In this document: piece after piece, positions 1-64,000 of the stretch | Position numbering within the stretch: position 1 is the first letter of the stretch | Layout: the number at the start of each line of letters is the position of its first letter | Assembly: GCA_964552565.1 (NCBI GenBank) | Contig: CAZKGL010000001.1 | Span: 307,061-371,060 of the forward strand | Source of the DNA: an uncultured Gammaproteobacteria bacterium | Lineage (GTDB): Bacteria; Patescibacteriota; Patescibacteriia; UBA9934 | Length of the DNA: 64,000 nucleotides | Direction: 5' to 3' | The notes under the pieces: model-generated | Database searches by the model: none | Seen by the model: the letters and a program-made list of their open reading frames with translations, nothing else | What the model was told of the DNA's origin: nothing | Made by a program: the position numbers and the translations under genes

Positions 1-319
1 ACACGTGAATAATGACCTCGACACGCCGGGCGCGCTCGCCGTGCTCTGGACGTTCGTAAACGACGCGGGCGTGCAAAGCGACGTGAAGGCGGCGACCGTG
101 CTTGCGATGGACGAGGTGCTTGGGCTGGCGTTGGAAGACGTCGTCGCGCGTCCCATCCGCATGACGGATGAAGCGCAGAAACTGCTCGACGAACGCCAGG
201 CTGCGCGTGCGGCGAAGGATTGGGGGAAATCGGACGCGCTGCGCGACCAGCTCGCGGAGCTCGGCTATCTGGTCGAGGACACGGCAGAAGGGCAGCGGGT
301 GCGGGAGAAGCGGTACTAA
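1..319 (+). CDS. cysS: Cysteinyl-tRNA synthetase, C-terminal fragment; the CDS enters from upstream of the window
   Basis: The translation (DLDTPGALAVL...ARAAKDWGKSDALRDQLAELGYLVEDT) matches the CysRS C-terminal anticodon-binding/DALR region. The frame is open from base 2. Confidence 0.75.
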   Translation, partial: HVNNDLDTPGALAVLWTFVNDAGVQSDVKAATVLAMDEVLGLALEDVVARPIRMTDEAQKLLDERQAARAAKDWGKSDALRDQLAELGYLVEDTAEGQRVREKRY

Positions 320-322
320 GTT

Positions 323-430
323 GGCCGGGTCCTGCCGCCTTCGCACCCTGTCGCGCTGAGCGCGACCCTGTTGGGCGCTCGACTGGCGTCTACGCGCCCA
401 AGCAGGGGACCTGCTCGGCGTCACCCGGCT
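323..430 (+). repeat. Interspersed long-hairpin repeat, copy A. It carries an extra internal palindrome insertion GTCGCGCTGAGCGCGAC.
   Basis: Near-identical to the sequences at 15689-15783, 46214-46308 (reverse complement) and 50724-50816. The termini GGCCGGG...CCCGGCT are inverted repeats. Confidence 0.8.
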
Positions 431-450
431 GTCGTGTGAGCCTGGCTCTG

Positions 451-476
451 AAGCTCAGCTTCGAAGCTGAGCTTCC
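451..476. repeat. Perfect 26-bp palindrome GAAGCTCAGCTTCGAAGCTGAGCTTC. It could be a hairpin terminator or a protein-binding site.
   Basis: Exact 13-nt inverted repeat read directly; no T-run follows. Confidence 0.5.
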
Positions 477-628
477 GAGTTGTGCATAACGACCGTTGAC
501 AACGTGTCCATGAAGATGATGAACTGAAGATACGCAAAATCAATAAGACTATTGATTTTGGGCTCAACGAAAAAGCTTCCCTACTTCTTTATGAAGTGTT
601 GGGGAGCTTTTCGTTTGTCAAAATGCAT

Positions 629-701
629 GGGCCTGTCAGCATAACGGTAATGCTATCGGCGTTGAGCCCCGAGTATGTCGGTTCGAATCCGGTCGGGTCC
701 A
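629..701 (+). tRNA. tRNA, class I cloverleaf, anticodon read as UGA. Acceptor stem has G3-U70 and A73 (alanine-type identity elements); the genomic 3' end reads ACACCA. Identity is unresolved.
   Basis: Hand fold: acceptor GGGCCTG/CGGGTCC, D-stem AGCA/TGCT, anticodon arm TCGGC-GTTGAGC-CCCGA with one C-C mismatch at 31-39, T-arm GTCGG-TTCGAAT-CCGGT, short variable loop. Confidence 0.55.
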
Positions 702-711
702 CACCACGAAA

Positions 712-1263
712 ATGTGCTACACTATCGTCATGCCCGACGAAGGGACGGAGAAGAGCGTGACCAGTAATATGCTCGCACCGGAAAGCGGTGCGAAGGTTGA
801 GGCTGCCACGGAGGCGGCGCCGGAAAAGCCGCTGGAGATGCACGGCGCGGACATGGAGGAGCCCGAGCCGCAGCCCAAGGAACAAGAACATCCCGCGTCC
901 CCGCCGCAGCCCCCCGAGCCCGCACCGGCTCCTGCGCCCGCCGCCGCGCCGCCGGCAAAGGACAAGGCGGTCGTCGATGTGGAGAACATCCTCGCGTCCG
1001 GCCTCGAAGCGATGTACACGCAGCTGCCCGATGCAAAGAAGACGGCGTTCCGGCAGAAGGGCGAAGAGGTCGCGCGCGCCATCGTGCAGATGTTCCAAAC
1101 CGGAAGGGTAAAGGTCCATGCCATCCTCGACGCCATCCGTGACTGGCTGCGCATGATTCCCGGCGTGAACAAGTTTTTCTTGGAACAGGAAGCAAAGATC
1201 AAGACCGACCGCGTCCTCGCGTACGGCGAGAAGGCGTCGAAGGAGCAAACTAACGAAGTCTAG
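712..1263 (+). CDS. Hypothetical protein with a Pro/Ala/Glu-rich low-complexity N-terminus and a C-terminal globular domain. Alternative start at 730.
   Basis: Long ORF immediately upstream of the coupling ATPase; no recognisable family. Confidence 0.4.
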   Translation: MCYTIVMPDEGTEKSVTSNMLAPESGAKVEAATEAAPEKPLEMHGADMEEPEPQPKEQEHPASPPQPPEPAPAPAPAAAPPAKDKAVVDVENILASGLEAMYTQLPDAKKTAFRQKGEEVARAIVQMFQTGRVKVHAILDAIRDWLRMIPGVNKFFLEQEAKIKTDRVLAYGEKASKEQTNEV

Positions 1264-1282
1264 TGTGGGAGGAGCGCTTGTC

Positions 1283-3802
1283 ATGACGGCATACGCGAAG
1301 ACGTCCGGTCTCAACACCGCGTCCGACCTTTCGTTTGCCCCGTACCTCGTCGTTGCGGCGATCCTCGCGGCCATCGTCGCGGTTGCGTTTTTCGTGGCGC
1401 GGTCGATGCTGCGCAAGAAATCGCGCCAGCGGGGCGGGGCGTACACGAACGTCACGCTCATGGTGACGATCCCCAAGTTCCGCAGCGAGGAAGAGGCGAA
1501 GGGCAACGACACCCAGCAGACCGTCAAGGAGTCGATTGCGATCGCCGAAACGTTCTTTTCCGCGGTCGGCGGCTTGAAGCCGGAGCACGGGTTGAAGGCG
1601 TGGCTGTACGGCCGCCCGGATTCCCTTGCGCTCGAGATCGTCGCGCACGCAAAGCTGGTGACGTTCTTCGTGACGGTGCCGCGGTATCTGCAGGAGTTCA
1701 TCGAACAGCAGCTCCATGCACAGTACAGCGACGCGCACATCGAGCCGGTCGAGGACTACAACCTGTTTGCGCCGACGGGCACGGTGCTCGGCGGCTATTT
1801 GACGTTAAAGCGCCAAAGCGTCTTCCCGCTCAAGACGTACAAGGAGCTCGATTCGGACCCCATGAACGCGCTCACGAACGCGTTGTCGAAGGTGCAGGAG
1901 GGCGACGGCGTTGCGGTGCAGTACATCGTGCGGCCAGCGCACCACGGCTGGCGCGAGCTTGGCGCGAAGATCGTGCGCAACATGAACAACGGCATGACGC
2001 TCGAGGAAGCGACGAAGGGCAAGTCGATGGCGAGCTGGTTTGCGACGAAGGAAGACGTCGAAAAGAAAAAAGAGGAGAAGCGCGAGCGCAAACTCTCCCA
2101 AGCTGAGCAGAAGATGGTCGAGGGGATCGGCAACAAGATCAGCAAGGCCGGCATGGAGGTCAATGTGCGCGTCGTGTCGTCCGCGCAATCGGCGGACACC
2201 GCGCTTGCGAACCTGAACAACGTGCTCCAGGCGTTCAGCCAGTACAACATTTACGAATACGGCAATTCGTTCAGCAAGGTCATCCCGCCGGGGAAGGGCA
2301 AGCTTATCGACGCGTTCATTTTCCGCACGTTCGAGGAGCGCCAGCGCGTCATCCTGAACACGGAAGAGATGGCGTCGCTCTGGCACCTGCCGCTCCCGTC
2401 GACCGATACCCCGAACATCCGCTGGATGCTTGCGCGCGTCGCGCCGGCGCCGACGAACACCCCGACCGAGGGCCTCTTGCTCGGGTTCAATACGTTCCGC
2501 GGCGTGAAGAAGGACGTCTACCTCAAGGATGCCGACCGCCGACGCCACCTGTACATCATCGGTAAAACGGGCGCCGGTAAGTCGGAGTTCATCAAGAACC
2601 AGGCGATCCAGGATATCCGGAACGGCAAGGGCGTCGCGGTCATCGACCCGCACGGCGACCTGGCGGACGGGCTGCTTGAACTCATCCCGAAGCATCGTTA
2701 CGACGACGTCATCTACTTCAATCCGTCCGACATGGAGCGCCCGATGGGTCTCAACATGCTCGAGGCGCCCAACGAGCAGATGCGCGACTTCGCCGTGCAG
2801 GAGATGATCAGCATCTTCTACATGCTGTTCCCGCCGGAGATGATCGGTCCCATGTTCGAGCACAACATGCGCAACTACATGCTGACGCTCATGGCCGACG
2901 TCGAGCATCCGGGCACCATCGTCGAGATCCCGCGCATGATTGCGGACGAGAAGTTCCAGCAGCAGTGGGTCGCGAAGGTCAAGGACCCGGTGGTGCGCAG
3001 CTTCTGGGAGGACGAGATGGCGAAGACGAGCGACTACCACAAGAGCGAGATGATGGGCTACCTCGTCAGCAAGGTCGGCCGTTTCGTCGAGAACGAGATG
3101 ATGCGCAATATCATCGGCCAGTCGAAGAGCGCGTTCAACTTCCGCGAGATCATGGACGAGGGCAAGATCCTCCTCGTTAACCTGTCGAAGGGCAAGACCG
3201 GCGAGGTGAACGGGAACCTCCTCGGCCTCATCCTTGTCGCGAAGCTCCAGATGGCGGCGTTCACCCGCGCGGACATCCCGGAGCCGGAGCGCAAGGATTT
3301 CTACCTGTACATCGACGAGTTCCAGAACTTCGTCACGCCGTCGATCGCCACGATCCTTTCCGAGGCGCGTAAGTACCGCCTGAACCTCGTGATGGCGCAC
3401 CAGTACATGGGGCAGCTTGTGAAGGACGGGAGGAGCGAGATCCGCGACGCTGTGCTTGGCAACGTCGGCAGCATGTTCGTGTCACGCATCGGTCCTGAAG
3501 ACACGGAGGTGCTTGCGAAGATCTACGAACCGACCTTCTCGCCGTACGACCTCATGAACAATGAGGCATACAGCTGGAATGCGAAGATCATCATCGACAA
3601 CTCGCAGGAGAAGCCGTTTACGCTCAAGGCGTATCCCCCGGAGAAGGGAAAGCCGAAGGTGGGCGAGGCCCTGAAGGAGATCTCGCGCCTCCTGTACGGA
3701 CGCGACAAGGGCATCGTGGAGCGCGAAATTACGATCCGCGCCGGGCTCGGCATGAAGCCGCCCGTAAAGCCCGTCGCCCCTGTTTCACCTCCAAGCCTCT
3801 AG
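1283..3802 (+). CDS. TraD/VirD4/TrwB-family type IV secretion coupling-protein-like ATPase with an N-terminal TM helix. Alternative start at 1265.
   Basis: Walker A IIGKTGAGKSEF followed by VIDPHGD (TrwB/T4SS-DNA-transfer signature). Walker B/TraG-D_C-like YLYIDEFQNF...VMAHQYMGQL. GGGAGGAG lies 8 nt upstream of ATG 1283. Confidence 0.6.
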   Translation: MTAYAKTSGLNTASDLSFAPYLVVAAILAAIVAVAFFVARSMLRKKSRQRGGAYTNVTLMVTIPKFRSEEEAKGNDTQQTVKESIAIAETFFSAVGGLKPEHGLKAWLYGRPDSLALEIVAHAKLVTFFVTVPRYLQEFIEQQLHAQYSDAHIEPVEDYNLFAPTGTVLGGYLTLKRQSVFPLKTYKELDSDPMNALTNALSKVQEGDGVAVQYIVRPAHHGWRELGAKIVRNMNNGMTLEEATKGKSMASWFATKEDVEKKKEEKRERKLSQAEQKMVEGIGNKISKAGMEVNVRVVSSAQSADTALANLNNVLQAFSQYNIYEYGNSFSKVIPPGKGKLIDAFIFRTFEERQRVILNTEEMASLWHLPLPSTDTPNIRWMLARVAPAPTNTPTEGLLLGFNTFRGVKKDVYLKDADRRRHLYIIGKTGAGKSEFIKNQAIQDIRNGKGVAVIDPHGDLADGLLELIPKHRYDDVIYFNPSDMERPMGLNMLEAPNEQMRDFAVQEMISIFYMLFPPEMIGPMFEHNMRNYMLTLMADVEHPGTIVEIPRMIADEKFQQQWVAKVKDPVVRSFWEDEMAKTSDYHKSEMMGYLVSKVGRFVENEMMRNIIGQSKSAFNFREIMDEGKILLVNLSKGKTGEVNGNLLGLILVAKLQMAAFTRADIPEPERKDFYLYIDEFQNFVTPSIATILSEARKYRLNLVMAHQYMGQLVKDGRSEIRDAVLGNVGSMFVSRIGPEDTEVLAKIYEPTFSPYDLMNNEAYSWNAKIIIDNSQEKPFTLKAYPPEKGKPKVGEALKEISRLLYGRDKGIVEREITIRAGLGMKPPVKPVAPVSPPSL

Positions 3803-3824
3803 TGTGCTAGTCTAGGCACACTAT
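3803..3824. promoter_or_regulatory. 22-bp perfect palindrome AGTGTGCTAGTCTAGGCACACT between the coupling ATPase stop and the dnaX start; possible operator.
   Basis: Inverted repeat read directly in the 20-nt intergenic gap. Confidence 0.35.
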
Positions 3825-5328
3825 GGCCGAGACGCTCTACCGCAAATACCGCCCACAGACCTTTGCCGATGTCGCCGAGCAGGACCATGTCCGGCGTACC
3901 GTCGAGAACCAGCTGAAGACCGACACGGTCGCGCACGCGTACCTCTTTTCGGGTCCGCGCGGCGTCGGCAAGACGACGATTGCCCGTCTCCTCGCAAAGG
4001 CGGTGAACTGTACCGGACGCGCCGCGGGGCAGAGCGAGCCGTGTAATGCGTGCTCGCATTGCGCCGACTTCGCCGCAGGGAGGTTTTTGGACGCCATCGA
4101 GATCGACGCGGCGTCGCACACCGGCGTCGACAACGTCCGCGAAAACGTCATCGAGAACGTCCGTTTTGTCCCGCAGCGGGGCAAGTACAAGGTCTTCATC
4201 ATCGACGAAGTGCACATGCTCTCGACGAGCGCGTTCAACGCGCTCCTGAAAACGCTCGAGGAACCGCCGGCGCACGTCATGTTCATTTTCGCCACGACCG
4301 AACTCCACAAGATTCCCGCGACCATTGTCTCGCGCTGCCAGCGGTTTGATTTCCACCGTATCCCGGCGGACGAGATGGTGGGGCGCCTCGGCCGTATTGC
4401 AAAGGCGGAGGGCGTCACCGTCGACGAGGACGTGCTGCGCACCATCGCGAAGCTCCCGGAGGGCTGCCTGCGCGACGCGGAGAGCCTGTTCGGCCAGGTC
4501 TTGTCCGTCGGCGGGCCGCAGATCACCGCGGAGTCGGCGTCGGCCGTGTTGCCGATGACGACCATCGCGCTTGTGCGGGACCTTCTCGAGTGCGTGGTCG
4601 TGAAGGACATGCCGGGCATCATCGCCAAGCTCACGGCCTTTGTTGACGAGGGCGGATCGGTGAAACAGCTGCACGATGAGCTGATTGAGGAGGCGCGCGA
4701 CGTCATGTGCGCGGCGATCGAGGGGAAGGAGGCGGCGGTTGACGCGGCCTCGGCGCGCCGCCTGCTCGACCTGTTGCTTGCTGCGCGGAACCGCCCGTCG
4801 CTCGCCATCCTTCCGCAGCTGCCGCTTGAACTGGCATTGGTCGAATTTGTGCTTGGCAATCCGTCGGCCCCTGCCACGCCCTCCGCACCGCCTCCGGCCC
4901 CTCCCAGGGGAGGAGGGGAGCCGCGCGGGCTTGTCGGGCCGCGTCCTGCACAGCCCCCACACCATCCCACCACCCCACCATCCACCAACGACACGACGCC
5001 GTCCGGCGCGCTCTCTTTTACGCTTGACGATATCCAGAACAAGTGGGAGCGATGCTGCGACTATGTCGCGGACCGGAACGTGGCGCTGCCGCTCGTGCTG
5101 CGCGCCGGCAAGCCGATGACGGTCGAGGGGAACCGCGTGACGATCGGCTTCGCGTACGGGTTCCACGCCGACGCCTGCAAGGAACAGAAAAACATCCGCC
5201 TTATCGAAGACGCGGTCGCGGCGGTCATGATGGAGCGGCCGATCGTCGGCGTCGCGGTGTTGCCGCAAACGAACACCGACCCGCTCGGCGACCTTGCGGC
5301 CGCGTTCGGCGGATCGGTGGTGGGCTAG
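3823..5328 (+). CDS. dnaX: DNA polymerase III subunit gamma/tau
   Basis: N-terminus YRPQTFADVAEQDHV...AYLFSGPRGVGKTTIARLLAKAVNC, then the CxxC zinc module and the DEVHML box. A Pro-rich linker contains a copy of the CCACCATC-type repeat. Confidence 0.9.
   Translation: MAETLYRKYRPQTFADVAEQDHVRRTVENQLKTDTVAHAYLFSGPRGVGKTTIARLLAKAVNCTGRAAGQSEPCNACSHCADFAAGRFLDAIEIDAASHTGVDNVRENVIENVRFVPQRGKYKVFIIDEVHMLSTSAFNALLKTLEEPPAHVMFIFATTELHKIPATIVSRCQRFDFHRIPADEMVGRLGRIAKAEGVTVDEDVLRTIAKLPEGCLRDAESLFGQVLSVGGPQITAESASAVLPMTTIALVRDLLECVVVKDMPGIIAKLTAFVDEGGSVKQLHDELIEEARDVMCAAIEGKEAAVDAASARRLLDLLLAARNRPSLAILPQLPLELALVEFVLGNPSAPATPSAPPPAPPRGGGEPRGLVGPRPAQPPHHPTTPPSTNDTTPSGALSFTLDDIQNKWERCCDYVADRNVALPLVLRAGKPMTVEGNRVTIGFAYGFHADACKEQKNIRLIEDAVAAVMMERPIVGVAVLPQTNTDPLGDLAAAFGGSVVG
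4957..4987. repeat. In-frame oligo-repeat CCACACCATCCCACCACCCCACCATCCACC (CCACCATC-type), copy 1, inside dnaX. It encodes PPHHPTTPPST.
   Basis: Shares the (CCACCATC)n core with 38644-38675 and 45415-45447. Confidence 0.6.
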
Positions 5329-5681
5329 TCGTTCAGGCCGAGGAGCACTTGCGCCTTGGCGATGTCGTCGTAAATTTTTTTGCGCATGACCTCTTCCGAT
5401 TCCCAGGGGATGAGGTCGCTGACCTTGTCGCCGATTTCGACGGCGAGCGTTTCTCCCATGAGCTCAAGGTCGGCGTTGAGGATGTGTACTTCGAATTTCT
5501 TGAGCCCGTCCGCGCCGTAGCAGATGATGGACGGGAGCGCGGTGCCTTTGTAGCTTGTCCGTCCGATGTACACGCCCGCGGGAATGCCAAGCGGCGCCTC
5601 GAGCGCGAGGTTTGCGGTAGGGGTGCCGAACATTTTTCCGGCGAGCCCCTGGCCTCTGACGACGGTCCCCCGGACGATCAT
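5325..5681 (-). CDS. Riboflavin kinase, stand-alone RibF C-terminal-type domain
   Basis: VVRGQGLAGKMFGTPTANL matches the riboflavin-kinase GxGRG..FPTAN motif. 118 aa, overlapping the ribH stop. Confidence 0.65.
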   Translation of the reverse strand: MIVRGTVVRGQGLAGKMFGTPTANLALEAPLGIPAGVYIGRTSYKGTALPSIICYGADGLKKFEVHILNADLELMGETLAVEIGDKVSDLIPWESEEVMRKKIYDDIAKAQVLLGLND

Positions 5682-6136
5682 AGGTCAAGCGTTGCCATTT
5701 CGAGCGCGACGTGCGCGGCTTCTGCGCCGCGGTTCATGGGCCCATCCCCTGCGCGTTCCTCCGCCTGCGCCTTGTCATTGACGGTCAGGACGCCGGCGAC
5801 GACCGGGAGGTTGTGGCCGATGGCGATGTCCTTCATGCCGTCGTACACCGCATGCGCGAGGTACTCGTCATGTTTCGTTGCGCCCTTGATGATGGCTCCT
5901 AGACAAATAATAGCATGGTACCGTTCGGCCGACGCCAGCATGTTCGCCGCATGGATGATTTCGAACGACCCGGGGACCTCGACGACACGGATACGATCGT
6001 CCGTGACGCCGCTGTCGCGAAGTACCTGGAGCGCCCCGTCGAGCAGTCCCTGGGTGATGGCATCGTTGAACCGTGCCCGGACGATGGCGACGCGGAGTCC
6101 GCCCCCGTCGACCGCGCGGAAGGTGTTGTGGTCCAT
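5678..6136 (-). CDS. ribH: 6,7-dimethyl-8-ribityllumazine synthase
   Basis: RVAIVRARFNDAITQGLLDGA...VVEVPGSFEI...GAIIKGATKH is typical lumazine synthase. Confidence 0.85.
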   Translation of the reverse strand: MDHNTFRAVDGGGLRVAIVRARFNDAITQGLLDGALQVLRDSGVTDDRIRVVEVPGSFEIIHAANMLASAERYHAIICLGAIIKGATKHDEYLAHAVYDGMKDIAIGHNLPVVAGVLTVNDKAQAEERAGDGPMNRGAEAAHVALEMATLDL

Positions 6137-6196
6137 AGTGGAGCAAGCGTAGGCGAAGCGCTTGGATATTGCAACGTCAGCAGTCCGGTTGACGGA

Positions 6197-6225
6197 TTGA
6201 CGCGGTCGGCCGGAAATGCTATTCT
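6197..6225 (+). promoter_or_regulatory. Putative sigma70-type promoter for tRNA-Gln: TTGACG-N17-TATTCT
   Basis: Hexamers 17 nt apart; the -10 ends about 20 nt before the tRNA 5' end. Confidence 0.4.
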
Positions 6226-6245
6226 CAGGCCGAAAATTGAACTCC

Positions 6246-6319
6246 TCCGGGATCGTCTAACGGCAGGACAACGGACTCTGAATCCGTTTATCTTGGTTCG
6301 AATCCAAGTCCCGGAACCA
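6246..6319 (+). tRNA. tRNA-Gln (anticodon CUG), CCA encoded
   Basis: Acceptor TCCGGGA/TCCCGGA, anticodon arm ACGGA-CTCTGAA-TCCGT, T-loop TTCGAAT, discriminator A plus CCA. Confidence 0.85.
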
Positions 6320-6321
6320 CG

Positions 6322-6350
6322 AAAAAACAACGGCAAACCCGTTGTTTTTT
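6322..6350 (+). terminator. Rho-independent terminator after tRNA-Gln
   Basis: AAAAAACAACGG-caaa-CCGTTGTTTTTT hairpin followed by a T-run. Confidence 0.7.
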
Positions 6351-6453
6351 CGTGCCACGTGGTCGGAGGAACCATGTCCGACGACTTTACGTGGCTGTAT
6401 TATTGCCGTTGTTCTCGTGGCAGGCCGCCGTTTTGATAGAATAGTTCCGACAT

Positions 6454-6912
6454 ATGAAAACGTACCTCCTCCTCGCTCTTATCGTGCTTTTGCTCCTCGG
6501 CCTGGTTGCGTGGTTTTTCCGCCCCGAGCTTCCGACGACCGACGTCGTCCTCGCCGACGATGTTGCGCTGTATATCCCCGACCAGCGGGCGGGCGGCCAG
6601 CTTGTCGGCGCGGTCGTGTCGACGCCGTCCGGCGGGTTCGTCATCGTGCATGAGCGTACCGAGGCCGGCGCCGGGGCGATTATCGGGGGGACAGGACTGC
6701 TGCCGCCCGGCCGGGTCGACGCGTTCGCCATCCCCCTCGAGCGGGACGCAGCGGACGGGGAGTGGCTGTACGCCATGTTGTACGCCGATACGGACGGCAA
6801 CGGGGACTTTACGGCCGGGGCGGACCAGCCCATGCGCGACAGTGCCGGCGCCACGGTGTACGGCATTCTCCAGACGCGGTCCGACCTCCCGAAATATCGC
6901 GCCAGGGAATAG
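6454..6912 (+). CDS. Hypothetical exported or membrane-anchored protein
   Basis: N-terminal hydrophobic segment LLLALIVLLLLGLVAWFF. The antisense ORFs here look GC-driven. Confidence 0.45.
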   Translation: MKTYLLLALIVLLLLGLVAWFFRPELPTTDVVLADDVALYIPDQRAGGQLVGAVVSTPSGGFVIVHERTEAGAGAIIGGTGLLPPGRVDAFAIPLERDAADGEWLYAMLYADTDGNGDFTAGADQPMRDSAGATVYGILQTRSDLPKYRARE

Positions 6913-7050
6913 GGGGTTCGGATTGGGTGGCCGTGTCAGTAGTACGCCTGACACGTGGCGGCGGTGGGGCAGCTATCCACAGGCCCCGCGTCTCTTGCAA
7001 AAACTTTGGGAGGTTATACTATAACGGCCACGTAATTCATATCACGCACT

Positions 7051-7230
7051 ATGAACACCGCAATCGCGACGGAACTCGAACTCAACGTACTCACCCCGGT
7101 GGCAATGGATCCGGATGAGGACGCGGGCGACGACATGGCCGATGATGATGAGGACGAGGAAGAGGCTGAAGGTGAGGAAGGCGATGAAGATGAGGAAGAG
7201 GCTGAAGGTGAGGAAGGCGACGACATGTAA
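7051..7230 (+). CDS. Small (59 aa), extremely acidic protein with the duplicated motif DEEEAEGEEGD
   Basis: My own translation is MNTAIATELELNVLTPVAMDPDEDAGDDMADDDEDEEEAEGEEGDEDEEEAEGEEGDDM. It is below the ORF-track size cutoff, has a putative TTGCAA-N16-TACTAT promoter upstream, and a hairpin terminator immediately downstream. Confidence 0.4.
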   Translation: MNTAIATELELNVLTPVAMDPDEDAGDDMADDDEDEEEAEGEEGDEDEEEAEGEEGDDM

Positions 7231-7233
7231 ATA

Positions 7234-7265
7234 AAATAGCGCGGCCATGCGGCCGTGCTATTTTA
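7234..7265. terminator. Bidirectional hairpin terminator between the convergent small acidic gene and dus
   Basis: AAATAGCGCGGCC-atgc-GGCCGTGCTATTTT. Confidence 0.55.
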
Positions 7266-8330
7266 TTTCCCCATCAACACCGCGGGGCGGAAGGTGAGGG
7301 TGTCGTTTGCGTCATGGTCGTCCTCGAACTGTTGGAAGATCGCTTCAAGTTCCTCCGGCGTCGCCGCTTTCATCATCGCGTCCTTGTACTTTTTCATTTG
7401 TGGCATCCCCTTGAAGTACCACGACAAGTGTTTGCGGAACGTCGGGACGGAGTTGGGCCCGTACTGCTCGAGATGCAGCGCGAGATGGCGGCGCACCACG
7501 CGCATGCGTTCGCCGAACGTCACCGGCGTCGGCGTCTTACCCGCGAGCACCTCGTTGATCTGCGTGAAGATCCACGGGTTGCCGAGCGCGCCGCGGGCGA
7601 TGAGCACGCCGTCTGCGCCGCTCTGCTTGAGTGCGTCGGCGACTTTCTCGGCCGTGTGGATGTCGCCATTCACGAGGACGGGAATGCGCACCGCCTTTTT
7701 CACTTCACCGACCTTCTTCCAGTCCGCAACGCCGCTGTAGCCCTGGCACTTCGTCCGGCCGTGGACGGTCAGCAGGTCGGCGCCGGCGTCCTCGAGCGTC
7801 TTGGCGAACGCGACGCAATCGTTTGGGTCTTCCCAGCCCAAGCGGATTTTCACCGACAAGGGGACGCTGATTGCTGCCTTCATCGCTTGTACGATGTCTG
7901 CGGCAAGTGCCGGCTGCTGCATGAGCGCGGCGCCGTTGAAGCTGTGGACGATCTTGTACACGGGGCAGCCCATGTTGATGTCGAACCCTTCGGGGCAGTG
8001 CTCGGCCTCGATGATGCGCGCCGCCTCTGCCATCGTCGTCGGGTCGCTGCCGAACACCTGTTGCACGAGCGGGCGCTCGTCAGCATGGATCTCCGTCATG
8101 CCGAGCGTCTTGTCGTTCCCGCGCACGACCGCCTCTGCCGAGACCATTTCGCGGAACACAATAGGGTTCGCGATCTCTTTGACGATGCGGCAAAAGGCAG
8201 AGTCCGTCATGTCAGCCATCGGGGAGAGGGCGACAATCGGGCGCGGCAGGGTGTTCCAGTCGAGTGCGGGCACAAGACGATGAGTATAGCCGGTTTTCGC
8301 ATCGCCGACAAGGTGGTACGATGTCCGCAT
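7263..8330 (-). CDS. tRNA-dihydrouridine synthase. The ORF is open back to 8510, but the family N-terminus begins near 8330.
   Basis: PIVALSPMADMTDSAFCRI...VFGSDP...NMGCP...KIRLGWED...HGRT...VNGDI are Dus family motifs. Confidence 0.85.
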   Translation of the reverse strand: MRTSYHLVGDAKTGYTHRLVPALDWNTLPRPIVALSPMADMTDSAFCRIVKEIANPIVFREMVSAEAVVRGNDKTLGMTEIHADERPLVQQVFGSDPTTMAEAARIIEAEHCPEGFDINMGCPVYKIVHSFNGAALMQQPALAADIVQAMKAAISVPLSVKIRLGWEDPNDCVAFAKTLEDAGADLLTVHGRTKCQGYSGVADWKKVGEVKKAVRIPVLVNGDIHTAEKVADALKQSGADGVLIARGALGNPWIFTQINEVLAGKTPTPVTFGERMRVVRRHLALHLEQYGPNSVPTFRKHLSWYFKGMPQMKKYKDAMMKAATPEELEAIFQQFEDDHDANDTLTFRPAVLMGK

Positions 8331-8560
8331 ATGACGGAAGCATTCACGAAAACTGCGGCGCAGATCTTCGATGAGATCGTCGAACGCGGCAGGAGCGAGA
8401 TGATCACGAGCAAGGAGGCGTACGACATGACGGTCGAAGAGGTCGTGGAAGAGCACCAAGATCTGGACGAGATCGACATCGACGAGGATAACGAGGGGCT
8501 GGAGGCGCATCTGAAGGAGCGTTTTGCGGACTACCTCGCGCAGCTCAAGGTCGAGTAGCT

Positions 8561-9928
8561 ATGCGCCTCACGTTTTTTGGCGCGACCGAGTCCGTGACCG
8601 GGTCGTGTTTTCTTGTGGAGACGAACGGTAGCACGCTGCTCGTCGATTGCGGCGCGGTGCAGGGCGAGCGCATGTGCAGCAAGACCAACCTTGAGGATTT
8701 TCCGTTCGACCCGAAAGCGATCGACGCCGTGCTTGTGACGCACGCGCACTTCGACCATACCGGCCGTTTGCCGAAACTCGTGCGGGACGGGTTCGCGGGC
8801 CCGATTTTTTCGACTGCACCGACGAAGAGCATTTCGGAGATCGTGCTCGAGGACTCGCTCACCGTCATGCGGGAGAACGCAGAGAAGTGCGGCGACGGCG
8901 TGCCGTACGAAGAAGAGGATATCGTTGCGGCGCTCGGCCGCATGAAGGGGATCGGCTACCACACCGAATTCGAGCCGGCGCGGCACGTACGCGCCATGTT
9001 CCACGATGCCGGGCACATCTTGGGTTCGTCGTTTGTTTCGCTGGACATCCCGGGCGAGGACATGGCGTCAGGCAATGAGGCGCGCATCGTGTTCAGCGGC
9101 GATATCGGCAACGACAACGTCCCGATCCTTCCCGATACTGATGCGATCGAGCATGCGGACATCGTGGTGTGTGAGTCGACGTATGGCGCGAAAGACCACG
9201 ACCCGGTCGAGACACGCGGCAAGGACCTCGCGGCGTTCGTGCAGGAGGTCATCGGTCGGGGCGGGACGCTGCTCATCCCGGCGTTTTCCGTCGAACGCAC
9301 GCAGGAGCTGCTGTACGAACTCGACTTGCTCCTCGAAGCGCGCGTCATCCCCGAGGTTCCTATTTACCTCGACAGCCCGCTCGCCATTAAGGCGACCGAG
9401 CTCTACCGCCACTACAAGGCGTATTTGCGTTTTGACCATCCGGCAAGCAAGGACGGGGACTTTTTCTCGTTCCGCAACCTGCGCGAGACGCTGACGGTGC
9501 AGGAATCGACGCTCATCGACACCGACCGTCGCCCGAAGATCGTCATCGCAGGCAACGGCATGATGACCGGCGGGCGCATTCTGCGTCATTTGCAACAGCA
9601 CCTCGGCGACCCGAAGTCGGGCGTGCTCATCATCGGGTTCCAAGGCGCATACACGCTCGGCCGGAAGATCCAGGACGGCGCGAAGACGGTGATGATTGAA
9701 AAGAGAAAAGTCGAGGTCGCCGCGACGGTGAAGTCCATCGAAGCGTTTTCGGCGCACGGCGACCGCGCCAAGCTCGCGCGCTGGCTGCATCCGGAGTCCG
9801 GCGGCGTCCCAAGGGTCTTCCTGACGCATGGTGAGCAGGAAACGAAGGAGCAGTTTGCGCAGTACTTGCACGCCCACGGCATCCCCGACGTCACTATTCC
9901 GCGCATCACGCAGACGTTCGAGTTTTGA
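8561..9928 (+). CDS. MBL-fold beta-CASP ribonuclease (RNase J / CPSF-like)
   Basis: HAHFDHTG metal-binding motif, DAGHILGS, beta-CASP region, and the C-terminal HGEQE... motif. Confidence 0.75.
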   Translation: MRLTFFGATESVTGSCFLVETNGSTLLVDCGAVQGERMCSKTNLEDFPFDPKAIDAVLVTHAHFDHTGRLPKLVRDGFAGPIFSTAPTKSISEIVLEDSLTVMRENAEKCGDGVPYEEEDIVAALGRMKGIGYHTEFEPARHVRAMFHDAGHILGSSFVSLDIPGEDMASGNEARIVFSGDIGNDNVPILPDTDAIEHADIVVCESTYGAKDHDPVETRGKDLAAFVQEVIGRGGTLLIPAFSVERTQELLYELDLLLEARVIPEVPIYLDSPLAIKATELYRHYKAYLRFDHPASKDGDFFSFRNLRETLTVQESTLIDTDRRPKIVIAGNGMMTGGRILRHLQQHLGDPKSGVLIIGFQGAYTLGRKIQDGAKTVMIEKRKVEVAATVKSIEAFSAHGDRAKLARWLHPESGGVPRVFLTHGEQETKEQFAQYLHAHGIPDVTIPRITQTFEF

Positions 9929-9930
9929 CC

Positions 9931-9965
9931 CTCCGTACCCCCCCTCGGTCGAGGGGGAGTATGAG
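9931..9965. terminator. Hairpin CCCCCTCG-gt-CGAGGGGG between convergent genes
   Basis: Inverted repeat read directly. Confidence 0.4.
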
Positions 9966-9983
9966 GGGGTTGCGCTGCGGTAT

Positions 9984-10550
9984 CTACTCGAGCGCCCAGT
10001 CGTAGAAGGGGACGGCGTCGGTGTTGAACGTCGTCGGGGCGATGGCGTCGTACGGCGGAAGGGTATCGATACTGATCGCGTTCCCCGCGCGGACATCGGC
10101 GGTGTACGTGCCTTGCGTGACATACGCCGTGCCGCGGAGCACCTTCACGTCGACTTTGTTGAGCCAGCTGTAGTGCACGAGCGTTGCCGCGCCGTCGACG
10201 GCAATCATCACGTCGCGCACGGTGAGCGTCGCGTCGCCGTCGATGACCACGCGCCCGGTGTCAAAACGGAACCGCTCGCCGTCCTGGGAAAGCAGCGTGT
10301 TCGTGTCCAGGAGGAACCGCGTGTCGCCGACGAGGTACTCGCGGTAGACATATTCCGAGCTGCGCAGTTCGTGCGCAGGCGCTTCGGTGTCCTGCCAGCA
10401 GGCGTCCGCGGTCTCTTCGGTGGTACAGAAGGTGGTGATGAGCGTGATGTCTTGCGTGTGTGGCGCGGTGTCGAGCCGGTTTTTGACGAGCAGTCCGGTG
10501 ACGAGAAGGGCGAGGACGACGGTCGCCGCGATTGTGGTAGTATTTCGCAT
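9984..10550 (-). CDS. Hypothetical secreted protein with a signal anchor. The ORF extends to 10604; the likely start is MRNTTT at 10550.
   Basis: N-terminal signal-like TIAATVVLALLVTGLLV. Confidence 0.4.
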   Translation of the reverse strand: MRNTTTIAATVVLALLVTGLLVKNRLDTAPHTQDITLITTFCTTEETADACWQDTEAPAHELRSSEYVYREYLVGDTRFLLDTNTLLSQDGERFRFDTGRVVIDGDATLTVRDVMIAVDGAATLVHYSWLNKVDVKVLRGTAYVTQGTYTADVRAGNAISIDTLPPYDAIAPTTFNTDAVPFYDWALE

Positions 10551-10567
10551 AGTACGTGATGTCCCGA

Positions 10568-10592
10568 TTTTCTCACGATCGTGAGTTTTCCG
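10568..10592. repeat. Palindromic element, copy 1: TTTTCTCACGATCGTGAGTTTTCCG, with flanks giving a ~39-nt imperfect palindrome. It lies in a divergent intergenic region.
   Basis: An identical 25-mer occurs at 39088-39112. The core is the 14-nt perfect palindrome CTCACGATCGTGAG. Confidence 0.7.
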
Positions 10593-10610
10593 CGACATGA
10601 CCATGCAAGT

Positions 10611-11459
10611 ATGACGAAAAGCGAGCGGATCCGGAAGATACGGCGGGGATTACTGGCGTGGTTTCGCCGCAAGGGCAGGGGTTTGCCATGGCGCAAGACG
10701 AGCGACCCGTACCGCATCGTCGTGTCGGAAGTCATGCTCCAGCAGACGCAAGTGCGCCGCGTCATCCCGAAGTACCGCGCGTTCCTCAAACGATTTCCGA
10801 CATGGCGCGCGCTCGCCCGCGCAACACAAGCCGACGTGGTGCGCATGTGGCACGGCCTCGGCTACAACCGGCGCGCAATGATGCTCCACCGGTTGGCGCA
10901 AGCGGTCGGTGAAGAGGAACTGCCGCGCGATCATGCATCGCTCATCACGCTTCCCGGCATTGGGACGTACACGGCAGAGGCGGTGCGCGCGTTTGCGTTC
11001 CGTGTTCCTGGCGCCGCACCGGTCGACACGAACATCGAGCGCATTTTGAAGCGCGTGTTCGGTGCGCACACGAAGCCGCGGGATGCTGTCCAGGCGTTGG
11101 CACACGAGGTCGTCCCGAGCGATGTGTGGAGCTGGAACCACGCCATGATGGACCTTGGCGCGACGGTCTGCACCGCACGTGCGCCGTTATGTACGGCATG
11201 TCCACTGCAGTCGGCATGTGCGTCGTATCCGTGCGCCGGGAATGACGTGAAGAAGCGTCCGCAGAAGAAGTTCGCGGATTCGGACCGCATGTATCGCGGC
11301 CGCATTATCGCCGTGCTCCGCGCAAAGGCGCACGACCCCGATGCGCTGCAGGCGGCCGTGCGGCTCGACGACGAGGAGCGGTTCGGCCGGCTTGTGGACA
11401 ACCTCACTGCCGAGGGGCTCGTTCGGCTGAAACGTGGTAGACTAGAGCTCAAATACTAA
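10611..11459 (+). CDS. HhH-GPD base-excision DNA glycosylase (MutY/Nth family) with a 4Fe-4S loop
   Basis: WRKTSDPYRIVVSEVMLQQTQV...GLGYNRRA...PGIGTYTAEAV and the C-x6-C-x2-C-x5-C cluster CTARAPLCTACPLQSAC. Confidence 0.7.
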   Translation: MTKSERIRKIRRGLLAWFRRKGRGLPWRKTSDPYRIVVSEVMLQQTQVRRVIPKYRAFLKRFPTWRALARATQADVVRMWHGLGYNRRAMMLHRLAQAVGEEELPRDHASLITLPGIGTYTAEAVRAFAFRVPGAAPVDTNIERILKRVFGAHTKPRDAVQALAHEVVPSDVWSWNHAMMDLGATVCTARAPLCTACPLQSACASYPCAGNDVKKRPQKKFADSDRMYRGRIIAVLRAKAHDPDALQAAVRLDDEERFGRLVDNLTAEGLVRLKRGRLELKY

Positions 11460-11728
11460 TGATTTCTATGGCCCTTTTGGAGTTTTACGGCGACACGTGC
11501 CCGCACTGCATCGCCATGAAGCCGCTCGTTGCCGACCTCGAAAAAGCGCTCGGGGTGACGGTCGAGCAGTACGAAGTGTGGAATAATGCAGACAACGCGA
11601 AGAAGATGGACGAACTCGACAAGGGCGAGTGCGGCGGCGTCCCGTATTTCTACAACACGGAAACCAACAAGCATCTATGCGGGTCAACCGACTACGAATC
11701 GCTCAAGGCCTGGGCGCAGGGGTCCTAG
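11459..11728 (+). CDS. Thioredoxin/glutaredoxin-like small redox protein
   Basis: CPHC active-site motif in an 89-aa protein. Confidence 0.6.
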   Translation: MISMALLEFYGDTCPHCIAMKPLVADLEKALGVTVEQYEVWNNADNAKKMDELDKGECGGVPYFYNTETNKHLCGSTDYESLKAWAQGS

Positions 11729-12564
11729 TACTCCTGGGCGCGGGCTGTACCGCCATCGTCCCGGACGCCACGACGTCCGAGGAGATCGACTTTCATGCCG
11801 GCGCGGCGTTCACCATCGAACAGACGTGGTTCGGCATCAACACGCCGCAGCGGGAAGCGTACGGCAAGCGCAACGTCACGGTCGACGAGTGGGCGGCGAA
11901 CGAATCCACGACGCTTTCGTGGACGATGACGTCGCGGCAGGAGACCGAGGCGTCGGTCGCGGCGCGCGAGGCGGCGTCGCAGGTGCCCATCGGGGAAGAG
12001 GCGAGCGTCCCCGACCCCGTCTACGAAGACGTGACGACGACGGGGTCCGTCATGACCGATGCGCTCAACAATGCGGAGCGCATCCTGCTCCCGTCGTACT
12101 GGCCGCAAGGCGCGTACGACGTGCGCGGCGAAGAGAACAGCGTCGTGTGGCTCTCGCGCCAGCAGTACGACGAGCTCGTGTCGACGAGGTCCTCGCATAT
12201 CGCCATCGGCCTGTTTGACGCGACGCTCCAGAATCTCATCGATTTTGGAGAAGGCGTGTCGAACGCCCTTGCGAAACTCCAGGGAGAGCTCGCGGCGCAG
12301 GAGACATCGAACACCGATATTACCAAGCTCGAAGCCGAAGGCGACTGGGGATCAATGACGTTGACGGTGAACGGCGAGCCGACTACCGTACGCACCATAG
12401 CGGCCACGAGCGCTTTTGCGGACTACGTCATTCTCGCCAATCCCGAGAACCCGCTCATCCTCAAGGTCTCCATCAAGCCGCTGTCGCTCGGGTTCGGGAT
12501 GCTTTCCACGCTCAGCGTGGTGAAGTCCCTTGCCGGATACGAAATTACTTCACTCACTTACTAA
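11677..12564 (+). CDS. Putative lipoprotein. The start overlaps the thioredoxin gene by ~52 nt and is uncertain.
   Basis: Signal peptide MRVNRLRIAQGLGAGVLVLLGAGC has a positive n-region and a lipobox-like LLGAGC. Confidence 0.45.
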   Translation: MRVNRLRIAQGLGAGVLVLLGAGCTAIVPDATTSEEIDFHAGAAFTIEQTWFGINTPQREAYGKRNVTVDEWAANESTTLSWTMTSRQETEASVAAREAASQVPIGEEASVPDPVYEDVTTTGSVMTDALNNAERILLPSYWPQGAYDVRGEENSVVWLSRQQYDELVSTRSSHIAIGLFDATLQNLIDFGEGVSNALAKLQGELAAQETSNTDITKLEAEGDWGSMTLTVNGEPTTVRTIAATSAFADYVILANPENPLILKVSIKPLSLGFGMLSTLSVVKSLAGYEITSLTY

Positions 12565-12571
12565 CCGCGAT

Positions 12572-12820
12572 ATGAAGTTCGACATGAAACTCAATACGTT
12601 TGCCGACCCGTTCTTCCGCACCGTGGCGCATGCGTTCCTTGGCTCGGTGTGCGGCCTCGTTGGCGGCATCGTCATCGGCGCGCTCATCGGGGTCATCGCC
12701 CGCTACGGTATCGAGGGCTACGGCGAGTTCGGCAGTTTCATTTCCATCGGTTCCATGTCGACCGGTGCAGTACTCGGCGCAATCTTCGGCGGCATCGTCG
12801 GCATCGTGCGGAAGGATTAA
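12572..12820 (+). CDS. Small glycine-zipper membrane protein
   Basis: GLVGGIVIGALIGVIA...GAVLGAIFGGIVGIV is hydrophobic and Gly-rich. Confidence 0.4.
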   Translation: MKFDMKLNTFADPFFRTVAHAFLGSVCGLVGGIVIGALIGVIARYGIEGYGEFGSFISIGSMSTGAVLGAIFGGIVGIVRKD

Positions 12821-12824
12821 AAAA

Positions 12825-12856
12825 ACCGGGGCCCTCGCGGGCCTCGATTTTTTATT
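12825..12856. terminator. Bidirectional terminator hairpin with an A-run and a T-run
   Basis: AAAAAAACCGGGGCCC-tcgc-GGGCCTCGATTTTTT. Confidence 0.5.
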
Positions 12857-13706
12857 CCATCCTATCCAGCCAGTTCGGGTCGACCTCGACCGAGAGATCG
12901 AGGAAGTACTTGCGGTTCGTCACGGCCTCGAGTTCGCGGCGGGTCGACTGGCCGATTTCGCGGATGCCGCGACCGCCGACACCGATGATCATCGGCTTGT
13001 AGCGTTCGGCCGAGGTGTAGATGATCGCCTTCACGTACATCATGCCGTTCTCGCGCTCGGCGATCTCCTCCACTTCGACGTGTGTCGAGTAGGGAAGCTC
13101 CTCGCGCAGGCGCAAGAAAAGCTTTTCGCGGATGAGCTCGGCGAGCCATTCCTCGTTGCTCATGTTCGTCATCTGGAACTCGGGGTAGTGCGCCTCGCCC
13201 TCCTTGAGGTTCTCGAAAATCCAACGCACGATGAGGTCGGTGTTCTTTCCCGTGAGCGCCGAGACTTCGGCGTATGCGTCGAAGTTCTTCGCAAGGTCGC
13301 GGTAAAAGTCGACGTTGCGCTTCGCGTCGCGGTCGTCCATTTTGTTGATGACGAGGAGCTTCGGGACTTCGACGTGCTCGACGAGCCGCAGCGCCGCCTT
13401 TTCTTCGTCGCCGATCGGGCGCGTCGGGTCGACGACGTACAATACGACGTCGATGTCGCGCAGCGCGTCCTTAATCCACCCGGTCAGTTTCTGCGTGAGC
13501 GGGTCGCGCGCCTTTTGCATGAACCCCGGCGTGTCGACAATGACGGCCTGGCCGAGGTCGGTGGTGATGACACCCTGCACCGGGCGGCGGGTCGTCTGCG
13601 GCTTGGGGGTCGTAATGGCGATCTTGCTGCCAACGAGGCTGTTCAAGAGCGTGGATTTTCCGACGTTGCTGCGGCCGATGACGGCCACGAATCCTGACTT
13701 TTTCAT
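12852..13706 (-). CDS. era: GTPase Era
   Basis: G1 GRSNVGKST, G3 DTPG, G4 NKMD and a C-terminal KH domain. Confidence 0.9.
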   Translation of the reverse strand: MKKSGFVAVIGRSNVGKSTLLNSLVGSKIAITTPKPQTTRRPVQGVITTDLGQAVIVDTPGFMQKARDPLTQKLTGWIKDALRDIDVVLYVVDPTRPIGDEEKAALRLVEHVEVPKLLVINKMDDRDAKRNVDFYRDLAKNFDAYAEVSALTGKNTDLIVRWIFENLKEGEAHYPEFQMTNMSNEEWLAELIREKLFLRLREELPYSTHVEVEEIAERENGMMYVKAIIYTSAERYKPMIIGVGGRGIREIGQSTRRELEAVTNRKYFLDLSVEVDPNWLDRME

Positions 13707-13821
13707 AGGAGGTGATCGCCCGGCAGGCGCCGGGCACCAAGAATGAAGTGGATATCTTAGCAGGATTGTCGCACAATTTCAAGTTGCTTGGTATACTGTG
13801 TGGCAGCACTAATCTTTTTTT

Positions 13822-13995
13822 ATGAAACGGAGGTCATCATCACTTTCGCAACATCCGCTCAGTTGGGCGTTCCTCGTACTCGCCATGGCGTTCGCATCGC
13901 TCGCCATCGCGATCCTCGTCGACCAGAATGACACGCTGACAAACCGCGTCGCGCAGCTCGAAGCGCAGCTCGCGGAGGTCGAAACCGCAGAGTAA
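13822..13995 (+). CDS. Small (57 aa) membrane protein with a coiled-coil tail (FtsB/DivIC-like architecture); below the ORF-track cutoff
   Basis: My own translation is MKRRSSSLSQHPLSWAFLVLAMAFASLAIAILVDQNDTLTNRVAQLEAQLAEVETAE. A perfect hairpin terminator follows. Confidence 0.35.
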   Translation: MKRRSSSLSQHPLSWAFLVLAMAFASLAIAILVDQNDTLTNRVAQLEAQLAEVETAE

Positions 13996-14006
13996 ACGCA
14001 AACGAC

Positions 14007-14036
14007 GACGCCCGGCCTCGCAAGAGGCCGGGCGTC
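14007..14036. terminator. Perfect 13-bp-stem hairpin between convergent genes
   Basis: GACGCCCGGCCTC-gcaa-GAGGCCGGGCGTC followed by TT. Confidence 0.55.
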
Positions 14037-14053
14037 TTGGTACCGAACGAAGG

Positions 14054-15187
14054 TCATGCCTTGCGCTGCAATGCCGCAACGAGCTCGACGTGCGGGGTGT
14101 GCGGGAACATGTCGATGGCGCGCATGGCCTCGACGGTGTAGTGCTCCTTGAGCTGCACCATCTCGCGTGCGAAATTTTTGTAGTTGCAAGAAATGTACAC
14201 GATGCGCTCCGGCTTCGCGGCGATGACGTCAGCGAGCGCCTTGTCGTGCATGCCGCTGCGCGGCGGGTCGAGGATGACGACGTCCGCACCGATCCGCATC
14301 CAATCGAACTCTTCCGTCTTTGCGTCATGGAACTCGACGCCGACCGCATTCAGTTCCGCGTTCATGCGTGCATCCTTGATCGCCTCGGGGACGAGTTCGA
14401 CGCCGACCGTGCGCGCAGCGAGCGGTGCCATGGCGACCGCGAAGAAGCCCGTGCCGCAATACAGGTCGAGCAACGTCTTGTGGGAAAGGTCGCCGGCGAA
14501 TTCGCGCACCGTGTCCATGAGCGCGGGTGCAGCGTAGGAGTTCGTCTGGAAGAACGCATTCGGGGAGATGCGGTAGCGCACGCCGTTGATGACCTCGTGA
14601 ATGACGCCGTCGCCCGTAATGACGCGCAGTTCGTCGCCGAAGCTCACGTCGGTAATGGTGTGGTTGATTGCCCACACCACGGTTGTCGCCTTACTGATGT
14701 CGGCAAGGTCGCGGAGCGCGGCTTCGACCGCCTGTGCTTCAGCGGCATCTGCGGGCGCGCTTGTCACGATTGACACCATCGTCTCGCCAAGCGTCGTTGC
14801 ACGGATGACGGCGTAGCGCAGCAAGCCGGTGTGCGCCTTGCGGTCAAAATACGACAGTCCGCATGCCTGTGCCCATGCGCGGACGACCGTGAACAGTTCG
14901 TCGATCTTCTCATCGCCAAGGAAACAGGCGTGGTCGTCGATGACGCGCCACCACTTGCCCTTTTCGCGCAGCCCGACCGCGCCTTCGAAGTTGATGACGA
15001 AGTCCATGCGGTTGCGGTAGTGCTCCGTCTTCGGCGATGCCACGATGCCATCCACGCGAAGGTCGAGTTTTTTCAGCGCAAAGCTCCCGTTAATGTCGGA
15101 GAGTTTTTGCTTGAGCTGCTTGTCGTAGGGGATATGCGACCAGCCGCAGGAACCGCAGATGTCGGGTTTGGGGCAAGGGGAGGCCAT
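14054..15187 (-). CDS. 23S rRNA (uracil-5)-methyltransferase, RlmD/RumA/TrmA family
   Basis: N-terminal Cys cluster CGSCGWSH, SAM motif DLYCGTGFF, DPPRSG, and a C-terminal catalytic region. Confidence 0.8.
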   Translation of the reverse strand: MASPCPKPDICGSCGWSHIPYDKQLKQKLSDINGSFALKKLDLRVDGIVASPKTEHYRNRMDFVINFEGAVGLREKGKWWRVIDDHACFLGDEKIDELFTVVRAWAQACGLSYFDRKAHTGLLRYAVIRATTLGETMVSIVTSAPADAAEAQAVEAALRDLADISKATTVVWAINHTITDVSFGDELRVITGDGVIHEVINGVRYRISPNAFFQTNSYAAPALMDTVREFAGDLSHKTLLDLYCGTGFFAVAMAPLAARTVGVELVPEAIKDARMNAELNAVGVEFHDAKTEEFDWMRIGADVVILDPPRSGMHDKALADVIAAKPERIVYISCNYKNFAREMVQLKEHYTVEAMRAIDMFPHTPHVELVAALQRKA

Positions 15188-15252
15188 AGGAAGGAAGCGA
15201 CTATACCCGAGCCGGTTGCAAACGGCAATGTGCTGCCGTATGCTCGGGGCGC

Positions 15253-15678
15253 ATGATCGTCATCGCGCATGACATCCGCAGCCTCCACAACGTCGGCAGC
15301 ATCTTCCGCAACGCCGCTGCGTTTGGGGTTGAGAAACTTTTGTTGACGGGCTATACTGCGGCACCGCCGCGCAAGGAGATTGCGAAGGTTGCGCTCGGCG
15401 CCGAAGCGCTCGTGCCGTGGGAGCAGGCGTCCATCGGGGACGCGGTTGCCCGCTGCAGGGCAGAAGGGTACCGTGTGCTCGGCCTTGAGACCGGCGGCGA
15501 CGACATCCGCGCGATCCGTGGCGAGAAGGTCGCATTGGTGCTCGGCAATGAAGTCGAGGGCATCGATGCTGCGACGCGTTCGCTCCTCGACGGCCTCGTG
15601 GAGATCCCCATGAGCAAAAAGCGTTCGCTGAACGTCTCCGTCGCAAGCGGCGTTGCCATGTACGTGCTTTCACAGTAA
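15253..15678 (+). CDS. SpoU/TrmH-family RNA 2'-O-methyltransferase
   Basis: HNVGSIFRNAAAFG...LVLGNEVEGI...SLNVSVASGVAMY are SPOUT motifs. Confidence 0.75.
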   Translation: MIVIAHDIRSLHNVGSIFRNAAAFGVEKLLLTGYTAAPPRKEIAKVALGAEALVPWEQASIGDAVARCRAEGYRVLGLETGGDDIRAIRGEKVALVLGNEVEGIDAATRSLLDGLVEIPMSKKRSLNVSVASGVAMYVLSQ

Positions 15679-15688
15679 CCATCACATC

Positions 15689-15783
15689 GGCCGGGTCCTG
15701 CCGCCTTCGCACCCTGTTGGGTGCTCGACTCGTCGGACTCGTCTGCGCGCCCAAGCAGGGGACCTGCTCGGCGTCACCCGGCC
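15689..15783 (+). repeat. Interspersed long-hairpin repeat, copy B, ending 6 nt upstream of tRNA-Arg
   Basis: GGCCGGGTCCTGCCGCCTTCGCACCCTGTTGGG...CCCAAGCAGGGGACCTGCTCGGCGTCACCCGGCC. Termini GGCCGGG/CCCGGCC are complementary. Confidence 0.8.
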
Positions 15784-15789
15784 GTTTCC

Positions 15790-15866
15790 GCACCCGTAGC
15801 TTAGCTGGATAAAGCGCCTCCCTCCGAAGGAGGAGACCGTGCGTTCGAATCGCGCCGGGTGCACCA
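15790..15866 (+). tRNA. tRNA-Arg (anticodon CCG), CCA encoded
   Basis: Acceptor GCACCCG/CGGGTGC, anticodon arm CCTCC-CTCCGAA-GGAGG, T-loop TTCGAAT, A73 plus CCA. Confidence 0.85.
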
Positions 15867-15921
15867 CGAGAGACTGACCAAAAAGGTCAGTTTTTCGTTT
15901 TTATGCTATTGTCGATGGCGT

Positions 15922-16635
15922 ATGCCGACCGTTGCCGTCGTCATTCCTGCCAAAAATGAAGAACGGTATCTGCCGGGGCTGCTTGAGGCATTGCGGCGGC
16001 AGACGGTGCGGCCGGATGACGTCGCGGTCGGCGATGGCGGCTCGAGCGACGCGACGCGCGACATTGCGCGGAAGTTCGGCGCGAAGGTGGTGCAGGGCGG
16101 CAGCACGGCGCTCGGCCGCAACAAGGGCGCCGCGGTGACGACGAGCGACCTCATCGTATTTTTTGACGCCGACGCGATTATTGAGGACCCGCGGTTCATC
16201 GAACGCGCGATGCGCGAATTCACCGAACGCGGCTTGGACGTCGCGACCGCGGACGTCGATGTGCGCGGCGGCACGCTCGTCGACCGCGCGAGCTTCGGGT
16301 TTTATAACCGCTATGTGCGGTGGTGGGGTGCGCGGCACCCGCACCCTATCGGCACGTTTATCATGGTCCGCCGCAGCGTGCATGAGGCGTTGCGCGGCTT
16401 CGATACCGCGGTGACGTTTGCGGAGGACCACGATTACGGGCTCCGGGCGCGCGACCTTGGGTACCGGTTCGGCGTCCTCGACACCGTCCGCATCGGCACG
16501 TCGCCGCGGCGGCAAGAACGCATCGGGCGCGTCCGGTTCCTTCTCGTCAACGCGCTCGCCGAGCCGTACATCATGCTGTTTGGTTCCATTAAGAAACGCG
16601 AATTCAAGGATGAGTACGAGAAGCCGGCGTCATGA
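15922..16635 (+). CDS. Glycosyltransferase family 2
   Basis: VAVVIPAKNEE...DGGSSD...FFDADAI (DxD) motifs. Start taken at MPTVAVV, because the longer ORF would overlap the tRNA. Confidence 0.75.
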   Translation: MPTVAVVIPAKNEERYLPGLLEALRRQTVRPDDVAVGDGGSSDATRDIARKFGAKVVQGGSTALGRNKGAAVTTSDLIVFFDADAIIEDPRFIERAMREFTERGLDVATADVDVRGGTLVDRASFGFYNRYVRWWGARHPHPIGTFIMVRRSVHEALRGFDTAVTFAEDHDYGLRARDLGYRFGVLDTVRIGTSPRRQERIGRVRFLLVNALAEPYIMLFGSIKKREFKDEYEKPAS

Positions 16636-16639
16636 TACA

Positions 16640-17557
16640 ATGCAGGCAATCGGAGGTATGCCGTCGACCACAGTCAAGGGGGAACTTTTTTCGTGGCAGC
16701 ACATCGTGCGGCCGAACGCGAAGGACGTCGCGTCCGTCGCCGAGGACTTTGCGTTAACGACCGCCGAGGCGGCATGGCTGCACCACGCGCCCGAGCTGCC
16801 GCGCCTCCTCGACCGCGGGCCATGGAACATGCTCACGCTCCATGTCCCGGGCTTCCTCATGAGTAAGCACGCCATGGAGCGGGCGACGCTCGTCCTCCTG
16901 TACGACAAGCGCCACGTGGTCACGCTGTGCGACAAGCCGCTCCCGATGCTCGCCGCGCTCGCCCCGAAAGGGAAGCGCAGGGCGCCGAAGCAGTTTGACC
17001 ATGGGACGTCCACGGATATCGTCGCGTGGATCCTTGGCGCGGTCTTCGAGGGCTTGCACGAGATCACCGACGACATGATGCGCGCCATCGAGCGCCTGGA
17101 ACGCGGCCTGCACCGCCGCCAGTCCGACGCGATGACGCGCGACCTCGGCCGTCTCCGCCGCGACATCCTCATGCTCGACCTCATGGTCGACCCAGCGCGC
17201 AGCGTCATCGAGGAGCTCCTGAAGACGCAGGAGCCGCACCGGTCGGAGGCGAGCGAACTCGCGCTCAGGCAGATCCGCGACCGCCTCCGCGGCATCCACG
17301 TCATCCTCGACCACTACAACAAACTCGTCGACGGTATTTTCCGCATGCACGAGACGCTGTTGTCGCACCACACCAACCGCGTCGTGCAGGCGCTCACCAT
17401 CATTTCCGTGCTCCTCATGCCGCCGACGCTCATCACGAGCTACTATGGCATGAACATCGCCGACCTTCCGCTTGCGCACGACTTCCGGATCGTTTCCCTC
17501 GGGCTCGTCGCGGTCGTCCTGCTCTTCTTGTTCTTGGTTCTGCGTATCCGCCGCTAG
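16640..17557 (+). CDS. corA: CorA-family Mg2+/Co2+ transporter
   Basis: C-terminal YGMNIADLP (GMN motif) with two C-terminal TM helices. The N-terminal ORF extension overlapping the GT2 gene is rejected. Confidence 0.7.
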   Translation: MQAIGGMPSTTVKGELFSWQHIVRPNAKDVASVAEDFALTTAEAAWLHHAPELPRLLDRGPWNMLTLHVPGFLMSKHAMERATLVLLYDKRHVVTLCDKPLPMLAALAPKGKRRAPKQFDHGTSTDIVAWILGAVFEGLHEITDDMMRAIERLERGLHRRQSDAMTRDLGRLRRDILMLDLMVDPARSVIEELLKTQEPHRSEASELALRQIRDRLRGIHVILDHYNKLVDGIFRMHETLLSHHTNRVVQALTIISVLLMPPTLITSYYGMNIADLPLAHDFRIVSLGLVAVVLLFLFLVLRIRR

Positions 17558-17559
17558 CT

Positions 17560-18141
17560 ATGTCCCGCCCCATCCCGGTCGAAATTATCCCGTCCCACGT
17601 CCACCTGTCCGAAGCGCACCACGCGGCGCTGTTCGGACCGACGCACGCGGCGACGATCGTCGAGAACCTGTCGCAGACGGGGCAGTTCGCGTATGCCGAG
17701 CGGGTCGAGGTGTACGGCAGGCTGAAACGCTCGGTGCCGCTGCGCGTCCTCGGCCCGTGCCGACGCACGACGCAGGTGGAACTCACGCCGACCGAGGCGC
17801 AGCTGCTTGGCCTCACGCCGCCTGTCGCGCGCTCCGGCGACATGTCGGAGGCGGTCGGGTGCCGCTTGGTCGGTCCGCACGGCGAGGTCGAGGCCGACGC
17901 CGTGGTCATCATCCCGAAGCCGCATCTGCATTGTTCCGACACCGAGGCGGCAAGCCTGCACGTCGTCAACGGCAAGACGGTGTCCGTGGAGGTCCTCGGC
18001 GATAACCCGTATGTGCTTGACGACGTCGTCGTCCGGGTCCACCCGAGCTACCGCCTGCGGCTCCACGTCCATCCCGACATCGCCCGGACGCATTGGATGA
18101 CCGGCGTTGTCCACGCCCGCATTCGCGACAAGGGGCTCTAG
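17560..18141 (+). CDS. PduL-type phosphate acyltransferase (phosphotransacylase)-like
   Basis: Two repeats of the PduL signature: IPVEIIPSHVHLSEAHHAALFG and VVIIPKPHLHCSDTEAASL. Confidence 0.65.
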   Translation: MSRPIPVEIIPSHVHLSEAHHAALFGPTHAATIVENLSQTGQFAYAERVEVYGRLKRSVPLRVLGPCRRTTQVELTPTEAQLLGLTPPVARSGDMSEAVGCRLVGPHGEVEADAVVIIPKPHLHCSDTEAASLHVVNGKTVSVEVLGDNPYVLDDVVVRVHPSYRLRLHVHPDIARTHWMTGVVHARIRDKGL

Positions 18142-18158
18142 TGGTAAAATGGCCGCGT

Positions 18159-19154
18159 ATGACCCGCGTGCTTGCCGCGTTGGCACTGTGTGCCGCACTT
18201 GCGTTCCCGCCGTCCGCCCGCGCCGCGACGGCCGACCTTTCTATCGACCAGGGGTCGATTACGTTTTCGACGTCGACATTTTACGCAGGGGACGACATCC
18301 GCATCTACGCGAAGGTCCGCAATGTCGGCGACACGGACATGACCGCGCTCGTCATCTTCTACCAGGGTTCCGCGGTCATCGGCAGGACGCAGCCGATTTC
18401 GTTGCGCGCCGGCGGGGCGCCGGAAGAGGTGTTCGTCGACTTCACTGTGCCGAACGCGTCGTTCAACATCCGGGCGGTCGTGTCTGGGGCGGAGCCGGCA
18501 GACGAGAACACGTCGAACAACGAGGCGACGACGCTTTTGTACACGCCGCTCCAGGACGACGACCGCGACGGGGTGGAAGATGACGCGGACAACTGCCCGA
18601 ACGATGCGAACGGCACGCAGGCGGATACGGACGGCGACGGGGACGGCGACGCGTGTGACAGCGACGACGATGCGGATTCGCTTTCCGACGCGACCGAGGA
18701 GTCGCGGGGGACCGATCCGGCCGACGACGATACGGACGATGACGGCGTCGACGATGCGGACGACGTTGCGCCGACGGACCCTGACGTCAGTGAGGAGCCG
18801 GCGCCAGCGCCGCAGCAGACGACATCGACCGCATCGACGAACAGCAGCGTGACGTCGTCGCCGATCGCGACCGCGCAGGCGGCTGAAACTGATGATGACG
18901 ATACTGCGGCAGAAACCGAAGAAGAGACGCCGGCATTCGAGCGGCCGACGTCTGCGTTCGCCCTGTTTCCCTCCGGCACGGTCGATGCGGACGGCGATGG
19001 TGTTGCGGACGACGCGGCGGGGTTCTTCCGCCTCAACAACCCGATCCTCGTCGGACTGCTCGGCGCGTTGGCGCTCGTCGCCATCGCCTGCATCGTCGCG
19101 ATCGTACTCATGCGGCGCCGCGAGGCGCGCGATGCGGACGGCAAGGACGTATGA
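18159..19154 (+). CDS. Secreted, membrane-anchored protein with a CARDB-like N-domain and thrombospondin-type-3 / Ca-binding Asp-rich repeats
   Basis: Signal peptide, DxDxDGxxDxxDNC-type repeats (DDDRDGVEDDADNCPNDANGTQADTDGDGDGDACDSDDD), acidic low-complexity middle, and a C-terminal TM. Confidence 0.55.
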   Translation: MTRVLAALALCAALAFPPSARAATADLSIDQGSITFSTSTFYAGDDIRIYAKVRNVGDTDMTALVIFYQGSAVIGRTQPISLRAGGAPEEVFVDFTVPNASFNIRAVVSGAEPADENTSNNEATTLLYTPLQDDDRDGVEDDADNCPNDANGTQADTDGDGDGDACDSDDDADSLSDATEESRGTDPADDDTDDDGVDDADDVAPTDPDVSEEPAPAPQQTTSTASTNSSVTSSPIATAQAAETDDDDTAAETEEETPAFERPTSAFALFPSGTVDADGDGVADDAAGFFRLNNPILVGLLGALALVAIACIVAIVLMRRREARDADGKDV

Positions 19155-20758
19155 TGCAGAAGCTGTTCCAGGCGGCATCGCCCTCCATCGCGAGCGCGGC
19201 GGTCATTGTGGCCGCTTTTTCCGTCGTCTCGCGCCTCGCGGGGTTTGTCCGCGACCGCATCTTGCTCGGCCTGTTCGGGGCGGGGGAGACGCTCGACATT
19301 TACTACCAGGCTTCCCGCATCCCGGATTTTTTGCTGCAGCTCTTGGTCGTCGGCGCGCTTTCCGCGAGCTTCATTCCGATTTTCGCCAAGTATCTTGTTG
19401 CGGGCGATGACGCGAAGGCGTGGCGGTACACGAACGGCATGCTTGCGTTCCTCGTCACCGGGTTCGGCGTCGTCGCCGTCGCGGGCGCCGTCGCGGCCCG
19501 GCCGCTCGCCGCACTCATCGCGCCGGGCTTTTCGGACGACGCGCTCGACCACGTCGCGCAGATGATGCGCGTCATGTTCCTCGGACAGTGCTTCTTCAGC
19601 GTCTCGCTCGTGTTCGGTTCTGCGCTCCAAGGCGCGAAGCGGTTTGTCGTGACGTCGCTCGCCCCGGTGGTGAACAACGTCGGCATCATCCTTGGCGCAC
19701 TGTTCCTCGTCCCGCTCATGGGGCCGGTCGGACTCGCGTGGGGCACGGTGCTCGGCGCGCTGCTGCACGCCCTCGTCCAGCTCGTCGGCGCCGCGTCCCT
19801 CGGATATGCGCCGTCGTTCGTACCGTTTTGGCGCGACAAGGACGTGCGGGCGACCGCATTCCACATGGCGCCGCGCACGCTGGGCCTTGCGGTGAACCAG
19901 ATCAACTTCCTGATTATGGGCGTCATCGCGACGACGCTCGCCGCGGGCTCCGCGACGATCTTCAACCTCGCGTACACGCTCAACTTTTTCCCGATCGGCG
20001 TCATCGCGGTGTCCTACGCCATCGCCGCGTTCCCGACGATGTGCGAACACGCGGCAAAGAAAAACACCGACGGGTTCCGCACCGTGTTTTCCGACACCAT
20101 CCGCCAGGTGTTGTTTTACATCATCCCCGCGACGGTGCTGTTCCTCCTGTTGCGTGCCCAGCTGGTGCGTGTGTTATTCGGCGCGGCCGCGTTCGACTGG
20201 GAGGCGACGATCCTGACCGCGGACACGCTTGCGTACTTTGCGCTGAGCTTCTTTGCGCAGTCGTTCGTGTTCGTGCTCGCCCGCGCCTACTTTGCCTTTG
20301 AAGACACGCTGACGCCGCTTGTCGTCGGCACCGCTTCCGCGCTCATCAACGCCGCGGCAGCGTGGGTACTCGCCGACGGCATGGGCGTCGTCGGCCTCGG
20401 CCTTGCCTTTTCCCTCACCGCGATGTTCCAGGCCGCGCTCTTGTGGGTGTTCCTGCGCATCCGCGTGGGCAGCCTGCACGAAGGGTCGATCCTCGCGTCG
20501 CTCGCGAAATTGTCGCTCGCCGGCCTTGCGGCGGGTGTGGCGACACAGGCGACGAAATATGCCGTCGTGCGCATCGTCGAACTCGACACCTTCTGGGCGG
20601 TGTTTGCGCAGGCCGCGATCGCGTCGGTCGCCGGGCTCGTCGTGTACGCTGCGGTCGCGTTTGTGCTCGGCAGCCGCGAGATGGCCGACGTCGCGCGCGG
20701 CTTGCGCCGGAAGTTGCTGCGTGCGGCGCGCCCGACCGGCGTCACGGAAACCGTATGA
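19151..20758 (+). CDS. murJ: Lipid II flippase MurJ
   Basis: Typical MviN/MurJ N-terminus SRLAGFVRDRILLGLFGAGETLDIYYQASRIPDFL and multiple TM helices. Confidence 0.85.
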   Translation: MMQKLFQAASPSIASAAVIVAAFSVVSRLAGFVRDRILLGLFGAGETLDIYYQASRIPDFLLQLLVVGALSASFIPIFAKYLVAGDDAKAWRYTNGMLAFLVTGFGVVAVAGAVAARPLAALIAPGFSDDALDHVAQMMRVMFLGQCFFSVSLVFGSALQGAKRFVVTSLAPVVNNVGIILGALFLVPLMGPVGLAWGTVLGALLHALVQLVGAASLGYAPSFVPFWRDKDVRATAFHMAPRTLGLAVNQINFLIMGVIATTLAAGSATIFNLAYTLNFFPIGVIAVSYAIAAFPTMCEHAAKKNTDGFRTVFSDTIRQVLFYIIPATVLFLLLRAQLVRVLFGAAAFDWEATILTADTLAYFALSFFAQSFVFVLARAYFAFEDTLTPLVVGTASALINAAAAWVLADGMGVVGLGLAFSLTAMFQAALLWVFLRIRVGSLHEGSILASLAKLSLAGLAAGVATQATKYAVVRIVELDTFWAVFAQAAIASVAGLVVYAAVAFVLGSREMADVARGLRRKLLRAARPTGVTETV

Positions 20759-21426
20759 GGGTGTTGTGGCGCATGGCAAAATGGTTGCTCGTGCTTGCGG
20801 TCGGCCTCACGATCGCGGTCTTTGTTTGTGCGCAGGCTGCGGTCGCGGAGATGGAGGCGAAGATCGTCACTGTCGCCGACCTTGCGCCGGCGCCGGCGGT
20901 CATCGTCCCCGGCGCGAGCGTGCTCAGGAACGGCCAGCCGTCCGACGTCCTCGCCGACCGGTTGCTGACCGCGATCGACATCTACGAGGCGGGGAAGGCG
21001 GAGAAGATCTTGGTGTCCGGCGACCATGGCGATGAGGAATATGACGAGGTGAACGTCATGCGGACGTACCTCCTCGACAAGGGCATCCCGGAGGAGGACA
21101 TTTTTCTCGACCACGCCGGGTTCGACACCTATGACACCATGTACCGCGCCCACCACCTTTTTGGGCTGACGGAGGCGGTCGTCGCCAGCCAGACGTTCCA
21201 CTTGCCCCGGGCGATCTATATCGGGGAGTCGCTTGGGATGGCGGTGCAGGGTGTGGCGTCGGAACGGCAGCCGTACGTCAAAGACGCGGAGTTTGCCTTC
21301 CGCGAGCGGTTCGCGGTCGTCAAAGCCTATGTGGATGTCATGCTGGGCTCGAATCCCGCGTATCTTGGCGAAAAAATCGATATTTCGGGCGATGGCCGCG
21401 TGACGTGGGACCAGGGGCTGGAATGA
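20755..21426 (+). CDS. DUF218-domain protein (YdcF/SanA/ElyC family)
   Basis: N-terminal TM plus a YdcF-like core. The start ATG overlaps the murJ stop as ATGA. Confidence 0.55.
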   Translation: MRVLWRMAKWLLVLAVGLTIAVFVCAQAAVAEMEAKIVTVADLAPAPAVIVPGASVLRNGQPSDVLADRLLTAIDIYEAGKAEKILVSGDHGDEEYDEVNVMRTYLLDKGIPEEDIFLDHAGFDTYDTMYRAHHLFGLTEAVVASQTFHLPRAIYIGESLGMAVQGVASERQPYVKDAEFAFRERFAVVKAYVDVMLGSNPAYLGEKIDISGDGRVTWDQGLE

Positions 21427-21435
21427 TGAGGGCGG

Positions 21436-21464
21436 TTGACAAACCTCGACCGCTCGTGTAGTAT
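21436..21464 (+). promoter_or_regulatory. Near-consensus sigma70 promoter TTGACA-N17-TAGTAT
   Basis: Hexamers read directly; the predicted TSS is ~17 nt upstream of the 21488 ORF. Confidence 0.5.
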
Positions 21465-21487
21465 TTTCGCTTGTCTTAGCGAAGAGC

Positions 21488-21757
21488 TTGGACTTGATGG
21501 AGGGGACTTTTCCAAAGGGGGCAGATTTGGAAAAGATGGAGCGTGAGGAGATGTACTTCGTGACGTTTCGCGTGTCGTCCGACCGCCATGGGGAGATGTC
21601 GGTCACGATCCCGTGGGCCGACCGGTTCGGCAGCCATGCGCGGTTCTCGCACCCGATCCCTCGGGATGCGGTCATCGCGCCGGCGCCAGCCCAGCCGGTC
21701 CCGGATCAGATCAAGGTGCGCATCGGCGCCCTTGTGTTCGTCCGTCGCGCGGCCTGA
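21488..21757 (+). CDS. Hypothetical small protein
   Basis: ORF immediately downstream of the strong promoter; no family recognised. Confidence 0.3.
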   Translation: MDLMEGTFPKGADLEKMEREEMYFVTFRVSSDRHGEMSVTIPWADRFGSHARFSHPIPRDAVIAPAPAQPVPDQIKVRIGALVFVRRAA

Positions 21758-21850
21758 CCGCTGCGCCGTAGGCTCCCTCGCCTCGTCGAGGGCTCCTACC
21801 ACCCGTCTTCATCATCCCAGGATGGTGGCGAGCGGTGGAGGGAGAAACAG

Positions 21851-22753
21851 ATGGACTTTCACTTCGCCGTCCTCATGCAGCGGCTCGAGGCCGTGCAGCG
21901 GGACATGCCCGTGGTCATGGCCGCGGTGCGCAACGAGACGATCCGCGTCGCGTCCGACCCCATGCTCGCGTGGTACGGGGAGAAGATGGTGTACACGGGG
22001 TTCCTCATCATGGGCCTGTGCCTCGTCTTCAGCGAGGCGATCGCCGAAGCGGTGCACCCGCGGCCCCCGCCGCGGCCCCGGCCTCGCACCAGCCTCATCT
22101 CGCTCGTCCCGCCTCCTCCGCCCAGCGGCGGGGACGGCGAGGACGCGCCGCGCGAGGAGGAGCCCGACCCGTCGGTCCGCAACACGCTGCCGGGCGACCG
22201 GCCGCTGCCCGCGCGCCTCGGCCTCGCGTCCGCATCGGCGGATCTCGGCTCGCCGCCGGACCCCCCGTCCGTGCCGCGCTCCGTGCGTCGCATGATGGGG
22301 CTCGACGACATCCTCGGCGCGCCGCGCGAGGACGACCCGTTCGCCGCCATGCGCGGCCCCGGGTACCAGTCCGCGTTCGACCCGCCGTCTCCGGTCCTCG
22401 TGTCGGAGAACGCGGAGGACGTGCCGACGCCGTCCCAGCTGCCGCGCGCCACCTCGCCGACTGCTGAGCACGAGGAAGACCTCATGGGCGGCCACGGCGG
22501 AGGGGCGGACGACCAGGAGTCGACCGAGGACCTCGGCGCGGACGACCAGGGCTCCGGAGACGGCAACGAGGACGCGCCGGCCGAGGAGCCGGGGCTGGTG
22601 CCGCCCACCGCGGGCGAGTTCCTGGCCCTCTCGGGCTTCGGGAAGGTCGAGGACGATTTCTTCAACAGCGAGGTCGGCACCGTCGGGCCCGTGGACCCGT
22701 CCCGGCAGCCGGGACGCATGCCGCGCCCCTCGACCGAAGAGGAAGAGTCCTAG
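21851..22753 (+). CDS. Hypothetical protein with one TM, then a long Pro-rich/acidic disordered region
   Basis: GGAGGGAG lies 7 nt upstream of the ATG. The hydrophobic segment is YTGFLIMGLCLVF. Confidence 0.4.
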   Translation: MDFHFAVLMQRLEAVQRDMPVVMAAVRNETIRVASDPMLAWYGEKMVYTGFLIMGLCLVFSEAIAEAVHPRPPPRPRPRTSLISLVPPPPPSGGDGEDAPREEEPDPSVRNTLPGDRPLPARLGLASASADLGSPPDPPSVPRSVRRMMGLDDILGAPREDDPFAAMRGPGYQSAFDPPSPVLVSENAEDVPTPSQLPRATSPTAEHEEDLMGGHGGGADDQESTEDLGADDQGSGDGNEDAPAEEPGLVPPTAGEFLALSGFGKVEDDFFNSEVGTVGPVDPSRQPGRMPRPSTEEEES

Positions 22754-22771
22754 CGTCAACAAGGAGGAACG

Positions 22772-22812
22772 GACGGTGTCCAGATCGTGGGCACCGTCTT
22801 CCTATTTCTGGG
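22772..22812 (+). terminator. Hairpin GACGGTG...CACCGTC followed by a T-rich tract
   Basis: Read directly after the stop at 22753. Confidence 0.5.
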
Positions 22813-22935
22813 GATGCGCGCTTGTAAGCGAGCTTTACTTTTGCGAGAATTCGGTGTAGATTATTGCGTCGTTTTCCTTCTGGGCCGTCGATACGAGCCG
22901 TACCGGTTCGCGCCGATCCCTGGAGGGAAGGCAAC

Positions 22936-23187
22936 ATGCATATCGTTCGTGGCATCGGGGCGTTCATCGTCGTCATCGGGTCGTTCTTCGCAGGGGCGTT
23001 CATCGTGTGGCAGGAGTCCGCGCCGACGATCGCCGCCTACCAAGCGCACAGCGCGTCGACGGAGCGCATCGCCCGGGAGTGCATCGAGAACAGTGAGAGG
23101 CTCGGCGGCCTCGCGGACGAGGCGTCGCAGCTGGCGGCCGATTCGCTCGCGCGCTACATCGCCTGCCAGGAGGAGCAGGGCAACTAG
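22936..23187 (+). CDS. Array gene 1: small membrane protein (83 aa) with 1 TM and a helical tail
   Basis: GGAGGG lies 8 nt upstream of the ATG. Translation begins MHIVRGIGAFIVVIGSFFAGAFIVW. Confidence 0.55.
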   Translation: MHIVRGIGAFIVVIGSFFAGAFIVWQESAPTIAAYQAHSASTERIARECIENSERLGGLADEASQLAADSLARYIACQEEQGN

Positions 23188-23274
23188 GCGACGACAACGT
23201 CGCGCGTCCGGATACTCGGCACGAGGTTCTCCTCGCGCCGATCTCCGGCCGAATGGATCGACCGAGGAGGCACA

Positions 23275-23604
23275 ATGTTCGAGCTCGTGGTCTTTTATAT
23301 CGTGTACATGGTTTTCTTGTCCGCCGCCCTTGGTTTGGGCTCGGTGGTGGGGGCGCGAGTGCCGCGCACGCGCCGTCGACCGGTGGCGATTGGAGCCATC
23401 TTCGGCTTCGTGTTCTTCTTCCTGTCTACGATTGTCGTAGCGCTGATGGGGATGCACAACGCCATGAGCATCATCGTGGCGTGTGCCGTGGTGCACAATT
23501 TTTCTGGGGGACTCCTCATTCGGTTCGTGCTGCAGATCATCAGTGAGCGTCACCGCTCGGCCGACGCCATTCGCCGCCTCTACCCTGACGACCACGTGCA
23601 GTGA
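23275..23604 (+). CDS. Array gene 2: small polytopic membrane protein (109 aa)
   Basis: Leader ...CCGGCCGAATGGATCGACCGAGGAGGcacaATG; about 3 TM helices. Confidence 0.55.
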   Translation: MFELVVFYIVYMVFLSAALGLGSVVGARVPRTRRRPVAIGAIFGFVFFFLSTIVVALMGMHNAMSIIVACAVVHNFSGGLLIRFVLQIISERHRSADAIRRLYPDDHVQ

Positions 23605-23867
23605 TGACGAGCATCGCCGCGTTCGTGTTCATGTCTTCGCTGCCGACTGCAGCGTACGTCGTCGCCGCGCTGTTCCTCGGGAGCGGCGCACTGCACTGGC
23701 GCAGTGCGTATCCGGCTGTAGGCCCGATTGTGGGCTGTGCGTGTGGGCATATCGTCGGAGCGCTGTTGGGCGAGATGATCGTGCAGGATCAGCTGATGTG
23801 GCCCGCCGCAATCGTGGTCCTGGCCGTCTACGTCGTCATGCACTTCGTGATCGCGTATTGCAGGTAG
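23604..23867 (+). CDS. Array gene 3: small membrane protein (87 aa)
   Basis: ATG overlaps the upstream stop (TGATG). About 3 TM helices. Confidence 0.45.
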   Translation: MTSIAAFVFMSSLPTAAYVVAALFLGSGALHWRSAYPAVGPIVGCACGHIVGALLGEMIVQDQLMWPAAIVVLAVYVVMHFVIAYCR

Positions 23868-23972
23868 GTGGCCCCGTCGCTCGCGAGCGACGGGGCGGGC
23901 CGGACGTCGAGATGAGGAAACGCCTCGTCTCGATCACCGGCCGAATCAACCAATCGGCCCCGGAGGTTGCCA

Positions 23973-24167
23973 GTGGTCCGTACCGTGTTGCGTATCTTCG
24001 TTCTCGGCATCATCATCGGGATCGTTGCGTCACTCGTCGGGGAGGGGTTGTTCGGCCACGACAGTCCCGTGCGGGCGCGGATGATGACCGCGGGCGCCGC
24101 GGTTCTGCTCATGCTCGGGCTTCCGGACCTTTGGGACATGTGGAAGGCGAAGAAGCGGGAGGGGTGA
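23973..24167 (+). CDS. Array gene 4: small membrane protein (~64 aa). GTG start proposed; an alternative TTG start lies at 23967.
   Basis: GGAGG sits 6 nt upstream of the GTG; 2 TM helices. Confidence 0.4.
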   Translation: MVRTVLRIFVLGIIIGIVASLVGEGLFGHDSPVRARMMTAGAAVLLMLGLPDLWDMWKAKKREG

Positions 24168-24323
24168 GCATCTGTCCGGCGTTTGCTCGCTCGTGTCGCG
24201 CGACGATTCCTCGAAGTCGTCGCGCCGCCGTCAATGTTCGAGTGTTCAAAAATGGCCGATCGTCATTTTTTGAACACATGGTCATCGACGGCCGAATGGA
24301 TCGACCGAGGAGGTACCTGTCCC

Positions 24324-24551
24324 ATGTTCCGCGCCATGCTCGCCCGCGTCCGTACGATGGATGCTGACGAGATCATCCTCTACTTCTGGTCGCCAACGGC
24401 CCTGCTGCTCATCATCCCGGGGATCTTCATCCGGGAAGTGGCTGCCCAGCAGGCGTTCGGCAAGCTGATGTTCGGGTGGCTGGTGTTCACTCCGCTCCTG
24501 TACCTCATCGTCTGCCTGGTTCGACGCGGGCCCGTGAAGACCGCCTCGTGA
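24324..24551 (+). CDS. Array gene 5: small membrane protein (75 aa)
   Basis: Same GGCCGAATGGATCGACCGAGGAGG leader module as gene 2; 2 TM helices. Confidence 0.5.
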   Translation: MFRAMLARVRTMDADEIILYFWSPTALLLIIPGIFIREVAAQQAFGKLMFGWLVFTPLLYLIVCLVRRGPVKTAS

Positions 24552-24726
24552 CGCCGACGGACGACGAGCTGGACCTGTTCCCTGAACTTCGTGACGACCG
24601 CTAGCCAGTCGTCCTGCCGGATCCTCGGCATCACCGGTTCGCGGTGGTGCCAAGTCCCGGCCGAAGGTGTGCGGCGCGGGAATGTCCCCGCGCGGCATGC
24701 GTGACCACCGGCCAACGGAGGACGTC

Positions 24727-25014
24727 ATGATCGTCATGATGTTCGTAGCAATCCTCAGCGCACCGGTGCACGCCGCCGATGCGTTCGCGTCATGGCCGCC
24801 GCCTGAGCCGCCGCAGCAGGAGGACGAGTGTGCGGGCGAGCTCGCCGAGGCGAACGCCCGCATTGTCGAGCTCGAGGAGGCGCTCATCGACGCGGAATGC
24901 GACACGGTGCGTGACCGCTGGGTTTCCCGTGTGGAAGATATTGTCACTGGGCTCGTCGTGGCGGGCGTCCTTGGCGCGCTGGTCTGGCTCAAGCCGGACC
25001 ACACGGGTCGCTGA
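24727..25014 (+). CDS. Array gene 6: small secreted or bitopic protein (95 aa) with a signal peptide, coiled coil and C-terminal TM
   Basis: Leader ...CCACCGGCCAACGGAGGacgtcATG. Signal peptide MIVMMFVAILSAPVHAADA. Confidence 0.5.
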   Translation: MIVMMFVAILSAPVHAADAFASWPPPEPPQQEDECAGELAEANARIVELEEALIDAECDTVRDRWVSRVEDIVTGLVVAGVLGALVWLKPDHTGR

Positions 25015-25019
25015 TCGAG

Positions 25020-25280
25020 ATGCGCGCACTTCGGACGCTGCTCCTCGCGGTCGCCGTGGCGCCGATCGTCGGCGTGTGGGCGTTCCCGCTGGGCGGGTTG
25101 CTCGCGGTCGCCATCTACGCGGTTCTCCTTGGCATCGGCCGCGCGGAGGACGCGGCGTGGTGCCTGCTCGGCTTCCCGTGCGCCGGGCTTGCGCTCGTCG
25201 GCCTGTCGCGCTCCCACGAGGAGCGGTGGCTTGCCGCCATTCCCATGCCGTCGCCCGACGATACGCCGTTCGCGGCGTGA
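25020..25280 (+). CDS. Array gene 7: small membrane protein (86 aa)
   Basis: Starts 5 nt after the gene 6 stop; ~3 TM helices; no own SD. Confidence 0.4.
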   Translation: MRALRTLLLAVAVAPIVGVWAFPLGGLLAVAIYAVLLGIGRAEDAAWCLLGFPCAGLALVGLSRSHEERWLAAIPMPSPDDTPFAA

Positions 25281-25398
25281 TGTCGGACAGCCGGACGTCG
25301 AGATGAGGGAACGCCCTTGTCTCGATCACCGGCCGAAGGTGTGCGGCGCGGGAATGTCCCCGCGCGGCATGCGTGACCACCGGCCAACGGAGGCCACC

Positions 25399-25728
25399 AT
25401 GGGCATCGTCATCGTCACTCTTTCCGTTTCCGCTGCGTGGATCATCGGGCTGGCGGCGCTCCTCGGACTCATGGATCCATGGCCCCTCTTCTCCCGGAAC
25501 ATCCGAGAGTGGATGCTGGCCGCGGCTCCGGTCCCGCCCGTCCGCCCGATGTCGCCGATCGTGTCGCCTGCGCTCCTCATGATGTCCGGCATTGTGCTCA
25601 TCGCCGCATCGCTGCCCCTCGTCACTATGGAGTGGGGATGCCTTTCGAGGATCATCCTCATCATCATCGGAGGGGCGTTCGTCGCCACCGCGCTCACGCG
25701 GATCCACCGGTACTTCACGGTGGGCTAG
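25399..25728 (+). CDS. Array gene 8: small polytopic membrane protein (109 aa)
   Basis: Same CCGGCCGAAGGTGTGCGGCGCGGGAATGTCCCCGCGCGGCATGCGTGACCACCGGCCAACGGAGG leader as gene 6. Confidence 0.5.
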   Translation: MGIVIVTLSVSAAWIIGLAALLGLMDPWPLFSRNIREWMLAAAPVPPVRPMSPIVSPALLMMSGIVLIAASLPLVTMEWGCLSRIILIIIGGAFVATALTRIHRYFTVG

Positions 25729-25828
25729 CGGGAACGCCGTCCGGATACTCGGCACGAGGTTCTCCTCGCGCCGATCTCCGGCCGAACTGTTCGGTCCCGT
25801 TCCGTCCAACCCTGTCCCCGGAGGTTCC

Positions 25829-26248
25829 GTGGAGCACGTGCACTTCGCGATCGCCGCCATCGTGCCGCCGACACGCCACTCGCTCGGCGCGTTGGTCGTC
25901 ATGTGCGCCGTCGCGGCCGCCATCATCTTCATCCTGGCGAAGCCGGAGTTCGCGCGGCGCATCGCGCGGCGCATGCTCCGCGTGGGAATCGCGCTTGCCA
26001 TCATGACGCTGCTCATCATCGGCGGGTACGCGCTGCGCGTCGGCCTGTCGGGTGTCGGCCTGCCCGAGTCGCTGTCGAACATCATCGGCTTCACGGTGAC
26101 GTGGGGCGGGATGTACCTGGTCATCATCGACTGGATGCGCCGGCAGCGCGCGTTCCTCGCATCGCAACAGCAGGCTGCGCGCGACGCAGGCGTCCGCGCG
26201 CTCCGCCCTGGCCGCTTCCCGCACCCCGAGCCACCGGAGGACCCATGA
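25829..26248 (+). CDS. Array gene 9: membrane protein (~139 aa), GTG start
   Basis: CCCCGGAGGttccGTG; 3-4 TM helices. Confidence 0.45.
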   Translation: MEHVHFAIAAIVPPTRHSLGALVVMCAVAAAIIFILAKPEFARRIARRMLRVGIALAIMTLLIIGGYALRVGLSGVGLPESLSNIIGFTVTWGGMYLVIIDWMRRQRAFLASQQQAARDAGVRALRPGRFPHPEPPEDP

Positions 26249-26526
26249 ACCAGGTCGTGTCGCTCTTTGTCCGACTCTCGTACCACCCGGCCGCGCCGTA
26301 CCTCACGATGCTCATCGTCGGAGAGGCGGCTGTCGGACTCATCTCCTGGGGCGGCGGACTCACGCACGTCCCCTGGTGGCATGCGGCGCTCGGCGTCGGC
26401 GTCACCATGCTGGTGCTGACGGCCGCTCTCCGCGCCGACGAGCGGACGCTGGCGAAGTACTACGGGCACATGCTCGTCGCCTTCGCCGCCGTCGTGCTCC
26501 TCGTCGGCTGGATGGTGACGCCGTGA
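26245..26526 (+). CDS. Array gene 10: small membrane protein (93 aa)
   Basis: GGAGGacccATG overlaps the upstream stop (ATGA); 3 TM helices. Confidence 0.5.
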   Translation: MNQVVSLFVRLSYHPAAPYLTMLIVGEAAVGLISWGGGLTHVPWWHAALGVGVTMLVLTAALRADERTLAKYYGHMLVAFAAVVLLVGWMVTP

Positions 26527-26684
26527 CGCTCACGGCCGCCTCCGTCGCTGCGTGCGCCGTCGACCTCGTCCTCGCGCTCGCCGTCCTCGTCGCCATGATC
26601 CGATGGTGGCCGGAGACGCGGCGCGAGCGCCTCAATCGCCGCATGGGAGGACCGGACCTCCGTGAACGCCCCCGCTCGTGCTGA
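26523..26684 (+). CDS. Array gene 11: very small TM protein (~53 aa), GTG start overlapping the upstream stop (GTGA)
   Basis: One TM plus a basic tail. Weakly supported; the terminator follows. Confidence 0.25.
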   Translation: MTLTAASVAACAVDLVLALAVLVAMIRWWPETRRERLNRRMGGPDLRERPRSC

Positions 26685-26708
26685 GCCGGGGCGTTCTTCC
26701 TTTTATTG
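26664..26708 (+). terminator. Rho-independent terminator closing the small-gene array
   Basis: GAACGCCCCCG...CGGGGCGTTC hairpin followed by TTCCTTTTATT. Confidence 0.55.
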
Positions 26709-26745
26709 CAAACGATGGGCGTTTTCGTTACACTCATCCCATTCT

Positions 26746-28527
26746 ATGATTACCGGCAACGAACTTCGCAAGAAGTACATCGATTTTTTCAAAACGAAAG
26801 GCCACGCCGAGATCGCGTCCGCATCCGTCGTCCCCGAAAACGACCCGACGGTGCTCTTCACGACCGCCGGCATGCACCCGCTCGTCCCGTACCTTTTGGG
26901 CGAGCCGCATCCGTCCGGCAAGCGCCTTGTCGACTACCAGCGCTGCATCCGCACCGGCGACATCGACGACGTGGGCGACAACACGCACCTCACATTCTTC
27001 ACGATGCTCGGCAACTGGAGCCTCGGCGATTACTTCAAGAGGGAGTCGATTGCATGGAGCTTCGAGTTTTTGACGTCGCCGGAGTGGCTCGGCATTCCAT
27101 TGTCGCATCTGTCGTTCACGGTGTTCGAGGGCGACGAGAACGCGCCGTTCGACGATGAGGCGTACGGCCATTGGACGCAGCTCGGCGTCGCGCCGGAGCG
27201 CATTGCGAAGCTCGGCAAGGAGGACAACTGGTGGGGTCCGGCGGGCAAGACCGGTCCGTGCGGTCCGGACACGGAGATTTTTTATTGGACGGGGGAGGGC
27301 GAGGCGCCGGCCGTGTACGACCCGAAGGACAAGCGCTGGATGGAGATCTGGAACAACGTCTTCATGCAGTTCAACAAGCAGGAGGACGGCACGCTTGCGC
27401 CGCTTGCCGCGGGGAGCGTCGACACGGGCATGGGGCTCGAGCGCACCATCGTCGCCCTGCAGAAGAAGGCGAACGTGTACGAGACCGAATTGTTCACCGG
27501 CATCCTCGGCGCCATCGAGCGGCTGTCGGGCAAGGCATACGCGTCCGACGCCGACGTCACGAAGTCGATGCGCATCATCGCCGACCACCTCCGTGCCGCG
27601 TCCGTCATGGTGATGGATGGCGTCGCGCCGTCGAACAAAGACCAGGGGTACATTCTCCGCCGCCTTGTGCGCCGCGCCATCCGGCACGGGCGCAAGCTTG
27701 GCGTCGAGAGCGGCGCGCTGATCCCGGCGGTCGTCGGCGAAATCGCCGCGTCGCTTGGCGAGGCATATCCAAAACTCGTCGAAACGCAATCGGACATCGT
27801 CGCGGCCATCGATGCCGAGGCGAAGAAGTTTGAGAAGACGATCGCGCAGGGCTTGAAGGAGTTCCAGAAGATTTGGGAAAAGAAGCAAGCGATTTCCGGT
27901 GAAGACGCATTCAATCTGTACCAGTCGTACGGCTTCCCGCTCGAGGTGACGCAGGAGCTGGCGGCAGAGCAGGGGCAGCAGGTTGATCGTGACGTCTTTG
28001 CGTCGGAATTCAAGAAGCACCAGGACCTCTCGCGCGCGGGCGCGGAGCAGAAGTTCGCCGGAGGCCTCGCGGACCATTCCGCCGAGACGACGCGGCTCCA
28101 CACCGCGACGCACCTCGTGCACCAGGCGCTGCGCGATGTGCTCGGCCCGCACGTGGCGCAGAAGGGGAGTAACATCACTGCCGAGCGCATGCGCTTTGAC
28201 TTTTCGCATCCCGAAAAGATGACGCCGGAGCAGATCGCCGAGGTCGAACGCATCGTCAACGAACAGATCAAAAAAGACATGCCGGTGCACTTCGAGCTCC
28301 TCACGGTCGAGGAGGCGAAGGCGCGCGGCGCGATTGGCCTCTTCGAGGACAAGTACGCGGCCATCGGCGGCAAGATCAAGGTCTACTTCATGGGCGACTA
28401 CTCGAAGGAGATCTGCGGCGGCCCGCACGTCGAGCACACGGGTGAACTCGGCGGCTTCAAAATCGTAAAGGAAGAGGCCGTGTCGGCGGGTGTCCGACGT
28501 ATCAAAGCCGTTCTTGGTTCAACATAG
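26746..28527 (+). CDS. alaS: Alanyl-tRNA synthetase, short form (593 aa) without the C-terminal C-Ala domain
   Basis: N-terminus ELRKKYIDFFKTKGHAEIASASVVPENDPTVLFTTAGM. Editing-domain motifs HTATHLVHQAL and CGGPHVEH are present; the protein ends shortly after. Confidence 0.85.
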   Translation: MITGNELRKKYIDFFKTKGHAEIASASVVPENDPTVLFTTAGMHPLVPYLLGEPHPSGKRLVDYQRCIRTGDIDDVGDNTHLTFFTMLGNWSLGDYFKRESIAWSFEFLTSPEWLGIPLSHLSFTVFEGDENAPFDDEAYGHWTQLGVAPERIAKLGKEDNWWGPAGKTGPCGPDTEIFYWTGEGEAPAVYDPKDKRWMEIWNNVFMQFNKQEDGTLAPLAAGSVDTGMGLERTIVALQKKANVYETELFTGILGAIERLSGKAYASDADVTKSMRIIADHLRAASVMVMDGVAPSNKDQGYILRRLVRRAIRHGRKLGVESGALIPAVVGEIAASLGEAYPKLVETQSDIVAAIDAEAKKFEKTIAQGLKEFQKIWEKKQAISGEDAFNLYQSYGFPLEVTQELAAEQGQQVDRDVFASEFKKHQDLSRAGAEQKFAGGLADHSAETTRLHTATHLVHQALRDVLGPHVAQKGSNITAERMRFDFSHPEKMTPEQIAEVERIVNEQIKKDMPVHFELLTVEEAKARGAIGLFEDKYAAIGGKIKVYFMGDYSKEICGGPHVEHTGELGGFKIVKEEAVSAGVRRIKAVLGST

Positions 28528-28613
28528 ACCCATCCCGAGGCGGATGCCGAGGGACCTAGAAAAACGTCGTCACAGCGTCTGCTGGGTCCCTCCTGGCGTC
28601 GGGATGGTTTCAT

Positions 28614-29102
28614 ATGCCGATACTCCTCACAATTCTTCGTCCCTTCGCCGCAGTGGTGTTCTGGGCGATGGCGCGGTACCAGCGCCGCTACGGTCGGTTG
28701 CCGGAATGGTATTTTTTCCGCTTGCCGAAAATTGCCGTACAGACGGCGTGCGAGGTGCTCGTCATGCGTGGCGACGAACTCCTGCTGACCAAGCGTCCCG
28801 CAGACGATCCGTACTGGCCGTCGCAGTGGCATTTCCCCGGGACGCTCATCCGCCTTGCCGACGACGAGGCGTCGATCATGCGTCGACTTGCACGCGAACT
28901 CGGCGTCGATGCGCTTCCCTCGCGTCCGGTGCTGCACGCGACGGAGCTCTGGACGAACGAGCGCGGCCGTCATTTGCACGTGTTTTATCGGATGGATGTC
29001 CCAACGGACGCAACGTTTCCCGAGGGAACATTTTTCCCGCTTGCTGCGTTGCCCGGCGACATGATCGCGTACCAACGGGAACAGCTTCACCGCGTTCGTT
29101 GA
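28614..29102 (+). CDS. NUDIX-family hydrolase-like protein with a degenerate Nudix box
   Basis: WHFPGTLIRLADDEASIMRRLARELGV resembles the GX5EX7REUXEEXGU box. Confidence 0.4.
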   Translation: MPILLTILRPFAAVVFWAMARYQRRYGRLPEWYFFRLPKIAVQTACEVLVMRGDELLLTKRPADDPYWPSQWHFPGTLIRLADDEASIMRRLARELGVDALPSRPVLHATELWTNERGRHLHVFYRMDVPTDATFPEGTFFPLAALPGDMIAYQREQLHRVR

Positions 29103-29173
29103 GCATCGCCATTTCTCCGTTATACACACTCCCGCTTGCCCGGTCCCGATATCAGTCCGACAATATCGGTACT

Positions 29174-29617
29174 ATGCCCGAACGAGAACCGCACCGCCCC
29201 GATAACGAAACGCGCGCACGGCTCGAGGACATCAAGGCGCAGGCGAGGAAGATGCTCTTCGAAGACCCTGACCCGGAAACGCGCTACCAGGCGTACCAGC
29301 AGTACATCCGCGCGGCGGACAAGCTGGGCGATGCGTTTTCCGACCGGGAAATCCCGCTCGCGGTGAAGGGAAAGAGTTTGGATCGTGAGGCGTTCGCCGC
29401 GTGGGAATCCGGACGCGCAGGGCGCGAGCTCCAGGCAAAAGAGATCGGCGCGGCGATCGATAGGCGATGGGAGGCGGAAAGCGCCGCGCGGCGCGATGCG
29501 GCGATCGCCGAGGCCGCGAAGCTGCGCGAAACGCTGGAACAGGAGGAGCACACCGATCCTTTGGGCCACGCGCGGGAGTTCCGCATACAGGATTTTTTGA
29601 AAAAGGACGAGGAATAA
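29174..29617 (+). CDS. Hypothetical charged helical protein (147 aa)
   Basis: ORF with the internal start MPEREPHR; no family recognised. Confidence 0.4.
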   Translation: MPEREPHRPDNETRARLEDIKAQARKMLFEDPDPETRYQAYQQYIRAADKLGDAFSDREIPLAVKGKSLDREAFAAWESGRAGRELQAKEIGAAIDRRWEAESAARRDAAIAEAAKLRETLEQEEHTDPLGHAREFRIQDFLKKDEE

Positions 29618-29691
29618 GTAGGGTTCCACGCGTTCTTGACGTTTTCCTTATGGTTCGGTACACTCTGGGCGCCTCAAAAACGTCCCTTTTC

Positions 29692-29720
29692 TTGCATAGT
29701 TAGCGGAGATTTGCTATAGT
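29692..29720 (+). promoter_or_regulatory. Strong sigma70-like promoter TTGCAT-N17-TATAGT for the infA-ribosomal operon. It would give a near-leaderless transcript. A second candidate, TTGACG-N17-TACACT, lies at 29636-29664.
   Basis: Hexamers read directly; the -10 ends 11 nt before the infA ATG. Confidence 0.5.
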
Positions 29721-29731
29721 CCCGCTACCGT

Positions 29732-29947
29732 ATGGCAGAAAAGATGTTTATTGAGATGCGCGGCGAGGTGCTTGAAGCCCTGCCCGCAGGCGCGTTCCGG
29801 GTCAAACTCGAGAACGACCAAGAGATTCTCGCTCACCTGTCAGGAAAGATGCGTCAGAACCGCATCCGCATCCTGCCCGGCGACGATGTCAGGATTGAGA
29901 TCAGCCCGTATGATCTCACGAAAGGACGCATCACGTTCCGCTTCTAA
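29732..29947 (+). CDS. infA: Translation initiation factor IF-1
   Basis: The 71-aa S1-like protein [41 protein letters not shown] is a typical IF-1. Confidence 0.9.
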
Positions 29948-30036
29948 AGCAGACGGCATGACGTCCTTCGACAGAATCATCTCGTTCCTTGTGGGATGAT
30001 TTTGTCGTAAAAGGAGGCACGATAATTAACTGCGTT

Positions 30037-30153
30037 ATGAAAGTACGCGCATCCGTCAAAAAGATGTGCCGCGAATGCCAGGTGGTGCGCCGCCAGGGCC
30101 GCGTGCACGTCATTTGTCCCAAGACTCCTAAGCACAAGCAGCGTCAAGGCTAA
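30037..30153 (+). CDS. rpmJ: 50S ribosomal protein L36
   Basis: My translation [38 protein letters not shown] has the zinc-ribbon CxxC...C...H. It is below the ORF-track cutoff. Confidence 0.85.
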
Positions 30154-30156
30154 CCT

Positions 30157-30543
30157 ATGGCACGTATCGCCGGAGTAACCCTCCCCAGCAACAAGCGCAT
30201 CGTCATCGCCCTGCAGTACATCTACGGGATCGGTGCGACCCGCGCCCAAGACATCCTGAAGCGCGCCAAGGTGAGCGAGGACACCCGCGCCAAAGACCTC
30301 ACGGCCGACGAAGAGAACGCCATCCGCGTCATCGTGGAAAAGGAGTTCCGCGTCGAAGGTGAACTGCGCCGCGAAGTCATGGGTAACATCAAGCGCCTGA
30401 AAGACATCGGTTCGTACCGTGGCGCACGCCACACGAAGAACCTGCCGGCCCGCGGCCAGCGCACGCGCACGAACTCGCGCACCCGCCGTGGCAACGTCCG
30501 CAAGACTGCGGGCAGCGGCCGCCGCATCCTGACGAAGACCTAG
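30157..30543 (+). CDS. rpsM: 30S ribosomal protein S13
   Basis: [26 protein letters not shown] is the S13 signature. Confidence 0.9.
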
Positions 30544-30552
30544 TCTCCTGCT

Positions 30553-31035
30553 ATGAGCGAAGAAATGATCAAGACTGACGCCCCGGCGGCTGAGGCCCCG
30601 GTATCGACGGAGGAGGGCAAGGCTGCCGTCGCCAAGAAAGGCGACAAGGCGCAGCGCACGGCAAAGGGCAAGAAGCGCGTCGTACGCGCCGTGCCCCAGG
30701 GCCGCGCCTACATCCAGGCGAGCTTCAACAACACGATCGTCACCCTGACGGACGCCAACGGCAACACCCTTTCGTGGGCGAGCGCCGGCAACTGCGGGTT
30801 CAAGGGCCCGAAGAAGGCGACCCCGTACGCGGCGAGCATGATCGTGAAGAAGATCGCGGAGCAGAGCGTTCCGTACGGCGTGAAGGACCTGCACGTGTTC
30901 GTCAGCGGCATCGGCAACGGCCGCGACGGCGCGCTCCGCGCACTGAACGCCAACGGTTTCAACGTACTTTCGATTAAGGACCTGACGCCGGTCGCGCACA
31001 ACGGGTGCCGCCCGCGCCGCGCCCGCCGCGTCTAA
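30553..31035 (+). CDS. rpsK: 30S ribosomal protein S11 with an N-terminal extension
   Basis: GRAYIQASFNNTIVTLTDANGNTLSWASAG...GFKGPKKATPYAA. Confidence 0.9.
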   Translation: MSEEMIKTDAPAAEAPVSTEEGKAAVAKKGDKAQRTAKGKKRVVRAVPQGRAYIQASFNNTIVTLTDANGNTLSWASAGNCGFKGPKKATPYAASMIVKKIAEQSVPYGVKDLHVFVSGIGNGRDGALRALNANGFNVLSIKDLTPVAHNGCRPRRARRV

Positions 31036-31038
31036 TCT

Positions 31039-31662
31039 ATGGGTAAGACTCTCAACAAACTTGGGAAGATGAGCCGCCGCGAGGGCGTGCCGCTTTCGAC
31101 GAGCGCGAGTATCATCAAGGTGATGCAGCGACGCCCGTATGCGCCGGGTGCACACGGCAAGAAGAACGCAGGCCGCCCGCCGCGCCTGTCCGTCTTCGGC
31201 CAGCAGCTGCGCGAAAAGCAGAAGGCGAAGCGCCTCTACGGCATCATGGAACAGCAGTTCCGCAACTACTTCACCAAGGCCTCGCGCCTGGAGGGCAACA
31301 CGGGTGAACACCTGAGCCGCCTCCTCGAGCTGCGCCTCGACAACGTCGTGTTCCGCCTCGGATTCGCGAAGACCCGCCCGCAGGCCCGCCAGATGGTCAG
31401 CCATGGCATGTTCCTCGTGAACGGCGAGAAGGTGAACATCCCGTCGTATCAGGTGCGCATCGGCGATATCGTCGAGCTGCGCCCGAACAAGAAGGACAAG
31501 AAGGTGTTTGGCGACTTGGAAGACCGCTTGAAGACCGTCACGGTCCCGGGCTGGCTCCACATGGAGGCTGCGAAGGGCAAAGTGGTCAGCGTTCCTGCAG
31601 GCGAGGACCTTAAGGAAGCGTTCGATCCTAAACTCATCGTCGAGTTCTACTCGATGCGATAA
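31039..31662 (+). CDS. rpsD: 30S ribosomal protein S4
   Basis: LREKQKAKRLYGIMEQQFRNYF...RLDNVVFRLGFA. Confidence 0.9.
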   Translation: MGKTLNKLGKMSRREGVPLSTSASIIKVMQRRPYAPGAHGKKNAGRPPRLSVFGQQLREKQKAKRLYGIMEQQFRNYFTKASRLEGNTGEHLSRLLELRLDNVVFRLGFAKTRPQARQMVSHGMFLVNGEKVNIPSYQVRIGDIVELRPNKKDKKVFGDLEDRLKTVTVPGWLHMEAAKGKVVSVPAGEDLKEAFDPKLIVEFYSMR

Positions 31663-31674
31663 TATCGCCCTTCT

Positions 31675-32418
31675 ATGGAGAACATTCTCCTTCCGTCCAA
31701 GATGTACTTCGCCCCTGGCGAGCGCGAGCATGAGGCCATCCTCACCATCGAGCCTTTGCACCACGGGTACGGCACCACGGTCGGCAACACGCTCCGCCGC
31801 ATCCTCCTCTCGTCCCTTCCGGGCGCTGCGGTGGTCGGCATGAAGATCAAGGGCGTCCAGCACGAGTTCTCGGCCGTCACCGGCGTCAAGGAAGACGTGC
31901 TCGAGATCATGCTCAACTTGAAGCAGTTGCGCATGAAGGTGCACAGCGAAGAGCCGGTCACGCTGAAGCTCACCGCGAACAAGGCGGGCGAGGTCACGGC
32001 GGCCGACATCGCGCCGAACGCGGATGTCGAGATCATGAACAAGGAACTCGTCATCTGCACGCTGACCGACGCCGCGAACTTCGACATGGACATCGTCGTG
32101 TCGCGCGGCCGCGGCTACCTCCCGACGGAGGAGCGCGAAGAGACGACGTCGGAGATCGGCATGATCGCGGTTGACGCGATGTTCAGCCCGGTCCGCCAAG
32201 TGGGTCTTCGCATCGAAAACACCCGTGTCGGCGAAATCACGAACTACGACAAGCTCATCATGAGCATTGTGACCGACGGGACGGTGACGCCCCAGGAGGC
32301 GGTCGAGCACGCGACGAAGATCATCCTCAACCACTTTACCTGGATCCAGAGCCAGTTGAGTCACGCCTCCCTGACCGAACAGATCGCGAAGGCGGCGGAC
32401 GCATCGGCCGAGGGCTAA
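31675..32418 (+). CDS. rpoA: DNA-directed RNA polymerase alpha subunit, N-terminal domain only (247 aa); no alpha-CTD
   Basis: The NTD matches (ILTIEPLHHGYGTTVGNTLRRILLSSLPGAAV). The stop is at 32418 and rplQ starts at 32425, so there is no room for a CTD. Confidence 0.85.
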   Translation: MENILLPSKMYFAPGEREHEAILTIEPLHHGYGTTVGNTLRRILLSSLPGAAVVGMKIKGVQHEFSAVTGVKEDVLEIMLNLKQLRMKVHSEEPVTLKLTANKAGEVTAADIAPNADVEIMNKELVICTLTDAANFDMDIVVSRGRGYLPTEEREETTSEIGMIAVDAMFSPVRQVGLRIENTRVGEITNYDKLIMSIVTDGTVTPQEAVEHATKIILNHFTWIQSQLSHASLTEQIAKAADASAEG

Positions 32419-32424
32419 GTCACT

Positions 32425-32775
32425 ATGCGCCACCGAAAGAATAAAAAGACATTCAGCAGGCACACCTCGGCCCGCAAGGCCCTGGTGCGTGACCTTGTCA
32501 CGAGCGTCGTCACCTACGAGAAGGTCGAGACGACGATTGCCCGCGCCAAGGTGACCCGCCCGGCGCTCGAGAAGCTTATTACGCTCTCGAAGCGCGGCGA
32601 CCTTGCCGCGCGCCGCGCGCTCCTCGCGTACTTCACGACCGAACAGCCGGTCAAGAAGCTCCTCGAGGTGCTCGGCCCGCGCTACAAGGACCGCACCGGC
32701 GGCTACACCCGTATTACGAAGCTCGGCACCCGCAAGGGCGACGCGGCCGACTTGGCGCTCATCGAACTCGTGTAA
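32425..32775 (+). CDS. rplQ: 50S ribosomal protein L17
   Basis: MRHRKNKKTFSRHTSARKALVRDLV. Confidence 0.9.
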   Translation: MRHRKNKKTFSRHTSARKALVRDLVTSVVTYEKVETTIARAKVTRPALEKLITLSKRGDLAARRALLAYFTTEQPVKKLLEVLGPRYKDRTGGYTRITKLGTRKGDAADLALIELV

Positions 32776-32776
32776 T

Positions 32777-33145
32777 ATGGCAACGAAGAACATCACCACG
32801 GTCCGCAAGACCGTCACCATCGACGCGACGGGCAAGGTGCTCGGACGCTTGGCGACCTCGATTGCCATGAACCTCATGGGCAAGACGAGTGCGGCCTACG
32901 TGCCGAACGTCGACGCCGGCAATGCCGTCGTCGTCACCAATGTCGCCGGCATGAAGGTCACCGGCAAAAAGTACGAGCAGAAGGAGTACTTCCGCCACAG
33001 CGGCTGGCCGGGCGGCATCCACAAGAAGACGATGCGCGAGATGTGGGAGAAAGACCCGGCAGAGGTGCTCCGCGCAGCGGTGTCCCGCATGCTCCCGAAG
33101 AACAAGCACCGCACCAACCGTTTGAAGCGCCTCACCATCTCGTAA
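32777..33145 (+). CDS. rplM: 50S ribosomal protein L13
   Basis: TIDATGKVLGRLATSIAMNLMGK...GWPGGIH. The ATG is at 32777, inside a longer ORF frame. Confidence 0.85.
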   Translation: MATKNITTVRKTVTIDATGKVLGRLATSIAMNLMGKTSAAYVPNVDAGNAVVVTNVAGMKVTGKKYEQKEYFRHSGWPGGIHKKTMREMWEKDPAEVLRAAVSRMLPKNKHRTNRLKRLTIS

Positions 33146-33146
33146 T

Positions 33147-33542
33147 ATGGCAGAAAAGTATTTCCAGGCTATCGGCCGCCGCAAGACCGCCATCGCGCAG
33201 GTCCGCCTCTATCCGGGCGGCAGCGGTACGATCACGGTGAACGACAAGCCGTACGATGCATTCTTCACCACGCCGACCCTTCGCGCCGCAGTCTTGCGTC
33301 CGCTGAAGGAGGCGGGGAAGGCGACCGCGGTCAACGTCACGGTGAAAACCGTCGGCGGCGGCCCGACCGGCCAGGCCGACGCGACCAAGCTCGGCATCGC
33401 CCGCGCGCTCGTCATGTACGACGAGGCGCTCAAGCCGTCCTTGAAGGCGCACAGCCTCTTGACGCGCGACCCGCGCAAGAAGGAGCGCAAGAAGTTCGGT
33501 AAGCACGGTGCCCGCCGCTCGCCGCAGTGGCGCAAGCGCTAA
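33147..33542 (+). CDS. rpsI: 30S ribosomal protein S9
   Basis: YFQAIGRRKTAIAQVRL...KKFGKHGARRSPQWRKR. Confidence 0.9.
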   Translation: MAEKYFQAIGRRKTAIAQVRLYPGGSGTITVNDKPYDAFFTTPTLRAAVLRPLKEAGKATAVNVTVKTVGGGPTGQADATKLGIARALVMYDEALKPSLKAHSLLTRDPRKKERKKFGKHGARRSPQWRKR

Positions 33543-33551
33543 GCAACAAAC

Positions 33552-33586
33552 AAAAACCCTCTCGCTCCGGCGAGGGGTTTTTGTTT
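33552..33586. terminator. Intrinsic terminator AAAAACCCTCTCGC-tccg-GCGAGGGGTTTTTG; first of three near-identical copies
   Basis: Read directly; bidirectional (A-run and T-run). Confidence 0.7.
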
Positions 33587-33593
33587 GCATGCG

Positions 33594-34028
33594 CTATGCC
33601 GCGCGTCGGATGCATTGTCCCAGCCAGGTGACGAGGTCGTTTTGCACGGCTTTGTTATCTGTCGATGAGGATTCAGCGACACGGATAACCGTCGCTTCAA
33701 GTTGTTCGGGTGGACAGGTAAATTCGTATCCGTTGATGGCGAGGAACACGATGAGCGCAGTACAGGCGATTCGCTTGTTACCGTTGTGCAGCGCATGTGC
33801 TTTTACAATGCCATAAAAGAGCACCGCAGCCTTCTCCTCGAAGCGAGGATACAGTTCTTGGCCTGCAAATGACTGTTGCGGACTGAAAAGTGCTGCATCC
33901 AGTTTGTGCAATTCGTTACGAGGGTCATCGAATGCGGGCATCGGCTCTCCGTATCGCGCAAACATCTCATTCGCAAGCGTCAACGCGAGTGTACGCAAAT
34001 CGTCCATTGTTAAGTAACGGACAGACAT
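33594..34028 (-). CDS. doc: Doc (death-on-curing) family toxin, Fic fold
   Basis: HALHNGNKRIACTALIVFLAINGY matches the Doc HxFx(D/N)GNKR motif. Confidence 0.75.
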   Translation of the reverse strand: MSVRYLTMDDLRTLALTLANEMFARYGEPMPAFDDPRNELHKLDAALFSPQQSFAGQELYPRFEEKAAVLFYGIVKAHALHNGNKRIACTALIVFLAINGYEFTCPPEQLEATVIRVAESSSTDNKAVQNDLVTWLGQCIRRAA

Positions 34029-34030
34029 GG

Positions 34031-34186
34031 CTATTTGTCCGCAAGATTGCGCAAAACTTGACCGTAGCGCTCTACGGTCATCCGCGTCGCCTCTTCGACG
34101 CTGATCCGCTTTGTCGGCATCTTCTCGACGTGCCGGCGGGTCAACGAGCGGATCTTTTTCTTTGCCTCATGGTAGAGTTTGCGCAT
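34031..34186 (-). CDS. Putative antitoxin (51 aa) immediately upstream of doc; below the ORF-track cutoff
   Basis: My own translation of the minus strand is MRKLYHEAKKKIRSLTAGHVEKMPTKRISVEEATRMTVERYGQVLRNLADK. It stops 2 nt before the doc ATG. Confidence 0.4.
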   Translation of the reverse strand: MRKLYHEAKKKIRSLTRRHVEKMPTKRISVEEATRMTVERYGQVLRNLADK

Positions 34187-34317
34187 AGGAGAGGGTCTCG
34201 TTCCATCATACAGAAGGCATCAGATCCTGCCAACTCGCTCGTGCACCGTGCGGGGTTGCGCGATTTCTATCCCCAGAACAGATTGTGGGGCAGCGTACGT
34301 TTGCTATTCTTTCGCAT

Positions 34318-35538
34318 ATGAAAAAGCACATCTGGCTGTGGACGTCGTATGATCTGGCGAATTCACTGGCGTCCGTGACGGTGGCGTTTTACTTCAGCCT
34401 TTGGCTCGTCAAAGAACGCGGCGCGTCCGACCTTTGGGTCAGCCTTCCCATGGCGATCGCGACGTTCATCCTTCTCATCACATTGCCGTACTTCGGCAAA
34501 CTGTCCGACCAGATGGGGAAGCGCAAGCCATTCCTTGCGGTCACGACGACCGTCGCCGCAGCGGCACTCATGGCGCTCGGATGGTACGCCTCTGGCGTCG
34601 ATGTGCTCACGAACGGGTCGCTTGCCGTCATCGTCATCCTTTTCTCTGTCTACCAGTATTGCTTCCAGGCGGCACTTGCATTTTACATGGCGTATCTGGC
34701 CGACCTCGCCGTTGCGAAGTCGAAAGAAGCAGTCGCTGGTCTTGGCGTCGCTGCGGGCCAGATGGGGAATATCATCGGACTTATTGTCGCATTGCCCTTG
34801 GCCGAACAGTCCGGCCGTCCGATGGCACTCCTGCTCGGTGGTGCGATGTTTCTCGTCGTGGCGCTCCCGATGCTCATCTGGTTGCCGGAAGCCAAACGCA
34901 CGAGCGGACAGGCGGTCATGGCATCGCCAAAGGAGATGCTGCGCTCACTGAAGGATATCCGCGCCGTCCCAGGTTTGCTCCGTTACCTCCTGGTCTTCTA
35001 CCTTTTCGCGGATGCGCTGTTGACGCTGAACGCCTTCGTATCCCTTTACCTTGAAGAAGTTGGAGGAATGACCGACAAGACAAAGACGCTGGTGATGGTC
35101 ATTGGGCTGTTGCTTGCAGTGTTAAGCGGTACGGTCGCCGACCGTTTGATGCGTGCAATCGGAAGCCTCAAACGTGCCATGTCCGTCCTCATCCTCACGT
35201 GGGTCGTATTCATCATCGCGCTTGCGCTTGTGACGTCCCCAGTCGCGTTCGGCATCGTGGCATCCCTGAACGGCTTCGCATTCGGTGCGCTCTTCGCGCT
35301 TTCCCGCGCCTACTACTCCGACCTTGCGCCGCGCCACCGGCAGGGTGAATTCTTTGGCTATTACGTCCTCTTCGAGCGTTTCGCATCCATGATCGGCCCG
35401 CTCTTGTGGAGCCTTGTCGCACTGCTCTTTATTGATCTCGGCGCCGACCGGTACCGGTTTTCCGTCGCCTCGCTCGCCATCCTCGTTGCGCTGAGTTACG
35501 TCCTCCTCCGGAAGGTTCCTGAGCCAAAGCGCTTGTAA
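34318..35538 (+). CDS. MFS-type transporter
   Basis: About 12 predicted TM segments with an MFS-like motif region (LPYFGKLSDQMGKRKP). Confidence 0.65.
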   Translation: MKKHIWLWTSYDLANSLASVTVAFYFSLWLVKERGASDLWVSLPMAIATFILLITLPYFGKLSDQMGKRKPFLAVTTTVAAAALMALGWYASGVDVLTNGSLAVIVILFSVYQYCFQAALAFYMAYLADLAVAKSKEAVAGLGVAAGQMGNIIGLIVALPLAEQSGRPMALLLGGAMFLVVALPMLIWLPEAKRTSGQAVMASPKEMLRSLKDIRAVPGLLRYLLVFYLFADALLTLNAFVSLYLEEVGGMTDKTKTLVMVIGLLLAVLSGTVADRLMRAIGSLKRAMSVLILTWVVFIIALALVTSPVAFGIVASLNGFAFGALFALSRAYYSDLAPRHRQGEFFGYYVLFERFASMIGPLLWSLVALLFIDLGADRYRFSVASLAILVALSYVLLRKVPEPKRL

Positions 35539-35539
35539 C

Positions 35540-35572
35540 AAAAACCCTCTCGCTCCGACGAGGGGTTTTGTA
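35540..35572. terminator. Terminator copy 2: AAAACCCTCTCGC-tccga-CGAGGGGTTTTG
   Basis: Near-identical to 33552-33586. Confidence 0.65.
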
Positions 35573-35587
35573 ATATAATGATTATAT

Positions 35588-35848
35588 ATGACTCGAAAAC
35601 AATGGGGATGGTGTTTCATAATCATTCCCTGGGTTGGGCTGGCAATAATAATTCTTTGGCAAGCGTTGGACAGCCCAGTTTCTTACGATCCTGCTGCTAT
35701 GGTTGATACACGGTCGCAGGTAAATGCGGCTGCAATTCGAGGCGTTTTTACCATTATCTCTTTCACAGGAATTTTAGTTGGCAATCCTCTAGGTATCTAT
35801 CTTATAAGGTCAGCTGATCGGAAGAAAAATATTTCCCCTGGTCGGTAA
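35588..35848 (+). CDS. Small membrane protein (86 aa) in a local low-GC (~43%) island
   Basis: AT-rich codons (ata, att, tta) in an otherwise ~65% GC context; flanked by terminator copies 2 and 3. Confidence 0.45.
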   Translation: MTRKQWGWCFIIIPWVGLAIIILWQALDSPVSYDPAAMVDTRSQVNAAAIRGVFTIISFTGILVGNPLGIYLIRSADRKKNISPGR

Positions 35849-35878
35849 AGCCTCTCGCTTCACGCGAGGGGTTTTTGG
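35848..35878. terminator. Terminator copy 3: AAAGCCTCTCGC-ttcac-GCGAGGGGTTTTTGG
   Basis: Same stem sequence as copies 1 and 2. Confidence 0.6.
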
Positions 35879-35921
35879 TTGCAATTGGATGAGACTGCTG
35901 GTAGCCTAAGGTGCACTGGAG

Positions 35922-36200
35922 GTGTCCATGGCATTCTTCGACTGGATCGGAAGTCCCGATTCGCTGCCCGTCTTCATCGCGCTCGTGGTCGCGATCCTCT
36001 CGAACCTCGCGCCCATCCCCGTGACGGCGGCGCTCGCCATCGGTTGGTCGCTGTTCGTCACCATCGGCCTCGCGCGGACGTGGATTCTCTCCCGCCGCAC
36101 GGAGAACGGCATGACGGTCGGCGACGCCACCATGTTTCTTGTCTTCTACCATCTGCCGGTCGTCCTGTGCGCCTTCGTCATCTGGACGCGCACGCACTGA
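35922..36200 (+). CDS. Hypothetical small membrane protein (~3 TM)
   Basis: Hydrophobic ORF. Confidence 0.4.
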   Translation: MSMAFFDWIGSPDSLPVFIALVVAILSNLAPIPVTAALAIGWSLFVTIGLARTWILSRRTENGMTVGDATMFLVFYHLPVVLCAFVIWTRTH

Positions 36201-36367
36201 CTGTCAGACCTGACCCCTGCAGCGCAACCGTGCGCCGCGGGGGTCGCGTCGTTTTTCCCACCTGTCAAAAACTCGACGGCCGTCACATTTTGACAGGCCG
36301 CTTGTCAAGCGCGACCACGTCCTGCTTGTGCTTGCGCATGGTTCTTTGGCGTGCAAGCGTGGGGTAT

Positions 36368-36745
36368 ATGCATGTCCAAACGCGCTTCGCTCATCCGTGG
36401 TCGACCGCCGGCATCATCGGCGGGACATTTACGCTGCTGTTCCTCTTCGGCGTCATCCCCATCCCGGAGCTCCCGCTTCGTGCGGGGGCGGGGGAGGCGG
36501 CGCCACGCGGGTACGACCATCCGTTGCTCAACAACGCATCGGAAGCCGAGCTTACGGCAGGCGGCGTCGACCTGCGCAGCATCCCGACGGTCATCTCGCG
36601 GACGCAGGAGACGTGCGCCGTCACCGCGCTTGGGCAGGAGCGCGTCGACGCCATCAAGGGCGGCGCCACGGTCACGATGTCCGATTACGCGCTCGCGAAG
36701 CACTGCATCAGCACTTGGGCAAGCGGATATCTCGGCGAGCGTTGA
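36368..36745 (+). CDS. Hypothetical exported protein (125 aa)
   Basis: N-terminal TM/signal IIGGTFTLLFLFGVIPIP. Start chosen at the ATG inside a longer ORF frame. Confidence 0.35.
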   Translation: MHVQTRFAHPWSTAGIIGGTFTLLFLFGVIPIPELPLRAGAGEAAPRGYDHPLLNNASEAELTAGGVDLRSIPTVISRTQETCAVTALGQERVDAIKGGATVTMSDYALAKHCISTWASGYLGER

Positions 36746-36776
36746 AGAAAACAGGTAGACGGAGTAGTGTAAGGGC

Positions 36777-38243
36777 ATGTCTGCCCATCAAACGTTAGCG
36801 AAAAATACGCTGTTTTTGACTGCGGCCTCCATCGGGCAAAAGGTCATCGCGCTCGTGTACTTTTTCCTTATTTCCGGCTACCTCGGCACCGAGGGGACGG
36901 GCGGGTATTTTTTGGCGCTCGCGATGGTGACGACGATCGGCGTCATCGACGACATCGGGCTCACGTCGGTCCTCATCCGCGGCGTCGCAAGCAAACCCTC
37001 CGAAGCCGCGACGTGGCTGCGCAACGTCCTCGGGTACAAGGTATTCACCATCCCATTCACCATTCTTCTTGCATTCGTCGTCCCGGCGCTCGCCGGGTTT
37101 GATGCGGAAGCGGCGTACCTTGTCCGTATCGCCATCGCCATCATGATCGCGGATACGCTGTCGCTGACGTGCTACGGCGTCTTGCGCGGCATGCAGTCGC
37201 TCAAGTACGAGTCGCTCGGCATCTTCGTCGGCCAGCTCGTCACGAGCGTCATCGGCATTGGGCTTGTGGTGACCGGCACCGCGACGTTGCCGCTCCTCAT
37301 TGTCGCGCTCATCGTCGGGAGCGTGTGGAACCTCGTGTTCTCTGCGGTGCAGGTCGCGCGCTGCATCGGGTGGGGCGCCTTCGTGCCGGCGTACACCATG
37401 GGGAACGCGCCGCTGAAGATGGCGTTTGCATTTTTCCTTTCCGCCGTCTTCGTGAAGGTGTATTCGTACATGGATTCGTTCATCCTGAACGCGACGCTTG
37501 GCGAGTCGGCGGTCGGCGTGTACAGCATCGCGTACAAGATGACGTACGCATTTCAGTTTTTGCCGCTTGCGCTCGTCGGCGCGCTGTACCCGTCGCTGTC
37601 CGCCGCCGCGGGCGACCCGGAGCGGCTCAAAAAGATCTTTTTTGCCGCCGAATGGTACGTTGCGCTTCTCGCTGCGCCGATCGTCTTCGGCATCTGGTCG
37701 CTCGCGCCGGAACTCGTCGGGCTCCTCAAGCCCGAGTTCGCGGAGGCCGCCGGCCCGCTGTCCATCCTCATTTTCGTCCTCATCTTCATCTTCCTCGATT
37801 TTCCCATCGGGTCGCTCCTCAACGCGACGCATCGCCAGGCGACGAAGACGGTCATCATGGGCGCGACCATGGTCATCAACATCTGCGCGAACATCTACCT
37901 CATTCCGCGCTTCAACGTCGAAGGCGCGAGCATTGCCGCGCTGATCAGTTTCGTGTTCATGTTCGTTGCGGGGTGGGGGAGCGTCGCGGCGGCGGCCAAG
38001 CTGTCGTTCGCCGAGCTTGTGCAGAAGGTCGGTGGGTTTTTCCTCGCCGGCGCCGTCATGGGCGTCGTGGTCATCGCGGCGAAGGCGTATATCCCGTGGG
38101 TCTCCGCAATCCCGATCGGCGCCGCGGTGTATGTCGTCCTCATCTTTGCCATGAAGACCGTGACCGTCGACCACCTCCGCCAGATGCGCAGCATCGTACG
38201 CCCCGAAAAACCGTATGCCACGAATACTTCTGCCGACAATTGA
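36777..38243 (+). CDS. Polysaccharide/oligosaccharide flippase (Wzx/MOP superfamily)
   Basis: 12-14 TM protein with a polysaccharide-biosynthesis-protein-like N-terminus. Confidence 0.7.
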   Translation: MSAHQTLAKNTLFLTAASIGQKVIALVYFFLISGYLGTEGTGGYFLALAMVTTIGVIDDIGLTSVLIRGVASKPSEAATWLRNVLGYKVFTIPFTILLAFVVPALAGFDAEAAYLVRIAIAIMIADTLSLTCYGVLRGMQSLKYESLGIFVGQLVTSVIGIGLVVTGTATLPLLIVALIVGSVWNLVFSAVQVARCIGWGAFVPAYTMGNAPLKMAFAFFLSAVFVKVYSYMDSFILNATLGESAVGVYSIAYKMTYAFQFLPLALVGALYPSLSAAAGDPERLKKIFFAAEWYVALLAAPIVFGIWSLAPELVGLLKPEFAEAAGPLSILIFVLIFIFLDFPIGSLLNATHRQATKTVIMGATMVINICANIYLIPRFNVEGASIAALISFVFMFVAGWGSVAAAAKLSFAELVQKVGGFFLAGAVMGVVVIAAKAYIPWVSAIPIGAAVYVVLIFAMKTVTVDHLRQMRSIVRPEKPYATNTSADN

Positions 38244-39198
38244 GCTGCCTGGCGCACGGGGAGGCATTGCGCGGTACATCGACGCGATCGCGAAGACGAT
38301 TCCGGACGTTGAGGTTGCCCCGTGGTCGAAGAGCCGTAGCGTCGAGTCGAAAGGGTACGACGCCGTGTGGGTGCACCACGTGCTCCCCATCGGCACCCAG
38401 GCGTGGCTGCAGCGCCTTCGTGGCGGCACGCCGTACGTCGTGTTTTTGCATGGCATGGATTTCGATCTCGCCCGCCGCAATGTGTGGAAACGATTTCTCA
38501 CGCGTCGTATCTTGCGTGGTGCAACACGCGTGGTGACCAATTCGCGCGCACTCGCCGGCGAGGTTGCGGCGTTTGCGGACATCCCGATGCCGATGGTGGT
38601 GTACCCGTGCGTGAGCGACGATATGGTCGCAGCCGCAGCCATCCCACCATCCCACCATCCACCGTCCACCACACTCCGTCTCCTCACCGTCGGCCGGCTT
38701 GTCGAACGGAAGGGCCACATGAAGGTGCTCGACGCCATCGCGGACATGCCGGACGTGACGTACGCGATCGTCGGCGACGGGCCGATGCGGGGTGCGATCA
38801 CGCGGCGCATCGAGGAGCTCGGACTTCGCGACCGTGTGACGCTCCATGCGGATGTCGCGGACGATGCGCTGCCCGAGTATTATCGGAACGCTGATGTTTT
38901 TGTCATGCCCGCGTCGCAATCCGCGGGCGACCGCGAAGGGTTCGGCATCGTCTATCTCGAGGCAAACCTGTTCGGCCTTCCGGTCATCGCGTGCAAGACG
39001 CCCGGTGTCGACGAGGCGGTGGTTGATGGAGAGACGGGCGTGCTCATCGACGATACTCCCGTCGCGCTGCGTGACGCATTGTCGCGGTTTTCTCACGATC
39101 GTGAGTTTTCCGTGACGCTCGGACAGCAGGGCAGGGAGCGGGTATTGGCCGATTTCACACGCGAAACGCAGTTTGCTACACTGCGTGCTCTGCTATGA
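38215..39198 (+). CDS. Glycosyltransferase family 4 (GT-B); carries the in-frame CCACCATC repeat in its inter-domain linker
   Basis: C-terminal domain motifs RLLTVGRLVERKG...EGFGIVYLEANLFGLPVIA. Confidence 0.75.
   Translation: MPRILLPTIELPGARGGIARYIDAIAKTIPDVEVAPWSKSRSVESKGYDAVWVHHVLPIGTQAWLQRLRGGTPYVVFLHGMDFDLARRNVWKRFLTRRILRGATRVVTNSRALAGEVAAFADIPMPMVVYPCVSDDMVAAAAIPPSHHPPSTTLRLLTVGRLVERKGHMKVLDAIADMPDVTYAIVGDGPMRGAITRRIEELGLRDRVTLHADVADDALPEYYRNADVFVMPASQSAGDREGFGIVYLEANLFGLPVIACKTPGVDEAVVDGETGVLIDDTPVALRDALSRFSHDREFSVTLGQQGRERVLADFTRETQFATLRALL
38644..38675. repeat. In-frame repeat CCATCCCACCATCCCACCATCCACCGTCCACC, copy 2, inside GT4; encodes IPPSHHPPST
   Basis: Near-identical to the fmt copy, but read in a different frame. 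Confidence 0.7.
39088..39112. repeat. Palindromic element, copy 2 (TTTTCTCACGATCGTGAGTTTTCCG), here inside the GT4 coding sequence (encodes SHDREFS)
   Basis: Identical 25-mer to 10568-10592, with similar flanks (GTCGCGG...CCGTGAC). Confidence 0.7.
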
Positions 39199-39902
39199 AC
39201 GGTCTTGTTTCCGTCGTCATCCCGACCTACCAGCACGCCGGCACGATCGGGGCGTGTTTGGATTCGGTATTCGCCCAGACGTACTCCCCGATCGAGGTCA
39301 TTGTCGTCAACGACGGATCGACGGACGCCACGCAGGAGGTCCTCGCGCCGTACCGCGACCGCGCGACGGTCATCACGCAGGAGAACCGCGGCGGCAACCC
39401 GGCGCGGAACCGCGGCCTCGCGGCGGCCAACGGGGAGTTTGTCATCTTTTGCGACGCCGACGTCATCATGCGGCCGGACATGATCGAGCGCATGGTTGCG
39501 GCGCTCGCGGCGCACCCGGATGCGAGCATCGCGTATTCCGGATTCCGGTTCGGGTGGAAGCGGTTCCGCGGCGTGCCGTGGAATCCCGCGCGGTTGCGCA
39601 AAGTGAACTACATCCATACGACGAGTCTTGTCCGCCGGGATGCGTTCCCGGGGTTTGACGAAGCGATCAAGCGGTTCCAGGACTGGGACGTGTGGCTCAC
39701 CATGCTCGCGCAGGGGAAGTCGGGCGTCCTGGTGCCGGGGACGCTGTTCCGTTGCCTTATTGACGGCGAGTCGCGTACCGGATCGCGGTGGCTCCCGTCG
39801 TTCATGTACCGGATCCCGTGGGAATGGCTGCCGTGGCGGCCGCACCAGGTTGCGAAGTACGAAGCCGCGCGCGCCGTCATGGTCGCGAAGCACAAACTAT
39901 GA
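39195..39902 (+). CDS. Glycosyltransferase family 2
   Basis: VSVVIPTYQHAGTI...VVNDGSTD...FCDADV (DxD). Confidence 0.75.
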   Translation: MNGLVSVVIPTYQHAGTIGACLDSVFAQTYSPIEVIVVNDGSTDATQEVLAPYRDRATVITQENRGGNPARNRGLAAANGEFVIFCDADVIMRPDMIERMVAALAAHPDASIAYSGFRFGWKRFRGVPWNPARLRKVNYIHTTSLVRRDAFPGFDEAIKRFQDWDVWLTMLAQGKSGVLVPGTLFRCLIDGESRTGSRWLPSFMYRIPWEWLPWRPHQVAKYEAARAVMVAKHKL

Positions 39903-40753
39903 TCGACGTCTCTCTCGTCATCGTCACGTACAAAGAGCATCCCGACGTCTTGCGGGCTTGTTTTGACGCGGTTGCGGCGTCGCGTGATGTGACGGTTGAG
40001 ACGATTGTTGTCGATAACGGGGGGAGCGAAGCGACAAAGACATTGCTCGCCGAGGTGTTGCCGGGAGCGCAGTACGCCCCAAATCCGCAGAACCGGGGCT
40101 TTGCCGCGGCAGTCAACCAGGGAATGCGGGTCGCGCAAGGTCGCTACGTGCTCTTGCTCAACCCCGACACCGTCATTCCCGACGACGCGCTCGCGCGGAT
40201 GGTGCGCCATATGGACCGCGACACGGACGTCGGCATCGCAAGCGCGGTCATCCGGTACCCGGACGGGCGGCTGCAGGAAAGCATCCGTCGTTTCCCGACG
40301 CTCATCGACCAGGTGCTTATTCTCCTCAAGGCGCCCCACGTCGTGCGCCGCCTGCCGTGGGTCGACCACTACATGATGCGCGACGCCGATCCGCTCGCGA
40401 CGCAGGACGTCGACTCGATCATGGGCGCGTTCATGATGATCCGCCGCGAGGTCATCGACCGCATCGGCATGTTCGACGAACGGTACTTCATTTGGTTCGA
40501 GGAGGTCGACTATTGCAAGATGGCGCGCGATGCGGGCTTCCGTGTGCGTCATTACGGCGACGTGGCGATCGTCCACCACAAGGGGCACACGTTCGACCAG
40601 CTTGCCACGATCCGGAAACAGCGGTGGGTGCGCGAAAGCATGCGGAAATACATGGCAAAGCACCATGGCGCCGCTACGGCCGCAATCTTCTGGGTGCTCG
40701 CCCCGATGTTTATCGTCCTTGCGTACCTTGCGGCATTCATGAAGAAAGGATAG
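39899..40753 (+). CDS. Glycosyltransferase family 2 (rhamnosyltransferase-like)
   Basis: VSLVIVTYKEHPDVL...VDNGGSEAT...LLNPDTV. ATGA start/stop overlap. Confidence 0.7.
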   Translation: MIDVSLVIVTYKEHPDVLRACFDAVAASRDVTVETIVVDNGGSEATKTLLAEVLPGAQYAPNPQNRGFAAAVNQGMRVAQGRYVLLLNPDTVIPDDALARMVRHMDRDTDVGIASAVIRYPDGRLQESIRRFPTLIDQVLILLKAPHVVRRLPWVDHYMMRDADPLATQDVDSIMGAFMMIRREVIDRIGMFDERYFIWFEEVDYCKMARDAGFRVRHYGDVAIVHHKGHTFDQLATIRKQRWVRESMRKYMAKHHGAATAAIFWVLAPMFIVLAYLAAFMKKG

Positions 40754-40801
40754 ATTCATACGTTGTTCAAAAACTGACGATCGGCAGTATTTTGCACAGA
40801 T

Positions 40802-42394
40802 ATGTTCGCAAAACAGTTTCTCGGAAAAACCGCTGCGGTCACGTTTCCCGCGCTCGCCGCGGTCCATCTGGTCGCGATTCCGCTCCAGCACAACGACCTT
40901 CCGAGCGCCGTCGCGCTCGCGCTCGTCGGCGTGGCCGCGTGCGCCCTCACCGCACGGTCCCTCGTGTGGGGCCTTGTCCTTGCGTTCGCCGAAATCATAG
41001 CCGGCGGCCACGGCCACCTGCTCGCCGCGGACATCGCCGGGTTCCCGCTGTCGCTGCGCATGGCCGTGTTCGCCGGTGTCATGCTGGGCTACGTCTGGCA
41101 CGTCGCGCGCCGCCGCGTCCGGCCGACCTTCCTCGTCTTCCGCGACACGCCGTTCTTGCTCCTTGCCATCGCGGTCGCCATCGGGACCGTACACGGGATG
41201 CTCGCGAACGACCCGCTCCATGCGTTCGACGACATGAACGGTTACTTCACGCTCGCGTACCTCCTGCCGCTCGCGTCGGTGGCGTGGGACAACACGACGC
41301 GCCGCGCGCTGCTCCAAGGGATGTTCGCGTCGGTCATGTGGGTTGCGCTCTCGACGCTTGCCATCGTGTTCCTTTTCACGCACCTGCCGGGCTGGATGCT
41401 GCATGATGTCTACGCGTTCGTGCGGGATGCGCGCATCGCCGAGGTGACGCTCCTCACCGGTCCGGATTGGTTTGTCGGCAACCTCCTGCCCGACGCGAGT
41501 CCGTGGTATTTCCGCGTGTTCGAGCCCGCGCATTTCTTCGTCCTCGTGCTCGGCCTCATCTTGGTGGCGGCGCGGTTCCTCTTGTGGAAAGGGGAGCGGA
41601 TGCCCCACATGGCGCGCGTGGCGTTCACGCTTTGTGTTGCCGCGTTCATCGCCAGCCTCTCGCGGAGTTTCCTTATCGGCGCGGCCGCCGGGCTCTGCGC
41701 GACCGCGGTGTTCGTCGGGGTCGACGCGCCGCGCGCCATCGGCAGGCACCTGCTCCGCAGCCTCCCGCTCCTGTTCTTGGTATTCCTCGGCGCCGGCGTG
41801 TTCTGGGCCACGGTCGTTTTCCCGTTCCCAAGCCACCCGAACCTGCAGGACGCGGCGTTTTACCGTGAGACGGAAAGCGACGACCGGGACCTTGCGGTCT
41901 CCAGCCGGTGGAACCTCTTGTACCCGATGTTTACGGCGATCATGGAGCACCCCGTAGTCGGGGCCGGCTTCGGCAAAGAGGTCACGTTCATCTCTGACGA
42001 CCCGCGGGTCCGCGACATCAACCCGAGCGGGGAGTGGACCACGTATCGGTTCGAGTGGGGCTACCAGGATATCTGGCTCAAGATGGGGCTCCTCGGCCTG
42101 GTCGCGTTCGTGTGGTACCTCGTCGTGTTGTCACGCGCGTTTTACTTCAGTTACCTTCGCCACGGGCACCGCTGGCTGGTGACCGGGCTCTACGCCGGCG
42201 TCATCGCGCTCTTCGCCACGCACGTGTTCTCGCCGTACCTCAACCATCCCATCGGCCTCGGCTTCATGCTGTTCGTGCTGCCGTTCTTCGATTGGCAGGG
42301 CGTCGTCGCGTCGTTTGCGAAAGAGGACGAGGCCCGCGCGAAAGAATCGGTCGTGAAGGTACCGACGCCGGTCGTGACGATGCGCGGCGAGTGA
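40802..42394 (+). CDS. O-antigen ligase / Wzy_C-domain polytopic membrane protein
   Basis: About 12 TM helices and a periplasmic loop with the FSRSFLIGAAAG region typical of the family. Confidence 0.5.
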   Translation: MFAKQFLGKTAAVTFPALAAVHLVAIPLQHNDLPSAVALALVGVAACALTARSLVWGLVLAFAEIIAGGHGHLLAADIAGFPLSLRMAVFAGVMLGYVWHVARRRVRPTFLVFRDTPFLLLAIAVAIGTVHGMLANDPLHAFDDMNGYFTLAYLLPLASVAWDNTTRRALLQGMFASVMWVALSTLAIVFLFTHLPGWMLHDVYAFVRDARIAEVTLLTGPDWFVGNLLPDASPWYFRVFEPAHFFVLVLGLILVAARFLLWKGERMPHMARVAFTLCVAAFIASLSRSFLIGAAAGLCATAVFVGVDAPRAIGRHLLRSLPLLFLVFLGAGVFWATVVFPFPSHPNLQDAAFYRETESDDRDLAVSSRWNLLYPMFTAIMEHPVVGAGFGKEVTFISDDPRVRDINPSGEWTTYRFEWGYQDIWLKMGLLGLVAFVWYLVVLSRAFYFSYLRHGHRWLVTGLYAGVIALFATHVFSPYLNHPIGLGFMLFVLPFFDWQGVVASFAKEDEARAKESVVKVPTPVVTMRGE

Positions 42395-42425
42395 TGCCTC
42401 GCGTCCGTTCTGCTATACTCCTGCT

Positions 42426-44192
42426 ATGTCATTGTCCGTCCGCCCGACGATCCGGGTATTTTGGCGGCATGTGCGGCGGTACCCGGTCGTTGCGGCATTC
42501 CTGGCCGTCGCCTTGCTCGCGCTCAACCTGACTGAGCTTGCGCGGCCGCTGCTCGGCAAGCGGTTTTTTGACGTGTTCGAGTCGGGCCTTTCCGGCGGCG
42601 CGCTGCAGTCCGCCCTGGTTGACGTGCTCGTGCTCATGATCGGGCTCGGCGTCGTGCAGTTCTTGCTGTTCCGCGTCGCAAGCTTCATGAACAACTGGTT
42701 CCAGCCGCGGGTCATCGCCGACCTCGAGCGCACGGCGTTCGGATACATCCTCGACCATTCGTACCGGTTCTTCTCGAATAACTTCGCCGGTTCGTTGGTC
42801 CGGAAAATTCACCGCCTCGGACGCGCGTTCGAGACGATCGCCGACCAGCTCGAGTGGCGGCTTATCCAGCTTGTCGTCGCCATCGTCGGGACGATCATCA
42901 TTTTTTCCCTCCGCAGCCCGCTCGTCGCCGCCATCCTTGCGGCGTGGATCGTCATCTTCATCGCCGTGAACTTCGTCGTGGCGCGGTGGAAGCTCAAATA
43001 CGACACGGAGCGCGCGGAGCTCGACACGGAGGCGGGCGGCATGCTTTCCGACGCGGTGTCGAACGCGATGACCATCCAGCAGTTCGTCGGCAAGGACTTC
43101 GAACGGGCGCGTTACGCGGAGGTCAGCGAGCGCTGGCGTGTCATGCAGACGTTTACGTGGAACCTTGGCGACATCAACGAAGCGATCCAGGCCGCGCTCA
43201 TGATCGTGCTCGAGGGCGTCACGATGTACTTCGCCATCCAGTTCTACATCGACGGCACGCTGACGCTCGGCGATTTCGCGCTGATCCAGACGGCGTTCAT
43301 CGGGCTCTTCACCAAGCTTTGGGATTTCGGCCGCGTCATCCGCCACACGTACGAAGGGTTTGCCGATGCGAAAGAAATGGTCGATATCCTCGAGCTGCCG
43401 CACGAGGTCCACGACAAGCCCACGGCAAAAAAACTCAAGGTCAAACACGGGCAGATCGAGTTTGTCGACGTGTCGTTCGCGTACAACATGACGCGGCCGG
43501 TGTTGCGCGACCTCTCGCTCACCATCACGCCGGGGGAGAAGATCGCGTTTGTCGGCCCGAGCGGTGCGGGCAAATCCACGGTCATCAAACTCCTCATGCG
43601 GTTCTTCGACGTCACAAGCGGGAAGATCCGCATCGACGGACAGAATATCGCCGACGTGACGCAGGACAGCGTGCGCGGCAACGTCTCGCTCGTCCCGCAG
43701 GACCCGCTGCTGTTCCACCGCAGCATCATGGAAAACATCCGCTACGGCCGGCGCACCGCGTCCGACGCCGAGGTCATTGCGGCGTCGAAGAAGGCGCACT
43801 GTCACGAGTTCATCACGCAGCTGCCGAGCGGCTACGACACGCTCGTCGGCGAACGCGGCATTAAGCTCTCCGGCGGCGAACGCCAGCGCGTCGCCATCGC
43901 GCGCGCCATCCTGAAGAACGCCCCGATCCTCGTCCTCGACGAGGCGACGTCGAGCCTCGATTCGGAAAGCGAAGCGTTGATCCAGGACGCCCTGCGCGCG
44001 CTCATGAAGGACAAGACCGTCATCGTCATCGCGCACCGCCTGTCGACCATCATGCAAATGGACCGGATTGTGGTTATCGAAAAGGGGGCGGTGACGGACG
44101 CGGGGCGACACGACGAGCTCGTGCGTCGAGAGGGGACATACCAAAAATTGTGGAGCATTCAGGCCGGGGGTTTTCTGCCAGATAAAGCATAA
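42426..44192 (+). CDS. ABC exporter, fused permease-ATPase (MsbA-like)
   Basis: Six-TM domain, then Walker A GPSGAGKST, signature LSGGERQR and Walker B ILVLDEATS. Confidence 0.85.
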   Translation: MSLSVRPTIRVFWRHVRRYPVVAAFLAVALLALNLTELARPLLGKRFFDVFESGLSGGALQSALVDVLVLMIGLGVVQFLLFRVASFMNNWFQPRVIADLERTAFGYILDHSYRFFSNNFAGSLVRKIHRLGRAFETIADQLEWRLIQLVVAIVGTIIIFSLRSPLVAAILAAWIVIFIAVNFVVARWKLKYDTERAELDTEAGGMLSDAVSNAMTIQQFVGKDFERARYAEVSERWRVMQTFTWNLGDINEAIQAALMIVLEGVTMYFAIQFYIDGTLTLGDFALIQTAFIGLFTKLWDFGRVIRHTYEGFADAKEMVDILELPHEVHDKPTAKKLKVKHGQIEFVDVSFAYNMTRPVLRDLSLTITPGEKIAFVGPSGAGKSTVIKLLMRFFDVTSGKIRIDGQNIADVTQDSVRGNVSLVPQDPLLFHRSIMENIRYGRRTASDAEVIAASKKAHCHEFITQLPSGYDTLVGERGIKLSGGERQRVAIARAILKNAPILVLDEATSSLDSESEALIQDALRALMKDKTVIVIAHRLSTIMQMDRIVVIEKGAVTDAGRHDELVRREGTYQKLWSIQAGGFLPDKA

Positions 44193-44283
44193 TTTTGGCA
44201 TTTCGGCTTGACTCGACCGTACTCCGGTGCTCACATGGGCTTGCACGCCGCCTTGGGGGGCGGAGTGCGCATAAGGGGGGACA

Positions 44284-44913
44284 ATGCTCAAGTTGGTCAG
44301 CGAACACCCGCAGGCGTTCCTGACGCTCTTCACCATCGTGTGCATCATGGCACTCGTGCTCCTGGCGGTCACCGGCGGGCTGCTCTACGAGTGGAACTCC
44401 ACGCGCGCGACGCTGAAGGACCGCGTGGAAGAGGTCGCGAACCTCCACACGCTGATGGAACAGGGGAAGGCGGCCGCGGACGGCGCGATTGCGGAGGCGC
44501 ACGCGTCCGATGCCGCGAAGCTCGAGGCCGAAGCGCGGGTGCGCGACAAGGAGCACGAGCGGCGGCGCCTCGACGGCTACGTCGACGGCATCCTCCTCGC
44601 GTTCCATACGGCCCGAAGCGTGCTCGGCGAGCGCGACTTCGCGCCGTTCGTGCGGCTGCTCTCGCACTGGGCGGTGGAGGAGGCCAAGCTCCAGAACATC
44701 CGCGGCCGCGACCGGTTCGTGGACCACGCCCTGCGCGTCGCGTGCGAGGAGCACCTCGTGACGCCGGAGATCCTCGCGGAGCTCCCTCCGGAGGTCATCG
44801 AGCGGACGGTTCGGCACCGTATCCGCGACCTGCAGAAGCACGGGGCCCAGGGGTGGGCGATCGTCGAGCACGCGCTCGCGTTGCCGGACGAAGAGCGCCC
44901 CGCGGCGAAATAG
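44284..44913 (+). CDS. Hypothetical membrane-anchored protein
   Basis: N-terminal TM, then a charged helical region. Confidence 0.4.
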   Translation: MLKLVSEHPQAFLTLFTIVCIMALVLLAVTGGLLYEWNSTRATLKDRVEEVANLHTLMEQGKAAADGAIAEAHASDAAKLEAEARVRDKEHERRRLDGYVDGILLAFHTARSVLGERDFAPFVRLLSHWAVEEAKLQNIRGRDRFVDHALRVACEEHLVTPEILAELPPEVIERTVRHRIRDLQKHGAQGWAIVEHALALPDEERPAAK

Positions 44914-44930
44914 GGGCGAAAAAGGGAGGC

Positions 44931-44972
44931 GTACCTGGGTGCTGGCTCGTGCCGCGCCCAGGTCGTTTTTTT
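44931..44972. terminator. Hairpin ACCTGGG...CCCAGGT followed by T8
   Basis: Read directly. Confidence 0.55.
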
Positions 44973-45037
44973 CTACGAAGATGCACCGCCCTTGTGAGGC
45001 GGTGCATGGGGACGGAACCAGCGTCCGTCGAGCGCGG

Positions 45038-45244
45038 TCATGACATGAATTCCGCGAGGTAGTTGCCGGCGAGGGTGATGAAGAGCACCACGGACACGAA
45101 GACGAGGCTCCGCATCCGCGCGCGCTCGGCGCCGGCCATGTCATGGGGATCGCGCGCCGTGCCGCGCTCGAATTCCGAAATGAGCCACAGGGCGATGCCG
45201 ATGAGGAACAGGCATCCGAGCACGACGTTGGCGAGCCAGGGCAT
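45038..45244 (-). CDS. Small two-TM membrane protein (68 aa) downstream of fmt
   Basis: GGAGGTG lies 5 nt upstream of the ATG at 45244. The longer ORF to 45517 is rejected. Confidence 0.45.
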   Translation of the reverse strand: MPWLANVVLGCLFLIGIALWLISEFERGTARDPHDMAGAERARMRSLVFVSVVLFITLAGNYLAEFMS

Positions 45245-45264
45245 GGGGCACCTCCGCCACCAGG

Positions 45265-46206
45265 CTACACGCCGAGCTCCGCGTTGGCAATGTCGGCGTA
45301 GCCGCGCAGGAAGGCATCGGCGGGCATGCGCGTGCCGCCTGCGGGCTGGATCGCAAGAATGCGCAGCGCGGTCGAGCCCGTGCCGACGTACAGCGATCCG
45401 TTTTCGACAAGTACGGTGGACGGTGGGATGGTGGGATGGTGGGATGGCGACGCAGCGAAAATTTTCAGCGTCATCGGCTGCCCATTCCGGTTCCATGTCG
45501 TCCACGTCCCGGGCCAAGGGTTATACGCGCGGATCTTCCGCTCGATGACTTCGGCCGGTTCGGCCCAGTCGATTTTTCCGTCTTCGCGGGTGAGGAGCGC
45601 ACAGAATGTCGCTTGAGTGTGATCTTGCGCTCTGGGCGTGGCTGTCCCCGCCGCGAGCTGTTTGAGCGTATCGAGAAGAAGCGGCGCGCCGTGCGCAACG
45701 ACTTTTTCCGTGAGGCTCGATGTCGTTTCGTCGGATACGACCGGGAACGTCGTTTGCGCAAGCACGGGGCCATGGTCCATCTCTGCATCAAGCAGCATGA
45801 GGGAAACGCCGGTTTCGGTTTCCCCATTCGCGATCGCGGAAATAATCGGCGACGGACCACGAAGTTTCGGCAGGAGCGAGGGGTGGACGTTGACACAGCC
45901 CATCGGCGGGATGTCGAGGACGGCCTGCGGGAGAATGCGGCCGTAGGCGATGACGACAAACGCATCCGCATCGAACGCGCGCAGCGTGTCATGGAATGCG
46001 GGATCCTTCAGCTTTGTGGGCTGGAGCACGGGGATGCCGAGGCTCATTGCCCTCGTCTTGACCGGCGACGGCGTCAGCTCCTTCTTTCTTCCGACCGGTT
46101 CATCCGACGTGGTGATCACTGCCGCAATTTCGAAAAACGGATCCGCATGGAGCGCGGAAAGGAATTGCCCGGCGAATTCCGGCGTACCAAAGAAAACGAG
46201 CTTCAT
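45265..46206 (-). CDS. fmt: Methionyl-tRNA formyltransferase
   Basis: MKLVFFGTPEFA...SLLPKLRGPSPI. Contains copy 3 of the in-frame repeat (SPSHHPTIPPST). Confidence 0.9.
   Translation of the reverse strand: MKLVFFGTPEFAGQFLSALHADPFFEIAAVITTSDEPVGRKKELTPSPVKTRAMSLGIPVLQPTKLKDPAFHDTLRAFDADAFVVIAYGRILPQAVLDIPPMGCVNVHPSLLPKLRGPSPIISAIANGETETGVSLMLLDAEMDHGPVLAQTTFPVVSDETTSSLTEKVVAHGAPLLLDTLKQLAAGTATPRAQDHTQATFCALLTREDGKIDWAEPAEVIERKIRAYNPWPGTWTTWNRNGQPMTLKIFAASPSHHPTIPPSTVLVENGSLYVGTGSTALRILAIQPAGGTRMPADAFLRGYADIANAELGV
45415..45447. repeat. In-frame repeat GGTGGACGGTGGGATGGTGGGATGGTGGGATGG (plus strand), copy 3, inside fmt
   Basis: The reverse complement CCATCCCACCATCCCACCATCCCACCGTCCACC matches the GT4 copy. 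Confidence 0.7.
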
Positions 46207-46213
46207 AGGAGAA

Positions 46214-46308
46214 GGGCGGGTGACGCCGAGCAGGTCCCCTGCTTGGGCGCGCAGACGAGTCCGACGAGTCGAGCACCCAACAGGGTGCGAAGGCGGCAGG
46301 ACCCGCCC
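46214..46308 (-). repeat. Interspersed long-hairpin repeat, copy C. It fills the def-fmt intercistronic gap in gene orientation.
   Basis: The reverse complement is identical to copy B except for termini GGGCGGG/CCCGCCC, which are a compensatory change. Confidence 0.8.
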
Positions 46309-46312
46309 GGCA

Positions 46313-46792
46313 TTACAGGCGCGACTTTACGTGGTTGATGATGTTCGTGGCGCGGTCGATGAACAGGATGCCGTCGAGGTGGTCGATCTCGTGCTGGAAA
46401 ATAATGGCCAGCAGTCCGTTGGCTTTCAGCGCGAGTTCCTCGCCCTTGCGGTTCTTCGCCTTTACCTTGACGCTCGAGTGGCGCTTCACCGCGCCGGAAA
46501 TGCCCGGGACGGAGAGGCAGCCCTCGATGCTCGTCACCATGCGCACCGAACGCGAGGTGATCTCGGGATTGATAAACGCCTCCACGCCATGCGGCGTCTC
46601 GACGATGATGATGCGCTGGTGCGCGCCAACTTGCGGCGCCGCGATGCCGACGCCGTTTTCTTCCGCCATCGTCTCGATGAGGTTGTCGATGAGCGCCTGC
46701 GTCTTCGCATCCGAAAGCTGCGCGTCGGTTACGGGCTGGGACACGACGCGGAGTTCAGGATTCGGATTGTGGAGCACGGTGAGTGCGGACAT
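46313..46792 (-). CDS. def: Peptide deformylase
   Basis: GIAAPQVG, EGCLS and HEIDHLDG motifs. Start taken at MSALTVLHNP; it overlaps the priA 3' end by ~38 nt. Confidence 0.85.
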   Translation of the reverse strand: MSALTVLHNPNPELRVVSQPVTDAQLSDAKTQALIDNLIETMAEENGVGIAAPQVGAHQRIIIVETPHGVEAFINPEITSRSVRMVTSIEGCLSVPGISGAVKRHSSVKVKAKNRKGEELALKANGLLAIIFQHEIDHLDGILFIDRATNIINHVKSRL

Positions 46793-48551
46793 AGGTCTGG
46801 TCGACGGAAATGACTGCGGTATCGGGAAGCGCGGCGAGTTGCGCGATGCTTGCGGAAAGCGTGTCGTAGGGGATGCGGCCGATGGCACCGAGGATCTCGG
46901 GTTCGGGGATGAACGGCGCGCCGACGACCGCGGCGACCGCTTCGGCATCGGCGTGGCGTACGGTGATGACCGCGCCGTAGGGCGGCAGGGCGTACCGTTC
47001 GCGGACCGCGCGTTCGTTCGTGAGGAACACGTCGGCATCCGTCATTGGGACGATGGCGTCGGGCATCCAGGTTTGGATGACGCAGGACGCGCCTTGCTGC
47101 CGGGCGAACTGCGACAGGCGGTGCAGCTTGCGCGCAGTCGTTTCCGCAGCGCGGAAATCGTCGGGGTTCATGGACAGGTCGATGCACGCGTCCGCGACAA
47201 GACCGAAGGCCTTTGGCGCAAACGGCGCGGCAACGTTCGCGAAGTAATACTCCGTCACGAGCAGGACATTCGCGTCCACGTCCGGCGGGCGACCCTTTTC
47301 GATGCGCGCGATCGTCGTTCCGGGCAGGAACTCGGCAAGCGATTTTTCGAGATGCGCGTTGCCGATGCCTTTTAGGCCAAGCCTGCCGTGCGTACACGAG
47401 GGGCAGGCGTCGGGGATCGGGAATGACGCCCGGCATCGGGGGCATTCGCACGCAGCGTCCGCAACCTTCGGGATACTGCCGCAGTCCCGGCAGGTCAAGA
47501 CGTGCCCGCAACTGCGGCACTGGACTCGCCTCGCCACCCCCTTGCGGTTGTAGAAAAGTAGCACCTTTTTTTGGCTTTGTAAAGCGGTTTTCATTTCCGC
47601 GAGCAGGCGCTCGGTGACGAGCTCGCTGCCGGTGGACTCTTCGGGACGCCGGAGGTCGACGACGACCGCCTGCGACGGCGCCAAAACGACGCTCCGGTCC
47701 GCGGCGCTGCGGTCTTCGGGGCGGGGGAGGCTGTCGCACAGGACAAGCGGGGCGCCGTGCTGCGCAGCTTGGGCTTCTGCGGCCAGGCGGGTGTCGAGGC
47801 GCGGGTTCCTGCGGTTCGAAAAGTGGTCGTCCGTCCCCGTCGTCATGACGAGCACGAGCCCGATGCGCTTTGCCGGCAAGAGGGAGGCTTGGAGCGTCCC
47901 GATGAGCGTGGTGACGGCGCCGCTGCGCCATGCATGGATGATGCGCTCGCGTTCCGCGGGCTTGGTGTGGCCGTGGAGCACCGCCGTGTGTCCGCCGAAC
48001 GCGATCGTCCTGCCGAGCAGGTCGGCGTCGCGTTCGCGCGGGACGACGATGAGGAGCTGTTCCCGCGTCCGCTTGCGCAGCACTTGGGCGAGGGCATAGG
48101 CGCCTTCGGGGGAGAGCTGGCACGAAAGCGTCATTGCGCCGTCGAGCGCGGCGACGGCGGCGCTGACGGCGTCGGCGACCTCGCGGGGCAGCGACAACGA
48201 TGCGGGCGACGCATGCGCGGCGCGCGGCAACGCGCGGTCGCCGTTTGGGGCGCCGAAGGCGTAGTGGAGGAGCGTCGACGGCGATTGGGCGATCGCCTGC
48301 GCGAGCGAGGTGGTCCGCGCGATGTCGCCGGCGCCGAGCGCCGCGGGGAACGCCACGTCCTGCACGTCCGAGAGGTCGCCGCGGACCTCGGTCACGTCGG
48401 AGAGCGCGGCGACGGCGCCGACGATCGTGCGGCCGTGGAAGGGGACGCGCACGAGGTCGCCCACCGCAACGCGGACGCCGTCGGGGACGCGATAATCAAA
48501 CACGCCGAACCTCCTCGGCAGACGCAAGAGTGGGAGGATGCGGGCGAACAT
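46755..48551 (-). CDS. priA: Primosomal protein N' (PriA)-like with degenerate helicase motifs
   Basis: PriA N-terminus (FDYRVP...VRVPFHGR) and the Cys-rich zinc region CRSCGH...CRDCGS...CPRC...CPSC. No clear Walker A. Confidence 0.6.
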   Translation of the reverse strand: MFARILPLLRLPRRFGVFDYRVPDGVRVAVGDLVRVPFHGRTIVGAVAALSDVTEVRGDLSDVQDVAFPAALGAGDIARTTSLAQAIAQSPSTLLHYAFGAPNGDRALPRAAHASPASLSLPREVADAVSAAVAALDGAMTLSCQLSPEGAYALAQVLRKRTREQLLIVVPRERDADLLGRTIAFGGHTAVLHGHTKPAERERIIHAWRSGAVTTLIGTLQASLLPAKRIGLVLVMTTGTDDHFSNRRNPRLDTRLAAEAQAAQHGAPLVLCDSLPRPEDRSAADRSVVLAPSQAVVVDLRRPEESTGSELVTERLLAEMKTALQSQKKVLLFYNRKGVARRVQCRSCGHVLTCRDCGSIPKVADAACECPRCRASFPIPDACPSCTHGRLGLKGIGNAHLEKSLAEFLPGTTIARIEKGRPPDVDANVLLVTEYYFANVAAPFAPKAFGLVADACIDLSMNPDDFRAAETTARKLHRLSQFARQQGASCVIQTWMPDAIVPMTDADVFLTNERAVRERYALPPYGAVITVRHADAEAVAAVVGAPFIPEPEILGAIGRIPYDTLSASIAQLAALPDTAVISVDQTYVRTHRAPQSES

Positions 48552-49342
48552 CAGTCCATCATGAAATGCACGACCGCATAGCCGACGCCGAACGGGTGCT
48601 CGTAGCTCATGATGCTCGGCGTCATGGCGGTGCCTTCGAGCACGCCAAGGAGGATGAGGAGCTTCTGGTACGCCGACTCCTGGGCATGGCGGCGCAACGA
48701 CTCATCCATGTGCATGAGCCCGACCGCATTATGATGCTCGAGCGCGGTGAGGAGCGTTTCGTCGTAGCGGATGCCGTCCTCGTGGAACCCGCCCGGCGCG
48801 AAATCGGTCAGCGTGTGGGCGAGGTCGCCTGCGGAGATGACGGCGATCCGCTTGCGGCTTTCCACCAGCGTCGGTTTCAAGGCCTGGCCGAACGCGAAGT
48901 GCGCCTTCGGGTCAAGGCCGGAAGGGCTGATGGGCACGATACGGATGTGCGGCAATTTTTCCGTGAGGAACTCGAGTGGGACCGCGGCGGAAAAATGGAG
49001 GCGGTCGTCGGTCGACAGCGACACGGGCTCGCCGGCCTGGCGCAATGCGCGCTGCAGGGCGTCGATGAGGGGAAAGTCGGGATGGTACGTCTTCTGGTAC
49101 CCGAGGTAGCCGACGTCGGAGAGGTCGCAGCGGTACGGATCGCTCACCGAAATCGAGAAGGCGTCATCGTACTGCGTCGGGTGGTCGGAGAGGAGGAGGA
49201 TGGTGTCCGGCTTTGCCGCGTACAGCTCGCCGGCGAGCTCCTCGAGCGCGTCGCGGGTCTTGGCGACTGCGCCAATGCGGTCGCCCGCAACGGGCGGCAG
49301 GAGGAGCGGCGAGTTTGGGACGTGTGCGGCAAAGACGATCAT
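48551..49342 (-). CDS. Class III extradiol dioxygenase / MEMO-like superfamily protein
   Basis: N-terminal AAHVPNSP (HxxP-type) and VISAGDLAHTL resemble LigB/Memo signatures. Confidence 0.4.
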   Translation of the reverse strand: MIVFAAHVPNSPLLLPPVAGDRIGAVAKTRDALEELAGELYAAKPDTILLLSDHPTQYDDAFSISVSDPYRCDLSDVGYLGYQKTYHPDFPLIDALQRALRQAGEPVSLSTDDRLHFSAAVPLEFLTEKLPHIRIVPISPSGLDPKAHFAFGQALKPTLVESRKRIAVISAGDLAHTLTDFAPGGFHEDGIRYDETLLTALEHHNAVGLMHMDESLRRHAQESAYQKLLILLGVLEGTAMTPSIMSYEHPFGVGYAVVHFMMD

Positions 49343-49351
49343 ATGGCGCGG

Positions 49352-50707
49352 TTATTCGGCGATGTCTGCACCGAGCGGGTGGAGCGCGAGCGTCCCGTCG
49401 TCGATGGTGACGATATCATCCCACGACCAGCCGTACGCAAGGAAGACCTGTTCGGACGCGATCGCGCGGCGCATGCCGTCGGTAATGACGTACACGACCG
49501 GCGTCGACCCCTTCACGAGGTAGCCGTCGGGCAGGAGGAGCGCGTCGCCCTCGCGGAATTGTTCGATGACGACCGGCGCGACGCTCGTCGGCGTCTGTCC
49601 GGGGAACCGCGCGTCTGCGATCGCCGGGTCGGTGATGACGTGGCGCGTGCCGTCCTGAATGAAGTATCGCGTCCCGTTCGTGCTCAACTGGTACAGGGTG
49701 CCGGTCGGAGCGACGGTCGCCGTCGTGATGGGTTCGCCCTCGCCATACGTCTCACGGTCTTCGTTCGTGATATCCACGATCTCGTCCTCGCTGAACCCGA
49801 CGGCGCGGAACGCCTCCATGCTTTCGATGTGCCGCAGGCTGTCGTCGACCAAGAGGAAGATGCTGCCGTCCTCGTCGCGCAGGAGGCTGTAGTTGGGGAA
49901 ACTGATCGGGGCACCGTCCGCGTAGTTGTCGAGCGTCGTCTTGCTGACCGGGATGATGAGATCCTCGTTAAAGCGCGAGAGGAGCGCGCTGCGGCTCGTG
50001 ATGGGGCGGCGGTAGCCATACTCGATGAGGTAGACGCCGGGCTCGCCGACGGCCTGGAGGAGCGACCCGGTCGGGTATTCGGCGCCAAACCAGCGGTCCC
50101 AGATGGCCGCGAAGTTTTCGTTGCCGTGGAGGTGGGGCGTGTACGCGTAGAGCGCGGCGGTCGCGGCGTTTTCCGGCACGACGGTCGTGCCGTCGATCGT
50201 CACCGGGATGTCCGGGCCGTACTTGCCCTGCGTAATGCCGTCACTTTCAATATCTGCAAGATAGCCTTCGCTGAACTGCATCGCCGCGGAATTCACTTGC
50301 TTGCCAAAGCCCTTCCAGCGTTGGATGGCCGGGTCGTCCATGCTGCAGTCGTCGCACACGGCGTAACCCGCTGCCCAGTCGAGCTGCTTCTGCGTGGGCT
50401 CGTCGTCCTCGACGAGACTCTGCTCTTTTTGCAGCAGCACGAGGAGGAAGCGGGGGCTGACGCCATGCATTTGCGCGGCGCGCCAGATAATGTCCGCCGC
50501 ATACCGCGTGACGCCGGCATAGTCCTCGGTTTTGTAGTCGCCGAGGTATCCGCGCTCGAGGTAGGCCTGGATTTGGTTTCGGTCGAGCGAAAAAGGGTTG
50601 GTGAGTTCGTCGTCGGAGATGATGTAGTCGGGGTTGAACGCAAGCGCCGGAGCAATCGGCGCGAACGTAACACCAAAAATCGCAAGCGTAGCAAATAGAC
50701 GCTTCAT
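49352..50707 (-). CDS. Secreted hypothetical protein (451 aa), possibly cell-wall related
   Basis: Signal peptide MKRLFATLAIFGVTFAPIAPALA; no confident family. Confidence 0.4.
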   Translation of the reverse strand: MKRLFATLAIFGVTFAPIAPALAFNPDYIISDDELTNPFSLDRNQIQAYLERGYLGDYKTEDYAGVTRYAADIIWRAAQMHGVSPRFLLVLLQKEQSLVEDDEPTQKQLDWAAGYAVCDDCSMDDPAIQRWKGFGKQVNSAAMQFSEGYLADIESDGITQGKYGPDIPVTIDGTTVVPENAATAALYAYTPHLHGNENFAAIWDRWFGAEYPTGSLLQAVGEPGVYLIEYGYRRPITSRSALLSRFNEDLIIPVSKTTLDNYADGAPISFPNYSLLRDEDGSIFLLVDDSLRHIESMEAFRAVGFSEDEIVDITNEDRETYGEGEPITTATVAPTGTLYQLSTNGTRYFIQDGTRHVITDPAIADARFPGQTPTSVAPVVIEQFREGDALLLPDGYLVKGSTPVVYVITDGMRRAIASEQVFLAYGWSWDDIVTIDDGTLALHPLGADIAE

Positions 50708-50723
50708 AGATTTCCATTATAGC

Positions 50724-50816
50724 AAAAATCGGGTCCTGCCACCTTCGCACCCTGTTGAGTGCTCGACTGGCGTCTGCGCGCTCAACAGGGGACCTGCTCG
50801 GTGTCACCCGGTTTTT
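50724..50816 (+). repeat. Interspersed long-hairpin repeat, copy D, antisense to the flanking genes
   Basis: AAAAATCGGG...CCCGGTTTTT termini, with two internal compensatory pairs relative to copy B. Confidence 0.75.
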
Positions 50817-50850
50817 GCCTACCTATAGGCGGGGTCCCCGCACCCCGCCG

Positions 50851-51537
50851 TTACTTCACCTCCGGCAAAAACGGGATGCGCGCGAGGACGAACTTGGTAA
50901 TGGGGAAGAAGCGGAGTTGCTCGAGGAGGGGGTTGAGCCAGCCGGTCGTGATGCAGTAATGCGAATCGTGCGGGGCGGTGTGGTGGAGTCGGTGGCGTGC
51001 CGGGGTGAGGATCAGGCCGCGCGCTTGGAGCCATCGTGCGACTGCGTTCGGGTTGTCCTGGTGCGCCCACTTGTGGATTTGGTTTGTGAAGAAGATGCTG
51101 ATGACGAGGAAGAACAGCGAGGCAAACGCGAAGGCGATCCACGGGTTCGCAAGCCATGCGGCGGGCACGGCGTGGTACAGAACAAGCATGACCGGCAGCG
51201 ACACGAGGCAATTGTTGCCGTTCGTATAGTAGAAGTCGTGGCGCGTGATCGCCTTCTGGTCGGTGTGGTGTTCGCGGAATGCGTAGATGAACGCCTTGCC
51301 GACGACCGGCGTGTGCTCGTCACCGACCGTGTCGCCGAGGAAGTGCACGAAGCCGGACGCAAAGTCGGCGAGCAGGTAGCCGACTACAGGGGAGAACGCG
51401 AGCAGGACGACGTCGAGCACCGCATCTGCGGTAACGAAGAACCCGACGACCTTCACGAACAGCAAAACGGCGTACACGAGGTACGCCCACGTGCTCGCAA
51501 TGTGGAGCCAGCGGAAGTCCTTTGGCTGGTCATGCAT
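50851..51537 (-). CDS. Membrane fatty-acid/lipid desaturase-like protein (CarF/TMEM189-type His boxes)
   Basis: Histidine motifs FREHH, HKWAH and HRLHH in a polytopic membrane protein. Start taken at MHDQPKDF. Confidence 0.45.
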   Translation of the reverse strand: MHDQPKDFRWLHIASTWAYLVYAVLLFVKVVGFFVTADAVLDVVLLAFSPVVGYLLADFASGFVHFLGDTVGDEHTPVVGKAFIYAFREHHTDQKAITRHDFYYTNGNNCLVSLPVMLVLYHAVPAAWLANPWIAFAFASLFFLVISIFFTNQIHKWAHQDNPNAVARWLQARGLILTPARHRLHHTAPHDSHYCITTGWLNPLLEQLRFFPITKFVLARIPFLPEVK

Positions 51538-51612
51538 ACGTTGCCGCCCACGATGCCGGATTTTTTGGCTTTTGTCAACGCAAAAGCAGGCCGTGGGGCC
51601 TGCTCTGCGCAC

Positions 51613-54255
51613 CTACTTTACCTTGATCTCGACCTCGTCCTTCTTCGCGTCGATCGTGACGATCGCTTCCTCTGGCACGTCGCCCTTGATGATCTTCATC
51701 GCAAGCGGGTCGAGGATGAGCGACTGGATGACGCGCTTGAGCGGCCGGGCGCCGTATTGCTGGTCGTACCCGCGGTCGCCGAGCAGTTTCTTCGCCTTCT
51801 CGGTAACGCGCAGCGTGATCTTCCGTTCTTCGGCAAGCCGCTTGCCGACGATGGCGAGCTGGAGGTCGACGATGCCGCCGATCTGCTCCGGCGTCAGCGC
51901 ATGGAAGACGATAACCTCGTCGATGCGGTTCAAGAACTCCGGGCGGAAGTGGTCGCCGAGCATGTCGAGCACCTTGTTGCGCAGCGTGTCTTCCTCGCGG
52001 CGCTCTTCGCCTTGGAATCCGAGGTCCACCACGCGACGGTCGGAGAGGATGATCTCCGAACCGATGTTCGACGTCATGATGATGATGGTGTTCTTGAAGT
52101 TGACGACGCGGCCCTTCGCGTCCGTCAGGCGGCCGTCGTCGAGGATCTGCAAGAGGATGTTGAAGACGTCGGGGTGTGCTTTCTCGATCTCATCGAACAG
52201 GACGACGGAGTACGGGTGGCGGCGGATCTTTTCCGTGAGCTGCCCAGCCTCATCGTAGCCGACGTAGCCCGGCGGCGAGCCGACCATCTTGCTCACGCTG
52301 TGGCGCTCCATGTACTCGCTCATGTCGAGGCGGACGAGCGACTTTTCGTCGTTGAACATGAACTCCGCCAGCGCCTTCGCGAGTTCGGTCTTGCCGACGC
52401 CGGTCGGGCCCATGAAGATGAACGAACCGATCGGGCGTTTCTCTTCGGCGATGCCGGCGCGCGAGCGGCGGAGCGCGTTACTCACCGCGCGGATCGCCTC
52501 CCCCTGGCCGACGACGCGCTTGCTGAGCTCGTCCTCCATGCGGGCGAGCTTGTCCATCTCGCTTTCGAGCATCTTCGACACCGGGATGTGCGTCCAGCGC
52601 GCGACGACCGCGGCGATGTCTTCTTCGCTGATGACTTCTTTCAAGAGCCCGCGCTCGCTCTGGAGGACTTTCAGCTCCGCCTCGGCCTTCCCGAGCTCTT
52701 CGCGCTTGTCCGGGATCTGCCCGTAGCGGATCTCTGCGACGCGCTCCAAGTTGCCGCGGCGCTCTTCAAACTCCGCCTCGCTTACCAGCTTGTCCATCTC
52801 GTTCTTGAGCGCACGGATGCCCTCGATGAGCCGCTTCTCGGAATTCCACGCGATCTCGAGCGCGCTCGACCGTTCCTTGATGTCGGCGATCTGCTTCTCG
52901 ATCTCCTTCAGCCGCGCCTTCGATTCCTTATCTTCCTCCTTGAGGAGCGCCTGGCGCTCGATCTGCAGACGCATCTCGTCGCGCTTCATGCGGTCGAGGT
53001 CTTCCGGCATCGAGTCGATCTGGAGGCGCAACGCCGACGCGGCTTCGTCGACGAGGTCGACGGCCTTGTCCGGCAACTGGCGGTCCGTGATGTAGCGCGC
53101 GGAAAGTTCCGCGGCCGCGATAATCGCGCTGTCGCTGATGCGCACGCCGTGGTGGATTTCGTAGCGCTCCTTGATGCCGCGGAGGATGGCGATGGTGTCT
53201 TCGACCGACGGTTCGTCGACCATGATCGGCTGGAAACGGCGTTCAAGCGCCTGGTCCTTCTCGATGTACTTCTGGTATTCCTTGGTCGTCGTCGCGCCGA
53301 CCACGCGCAGCTCGCCGCGGGCGAGGGCGGGCTTCAGGAGGTTCGACGCATCCATCGGCGCCTCGTCGCCTTTGCCCGCGCCGACAAGCATGTGCAGCTC
53401 GTCGATAAACAAGATCATCTTGCCGGCAGACTCGTGGATTTCGCGGATGACCGCTTTCAGGCGTTCTTCAAATTCGCCGCGGAACTTCGTCCCCGCGATG
53501 AGCGAGCCAAGGTCGAGCGAGACGACCTCCTTATTTTTGAGCGACTCGGGGACGTCGCCGGCGACAATGCGCTGGGCGAGGCCCTCGACGATCGCGGTCT
53601 TGCCGACGCCGGCCTCGCCGATGAGGACCGGGTTGTTCTTCGTGCGGCGCGACAAGACCTGCATGACGCGGCGGATCTCGCCGTCGCGGCCGATGACCGG
53701 ATCGAGTTTGCCGCGGCGCGCCATCTCGGTGAGGTTGATGCTGTACTTCTCGACGGCCTGATACTTCGCTTCCGGCTCCGCGCTGTCGACCCTCTGGTTG
53801 CCGCGGACTTCCTTGAGCGCCGCAAGCACGGCGTCTTCGTCGACGGCGTGGTTCCGCAGCATCTGCCCGGTCATCTTTTCTTCGAGGAGCGCGAGGAAGA
53901 GGTGTTCGGTTGAAATGAACTCGTCGCCGAACTGTTTTGCGCGCTTGACCGCACTCTGCAGGACGTGCGCGAGCGGCGGCGTCAAAAAGATCTGCCCCGG
54001 GGAAGGGGCTTCGACCGACGCGTGGCGCGGGATGGTGTCGAGCACGCGCATGATGTCGTTCTGGAGCGCGGTGAGCGGGACGCCGAGCTTGAGCAACAGC
54101 GTGATGACGATGCCGTCGTCCTGGGCGAGCAGGGCGGCGAGCAGATGGATGGGTTCGATGCCGTGCTGGCCGTTGTCCGCGGCGATCATCTGCGCCGCCT
54201 GCATGGCCTCGTTGGACTTGCTTGTAAAATTATTTGGCATCATACGGTCAATCAA
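51613..54255 (-). CDS. clpB: ATP-dependent chaperone ClpB
   Basis: Two AAA+ modules ([25 protein letters not shown]), the long coiled-coil middle domain, and a Clp N-domain. Confidence 0.9.
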
Positions 54256-54297
54256 TCTTGATATGGCCAGCCTGGGGGAGAAACAGCAAGCACTGGC

Positions 54298-54324
54298 TTA
54301 GCACTCTCAAGTATAGAGTGCTAA
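54298..54324. promoter_or_regulatory. CIRCE operator (HrcA site) TTAGCACTC-N9-GAGTGCTAA, upstream of clpB
   Basis: Perfect match to the CIRCE consensus, ~45 nt upstream of the clpB start. Confidence 0.85.
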
Positions 54325-54379
54325 GGAATAGTGCGTCAAGCATTGCCCTACGGCGGTTTCTTTGCTAATCTTTGGCGGT

Positions 54380-54787
54380 ATGACGACCTATCGACAGGCC
54401 GTGACCGTGATCGCATGGGTGCTGTTTTTTCATGTGCTCGGCGTCATTGCGCTCTACTCGTGGTACCCGCACTACGACATCCCGATGCATTACGCTGGCG
54501 GGGTGGCGATGGGCGTGCTCGGGTTCGCCCTGTGGGACCACGCGGTGCGCAGCGTGAGCTTCAGCGTCAAGAAGCCTTGGCTCAAGGACGCGTTCACGAC
54601 GGTGTGCATCCTCGGGTTTGTAGCGCTCATCGGGATCGGCTGGGAGTGGTTCGAGTTCGCGTTCGACATGGCGGTTGCGGACCGTTTCGATTTCGGCCTC
54701 GCGCAACTCGGGCTTGCGGACACGATGGGCGACTTTTTCTTTGACCTCGCGGGCGGCCTTTCGGCCGTCTTGTGGCGGAAGGTATGA
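54380..54787 (+). CDS. Hypothetical polytopic membrane protein
   Basis: Hydrophobic ORF. The start at 54362 or 54380 is uncertain. Confidence 0.4.
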   Translation: MTTYRQAVTVIAWVLFFHVLGVIALYSWYPHYDIPMHYAGGVAMGVLGFALWDHAVRSVSFSVKKPWLKDAFTTVCILGFVALIGIGWEWFEFAFDMAVADRFDFGLAQLGLADTMGDFFFDLAGGLSAVLWRKV

Positions 54788-55587
54788 CGAGCGTGACGCT
54801 CCTCGGCGTGCGGGTCGACGACATCGGCCGCGACGAAGCGCGGAGCGTGTTTGCGTGTTGGCTCGCGGAGGACGGGCGGCACGTCGTGAGCACGCCCAAC
54901 CCGGAGTTCGTGCTGCTTGCGCAACGCGACGAGGCGTTCCGTGCGCGGCTGAACGCGAGCGACCTCGCGCTTCCCGACGGGGTGGGGCTGCGCTTTGCGA
55001 GCGCGGCGCTGACCGACCATGTCATCCGCAACCGCGTTCCCGGCGTTGACGCGCTCGCCATGCTTGCCGAGCTCTGCGCGGCGCGCGGCCTTCGGATGCT
55101 CCTTGTCGGGTCGCAGCCATCGCTCGTCCAGGCGGCGAACGTCCTCCGGTCGCGCTTTCCCGGCATCGACATCGTTTGTGTCGACCCGGGCCACGTGGAC
55201 AGGGAAGGGGAGCTGGGTGATGACGCACTTCGCCGCATCCGTGAGGCCGAGGCCGCAGTCATCGCGGTCGGGCTGGGGCAGGGGAAACAGGAGGCGTGCA
55301 TCGCCCGGTATGTCCACGAATGGCCGGGCGTTCGGGTCGCGATCGGCGTCGGCGGCGCATTTGCGATGATTGGCGGCGTCCTGCCGCGCGCGCCGCGCGT
55401 CATGCGGGCCATGGGCCTGGAATGGGTTTGGCGCGTGGTGCGCGAACCGAAGCGCCTGCGCCGTATCCTCGCCGCGTTTCCGGGCTTTCCTGCGGTCGTG
55501 GTATGGACTACACTGCGTCAACGAAGGTTTGTGCGCGCCTGCCGCCGCGCGATCCCCGAAATATTCCGCCAACTCCTTGGACGATAA
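54784..55587 (+). CDS. WecB/TagA/CpsF-family glycosyltransferase (GT26)
   Basis: LLGVRVDD...VSTPNPEFV...LPDGVGL...VGSQP are family motifs. Confidence 0.7.
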   Translation: MTSVTLLGVRVDDIGRDEARSVFACWLAEDGRHVVSTPNPEFVLLAQRDEAFRARLNASDLALPDGVGLRFASAALTDHVIRNRVPGVDALAMLAELCAARGLRMLLVGSQPSLVQAANVLRSRFPGIDIVCVDPGHVDREGELGDDALRRIREAEAAVIAVGLGQGKQEACIARYVHEWPGVRVAIGVGGAFAMIGGVLPRAPRVMRAMGLEWVWRVVREPKRLRRILAAFPGFPAVVVWTTLRQRRFVRACRRAIPEIFRQLLGR

Positions 55588-55588
55588 T

Positions 55589-57049
55589 ATGACCATCCGC
55601 ACCCGTATCGCGCCGTCGCCGACCGGCTTCATGCATATCGGCACGCTCCGTACCGTCATGTTCGACTACTTCGTCGCACGCCAGGCCGGCGGCCAGTTCA
55701 TCGTGCGCATCGAGGATACGGACCAGGGGCGCTTTGTCCCGGGTGCACTTGAGAGTTTGCTTGGCACGTTCCAAAAGCTTGGCATCGATTACGACGAGGG
55801 GCCGGCGTTGCAGCCGGACGGCAGCGTCTCCGAAAAGGGCGACTACGGCCCGTACACGCAGTCGAAGCGCTTGGATATCTATACGAAGTACGCGGAGCAG
55901 CTGGTGGATGCCGGGCACGCGTACGCCTGCTTCTGTTCGTCCGAGCGGCTCGAGGAGATGCGCGCGGCACAGACTGCGGCCAAACAGACGCCGAAGTACG
56001 ACCGCCGCTGCCTCGCCCTCGCGAAGGACGAGGTCGCCTCGCGCCTTGCCGCGGGCGAACCGCACGTCATCCGCATGAAGATCCCCGAAGGCACTGTCGC
56101 ATTCGAGGACGCAATCCGCGGACGCATCGAGTTCAACCTTGCCGACGTCGACGACCAGGTCATCGTGAAGTCGGACGGCTTCGCGACGTACCATCTTGCC
56201 GTTGTCGTCGACGACCACCTCATGAAGATCTCGCACGTGCTCCGCGGCGAAGAGTGGATCTCGTCGACGCCGAAGCAGATCGTGCTCCACGACATGCTCG
56301 GGTGGACGATGCCGGTGTACGCGCATGTCCCGCTCATCCTCAACCCGGACAAGACGAAGCTGTCGAAGCGCAAGGGCGACGTCTCCGTCGAAAGCTATCT
56401 CGCGAAGGGCTATCTTCCGGAGGCGCTCATCAACTTTATCAGCACGCTCGGCTTCAACCCGAAGTCCGACCAGGAGATCTACACGCGCGACGAACTTGTG
56501 CGGCTGTTCGACCTGTCGAAGGTCAACCGCGGCGGCGCCGTGATGAACATCGACAAGCTCGATTGGATGAACCACCACTACATCATGCAGCTTTCGGACG
56601 ACGCGCTGTACGAGGCGGTTCGGCCGTTCGGCGTCGATGCCACGACGGATGTCGCCCGCCGCGCGCTGCGCACGGAGCGCGCCCGCGTCAACCGCCTCAC
56701 GGAATTCGCGGAAAAGATCGCCCCGTACCTTGCGTTGCCCGTCTATGACCCCGCCGTCCTCGTATGGAAAAAGGCGGACAAGGCCGACGCCGTTGCGCAA
56801 CTGACGAACGTCGGGACGTTTCTTGCGGAGGTATCGGACGAAACGTTTGCGCAAACCGCGCTTCTCGAAGGGGCGCTGAAGGAGTATATTGAAGGCAACG
56901 GGCTGTCGAACGGCAACGTGCTCTGGCCGTTGCGCGTCGCGCTCTCCGGGCTGGAGAAGTCGGCGAGTCCGTACGAGCTCCTGTGGGCGCTCGGCAAGAC
57001 CGAATCCCTTGCGCGCATCGCTGCCGCGCTTGGGCGACTTAACGCCTAG
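55589..57049 (+). CDS. gltX: Glutamyl-tRNA synthetase
   Basis: RIAPSPTGFMHIGTLRT (HIGH) and KLSKRKG (KMSKS). Start at MTIRTR inside a longer ORF frame. Confidence 0.9.
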   Translation: MTIRTRIAPSPTGFMHIGTLRTVMFDYFVARQAGGQFIVRIEDTDQGRFVPGALESLLGTFQKLGIDYDEGPALQPDGSVSEKGDYGPYTQSKRLDIYTKYAEQLVDAGHAYACFCSSERLEEMRAAQTAAKQTPKYDRRCLALAKDEVASRLAAGEPHVIRMKIPEGTVAFEDAIRGRIEFNLADVDDQVIVKSDGFATYHLAVVVDDHLMKISHVLRGEEWISSTPKQIVLHDMLGWTMPVYAHVPLILNPDKTKLSKRKGDVSVESYLAKGYLPEALINFISTLGFNPKSDQEIYTRDELVRLFDLSKVNRGGAVMNIDKLDWMNHHYIMQLSDDALYEAVRPFGVDATTDVARRALRTERARVNRLTEFAEKIAPYLALPVYDPAVLVWKKADKADAVAQLTNVGTFLAEVSDETFAQTALLEGALKEYIEGNGLSNGNVLWPLRVALSGLEKSASPYELLWALGKTESLARIAAALGRLNA

Positions 57050-57052
57050 TCC

Positions 57053-58261
57053 ATGCACCGCGGAGGAATCGCATGCATCGCAACCATCCTCTTTGCCGCC
57101 GTCCTCATCTTGGCCGGCGGCCCTCAGGCGTTTGCAGAAACGTCGTCGGAAGAAATCAACGAGATGAAGTCGGAGATCGACGAGCGGCGCGCAAGCATCG
57201 ATGACATCAACCGCAAGCTTGACGCGTACCGCGAGAAGATCACGCAGTACTCGTCGCAATCCGCGTCGCTCATGAACGATATCGCGCTTATTGAAAACCA
57301 GGCCGCGATGGCGGAGCTCGATATCGCGGCGACGCGCAACGAAATCGAAGCGCAAACGCTCGAAGTGTCGTTGCTTGAAGCGCGCATCCGCGAGCAGAAC
57401 GCGGAGCTCGACTCGCAGCGCGCTATGCTGTCGGGCATGCTGTTTTCGCTGCACCAGCACGAGGAGCGCGGTCTCGTCACGACGCTGTTCGGTTCGGACA
57501 GTTTTCACGAGGCGTTCGATAGCGTCGTCCAGCTTGAAGAGGTGAACGCCGGTCTCGCGCGCGCGGTCGATGCGACCAAGACGACGCGTGCAAACCTTGA
57601 AGCAGACAGGGCCGAGCACGAACTTAAGCTCGCGTCGCTGCTTGACCTGGAACGCGAGCTTGAAGAGCGCGTGCAGAAACTCGCCGTCCAGCAGGAGGCG
57701 AAGGAGGTGCTCGTCGCGCAGACGGCGTCGAGCGAGGCGGAGTACCGCACGCTCATGAGCGAACTCAGGCAAGAGCAGCAGTACATCGCGTCGCAGATCG
57801 CCAAGCTGCAGGCGGAGATGCAGGGAAAAATCGACGCGGCGGACGAGATGGGGGACTCCACGGTAATGACGTGGCCCCTCACTGGCATCATCACCACTAC
57901 ATTTCACGACCCTACCTACCCGTTCCGCCATTTGTTCGAGCACTCGGGGCTAGATATCGCGATCCCTGTCGGCACCTCGGTCGAGGCGTCGGCACCAGGC
58001 TACGTGGCGTGGGCCCGGACCGGCCGCCAATACGGCAACTACGTCATGATCATCCATGCGAACGGCATGGCGACGCTGTACGCGCACTTGATGCGCATCG
58101 ACGTCGTACCGGACCAGTACGTAACCCGAGGCGACCAGATCGGCCTTTCCGGCGGAAAGCCCGGCATGGCTGGCGCAGGCCTTTCAACCGGCCCCCATCT
58201 CCACTTTGAGATCCGCAAAGACGGTATTCCCGTCGACCCGATGCTGTACTTGGTCGATTAG
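57053..58261 (+). CDS. M23-family peptidase with an N-terminal coiled coil (EnvC-like murein hydrolase activator)
   Basis: C-terminal HxxxD / HxH M23 core (GLDIAIPVGTSV...GPHLHFEIR). Confidence 0.75.
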   Translation: MHRGGIACIATILFAAVLILAGGPQAFAETSSEEINEMKSEIDERRASIDDINRKLDAYREKITQYSSQSASLMNDIALIENQAAMAELDIAATRNEIEAQTLEVSLLEARIREQNAELDSQRAMLSGMLFSLHQHEERGLVTTLFGSDSFHEAFDSVVQLEEVNAGLARAVDATKTTRANLEADRAEHELKLASLLDLERELEERVQKLAVQQEAKEVLVAQTASSEAEYRTLMSELRQEQQYIASQIAKLQAEMQGKIDAADEMGDSTVMTWPLTGIITTTFHDPTYPFRHLFEHSGLDIAIPVGTSVEASAPGYVAWARTGRQYGNYVMIIHANGMATLYAHLMRIDVVPDQYVTRGDQIGLSGGKPGMAGAGLSTGPHLHFEIRKDGIPVDPMLYLVD

Positions 58262-58724
58262 GATTTCGTCAGAATTTCTCTTTTGATTTCAGGGGTACTA
58301 GGATACCCCTGGTTTAATACAGCGCATTTAAATTGGTCGCGGTTTTTGGCGACGTGGCGGGGGAAGGGCCTCTTTGGTAGACGCGGATGTTTTTGGGGTT
58401 CGTCGGCGCTTGCATCGTACTGAGAGCTTCATAATTTTGCGATCGTGAAGTTATGAAGCTCGGCGAGCGTGGGAGTGTGGCTCGTGCCTCTGGTCGCTTC
58501 GTTTTTATAGGAGGAGGGGAGGATTGCGACACGTCGGTCTTGGACCGCCGGCGGCATTCCTGAGGTTATGGTTCTTGGAATGTATATTGTGCGACACTAT
58601 GGATCGCGTAGGCCAACATGCGGCGCCTGAGTCCTCCTCCCTCCCCCCACCCGACGATTTTTGACAACAGCAGCTGCTTGCACGTAAGAGTCCAAGTATG
58701 GTTTGCTATATGCAAATTTCTTTT

Positions 58725-60128
58725 ATGCAAAAAATCATTTCGCGTGCGGCGGCGTTTGTTGCACTCACGGCGCTCCTCGTTCCTTCGTCGACCGTCCGCG
58801 CGACAACCGACGTGTCCGGTAATGTCCCCCACGTGGTGTCGATCATTTGCGGCAACATCGTTGGGAATGATTACGTCGCGATTTCCCAGGGCTCGGGCGT
58901 CATCATCGGCGACAACGACATCATCACGAACGTCCACGTCATTACCGACGAGGACGGCGTCAGTTACCTGGAATGGTGCGTCGGCGGGACTGCGGAGAAT
59001 TCGTACAGCGAGCCGTATTACGCCTTTCTCCTCTACCCCACCGAGTTCGCGCGCAATGACGAGTACTTCGATTACGTGTTCATGGACGCCTACAACGACG
59101 ACGGCACGCCGTACGAGTTCGATTCGTACGCCGTCGCCGCGAACGCCGATTCCATGGTCCTGAGCGAGGACATCGTCCTCATGGGCTTTCCGGCCTCCGC
59201 GGGCTCGACCGTCACGGTGACCGAGGGCACGATAAGCGGCTACTACGGGACCAACTGGATCAAGACGGACGCCATTGCGGATTCGGGCAGCTCGGGCGGC
59301 GGCGCGTTCGACGTGGCCGGCAACCTATTCGGCATTCCGACGGCGGTCGTTGAGGGCGACTACAACTCCTACACGTACATCCAAAACATCAATGCGATTT
59401 TTGAGGACGCCTTCGGCGAGGATATCGCGGTGCGCGATTACGGCACCTTGTACGAGACAGAGAATATCTTCTGCCTCTACGACGTCTGTTACCAATACGC
59501 GCCGGACGAAAACACATGGGCGGAGAACCTCGAGGTCGATGAGGATGTGGTCGACGACGATGCTGAGGCGCTGATCGACGAGGTGGAAGACGATACGGAA
59601 GTGGAGGCGACCGAGGACGAAGCGGCCGCCGACGATGAACTCGTGTACACCGTCCCGGACCATGCGGTCTACGCTGAGGCGTCGTACGATGCGGCGATGC
59701 AATCGCGCGTCAAAGGCTACATCCTCCTCCAGGTACAGCAGCACGGCGAGGCGTGGTACGTGCACACGCAGGACGGCTTGCGCTACTACATGCGCGACGG
59801 CGCGATTGCCTACCAGATGATGCGCACCTTCGGCCTTGGCATCACGGATGCGGACCTCGAGGCTATCCCCGCGGTCGACACGGTCGAGGAGATGCGCACG
59901 GCGACGAGCGTGTGCAGTACGAACTCCCTAGCAAACCGCGTGAAGGGGCAGATCCTCCTCCAGGTGCAGCAGCACGGCGAGGCGTGGTACGTCCATCCGG
60001 ACACCTGCCGTCGCGTCTACATGAAAGACGGCGACGTCGCGTACTCGACGATGCGCTATCTCAGCCTCGGAATCACCGATGGCGATCTGGCAAAGCTTCC
60101 CTACTCGAGCGAATTGGAGATCAAGTGA
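58725..60128 (+). CDS. Secreted trypsin-like serine protease with two C-terminal ~55-aa tandem repeat domains
   Basis: Signal peptide, His TNVHV, Ser DSGSSGGGA. The repeats are VKGYILLQVQQHGEAWYVH... and VKGQILLQVQQHGEAWYVH... An alternative start is at 58710. Confidence 0.6.
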   Translation: MQKIISRAAAFVALTALLVPSSTVRATTDVSGNVPHVVSIICGNIVGNDYVAISQGSGVIIGDNDIITNVHVITDEDGVSYLEWCVGGTAENSYSEPYYAFLLYPTEFARNDEYFDYVFMDAYNDDGTPYEFDSYAVAANADSMVLSEDIVLMGFPASAGSTVTVTEGTISGYYGTNWIKTDAIADSGSSGGGAFDVAGNLFGIPTAVVEGDYNSYTYIQNINAIFEDAFGEDIAVRDYGTLYETENIFCLYDVCYQYAPDENTWAENLEVDEDVVDDDAEALIDEVEDDTEVEATEDEAAADDELVYTVPDHAVYAEASYDAAMQSRVKGYILLQVQQHGEAWYVHTQDGLRYYMRDGAIAYQMMRTFGLGITDADLEAIPAVDTVEEMRTATSVCSTNSLANRVKGQILLQVQQHGEAWYVHPDTCRRVYMKDGDVAYSTMRYLSLGITDGDLAKLPYSSELEIK

Positions 60129-60158
60129 TACAAGAGCGCGCCGTGGGGCGCGCTCTTG

Positions 60159-60635
60159 TTATTTCTGCAGTGCAGCGAGGTCGCGGAGCACTTCGTCGAC
60201 GTGCCCACTGACCTTCACGTTCTCATATACCTTGCGGACGACGCCTTCAGGGTCGATGAGGAGCGTCGTGCGGACGATCCCCATGTATTTCTTCCCCATC
60301 ATCGACTTCTGTTGCCAGACTCCATACGCCTCGAGCGCCGTGCGGTCTTCATCCGACAGCACGGGAAAGTTCAGCTGTTCGACCTCCGCGAATTTGGCAT
60401 GGCGTTTGACGGAGTCTGCCGAAACGCCGAGCACCGCCGCGCCTGCGGCCTTCACGCGGCCGAGGTTGTCGCGGAAGTTGCACGCCTCGATGGTACAGCC
60501 CGGGGTCATGTCCTTCGGATAAAAGTAGAGGACGAGCCATGCGCCCGCATAGTCGCGGAGCGCGTGGGCGTTTCCCTCCTGGTCGTGGAGCGAGAACGCG
60601 GGTGCCTTTTTGCCGAGCAGTTCTGATGGATGCAT
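60159..60635 (-). CDS. bcp: Peroxiredoxin, Bcp type
   Basis: YFYPKDMTPGCTIEAC is the peroxidatic-Cys motif. Confidence 0.8.
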   Translation of the reverse strand: MHPSELLGKKAPAFSLHDQEGNAHALRDYAGAWLVLYFYPKDMTPGCTIEACNFRDNLGRVKAAGAAVLGVSADSVKRHAKFAEVEQLNFPVLSDEDRTALEAYGVWQQKSMMGKKYMGIVRTTLLIDPEGVVRKVYENVKVSGHVDEVLRDLAALQK

Positions 60636-60636
60636 A

Positions 60637-61521
60637 TTATCGCGATTTGATATAGACGTGATTGCCGAAACGCAGGTCGACATACTCGAGTGACGCGAGC
60701 GGCTGTTCGCTGCCATGCCGGAATGCGTCGAACATGGCCAGCGTCTCGGTAAGGTCGAGCGTGAGGTCAACAAGGATCGCGGTGTCGGATGTTTCCGCGG
60801 TTGTCCAAGGCGACGAGGCCTCCTCGACCGTGTACCGGAGCGGCACAAGCTCACGGTCGCGCAACGCGGCATCGAGTGTCAAGATCCGTTCGAGCATAAG
60901 GGACGAGAGGACCGGCTGCCCGAGCGTCACGGTTTCTCCCTTCAGGTTTTCAATGATCGGCATGGTGGGCTGCAGTCCGGGGGCAAACGGCACGTCCGCA
61001 GCGTTCGCCACGCGCGCCGTAATCTGCGCCTTGGCCTCTTCGCTCGCCTCGCTCACCGCGATCCCCGTGAGGTCGACGAGGGATGTGGCCCCCGCGGAGA
61101 TCCACGCGACCTGCGTGATACGTTCTTTCGCATCGATGACGAGCGTACGGCCTTCGCGCCGGAGCGTGAGCGATGCGAAATTGTAGGCCGCCTGGAGGTC
61201 GTGTTCGATGCGGCCGCGATGGGCAAAGACGAGATGGCGGCCGGGGATGACGAGGAGCCGCCGTTTGTCGAGCGTCGTTTCGACCGTGGCGCGGACGTCG
61301 TCGACGGAGAGCGTGGTCAGCCCGTCGATGCGGACATCGCGATACGCCAAGAACGGCGCGAAGAGGAACAGGCTGCCCGCACCGACGACGATCGCCAGGA
61401 ATACGGCCAGGACGATGCCGCGCGGGATGCGCCGAGGCTCATGCGAAAAAAACGGGTTGCGCAGCTTGCGCCCCGAGTATGCGTGTGCTTGGAACGATCG
61501 GGTGAAGTTCCGATGCTTCAT
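60637..61521 (-). CDS. ftsQ: Cell division protein FtsQ/DivIB-like
   Basis: N-terminal TM, then a POTRA-like region (YRDVRIDGLTTLS). Confidence 0.55.
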   Translation of the reverse strand: MKHRNFTRSFQAHAYSGRKLRNPFFSHEPRRIPRGIVLAVFLAIVVGAGSLFLFAPFLAYRDVRIDGLTTLSVDDVRATVETTLDKRRLLVIPGRHLVFAHRGRIEHDLQAAYNFASLTLRREGRTLVIDAKERITQVAWISAGATSLVDLTGIAVSEASEEAKAQITARVANAADVPFAPGLQPTMPIIENLKGETVTLGQPVLSSLMLERILTLDAALRDRELVPLRYTVEEASSPWTTAETSDTAILVDLTLDLTETLAMFDAFRHGSEQPLASLEYVDLRFGNHVYIKSR

Positions 61522-62666
61522 ACGACAACCCGCGGCAAGTGCGCGCTGATGCGCGTCACCACCTCATAGTTGATTGTAGCAAGTTTTTCCGCAATCTCCT
61601 CGGCCGAGACGGTCCCGATCCCTTCCCTGCCGATGATGGTCGCGACATCGTCCGGTTTGACCTGGGCGATCGCGGAGACGTCGACCATGGCCATGTTCAT
61701 GCAGACGCGGCCGACGACCGGGCACGGACGGCCGTGGACAAGCACTTTGCCGCCGTTCGACAGCCCGCGGTCGAACCCGTCGTAATAGCCGACCGGGAGC
61801 ACCGCGATGCGCATGGGGCGGTTGGCGATGAAGGTGCGGTCATAGCCGATGCCCCCGCCTGCAGGCACGTCTTTTACCTGCGCGATGCGCGCTTTCCAGG
61901 ACAGCACGGGCGTGAGTTCACACGCCCTGCCGCGCTGCACGGCGATCTTGATGTCACGGCTCGGCCACAGGCCGTACAACGCAATACCCGCGCGTACCAT
62001 GGTGCCTTGGACATGGCGCGCGAAAATCGTCGCCGCACTGTTTGCCGCGTGGACGAACGGGACCTCGATGCCGTACGTGTGGCAGAGCGCGCGTGCCTCC
62101 TCGAGCGCGGCGAACTGTGTATCGACGATGTGCTGGCTCGCCACATCTTCGGCGGACGAGAGGTGCGTGGAAATCCCGACGAGCATGGCGCTGCGCTGCG
62201 CGCGCTGGATGCGCTGGAGAAGCGACGGGAGGGCGCGCAGGGGCACGCCGAGGCGGTTCAGCCCGGTCTCGACCTCGATGTTGATGAGCGCGGTGCCTTG
62301 CGCGGCGACCGCGGCCTCGATAAGCGCGTCGACGCCGGCTTCGTCGTACAGGTGCGCGACGGCGCGGCATGCGACGACGTCGGCCATGCGCTCATGCGGC
62401 ACCATGCCGGCGATGAAGATTGCGGCCTCCGGCGCGTGGCGGCGCACGACGTTCGCCTCGTCGATGCTGTCGACGCCGAAGTGCCCTACCCCCGCCTCGT
62501 GGAGGAGCCGCGTCGTCAATGCAATGTCGTGGCCGTATGCGTTTGCCTTGACGAATGCGCAAAGCGAGACACCCGGTTCGAGCGCGGCACGCAGTGTGGC
62601 GACATTTGCATGAAGAGCCGGGCGGGAAATCTCCACCCAGCTCCGCATTCCCAAGGGGATGTGCAC
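61518..62666 (-). CDS. alr: Alanine racemase
   Basis: AFVKANAYGHD is the PLP-lysine motif; also a C-terminal domain. Confidence 0.85.
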   Translation of the reverse strand: MHIPLGMRSWVEISRPALHANVATLRAALEPGVSLCAFVKANAYGHDIALTTRLLHEAGVGHFGVDSIDEANVVRRHAPEAAIFIAGMVPHERMADVVACRAVAHLYDEAGVDALIEAAVAAQGTALINIEVETGLNRLGVPLRALPSLLQRIQRAQRSAMLVGISTHLSSAEDVASQHIVDTQFAALEEARALCHTYGIEVPFVHAANSAATIFARHVQGTMVRAGIALYGLWPSRDIKIAVQRGRACELTPVLSWKARIAQVKDVPAGGGIGYDRTFIANRPMRIAVLPVGYYDGFDRGLSNGGKVLVHGRPCPVVGRVCMNMAMVDVSAIAQVKPDDVATIIGREGIGTVSAEEIAEKLATINYEVVTRISAHLPRVVV

Positions 62667-62667
62667 A

Positions 62668-63930
62668 TTAGTATTTCGGCGTCAGCACCGACTTGCCCAT
62701 GGAGGCCTGGAGTACGTCCGGGACGCGCACGGAGCCGTCGGCCTCCTGGTAGTTTTCGAGGATCGCGGCGATCGGGCGGCCCGAGAACGCGGTCCCGTTC
62801 ACCGTGTGCACGAACGCCACGCCCTCTTCGGTGCGGTAGCGCGTGTTGAGGCGGCGTGCCTGGAAGTCAGTGCAGTTGCTCGTCGAATGCGTTTCGCGGT
62901 AGCGCTCCTGTGCCGGGAACCACGCCTCGATGTCCCATTTCTTCGCCGCCGGGAGCCCGAGGTCGCCGGAGACGATGTCGAGCACGTGGTACGGGAGCCC
63001 GAGCGCTTGCATGAGCTCTTCTTCGATCGCGAGCATCATCGCGTGCTCGTCCGCAGACTGTTCTGGCGTGCAGAAGCTGAACATCTCGACCTTGGTGAAC
63101 TGGTGGAGGCGAATGATGCCCTTCGTGTCCTTGCCGTAGCTGCCGGACTCGCGGCGGTAGCACGGCGAGATGCCGACGTAGCGCAACGGCAGGCTGCCCG
63201 CATCCAGGATTTCGTCCGTGTGCATTGGTCCGATCGCCTGTTCCGACGTGCCGATGAGGTAGAGGTTGTCTTTTGCAAGGTAGTAAATTTCGTCGTGGCC
63301 GCCGTGCTCGAGGTAGCCCATGGCGCGCATCGCTTTTGCGCTGACGAGGTGCGGCACCGTCACCGGGACGAACCCGTGCTTCACTGCAGTTTTTACCGCG
63401 AGGTCGATGAGCGCAAGTTCGAGCAGCGCCCCGTCGCCGACGAAATAGGTGAACCGGGAGCCGCTGACCTTTGCCGCGCGCGCGGTGTCGATGATGCCGA
63501 GGGATTCGCCGAGCGACAGGTGATCTTTTGGCGTGAAATCGAATTTCCGCGGCTCGCCGACGGTACGGATGGCGACGTTTTCTTCGTCGGTTTTCCCGAT
63601 ACGGACGTCCGGCAACGGCGCGTTGGGGATTTTGTACAGCAACTCCGTCAGCTCTTCCTCGAGCGGCGCAAACTCCGCCTGCAGCTGTTCGGCGCGCCGG
63701 TCGAGCGGGCGCATCTCTTCGATGAGCGCCTTTCGCTCCTCGGGGCTGGCTTTCGCGATGCGCTTCGACGCCTCGTTTTTTTGCGCGGCGATCGCTTCGA
63801 TCTCGCCCTTCAGGCCGCGCACGCGGCGGTCGAGGTCGAGGATGCGGTCGATATCGACCTCCACGTTTTTCGCTTTCGCGGCGTCGCGGATAAGGTTCGG
63901 AGTTTCTCGCAAGACTTTCAGGTCGATCAT
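62668..63930 (-). CDS. serS: Seryl-tRNA synthetase
   Basis: N-terminal coiled coil, then the class II core (motif 2 FRRESGSYGKDTKGIIRLHQF, motif 3 GRPIAAILENYQ). Confidence 0.9.
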   Translation of the reverse strand: MIDLKVLRETPNLIRDAAKAKNVEVDIDRILDLDRRVRGLKGEIEAIAAQKNEASKRIAKASPEERKALIEEMRPLDRRAEQLQAEFAPLEEELTELLYKIPNAPLPDVRIGKTDEENVAIRTVGEPRKFDFTPKDHLSLGESLGIIDTARAAKVSGSRFTYFVGDGALLELALIDLAVKTAVKHGFVPVTVPHLVSAKAMRAMGYLEHGGHDEIYYLAKDNLYLIGTSEQAIGPMHTDEILDAGSLPLRYVGISPCYRRESGSYGKDTKGIIRLHQFTKVEMFSFCTPEQSADEHAMMLAIEEELMQALGLPYHVLDIVSGDLGLPAAKKWDIEAWFPAQERYRETHSTSNCTDFQARRLNTRYRTEEGVAFVHTVNGTAFSGRPIAAILENYQEADGSVRVPDVLQASMGKSVLTPKY

Positions 63931-64000
63931 ATGTGCGGGGTGCGCCGGAGTGACGACTTATATGTTTCGGGTTCGTGGGCGGCGGCGACGATGATGTTCG

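Follow-up and report, generated by a model that had tools for sequence, protein, structure and literature searches.

Within the 64-kb stretch of DNA analysed here (the window), which belongs to a Candidatus Uhrbacteria genome (CPR; 63% GC), four intergenic sites carry copies of one hairpin-forming element that is probably a non-autonomous interspersed repeat of a new family, with a REPIN-like build. CPR genomes are streamlined and smaller than 1 Mb. Comparison of orthologous loci shows the element to be, by all appearances, inserted DNA, present in this host and absent from the same spacers of its relatives, and it suggests a dispensable, REPIN- or MITE-like 'junk' repeat rather than a conserved regulatory RNA. 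The first-pass annotation had proposed either a REP/BOX/MITE-like element or a structured RNA motif with a possible role in termination. The former proposal is upheld by empty sites, a decayed remnant, assembly breaks, mixed orientation and a sporadic cross-phylum distribution, whereas the latter fares poorly, given the lack of an Rfam family, the absence of a favoured strand, two of five copies in antisense and the location of copies inside transcription units.

Copy A (323..430, plus strand, 108 nt, 81.6 bits) starts 3 nt past the cysS stop codon, in sense orientation. Copy B (15689..15783, plus strand, 95 nt, sense, 111.8 bits) begins 10 nt past the stop of a SpoU methyltransferase gene and ends 6 nt before tRNA-Arg(CCG) (15790-15866); since a canonical terminator lies downstream of the tRNA, at 15866-15898, copy B is internal to a transcription unit. 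Copy C (46214..46308, minus strand, 95 nt, sense, 111.5 bits) occupies the 106-nt def-fmt spacer, 4 nt past the def stop and 7 nt before the fmt ATG. Copy D (50722..50818, plus strand, 97 nt including an extended basal stem, GCAAAAATCGGG/CCCGGTTTTTGC, 96.7 bits) is placed antisense to two minus-strand genes, between the stop of a lipid desaturase gene (50851) and the position, 50707, at which the next gene starts. The four copies and their intergenic position just 3' of stop codons had been noted before and agree with the Pfam gene context (cysS, spoU, def, fmt and the desaturase gene), except that copy D is slightly longer than first drawn and that its flanking genes, described as convergent, are co-directional on the minus strand. 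Every copy lies inside a transcription unit, at a distance of 3-32 nt from a stop codon, and orientation relative to the genes is mixed (three sense and two antisense among five copies, including the Omnitrophota homologue described below). The element lands in very short spacers a few nucleotides past stops, in either orientation, and is tolerated inside operons.

The conserved left arm, GGGTCCTGCCRCCTTCGCACCCTGT, and right arm, CAGGGGACCTGCTCGGYGTCACCCG, each occur exactly four times in the window at 0-1 mismatch, compared with 0.00 occurrences in shuffled sequences. The left arm is exemplified by GGGTCCTGCCGCCTTCGCACCCTGT in copy A (327..351, plus strand) and recurs at 15693-15717 (plus), 46280-46304 (minus) and 50731-50755 (plus, one mismatch); the right arm, CAGGGGACCTGCTCGGCGTCACCCG in copy A (403..427, plus strand), recurs at 15756-15780 (plus), 46217-46241 (minus) and 50786-50810 (plus, one mismatch). 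A covariance model search of the window returned the same four copies and nothing further, and a scan of the window allowing up to 8 mismatches found no decayed solo arms above chance. With 0-1 mismatches in their arms and no decayed copies in the window, the copies are young. Sequence identity ends at the element borders and the flanks are mutually unrelated; the copies are therefore not part of a larger duplicated segment, the case that would have spoken against a discrete element. Copy A carries an extra 13-nt palindrome, CGCGCTGAGCGCG (352-364, plus strand), within the 5' side of the stem; the first-pass annotation had recognised this palindromic insert and placed it in the apical region. 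It is flanked by a 7-nt direct repeat (duplicated ACCCTGT) and is unique to copy A, no second occurrence having been found in a search for it as a separate repeat.

The copies fold into a long imperfect hairpin (MFE -51.7 to -58.5 kcal/mol; z = -2.6 to -7.2, the latter for copy D), in accordance with the earlier proposal that their 5' and 3' halves pair. Two inverted ends of ~25 nt pair together, interrupted by bulges and internal loops in a constant arrangement, and form an asymmetric core (CCU loop, C bulge, UUC/UC loop and GACC bulge). Between the ends, the variable spacer makes up the apical stem; outside them, the hairpin is closed by a short stem that also varies. Folded singly, the arms reach only -2 and -3 kcal/mol (z = +0.18 and +0.09), indicating no self-folding. 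Neither strand is consistently ahead in fold stability.

All stem substitutions among the four copies preserve pairing. Copies B and C share an identical core and differ in the basal stem (GGCC/GGCC in B, GGGC/GCCC in C), while copy D differs from B solely by G:C>A:T transitions (four compensated pairs and one G.U) and two indels. The changes CGCC/GGCG (B) to CACC/GGTG (D) and TTGGG/CCCAA (B) to TTGAG/CTCAA (D) are, like the B-C difference, compensatory as first described, and the extended terminal stem of copy D is also real, spanning 50722-50818 with one G.U pair included. The probability that the four core substitutions in copy D would make two compensated pairs by chance is ~2e-5. The test of covariation that had been called for, run on five sequences, gave 95.7% of alignment cells paired and 10 pairs changed on both sides, a result equalled by none of 500 shuffles, although with only five full copies, four of them in one genome, this covariation is based on few independent events. 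Pairing is thus kept beyond chance. By our analysis, the compensatory changes are real but alone are no sign of a functional RNA, as the same pattern is found in REPIN-type, hairpin-dependent mobile DNA.

Orthologous sites, whose comparison in related genomes had also been suggested, are empty in two Uhrbacteria relatives. The def-fmt spacer measures 106 nt in the host versus 3 nt in L003 and 34 nt in L005, and the spacer between the desaturase gene and the next gene measures 143 nt versus 48 nt in L005; the element model had zero matches at the orthologous loci of both relatives. In the closest Uhrbacteria relative, P0002, there was no model match in the expected def-fmt spacer upstream of fmt, within contigs that start 31-60 nt upstream of fmt and do not contain def itself. 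These relatives are distant (fmt 65-70% identical), and empty sites may reflect loss there. In Logan, two independent short-read assemblies break off within copy B (contigs L007 and L008), each at the base from which the sequences of copies A and B differ. The element thus breaks short-read assemblies, which makes it relevant to MAG quality.

Among 185,579 species genomes scanned for exact matches to the left arm, only one further homologue (74 bits) came up, in an Omnitrophota MAG. Its left arm is 23/23 identical, a match that is forced because the MAG was retrieved by a 22-nt left-arm pattern, and its right arm is 24/26 identical. The core is therefore 47/49 identical between a 63%-GC CPR genome and a 47%-GC Omnitrophota genome, with the left-arm part forced by the search pattern. 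The apical and basal stems are unrelated to the Uhrbacteria ones, yet paired. This copy lies between ilvB and ilvN, in antisense, in a spacer of 129 nt. A 93%-identical relative (L040) has a 60-nt spacer in which only the remnant GCGAGGGCGGCAGGAC is left, and relatives at 87-90% identity have spacers of 18-34 nt without a trace of the element. These loci show a gain at one site, followed by partial deletion in a sister lineage. The sequence GTTCAACAT, at the end of ilvB, may be a candidate target duplication. The complementary flanks might have been explained by insertion into palindromes already present, but this was unsupported, as the empty sites L042 and L044 have no palindrome. The spacers at these two sites are short and divergent, which weakens the palindrome comparison.

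Searches for known families and mobilising enzymes were carried out at several levels. At the gathering threshold, Rfam 15 yielded only three tRNAs in the window and no family for the element; a permissive Rfam search with three copies gave only unrelated matches resembling miRNA-precursor hairpins, different for each copy. No promoter boxes were found at the copies. Three patterns had no matches in viral contigs, blastn against plasmids and phages returned nothing meaningful, and a metagenome scan with a pattern containing both inner boxes gave no matches, while one with the left-arm 18-mer gave 30 loci, all attributable to chance. Four loci sharing the full 22-mer (L014, L017, L024 and L026) were rejected: there, it encodes a protein C-terminus ending in ERPAAFAP and a stop, and the right arm is missing. 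No transposase, HUH enzyme, recombinase or RAYT gene is present within the 64-kb window, and neither an intermediate of transposition nor an insertion polymorphism within the population was observed. Nor was a parent autonomous IS with matching ends found among the 185,579 species genomes (exact left-arm matches), plasmids and phages (blastn), or metagenomes and viral contigs (sequence patterns); diverged ends escape exact-match scans. We found no paper on interspersed hairpin repeats in CPR genomes.

We infer that an enzyme acting in trans recognises the element's folded single strand, most likely ssDNA, and copies it. Such recognition would explain why the asymmetric core is near-invariant in two phyla, why the apical and basal stems conserve pairing alone and why all stem substitutions are compensated. 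In its host, the element would probably be a passenger, selfish or neutral, that is transcribed together with its neighbours, and it may produce a dsRNA segment in their transcripts as a by-product. The near-identity of the core across phyla could alternatively stem from a host-beneficial function. A bolder version of the proposal, which we regard as improbable, is that the core (CCU, C bulge, UUC/UC, GACC) would serve as the module for recognition or catalysis, either in an undescribed mobilisation system specific to single strands or in a new self-processing RNA or DNA, horizontally shared between CPR and Omnitrophota and integrating without target duplication, while bringing or creating a new closing stem at each site.

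The explanation that competes most directly is a host-serving, cis-acting RNA: the hairpin would shield 3' ends in the flanking mRNA or make an RNase III-type site, as some REP, ERIC and Correia copies do, and selection would maintain its pairing. Its proximity to stop codons within transcription units, the high stability of the hairpins as RNA and the compensation of all stem changes agree with such a role, as do the three independent non-Watson-Crick pairs of the Uhrbacteria copies, each a G.U on the consensus strand, although the Omnitrophota copy, with A.C there instead, reduces this evidence to 3:1. However, the genes around two of the five copies run antisense to them, stability favours neither strand consistently, relatives lack the element at the same sites and it has decayed in one lineage. 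A generic stabiliser would, moreover, need no asymmetric core 47/49 identical across two phyla. We therefore consider this role unlikely. An intrinsic terminator, shared as a bidirectional module, is suggested by copy D, a GC-rich hairpin with A-tract and T-tract flanks on both strands, but has very little probability: T-runs are missing from copies A, B and C, copy C leaves no space for a promoter between def and fmt, and copy B is followed by a tRNA that has its own true terminator. As the copies in def-fmt, SpoU-tRNA-Arg and ilvB-ilvN are inside operons, where termination would be harmful, the element is not a terminator.

A new functional RNA or ssDNA module, such as a self-cleaving ribozyme or a protein-binding RNA, in which the loops would be the active core and the peripheral stems free to vary, is highly unlikely. 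The conservation of the core between genomes of such different GC content would fit it, as would the wholesale replacement of the apical and basal helices with pairing kept, and several ribozyme classes are likewise multi-copy and sporadic. Against it stand the lack of an Rfam family even at permissive thresholds, the decay in L040 and absence from close relatives, and the mixed orientation; to our knowledge, the element also bears no likeness to the cores of the hammerhead, twister, pistol, hatchet or hairpin ribozymes. Finally, an artefact, be it an assembly error or the trivial duplication of a larger segment, has a negligible probability, since the independent assembly GCA_016177675.1 (L002, L006) and Logan contigs contain the same copies with the same unique flanks, and these flanks are unrelated to one another.

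If the element is a mobile repeat, as we favour, its young, multi-copy presence in ~100-nt spacers between essential genes (def-fmt, SpoU-tRNA) would mean ongoing spread of selfish DNA in CPR. The near-identical core in the Omnitrophota MAG suggests gene flow, or else a mobilising agent in common, either of which would link two groups of ultra-small groundwater bacteria. With a conserved asymmetric core and variable helices, the element offers a clean substrate with which to look for the recognising enzyme. Should the repeat be merely passive, its practical use would lie in marking strains and flagging annotations.

Among known systems, ERIC sequences are imperfect palindromes of ~100-130 nt, located in transcribed intergenic regions in both orientations, highly conserved across distant hosts and with size variants from internal insertions, comparable to the insert of copy A. 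We know of no transposase for ERIC. The element differs from ERIC/IRU in having no sequence similarity, other hosts and other GC content. Any likeness between the arms and the inverted repeats of the Tn3 family is, we presume, superficial. Integron attC sites share the imperfect hairpin with extrahelical bases, the variable apical region and the position directly 3' of ORFs, and they are recognised as folded single strands, which for the element is only proposed. However, attC conserves structure and not sequence, whereas the element conserves its core sequence; the R-boxes GTTRRRY/RYYYAAC are absent from Uhrbacteria copies A-D, the flanking genes are core housekeeping genes rather than cassettes and no integrase is nearby.

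Like MITEs (Correia/NEMIS, RUP, Nezha), the element is small, non-coding, multi-copy and intergenic, has inverted ends, occurs in either orientation, is co-transcribed with its neighbours and is polymorphic in presence between relatives, at orthologous sites in both Uhrbacteria and Omnitrophota. Its imperfect inverted arms of ~25 nt exceed the 10-15 bp given as the minimum for the terminal inverted repeats of MITEs (PMC11602168). A MITE is expected to have a 2-10 bp target-site duplication flanking every copy; the check for such duplications, proposed in the first-pass annotation, found none at the borders of the five copies, even with 12-nt boundary shifts allowed. The sequences outside the conserved ends pair as inverted rather than direct repeats, and the exact-match scan found no parent IS. 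The only direct-repeat match at the borders is the self-palindromic GGCC of copy B.

REP sequences are 20-50-nt palindromes following a conserved tetranucleotide, usually GTAG (PMC8266576). In contrast, the element has no conserved tetranucleotide 5' of its palindrome, and GTAG is absent at or near the arms of B, C, D and the Omnitrophota copy on both strands. A single GTAG, in copy A, falls in the variable apical loop. The conserved ends of a REPIN are REPs, imperfect palindromes in their own right, whereas the arms of the element, with z about 0, do not fold singly. A single-copy cognate RAYT gene (Y1/HUH transposase), usually REP-flanked, characterises REPIN-RAYT systems and was not seen within the 64-kb window. 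These systems are, as outlined in a preprint, mostly inherited vertically (bioRxiv 10.1101/2022.05.22.493013); the element has a CPR host and a homologue in a second phylum. Without target-site duplications, GTAG or self-folding arms, it falls outside every mechanistically understood family. Its build is nevertheless that of a REPIN: an extragenic unit of ~100 nt, with two conserved inverted ends and a less conserved spacer, that forms one long hairpin in ssDNA or mRNA and is kept paired by frequent compensatory changes (PMC3116915). It also has conserved bulges, which in REPs are determinants of recognition (PMC3116915, PMC8266576), TnpA_REP requiring a conserved bulge to recognise the ssDNA REP (PMC8266576).

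The element is present in the window as four copies, A (323-430), B (15689-15783) and D (50722-50818) on the plus strand and C (46214-46308) on the minus strand, exactly where the first-pass annotation had placed them; the extended stem it described in copy D is present, with a paired region slightly longer than reported. The left and right arms, GGGTCCTGCCRCCTTCGCACCCTGT and CAGGGGACCTGCTCGGYGTCACCCG, occur four times each with at most one mismatch (0.00 in shuffles). A covariance model trained on the copies recovered the same four in the window and nothing else, at 81.6-111.8 bits, and a window scan allowing up to 8 mismatches gave 15 weak matches, against 4-11 in shuffles, and so no excess of decayed solo arms over chance. 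Because sequence similarity ends at the element borders, the copies do not belong to any larger duplicated stretch. RNA folding predicted a long imperfect hairpin for every copy (-51.7 to -58.5 kcal/mol, z -2.6 to -7.2). In copy A, the extra segment (352-371) is made up of the 13-nt palindrome CGCGCTGAGCGCG, present at no other place in the window, and a second ACCCTGT after it, so that a 7-nt direct repeat brackets this insertion.

All the compensatory changes previously proposed between copies were correct. Copy D differs from copy B only by G:C to A:T transitions, which give four pairs with full compensation and a single G.U, and by two indels. With a homologue from Omnitrophota included, 95.7% of cells in the five-sequence alignment pair and both sides have changed in 10 pairs, a pairing level reached by 0 of 500 shuffles; slid registers were about 40% paired. 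In a simple simulation, the probability that the four core substitutions of copy D fall as two compensated pairs was about 2e-5. The stems are constrained to pair, and the core sequence is constrained across two phyla. Quasi-palindrome template switching could generate compensated pairs without selection; however, it would also tend to erase conserved asymmetries, and these are kept. We infer instead that the constraint would come from a trans-acting enzyme recognising the folded single strand during copying. Neither strand folds consistently better, and among the few wobble pairs the consensus strand has an advantage of only 3:1; the folded form may be either RNA or single-stranded DNA.

The fmt protein of the window is identical to MBI1908094.1, annotated as Candidatus Uhrbacteria bacterium and recorded on two contigs, the longest of 838,942 bp and one of them the 44-kb JACOUU010000014.1 of GCA_016177675.1. 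This places the host among the CPR/Patescibacteria, with a genome under 1 Mb. Copies B, C and D are identical in that independent assembly, with the same flanks. Two Logan short-read assemblies stop inside copy B at ...GCACCCTG, the exact point at which A and B diverge, which is typical of a repeat. Other assembly ends, at about 14278 and 58430-58730 (JACOUU010000014.1 and a Logan contig, L009), coincide with no element copy; the latter falls in 300 nt of intergenic DNA containing polypurine/polypyrimidine runs.

Pfam domains at the flanks of the copies correspond to the cysS C-terminus, SpoU methylase, def, fmt and a lipid desaturase. Three copies (A, B and C) have the sense orientation, with a stop codon 3-10 nt upstream. 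A tRNA-Arg begins 6 nt past the end of copy B, with a canonical terminator downstream of that tRNA. Copy C takes up the def-fmt spacer to within 7 nt of the fmt ATG. The genes around copy D had been described as convergent, but both lie on the minus strand and are co-directional, and the copy is antisense to both. The element is tolerated in both orientations inside operons. The suggested role in termination was rejected: A/T tracts flank only copy D, and three copies (B, C and the one in Omnitrophota) are internal to transcription units. A search for promoter-like boxes found none. The window contains no transposase, HUH enzyme or recombinase genes and otherwise encodes housekeeping functions.

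Several neighbouring features were also recorded. A perfect 26-nt palindrome, GAAGCTCAGCTTCGAAGCTGAGCTTC, lies at 452-477 between copy A and a tRNA (629-702) that ARAGORN identifies as tRNA-Ser(UGA), although it has only 74 nt, no long variable arm and an Rfam score of just 35 bits. An 845-aa protein with weak TrwB/T4SS coupling-protein and HerA-like ATPase domains is encoded at 1265-3802, just past cysS, copy A and this tRNA. Between the desaturase stop codon and copy D, a GC-rich hairpin, GGCGGGGTCCCCGCACCCCGCC (50827-50849), contains GGGTCC...GCACCC, which resembles the left arm minus its middle and may be a coincidence or a relic. A second repeat family, unrelated to the element, occupies 23200-25800, with units of about 84 nt at 24657 and 25329 (90% identical), of 56 nt at 23205 and 25738 (95%) and of 30 nt in four copies. 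It is located among a run of small genes (60-124 aa) without Pfam matches, which look like paralogous cassettes with shared 5' regions.

Two Uhrbacteria relatives (fmt 65-66% identical, about 20 kb of synteny) were compared with the host. Their def-fmt spacers measure 3 and 34 nt, against 106 nt in the host, and the spacer from the desaturase to the next gene is 48 nt in a relative, against 143 nt; the model had no match at these loci. One relative (L003) carries its own hairpin doublet of about 65 nt (GTCATCCCCGCGAATGCGGGGATCCAG...GGATTCCCGCCTGCGCGGGAATGAC), unrelated to the element, directly 3' of fmt and again 3' of the next gene (10942-11006 and 11945-12006); this clade may commonly carry short hairpin repeats downstream of genes. 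For the closest relative (fmt 70%), each of three independent short-read contigs begins 31-60 nt 5' of fmt (L047 and L048, 1-60; L049, 1-31), in what synteny predicts to be the def-fmt spacer, def itself being absent from the contigs. Their visible sequence (CAAGAGGTCCCTCGTAACCTCGGGATGGGAC...) does not match the model, and another, different repeat may occupy this spot.

An exact left-arm scan of one genome per species (185,579 species, evidently without the window's own genome) retrieved a single further locus, in the Omnitrophota MAG PEAF01000001.1, scoring 74 bits. Its left arm is identical at 23/23 positions, as the search forced, and its right arm at 24/26, which was not forced. The apical (AATTTTGATGGG/CCCATAAAAATT) and basal (GTTGAACG/CGTTCAAC) stems have nothing in common with the Uhrbacteria copies, yet they pair. 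This copy occupies the spacer between ilvB and ilvN and runs antisense to the two genes. Among relatives retrieved via ilvB, the spacer, 129 nt in this MAG, is 60 nt in a 93%-identical relative and 18, 18 and 34 nt in relatives at 90%, 87% and 87%, where no trace of the element was found. The 93% relative (L040 11743-11790; L041 6474-6521) retains a decayed remnant, GCGAGGGCGGCAGGAC, bracketed by AGATGT...ACATCT; it is the left-arm reverse complement with one substitution, and only this arm survives. A single gain, with a later internal deletion in one descendant, explains this most simply and is how dispensable inserted DNA behaves, rather than a conserved functional RNA. The closing stem differs among copies but always pairs and, since it is missing from the Omnitrophota empty sites, seems to arrive together with the element. 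The MAG (L001, 3231-3352) has three occurrences of ATGTTGAAC or its complement, in both closing-stem halves and in the last codons plus stop of ilvB; the third occurrence of GTTCAACAT is these last codons. This may be a 9-bp target duplication, guide-like complementarity or a chance match.

No Rfam 15 family matched, whether at gathering or at permissive thresholds; the weak matches were miRNA-precursor hairpins, different ones for each copy. Nothing similar was found in viral contigs, phages or plasmids, nor in a metagenome scan requiring both inner boxes. A looser metagenome left-arm scan returned 30 loci, all chance matches, including one deceptive group whose 22-mer is the coding C-terminus of a protein.

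The element is a real, well-defined and previously undescribed hairpin-repeat family, present in a CPR genome and represented by one homologue in another phylum. It exists in several young copies, is an insertion when compared with relatives, and decays. We consider it probably selfish, REPIN-like DNA, the best of the readings. REPINs combine two strongly conserved inverted ends with a less conserved spacer for which the ability to form a hairpin is critical, with frequent compensatory changes and folding predicted in single-stranded DNA or mRNA (Bertels and Rainey, PMC3116915); the element has the same anatomy. Single-strand recognition of REPs by TnpA_REP needs a conserved bulge (PMC8266576), so the invariant, asymmetric loops of the element have a precedent. 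REP hallmarks fail, however: GTAG is lacking and the arms alone do not fold (z about 0). Target-site duplications, a MITE hallmark, are absent at all five copies; instead, the flanks pair outward over 4-10 bp. The earlier REP/BOX/MITE-like reading holds in the broad sense of a non-autonomous palindromic repeat. We therefore file the element as a new family of this broad kind, one that works like a REPIN without being a demonstrated REP/RAYT or IS-derived MITE member. Three features set it apart: its streamlined host genome, a near-invariant asymmetric core shared across phyla, and the lack of any known integration signature.

Follow-up and report, generated by a model that had tools for sequence, protein, structure and literature searches.

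The tRNA-like element described here, which combines an alanine-type acceptor end with the anticodon UGA, is probably a young, degenerating relic of the tRNA-Ala type, that is, a pseudo-tRNA. It comes from an uncultured groundwater bacterium, a member of Candidatus Uhrbacteria (CPR), and lies in a 64,000-nucleotide stretch of DNA that was analysed as a whole and is referred to below as the window. The original prediction had read the element as a natural tRNA that carries alanine to a serine codon, with a pseudo-tRNA or decayed tRNA-Ala as its fallback. The mistranslating role fared poorly: the element is an orphan with a poor score and malformed arms, lacks a terminator, a consensus promoter and probably also an encoded CCA, and shows neither conservation nor a dedicated synthetase. 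The fallback fits the evidence best. The element and its parts are as follows.

629..701, forward strand: tRNA-like element of 73 nt (ARAGORN; Rfam RF00005; identical in L081)
629-635/694-700, 638-654 and 656-660/668-672, forward strand: acceptor stem, D-arm and anticodon stem (ARAGORN/Rfam)
661-667, 673-676, 677-693 and 701, forward strand: anticodon loop, variable loop, T-arm and discriminator A
631..631, forward strand: G3, which pairs with U70 at 698 (sequence reading, CM alignment)
663..665, forward strand: UGA at anticodon positions 34-36, expected to read the Ser codon UCA (sequence, ARAGORN, Rfam)

ARAGORN calls a tRNA-Ser(tga) at 629-702. RF00005 matches 629-701 over its full length (1-71/71) with 35.4 bits, above the gathering score of 29, so that the cut-off of the tRNA family is reached (E-value 0.0011 in the whole window, 7.6e-6 in a 461-nt region). 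The fold first drawn by hand is that of the RF00005 match, and both programs agree with it on a 73-nt class I tRNA with G3·U70, A73, UGA at 34-36 and C31·C39. Read directly, the acceptor stem pairs as G1-C72, G2-C71, G3(631)·U70(698), C4-G69, C5-G68, U6·G67 and G7-C66. The anticodon loop (GUUGAGC, 661-667) places UGA at 663-665 between G32 (661) and G37 (666), with both U33 and R37 present, and is followed by a variable loop of 4 nt. Infernal marks C31(660)·C39(668) as non-canonical. The remaining 20 of the 21 stem pairs still pair, four of them as G·U, and in the ARAGORN register U8·A14, A15·U48, G18, G19, G53-C61 and a canonical T-loop are all kept. Such good preservation of pairing and tertiary partners could reflect selection on structure, or else an origin in the very recent past. 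The same sequence is found in a second assembly, GCA_016177675.1 (L081).

The alanine identity argued for originally is borne out. The determinants G3·U70 (G631·U698), A73 (A701) and G2-C71 (G630-C699) are present, all members of the bacterial AlaRS identity set (PMC9976931), and the acceptor/T minihelix matches that of real tRNA-Ala. Two minor determinants, G4-C69 and G20, are missing (C4-G69 and U20 stand in their place), but C4-G69 also occurs in most of the listed bona fide metagenomic tRNA-Ala genes, so this loss weighs little. Neither UGC, GGC nor CGC lies at positions 34-36, where the loop GUUGAGC gives UGA; the anticodon is ignored by AlaRS. Class II tRNA-Ser features are missing, with a 4-nt variable loop for the long variable arm and A73 instead of G73. 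Both relevant synthetases are encoded in the window.

26662..28527, forward strand: alaS, a short-form AlaRS with aminoacylation and editing domains and no C-Ala domain (PF01411, PF07973; NF002436, 844.5 bits, full length; PDB AlaRS matches)
62668..63930, reverse strand: serS, a standard bacterial SerRS with an N-terminal coiled-coil arm (PF02403, PF00587; TIGR00414, 452.6 bits)

The alaS gene, 26 kb from the element, appears to be a single standard gene, and no synthetase other than its product is a plausible candidate for charging the element. SerRS, here the standard form that binds the variable arm, cannot claim it because the long arm is absent and the discriminator is A73, in agreement with the original view that this is no serine-type tRNA. 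We therefore considered a functional tRNA-Ala(UGA), matured by RNase P and the CCA-adding enzyme, charged by AlaRS and inserting alanine at UCA at a low and possibly conditional level. Such a tRNA would draw on the full AlaRS identity core, on a minihelix like that of real tRNA-Ala, on the alaS gene of the window and on the exclusion of SerRS by the short variable loop and A73. Its cost would be tolerable given the rarity of UCA (3.5 per 1000 codons), and allo-tRNAs offer a precedent (PMC5389517). On balance, and with the evidence on structure, expression and distribution given below, we consider this reading unlikely.

Comparison with other tRNAs points to the source of the alanine-type half. 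Among metagenomic matches to the 3' half, 86 of the 106 complete tRNAs are tRNA-Ala (72 UGC, 11 GGC and 3 CGC), in a scan that required U70 and was thus enriched for alanine by construction. In most of these tRNA-Ala the 5' acceptor strand reads GGGCC(U/C)G, and near-identical T-arms are frequent among them. A UGA anticodon is absent from all of the ~110 complete tRNAs that two scans for the 3' half recovered. The D-arm core, in turn, matches compact phage-type tRNAs. The first of these likenesses suggests that the acceptor/T half derives from the tRNA-Ala family, and the element as a whole may be of tRNA-Ala ancestry. A phage origin, raised by 3'-half matches in IMG/VR, was set aside, as most of these matches are, to judge from their sequence, apparently 3' ends of tmRNA. 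Typing the D and anticodon arms separately by nearest neighbour was uninformative, the comparison set being biased by collection.

The score of the element is low for a tRNA gene. Its 35.4 bits compare with 63-76 bits for ten tRNA-Ala genes with the same acceptor end, 50 and 66 bits for two phage tRNA-Ala genes with a compact D-arm, and 63 and 66 bits for the window's own tRNAs; of 61 comparator tRNAs just 3 fall short of 40 bits, which places the element in the bottom ~5%. A pseudogene-like score, which the original prediction had named as evidence against itself, is thus found in part, in the form of the low Rfam score. The claim of a canonical fold likewise holds for the cloverleaf and the short variable loop and not for the surroundings of the D stem: the ARAGORN drawing leaves three nucleotides (UCA) between the acceptor and D stems and two (UA) after the D stem. 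The Rfam alternative shifts the D stem and puts a U in place of A14, with posterior probabilities of only 0.5-0.6 there. Natural D stems range from 3 to 5 bp (PMC7609411). Measured against the canonical pattern (two nucleotides at 8-9, one at 26, a 5-bp anticodon stem, a 7-nt loop and a pyrimidine at 32), the element does not conform. G32 occupies the pyrimidine position next to C31·C39 and can pair with C38, and in the isolated anticodon arm non-canonical folds are favoured (-4.4 to -4.5 versus -1.9 to -2.7 kcal/mol). The element therefore combines a low score with defects at normally invariant features, as expected of a relic. The energy gap between cloverleaf and minimum-free-energy fold (9.4 kcal/mol) was rejected as a sign of decay: it seemed strong beside two controls and was downgraded once 355 comparator tRNAs placed it only at about the 90th percentile.

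These defects also bear on a decoding role. A 4-bp anticodon stem is present in 5.6% of bacterial tRNA genes and is compatible with function (PMC13092985), which, together with the largely intact stems and tertiary partners, leaves room for a working tRNA-Ala(UGA); the score of 35.4 bits and the joint effect of G32 and C31·C39, which favours a closed or misfolded anticodon arm, speak against it. A weak hint in the same direction is G49·U65, a pair which in E. coli tRNA-Sec contributes to the rejection of EF-Tu (PMC9976931). If the 31-39 position were open, the C31·C39 mismatch would leave a 4-bp stem and a 9-nt loop (CGUUGAGCC), and the element might read quadruplets, shift frame or read near-cognate codons, in line with precedents in which tRNAs whose anticodon stem has 4 bp decode in an altered way (PMC13092985) and with a tRNA-Ala-like gene in L203 that has an 8-nt anticodon loop. 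We regard such unconventional decoding as highly improbable: a G32-C38 pair would shrink the loop rather than enlarge it, no frameshifted genes were noticed in the window, where all three stop codons are in normal use, and the objections from expression and conservation that apply to tRNA-Ala(UGA) apply equally.

The element lies between two transcription units, with these neighbours.

5..319, forward strand: 3' end of cysS, a housekeeping gene and the upstream neighbour, which also lies upstream of the small ORF in most relatives
702..711, forward strand: 3' flank CACCACGAAA, with CCA at 704-706 (comparison with L082)
715..723, forward strand: TGCTACACT, an extended -10 promoter-like motif that belongs to the downstream operon and lies 6 nt before the ATG at 730
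730..1263, forward strand: small conserved ORF with the true start M-P-D-E
1265-3802, forward strand: VirD4/DUF8128-like ATPase gene
3823-5328, forward strand: dnaX

The small ORF is the first gene of the cluster, followed by the ATPase gene and dnaX. The genomic flank reads ACACCA, as noted originally, so that the 3' end runs A73-CA-CCA and the CCA does not directly follow N73. The CCA at 704-706 aligns with the ancestral flank GAACCA-GAAAATG of the nearest relative, L082, and by this alignment a CCA proper to the element is probably missing. In the two genuine tRNA genes of the window (tRNA-Gln and tRNA-Arg), CCA directly follows N73 and a clean intrinsic terminator comes next; the tRNA-Gln promoter is TTGACG-17-TATTCT. 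No terminator was found 3' of the element and no consensus promoter for it, and the sequence upstream of it holds no match to the extended -10 motif TGnTAYAAT that is found before the small ORF here and in relatives. Against this stands a weak extended -10-like motif, TGTCAAAAT, at 616-624, just upstream of the element. The element would thus be without the promoter, encoded CCA and terminator that mark the functional tRNA genes of the same genome, as a relic is expected to be. For tRNA-Ala(UGA) this lack of signals is a further difficulty, increased by the terminator-like hairpin just upstream.

The extended -10 motif stands at the equivalent position in five examined relatives, all without the element. 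With a conserved promoter of its own at 715-723, the downstream operon needs no read-through of the element, and the idea that this operon forces transcription through the element is ruled out by the conserved motif between it and the ATG. The adjacent cysS is syntenic in relatives that lack the element. In L081, a ddl gene lies ~4 kb upstream.

Another use for the element would be as a tRNA-like RNA without decoding: it might serve in RNase P/Z processing or in stabilising transcripts that read through from cysS, act as a regulatory RNA by pairing of its anticodon arm with the leader upstream, or donate alanine in a non-ribosomal reaction, for example the aminoacylation of cell wall or lipid. 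The best-kept part is indeed the acceptor/T-arm minihelix, the part used by RNase P, CCA addition and AlaRS, and the decoding half is the defective one. Two G·U pairs lie at the end of the T stem that contacts EF-Tu, with G49·U65 an EF-Tu antideterminant of tRNA-Sec (PMC9976931), and the ddl gene upstream in L081 counts in favour of such a role. Moreover, leader positions 560-569 are perfectly complementary over 10 nt to positions 31-40, a score reached by 19 of 1000 shuffles, although this pairing lies outside the predicted minimum-free-energy fold and is marginal after multiple testing. We consider such a role very unlikely: no Fem/MprF-type transferase gene was seen nearby, the downstream operon with its conserved promoter needs no processing, and an element that is not conserved would make the role a very recent invention.

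The distribution of the element is extremely narrow. Upstream of the ATPase gene, neither a tRNA nor a blastn or nhmmer homolog was found at any of 80 syntenic loci in GTDB species representatives (ARAGORN, blastn and nhmmer). The element is missing also from the closest relatives in the protein database, L082 and L083, whose ATPases are 79-80% identical, giving 0 of 82 syntenic relatives in total. Only ~10-60 nt separate cysS from the small ORF in L002, L015 and L008. The one further copy found is that of L081, a member of the same population that differs by 3 SNPs over ~6 kb; a comparison of selection between it and the window had too few differences to inform. An exact-pattern scan for the D-arm with its flanks gave no match in 241 M metagenome records and none in IMG/VR. 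Set against L082 and L083, the element forms the right-hand end of an insertion of ~260 nt with bounds at ~445 and ~705. The inserted stretch has 47% GC (its spacer 40%), compared with ~62% for the genome.

445..628, forward strand: remainder of the lineage-specific insertion (comparison with L082 and L083; repeats; fold; composition)
446-479, forward strand: near-perfect palindrome in the insertion (repeat search)
476-628, forward strand: AT-rich spacer, 40% GC (composition)
535-560, forward strand: hairpin in the insertion
566-615, forward strand: terminator-like hairpin with A- and U-tracts, ending ~14 nt before the element (repeats, fold)
323..435, forward strand: copy of an intergenic repeat family, context and not part of the element (comparison, repeats)

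The intergenic repeat at 323..435 predates the insertion, since L083 carries a copy of it in the corresponding place. Searches for a donor returned no blastn match to the insert among phages and plasmids, no viral match to the patterns of the palindrome and the AT-rich hairpin, and no credible further Rfam family in the insert; five viral matches to the anticodon-arm pattern were all chance matches inside coding sequence. Within the window there is no att site and no partial tRNA duplication, only the unrelated intergenic repeat. A possible partial second tRNA copy in the spacer, which shares GCATAACG, was dismissed as not significant (232 of 1000 shuffles). An insertion hotspot with mobile genes was also dismissed, since the larger gaps in relatives hold ordinary genes (sulfatase, TMEM43-like proteins). 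A point against the relic is that streamlined CPR genomes of ~1 Mb usually purge useless DNA.

An artefact of assembly or binning, or a chimera of two tRNA fragments, would account for the fact that the two halves of the element resemble different tRNA types in a window taken from a metagenome-assembled genome. This is scarcely credible, as a second assembly, distinguished in other places by SNPs and indels, contains the identical element and flanks, and on either side the flanks follow the conserved synteny collinearly. Restriction to one population also weighs against a functional tRNA-Ala(UGA), as does the lack of any dedicated or duplicated synthetase alongside, cysS being a housekeeping gene; the ProRS-isoform systems differ in this respect (PMC10404621). 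The narrower proposal of a recently acquired working UGA tRNA of alanine identity, with CCA added post-transcriptionally, charged by the C-Ala-less AlaRS and placing alanine at UCA, is in our estimate quite unlikely. If true, it would be a natural Ser-to-Ala mistranslator of the 7/5 type in a minimal-genome bacterium, caught at its evolutionary origin.

For the relic that we favour, we propose that a tRNA-Ala-type copy arrived in one Uhrbacteria lineage together with the AT-rich insertion of ~260 nt, which separates cysS from the promoter of the operon that follows. The acceptor/T-arm half would have stayed tRNA-Ala-like, the D-arm junction and the anticodon arm would have been damaged or have diverged, and the anticodon triplet would have come to read UGA in place of NGC. 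Lacking its own transcription unit, and probably an encoded CCA as well, the element most likely has little or no role in translation. Should a stray transcript be processed and CCA-tailed, alanylation by AlaRS would be probable, and the malformed anticodon arm would then be expected to decode the already rare UCA codon poorly. Judged from its sequence and setting, the element is predicted to be neither expressed nor functional.

With canonical bacterial tRNA-Ala the element shares G1-C72, G2-C71, G3·U70 and A73, the stem GGGCCUG/CGGGUCC, the T-loop and the CCGG T-stem core. It differs in having UGA rather than NGC, C4-G69 for G4-C69, no G20, a compact D-arm with an extra nucleotide on each side, a 4-nt variable loop and C31·C39, in scoring 28-40 bits lower on the tRNA model, and in its lack of a terminator, of a consensus promoter and probably of CCA. 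With tRNA pseudogenes it has in common the low score, odd junctions, an anticodon-stem mismatch, an orphan position in an AT-rich insertion and the absence of expression signals, yet it is much better kept than a typical decayed pseudogene (20/21 pairs and the main tertiary partners). No parent copy or mobile-element context was identified in searches of the window, phages and plasmids, metagenomes and viruses.

Some natural tRNAs have an identity at odds with their anticodon. Allo-tRNAs are natural G3:U70 tRNAs with non-Ala anticodons, three of which, recoded to CUA, inserted alanine in E. coli (PMC5389517), and human tRNA-Ala anticodon variants likewise combine alanine identity with a non-Ala anticodon (PMC11415595). 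Like these and yeast tRNA-Ala(CAG), the element has G3·U70 with a non-Ala anticodon, and alanine at a non-Ala codon is predicted for all of them. Allo-tRNAs, however, have an acceptor/T geometry of 8/4 or 9/3 compared with 7/5 in the element, and translational activity of their derivatives was shown experimentally. The yeast tRNA-Ala(CAG) examples are conserved within clades; the element stands alone, and its anticodon arm is defective. The tRNAProX of Streptomyces and Kitasatospora is conserved across genera, beside ProRSx, a distinct synthetase isoform of matching specificity (PMC10404621). It resembles the element in that identity and anticodon disagree and a synthetase gene adjoins, but the neighbour here, cysS, is a housekeeping gene of unrelated specificity, and the element is not conserved. 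The tRNA-like domain of tmRNA likewise has an acceptor/T-arm of the AlaRS-charged type with G3·U70 and the 3' end ...GGUUCGAAUCC...GGUCCA; in contrast, the element folds as a full cloverleaf of 73 nt that includes D and anticodon arms and lacks an mRNA-like domain, and Rfam assigns it to tRNA and to none of the tmRNA families.

If functional, the element would be a rare natural bacterial tRNA that swaps alanine for serine, in a bacterium that depends on a host and has a genome of ~1 Mb, where ambiguity across the proteome should carry a cost, and would illustrate the ease with which an anticodon-independent alanine identity captures new codons. The relic is the likelier reading, and its value is then a practical one for annotation. 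Pipelines that go by the anticodon label the element tRNA-Ser(UGA), which could credit the genome with a false serine isoacceptor or lead screens for recoding and mistranslation astray. We suggest that synteny with relatives, CCA register, terminator and promoter can tell such relics from real dual-identity tRNAs. The combination of G3·U70 with a non-Ala anticodon is rare among natural tRNAs, with 10 cases in ~414 tRNAs sampled, mostly odd phage tRNA-likes or miscalls.

The source genome belongs to Candidatus Uhrbacteria (Patescibacteria/CPR; GC ~62%), and ARAGORN identified three tRNAs in the 64 kb window, one of which is the element:

629-702: the element, labelled tRNA-Ser with anticodon tga
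6246: tRNA-Gln(ctg)
15790: tRNA-Arg(ccg)

The Rfam tRNA model covers 629-701 end to end with a score of 35.4 bits, while the other two tRNAs score 63.1 and 66.2. Its alignment reproduced the fold of the original prediction, and each feature described there is present in the sequence: an acceptor stem of 7 bp that includes G3(631)·U70(698) and U6·G67, the discriminator A73 at 701, an anticodon loop GUUGAGC with UGA at 663-665, a C31·C39 mismatch, a variable loop of 4 nt, and ACACCA at the 3' end. The D-arm of that fold needs correction: it is flanked by the connectors U-C-A and U-A. The T-arm is canonical (GUCGG/UUCGAAU/CCGGU, with two G·U pairs).

Two synthetases bear on which amino acid such a molecule would carry, and the window encodes both:

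26662-28527, strand (+): alaS, a short-form AlaRS that comprises aminoacylation and editing domains (NF002436, full-length match at 844.5 bits)
62668-63930, strand (-): serS, a SerRS of the standard bacterial type, including the N-terminal coiled-coil arm

This AlaRS is a ~600-aa form lacking the C-Ala domain, and its gene overlaps by 38 nt a 375-aa ORF (28490-29617, (+)) with no match in Pfam or NCBIfam. Bacterial alanine identity is set by A73, G2-C71, G3·U70, G4-C69 and G20, and serine identity chiefly by the long variable arm and G73, independently of the anticodon (PMC9976931). The element carries G3·U70, A73 and G2-C71; it has no long variable arm, and A73 stands in place of G73. The label tRNA-Ser thus derives solely from the anticodon, and the earlier reasoning on identity was correct. 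A metagenome scan for the 3' half of the element (T-loop, T-stem 3' strand and acceptor 3' strand) returned 106 complete tRNAs. tRNA-Ala accounts for 86 of them, an enrichment that arises by construction since the pattern demanded U70; most of these 86 carry the 5' strand GGGCC(U/C)G. The scan does show the acceptor/T minihelix to follow a normal tRNA-Ala design, and AlaRS is the sole plausible charging enzyme if the RNA is made and matured. That the element is a tRNA-like structure with a non-decoding role seems to us improbable.

The molecule as a whole scores poorly as a tRNA. In a comparison of 61 tRNAs, canonical tRNA-Ala genes sharing the acceptor end of the element score 63-76 bits, two phage tRNA-Ala genes with a compact D-arm 50 and 66 bits, and odd metagenomic tRNAs combining an Ala-type acceptor with a non-Ala anticodon 46-56 bits; a score under 40 bits is seen for just three of the 61, and the element scores 35.4. 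The D-arm core GCAU-AACGGUA-AUGC is itself a common compact form that occurs on 31 IMG/VR contigs; its carriers are chiefly tRNA-Gln(UUG), with some tRNAs for Asn, Thr and Ala, and there it is flanked by U8-A9 and N26 rather than by U-C-A and U-A. The arm can be drawn either with connectors of 3 nt and 2 nt, as by ARAGORN, or with a shifted stem and loss of A14, as in the Rfam alignment at low posterior probability. Across the C31·C39 mismatch, G32 is able to pair with C38, and the isolated anticodon arm prefers non-canonical folds (-4.4 to -4.5 kcal/mol) over the canonical one (-1.9 to -2.7 kcal/mol). The cloverleaf lies 9.4 kcal/mol above the minimum free energy (MFE) fold, a gap that appeared striking against two controls but ranks only at about the 90th percentile among 355 tRNAs, and we give it little weight as evidence of decay. 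Several observations argue against decay: 20 of the 21 stem pairs still form, the ARAGORN register retains all the main tertiary partners, 5.6% of bacterial tRNAs have an anticodon stem of 4 bp (PMC13092985), and natural D stems range from 3 to 5 bp (PMC7609411). We nevertheless propose that the element is probably a young, degenerate relic of tRNA-Ala type, brought in by a small insertion. An unconventional decoder is in our view very unlikely.

The gene order cysS / small ORF / VirD4/DUF8128-like ATPase / dnaX is kept across Patescibacteria, and syntenic matches are overwhelmingly MAGs of Uhrbacteria, Magasanikbacteria and other Patescibacteria. Upstream of the ATPase gene, all 80 syntenic loci lack both a tRNA and any sequence homologous to the element, and in three relatives (L002, L015 and L008) only ~10-60 nt separate cysS from the small ORF. 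The element is likewise absent from L082 and L083, the two closest relatives retrieved through the protein database (ATPase identity 79-80%), alignment to which delimits a lineage-specific insertion at ~445-705 whose right boundary is the 3' end of the element. It contains:

446-479: near-perfect palindrome
535-560 and 566-615: two strong hairpins in a spacer of 40% GC

A second assembly (GCA_016177675.1, L081) carries the identical element, which indicates that it is not an assembly artefact, an explanation we consider extremely unlikely. The L081 copy is evolutionarily uninformative because L081 represents the same population (3 SNPs in ~6 kb and two repeat indels). One indel, of ~53 nt (891-946; not a multiple of 3), lies in a Pro/Ala-rich repeat of the small ORF, whose gene call is truncated in L081; the other, of ~93 nt (31 codons), is in frame in the ATPase gene (2528-2619). 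These differences stem either from repeat-mediated variation within the population or from collapse during assembly.

No donor for the insertion was found in phage or plasmid records or in IMG/VR, and the D-arm with its flanks has no match among 241 M metagenome records. A phage origin gains no support from the IMG/VR matches to the 3' half, which by sequence are mostly tmRNA 3' ends. Among 30 such viral-contig matches (L240-L269), 26 have no complete tRNA; most of these resemble tmRNA 3' ends (...UUCAAGACGCCGGUUCGAAUCCGGCCAGGUCCACCA) and several lie close to contig ends, as might be seen if prophages had integrated at ssrA. Within the spacer, GGGCTCAACG (560-569) is a perfect 10-nt complement to 660-669 (element positions 31-40, which span the anticodon loop and flanking bases); this score was attained by 19 of 1000 shuffles, and the pairing is absent from the predicted MFE fold.

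The small ORF has a conserved start (M-P/S-D-E) with its ATG at 730, and an extended -10-like motif, TGnTAYAAT, lies 6-8 nt upstream of this ATG in the window and in the five relatives examined, with six more matches elsewhere in the window:

715-723: TGCTACACT, window
3869-3890: relative L002
5449-5472: relative L015
721-741: relative L082
118-147: relative L083

From this conserved motif we infer a separate promoter for the downstream operon, located 3' of the element and ahead of the ATG, and we therefore rejected the idea that transcription of the essential dnaX is forced through the element. The position of the motif suggests that the mRNA of the small ORF / ATPase / dnaX cluster would be leaderless or near-leaderless.

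In the tRNA-Gln and tRNA-Arg genes, the discriminator is followed directly by CCA and then by a clean intrinsic terminator, and a TTGACG-17-TATTCT promoter precedes tRNA-Gln. The element has no terminator 3' of it. Its 3' end reads A73-CA-CCACGAAAATG, in which the CCA aligns with the L082 flank GAACCA-GAAAATG; the element itself thus probably lacks a CCA, a reading that accounts for the odd ACACCA. Upstream, a hairpin with an A-tract, GC-rich stem and U-tract ends ~14 nt before the element, leaving just a weak extended -10-like motif, TGTCAAAAT (616-624), in between.

An intergenic repeat family (~90-110 nt, with internal inverted repeats and the core CGGGTCCTGCCGCCTTCGCACCCTGT...GCGCGCCCAAGCAGGGGACCTGCTCGGCGTCACCCGG) recurs in the window and in L083:

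323-435(+), 15689-15782(+), 46217-46305(-) and 50730-50811(+): copies in the window
1-80: copy in L083

One copy stops 8 nt ahead of tRNA-Arg(ccg) and another ~11 nt ahead of the fmt start codon, and a related copy occupies the same cysS/small-ORF junction in a ~80% relative. The family matches no Rfam family and has a modest fold z-score (-2.4); a REP/MITE-like element and a 5'-leader RNA are both candidate identities. Elsewhere in the window, many large ORFs (18359-26469, 29977-32883, 36795-44372 and 46729-57943; the longest of 1052 aa) match no Pfam family at E<=1e-5, as is typical of CPR genomes. Products that could be assigned among their neighbours include Dus, a TrmA-like methyltransferase, Fmt, CorA, an MFS transporter and a beta-CASP RNase.

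There are precedents for natural tRNAs in which G3:U70 accompanies a non-Ala anticodon. Allo-tRNAs with the anticodons GCG and UUA, which have 8/4 or 9/3 geometry, inserted alanine in E. coli after replacement of the anticodon by CUA (PMC5389517); yeast tRNA-Ala(CAG) and human tRNA-Ala anticodon variants have been reviewed (PMC11415595); and tRNAProX, established bacterial mistranslators, are conserved across genera and are encoded beside a separate ProRS isoform (PMC10404621). The element resembles these systems in concept but has none of their supporting features, being a singleton whose neighbour is the housekeeping gene cysS and whose decoding half is the defective one. The central claim of the original prediction, a functional Ser-to-Ala mistranslator, is unsupported, and we consider it unlikely. 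UCA accounts for 58 of 16,453 codons in the window (3.5 per 1000; 7.5% of Ser codons), and an active UGA anticodon would touch few sites. As originally noted, stop-codon recoding is not involved: TGA, TAA and TAG are all in use as stops, and the UGA anticodon is unrelated to them.

None of the ~110 complete tRNAs from scans for the 3' half has a UGA anticodon. Among ~414 tRNAs collected without 3'-end selection, G3·U70 accompanies a non-Ala anticodon in 10, mostly odd phage tRNA-likes or miscalls. Six further loci combine an Ala-type acceptor end (G3·U70, A73) with a non-Ala anticodon:

L200: 710-785(-)
L252: 6655-6728(+)
L161: 4204-4277(+)
L162: 399-472(-)
L203: 466-544(-)
L092 (= L111, L114): 5979-6053(+)

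They include two similar class I 'Leu(UAA)' tRNAs (~56 bits each, both with a 27-43 mismatch), of which one lies on a metagenome contig of 69% GC and the other on a viral contig. Of the remaining loci, a Val(GAC) has the same short UAACGGUA D-loop, one tRNA is an Asp(GUC), one has an Ala-like body and an anticodon loop of 8 nt, and one is a phage tRNA-like in which the anticodon arm does not form. As candidate mistranslators, these six loci may be more promising than the element.

Follow-up and report, generated by a model that had tools for sequence, protein, structure and literature searches.

An octamer-repeat tract shared by dnaX, a GT4 glycosyltransferase gene and fmt in a Candidatus Uhrbacteria genome

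In a Candidatus Uhrbacteria genome, dnaX, a GT4 glycosyltransferase gene and fmt, three housekeeping genes unrelated to one another, each contain a near-identical C-rich repeat of 30-40 bases, and the question is how one short nucleotide sequence came to lie in all of them. The first-pass annotation of the window (the whole 64-kb stretch of DNA analysed here) described the tract as an element inserted in different reading frames into conserved proteins, either by a process comparable to that of Rickettsia palindromic elements (RPEs) or by slipped-strand expansion of an octamer.

The octamer tract and its three hosts

The repeat unit is 8 nt long (CCCACCAT or CCACCRTC), and three to four such units, some of them 7 nt, make up tracts of ~30-40 nt overall. 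We confirmed the tract at all three sites from the sequence itself, from pattern counts and from TRF. When up to three mismatches are allowed, the 18-mer CCCACCATCCCACCATCC has seven overlapping matches in the window, all at the dnaX, GT4 and fmt sites, against 0.06 expected, while the joint pattern CCACCAYCCN{0,1}ACCRTCCACC matched four times in the window against 0.00 expected. TRF reported a period of 8 at dnaX, GT4 and fmt alike, with copy numbers of 2.6, 4.4 and 3.8 for the three sites. The three host reading frames are uninterrupted, as had been noted, and all copies are on the sense strand of the host gene.

Each copy falls in a loop or linker, as judged by Pfam domain limits for DnaX and GT4 and by the coil in a structure model for Fmt. 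The dnaX gene (3823..5328, plus strand; 501 aa; DnaX by Pfam) has its tract core, CCACACCATCCCACCACCCCACCATCCACC, at 4957-4986 on the plus strand, in the Pro-rich hypervariable linker preceding the C-terminal domain; the core encodes PHHPTTPPST within QPPHHPTTPPST (residues 377-388), and the tract (residues 378-388) is preceded by the lid domain match (186-231) and followed by DnaX_C (399-470). In the Pfam-identified GT4 gene (38215..39198, plus strand; 327 aa), the core at 38639-38670 on the plus strand reads CCATCCCACC ATCCCACC ATCCACC GTCCACC and encodes IPPSHHPPST (residues 143-152), and the tract (residues 142-152) sits between two Pfam domains (42-132 and 145-309), in the linker that joins the N- and C-terminal Rossmann-like domains. 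The fmt gene (45265..46206, minus strand; 313 aa; Fmt by Pfam) has its core at 45415-45447 on the minus strand, where the coding strand reads CCATCCCACC ATCCCACC ATCCCACC GTCCACC and encodes PSHHPTIPPST (residues 254-264) in a beta-hairpin loop of the C-terminal domain; residues 255-263 form a coil between two strands in the structure model (pLDDT 95).

The fmt and GT4 tracts recur base for base in the MAG GCA_016177675.1 and in the Logan assembly of SRR12113420, and the DnaX and GT4 proteins of that MAG are identical at the motif; the agreement of three independent assemblies rules out an assembly artefact. The MAG and the Logan assembly showed the same unit numbers as the window, which is a weak test given that these assemblies are ~99.97% identical. 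The syntenic DNA of seven relatives (L240-L249), ~80 kb in all, contains no further copy of the tract. Scans of genome and metagenome contigs with CCATCCCACCAYCCCACC and CCACCAYCCN{0,1}ACCRTCCACC returned more than 117 contigs among the matches listed, from unrelated phyla; both patterns are generic CCACC-type low complexity and say nothing about this genome.

Reading frame and codon identity

The earlier reading held that the encoded peptides differ because the frame differs, and it took this frame-independent reuse as evidence of insertion. Neither point is supported. The fmt and dnaX tracts align without gaps and in the same frame, with 24 of 26 nt identical and with similarity that reaches 5' to position 4946 in dnaX, and only the GT4 tract is offset, by one base and in its central block alone, where compensating +1 and -1 indels flank the offset in the fmt-GT4 alignment. 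Frame says little here because a pure 8-nt repeat reads as one cyclic peptide, PTIPPSHH, whichever of the three sense frames is used. The 8-nt unit rotates the frame at each unit, which accounts for the seeming use of different frames, and with a unit of this length any register shift alters the frame. The different frames are thus largely an artefact of the 8-nt period.

The codons are more informative. The fmt and GT4 copies have eight codons in common (CCA TCC CAC CAT and CCA CCG TCC ACC), all of them identical, and the probability of arriving at the same eight by independent choice is ~5e-5 to 2e-4 under the codon usage of the window. Identical synonymous codons therefore indicate copying at the DNA level, and the preference for a nucleotide-level process over convergent selection on a peptide is borne out. 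These two copies have 23 + 10 identical bases in common, including the A-to-G variant unit CCACCGTC, and an aberrant 7-nt terminal unit (..TCC-ACC) is common to the dnaX, GT4 and fmt copies.

Probable loop replacement and the ancestry of the GT4 copy

Orthologue alignment showed no net insertion in any host. The Fmt loop is one codon longer, with 13 codons here (ASPSHHPTIPPST) against 12 in the three nearest orthologues (e.g. AEISDV-VLKPGF); the GT4 linker equals that of 24 orthologues in length; and DnaX, at 501 aa, is among the shortest of its homologues (range 495-656 aa), as is its linker. All orthologues vary at these sites, and across 15 aligned relatives the DnaX linker proves hypervariable in both length and sequence, so the picture of an insertion into conserved protein sequence is not supported. 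Judged from these alignments, the tract probably overwrites already variable loops without adding length, and it does not appear to be a new mobile element. The nearest relatives are only ~65-70% identical in protein sequence, and at that distance the tract could conceivably have come in as an insertion that a compensating deletion later offset.

At fmt, a 51-nt stretch (45409..45459, minus strand; codons F250-L266) stands in place of the ancestral loop, which in orthologues reads A-E-I-S-D-V-V-L-K-P-G-F or similar, for a net gain of 3 nt. Its counterpart is a 51-nt stretch of GT4 (38626..38676, plus strand; codons V138-L154), and the two align end to end with 43 identical bases, one +1 indel and one -1 indel. 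Where most Fmt orthologues have a Gly, this protein has Ser, and the codon differs at all three bases (GGA to TCC), a difference that fits the replacement of a patch better than point mutation. Both fmt and GT4 have flanking GCN GCN (Ala-Ala) codons that are ancestral and could be a source of microhomology. The motif was found at this site in 0 of 119 other Fmt homologues, and HHP..PPS was found in 0 of 150 DnaX representatives; at the protein level, the expected lineage specificity thus stands for Fmt and DnaX.

For GT4 it does not stand, since orthologues in relatives have the same peptide and the copy is ancestral there. Six GT4 homologues carry [SQ][HN][HY]P at the site (e.g. AASHHPQPPPS in P0123 and SNHPPSP in P0174), in a linker that is otherwise unconserved in most orthologues. 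The GT4 gene of one relative, L246, has (ATCCTCYC ATCCCACT)x2 at the same site, reading ATC CTC CCA TCC CAC TAT CC... at the same codons, with 8/16-nt periodicity and 17 of 21 bases identical. The GT4 linker of a second relative, L244, contains a different, unrelated 14-nt tandem duplication read in two frames, which marks this linker as prone to slippage. The slipped-strand expansion proposed at first sight fits the GT4 copy, and the sequence comparison makes the GT4 linker the likely native home of the tract.

Origin of the copies and its meaning

On balance we favour an origin in which the array arose by slippage in GT4 and short patches of DNA were then copied into the fmt and dnaX loops, an explanation that we hold to be somewhat probable as a whole. 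An ancestral GT4 stretch encoding S-H-H-P-P-S (TCC CAC CAT CC...) would have become an octamer array through slipped-strand duplication, and the copies in fmt, 6.7 kb off and in opposite orientation, and in dnaX would then have arisen by DNA copying, not transposition. At each recipient a patch of ~40-50 nt would have replaced a loop or linker equal to it in length, through non-allelic short-patch gene conversion or replication template switching, with existing microhomology as the anchor (the upstream GCN GCN Ala codons and internal CCN CCN Pro codons). The copies would have been retained because their sites are unconstrained surface segments, and the tract peptide would be a flexible Pro/Ser/His/Thr segment without a function of its own. 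From the distribution of the motif we infer that GT4 was the donor, and conversion or template switching is the presumed mechanism. RecA-type conversion usually needs flanking homology longer than ~7-10 nt. The copies have flanking homology of only ~7-10 nt, so a template-switch or other microhomology route must be assumed. The fmt copy exceeds that of the proposed donor by one full unit, which would require extra slippage or a third, unseen donor.

Such an origin would resemble ectopic gene conversion or template switching in that ~40-50 nt of fmt match a tract native to a nearby gene, resident sequence of equal length is replaced with edges at short pre-existing similarity, and the tract is native in the GT4 orthologues (donor) and absent from the Fmt and DnaX homologues (recipients). 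It differs in that donor and recipient are not paralogues, the flanking homology is only a few bases, the mechanism is a presumed one and three loci are involved, one of them ~34-40 kb off.

Slippage alone, acting independently at each locus on similar Pro/His/Thr codons and driven by a C-rich codon preference, is an unlikely source of all three copies. It would account for the period-8 array at every site and for the slippage products in the GT4 linker of relatives, and the ancestral Fmt loop had ACC CTT CCG CCA (T-L-P-P), which is similar to ACC ATC CCA CCG; a similar 18-mer also occurs in more than 117 diverse genomes among the matches listed. However, the common 7-nt end unit and the variant unit in both fmt and GT4 make separate origins improbable, and steps of +8 or +16 nt would make the loops longer, yet their lengths are conserved. 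Coding simple-sequence repeats formed by slippage (e.g. Lin & Kussell 2012, PMC3315296) are similar in having short head-to-tail units within an ORF, in a tolerant segment with a Pro/Ser/Thr-rich linker peptide, and other slippage products occur at the orthologous GT4 site only. They differ from the present case, in which the 8-nt unit is not a multiple of three and the same array with its variant units recurs within one genome in three genes that are unrelated to one another.

A small mobile RPE-like element, that is, a ~30-nt peptide cassette that inserts frame-independently and survives only in loops, we regard as quite unlikely. Like RPEs and MITEs, the tract places one nucleotide sequence in surface segments of several unrelated housekeeping ORFs without disrupting them, and three near-identical copies within 64 kb, their identical synonymous codons, the lack of stop codons in any of the six frames of the tract and the presence in the same genome of a 102-nt hairpin repeat that does look truly mobile are all compatible with such an element. 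RPEs, however, are palindromic sequences of ~150 bp that add residues to the host protein (PMC10969869), whereas the tract is ~30-40 nt long (30-33 nt shared, at most 51 nt with flanks), adds no net length to any host and is ancestral in one of them. With almost no G in its sequence, it is unable to fold into a hairpin: DNA folding gives a minimum free energy of 0 to -1.1 kcal/mol for the C-rich strand and -3.4 kcal/mol for the G-rich strand, none of which beats shuffled sequences. Terminal inverted repeats and target-site duplications are not visible, and the consistent sense orientation speaks against a mobile element as well. The comparison with RPEs is thus one that we do not retain.

Selection on a short linear peptide motif (..PSHHPT[IT]PPST..), recruited and kept as a site of docking, modification or metal binding, for example, is very unlikely. 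Every copy is on the sense strand and ends in P-P-S-T, and several GT4 orthologues retain the S-H-H-P core, but three of three on one strand is not statistically significant and the GT4 linker is unconserved outside that core in most orthologues. None of the other Fmt and DnaX homologues examined has the motif, the hosts are cytoplasmic proteins of unrelated function, and the identical codons point to recent DNA copying rather than convergence.

A DNA-level signal (G-quadruplex or Chi-like recombination hotspot) that promotes its own copying is highly improbable: the G-rich strand is the template strand in every copy and its unit, GATGGTGG, is one base off the E. coli Chi site, GCTGGTGG, but orientation bias is absent from the single octamers found elsewhere in the window, and ViennaRNA with G-quadruplexes gives only two-tetrad structures, with energies that fail to beat shuffled sequence at dnaX and GT4 and improve on it by only ~1.3 sd at fmt. 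No RecBCD or AddAB gene was noticed in the window. A G-quadruplex was rejected, as fmt and GT4 each have at most three GGG runs and only two-tetrad quadruplexes are predicted at any site. Also unlikely is a replication-oriented signal like KOPS (FtsK-orienting polar sequences), which should hold one orientation over 6.7 kb; the GT4 and fmt copies, at that distance, are opposite and each follows its own gene.

The three copies come from a window that covers 7.6% of a genome of ~0.84 Mb, and many more may exist, which would favour active dispersal over a few conversions. A rather unlikely extension is that they sample a genome-wide family, perhaps of tens of members, of a ~40-nt sense-strand peptide cassette spreading through a reduced CPR (Candidate Phyla Radiation) genome by homology-poor patch replacement in loops and linkers. 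Such a family, if real, would parallel the Rickettsia palindromic elements but spread by replacement where those insert; unless it exists, the practical consequences are limited and the shared octamer tract is a modest curiosity.

Repeats of non-triplet units are normally avoided in the middle of essential genes, where a change of one unit is a frameshift. Here an 8-nt repeat is tolerated in the essential fmt and dnaX of a minimal genome, although a single slipped unit would shift the frame. As this case illustrates, the periodicity of a repeat can give the appearance of in-frame inserts in different frames. If short-patch copying from GT4 is the right explanation, the tract is a small, clean case of a low-complexity linker moving between unrelated genes by DNA copying, having neither evolved independently in each host nor been transposed.

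Occurrence of the octamer tract

We found the C-rich tract, made up of octamer units, within three intact open reading frames whose products were identified by Pfam: dnaX (3823-5328, + strand), a GT4 glycosyltransferase gene (38215-39198, +), and fmt (45265-46206, -). The dnaX stretch (tract core 4957-4986, +) reads CCT GCA CAG CCC CCA CAC CAT CCC ACC ACC CCA CCA TCC ACC and encodes PAQPPHHPTTPPST; the fmt stretch (core 45415-45447, -) reads GCT GCG TCG CCA TCC CAC CAT CCC ACC ATC CCA CCG TCC ACC and encodes AASPSHHPTIPPST; and the GT4 stretch (core 38639-38670, +) reads GCC GCA GCC ATC CCA CCA TCC CAC CAT CCA CCG TCC ACC and encodes AAAIPPSHHPPST. Scanning the window with the 18-mer CCCACCATCCCACCATCC at up to three mismatches (<=3) gave seven overlapping matches, only at these sites, against 0.06 expected, and a single pattern spanning all three copies gave 4 matches against 0.00 expected. 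The stretches are present as the first-pass annotation described, and their occurrence is real and non-random. Tandem Repeats Finder assigned period 8 at each site, and a period-8 scan of both strands of the window found no further tract. Directly upstream of dnaX lies an 845-aa ORF (1265-3802, +) that weakly matches domains of type IV secretion coupling proteins and HerA-like ATPases (TrwB_AAD_bind, T4SS-DNA_transf, DUF87).

The Fmt protein is recorded under Candidatus Uhrbacteria (Patescibacteria/CPR; accession MBI1908094.1). Over 18.9 kb, the window matches contig JACOUU010000014.1 of the metagenome-assembled genome (MAG) GCA_016177675.1 at 99.97%, with five SNPs and one 99-nt indel, none inside the tracts; at the motif, the DnaX and GT4 proteins of this MAG are identical to those of the window. 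The GT4 and fmt tracts are also present base for base in an independent Logan assembly of SRR12113420, and because of this agreement with both assemblies we regard the tracts as real. No repeat-number polymorphism was visible among these very close assemblies. The 99-nt segment that the MAG contig lacks (window 54148-54246) sits near the 5' end of a ClpB-like gene; strain-level variation or a difference in assembly may account for this indel.

Host segments and reading frames

The tracts had been described as insertions into their hosts, but the lengths of the host segments argue otherwise. Fmt is 313 aa long against 311-312 aa in its nearest relatives, and codon-level alignment with DNA from three relatives gave 13 codons in the loop against 12, a gain of one codon. 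Alignment of 27 Fmt proteins placed KIFAASPSHHPTIPPSTVLVENG opposite KIFSAEIS-DVVLKPGFVAIENG, and the T-[LI]-P-P motif is ancestral in Fmt (ACC CTT CCG CCA at locus L244 of a relative versus ACC ATC CCA CCG in the window). The GT4 linker, measured from VxAA to LRLLTV, is equal in length to that of 24 orthologues. Across all 15 aligned relatives, the DnaX linker that precedes the C-terminal domain is hypervariable in both length and sequence; DnaX homologues range from 495 to 656 aa, and the window protein, at 501 aa, is one of the shortest. Residues 255-263 of Fmt form a coil between two strands in the AlphaFold model (mean pLDDT 95), while the GT4 and DnaX tracts sit between Pfam domains. All three sites are variable surface segments, not insertions, so the idea of unusual inserts at conserved positions fails as well.

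The copies had been said to occupy different frames, which holds for GT4, whose central block is offset by one base from both others and flanked by compensating indels within the fmt-GT4 alignment; dnaX and fmt, however, share a frame and align without gaps (24/26 nt identical). Because the unit is 8 nt long, consecutive units within one copy already fall in each of the three frames; a pure array yields the same cyclic peptide from every sense frame, and stop codons are absent from all six frames. A frame-independent insertion element is not supported, and the unit length by itself rotates the frame. The sense strand is used by 3/3 copies, which at n=3 is not statistically significant; a poorer fit of the antisense peptide (GGMVGWWDG) to a loop can account for such a bias.

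Other repeats in the window

A dispersed intergenic repeat of about 100 nt is present in four copies, at 323-432 (+), 15688-15789 (+), 46208-46309 (-), and 50730-50821 (+), with 81-96% identity when the 15688 copy is taken as reference. Its predicted fold is a long hairpin with a consensus energy of -46.7 kcal/mol and 2 compensatory pairs, and it had no Rfam family match. One copy stops 1 nt upstream of tRNA-Arg. Another wholly occupies the def-fmt spacer, which is ~106 nt long where relatives have 3, 34, and -4 nt; this copy is therefore a lineage-specific insertion. The repeat resembles either a mobile element of the MITE/REP-like type or a structured leader.

We also detected a GAG/GAA/GAT-rich coding tandem repeat at 7147-7220, in which periods of 9, 18, and 36 nt are nested (the 36-nt period matches at 94%), that probably encodes an acidic low-complexity tail. 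Direct repeat pairs of 30-84 nt and 87-95% identity occur in a 2.6-kb region (23205-23260/25738-25793, 24657-24740/25329-25412, and 23916-23945/25308-25337), and could represent gene starts or leaders that recur among adjacent paralogues. Within ORF 58698-60128, whose Logan-contig counterpart is a gene with a Trypsin_2 domain, a 152-nt direct repeat (59706-59857 and 59937-60088; 73% identity) has its copies 231 nt apart.

Origin of the tract

Related linker peptides were found at the tract position in GT4 homologues: AASHHPQPPPS in P0123 (GCC GCC TCT CAC CAC CCC CAG CCC CCT CCC TCG), QHHPRP in P0124, QNHPQP in P0122, SNHPPSP in P0174, and TILPSHYPLIP in P0132. The DNA of the last (locus L246; ACT ATC CTC CCA TCC CAC TAT CCT CTC ATC CCA CTT) can be written (ATCCTCYC ATCCCACT)x2, an 8/16-nt periodic homologue of the tract, and in the alignment it agrees with the window at 17/21 bases across ATC..CC. 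Comparison with orthologues thus undoes the insertion reading for GT4, as a related peptide already occupies the same linker site. The motif was absent at the Fmt site from 119 other Fmt homologues (0/119), HHP..PPS was found in 0/150 DnaX representatives, and no further copies were present in ~80 kb of syntenic sequence covering seven relatives; the nearest relatives are ~65-70% identical in protein sequence. From these comparisons, the tract appears ancestral in the GT4 gene, while at the protein level it is specific to this lineage in Fmt and DnaX.

In L244 (GCA_040960315.1; gene at 16996-18018, -), the linker is a 14-nt tandem duplication, GACTTTAGACGTGA x2, unrelated to the tract and read in two frames (DFRRE / TLDVR); this second case of a non-triplet repeat forming GT4 linker sequence makes the linker a slippage hotspot. 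In L243, from the relative with P0003, a 314-aa opposite-strand gene call without a Pfam match (14108-15052) lies where GT4 is expected; miscalling or degradation of GT4 may explain it.

The suggestion of a nucleotide-level process was borne out. Eight codons common to fmt and GT4 are identical, with a chance of 5e-5 to 2e-4 under window codon usage (e.g., CCA makes up 17% of Pro codons, and TCC 24% of Ser codons), and the same shortened 7-nt terminal unit (..TCC-ACC) ends all three copies. The fmt and GT4 copies also have the variant unit CCACCGTC in common, and in an end-to-end alignment of 51 nt they agree at 43 positions, with one +1 indel and one -1 indel. Where most Fmt orthologues have Gly, the window loop has Ser, three base changes away, and patch overwriting fits this better than gradual mutation. 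In both fmt and GT4 the GCN GCN codons upstream are ancestral, and a template switch or conversion may have been anchored there. We somewhat favor, as the best reading, a native GT4 linker repeat whose copies would have replaced short patches of two further loops that tolerate change.

Rickettsia palindromic elements (RPEs) and MITEs are ~150 bp palindromes that produce net in-frame insertions (PMC10969869); the tract lacks this size, palindrome, and net insertion. Only two-tetrad G-quadruplexes were predicted, with dnaX and GT4 energies no better than shuffles and fmt ~1.3 sd better, so predicted G-quadruplex potential is not clearly distinctive. Among the matches listed, similar 18-mers occur in >117 genomes of diverse origin as well as in many metagenome contigs, which makes the bare motif ordinary low complexity rather than a lineage marker. 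The three copies lie within 7.6% of the genome (contig 838,942 bp), leaving room for a larger genome-wide family. The tract matches the description of a coding simple-sequence repeat (compare PMC3315296) that has, in addition, been copied between unrelated genes, and this copying is its unusual aspect.
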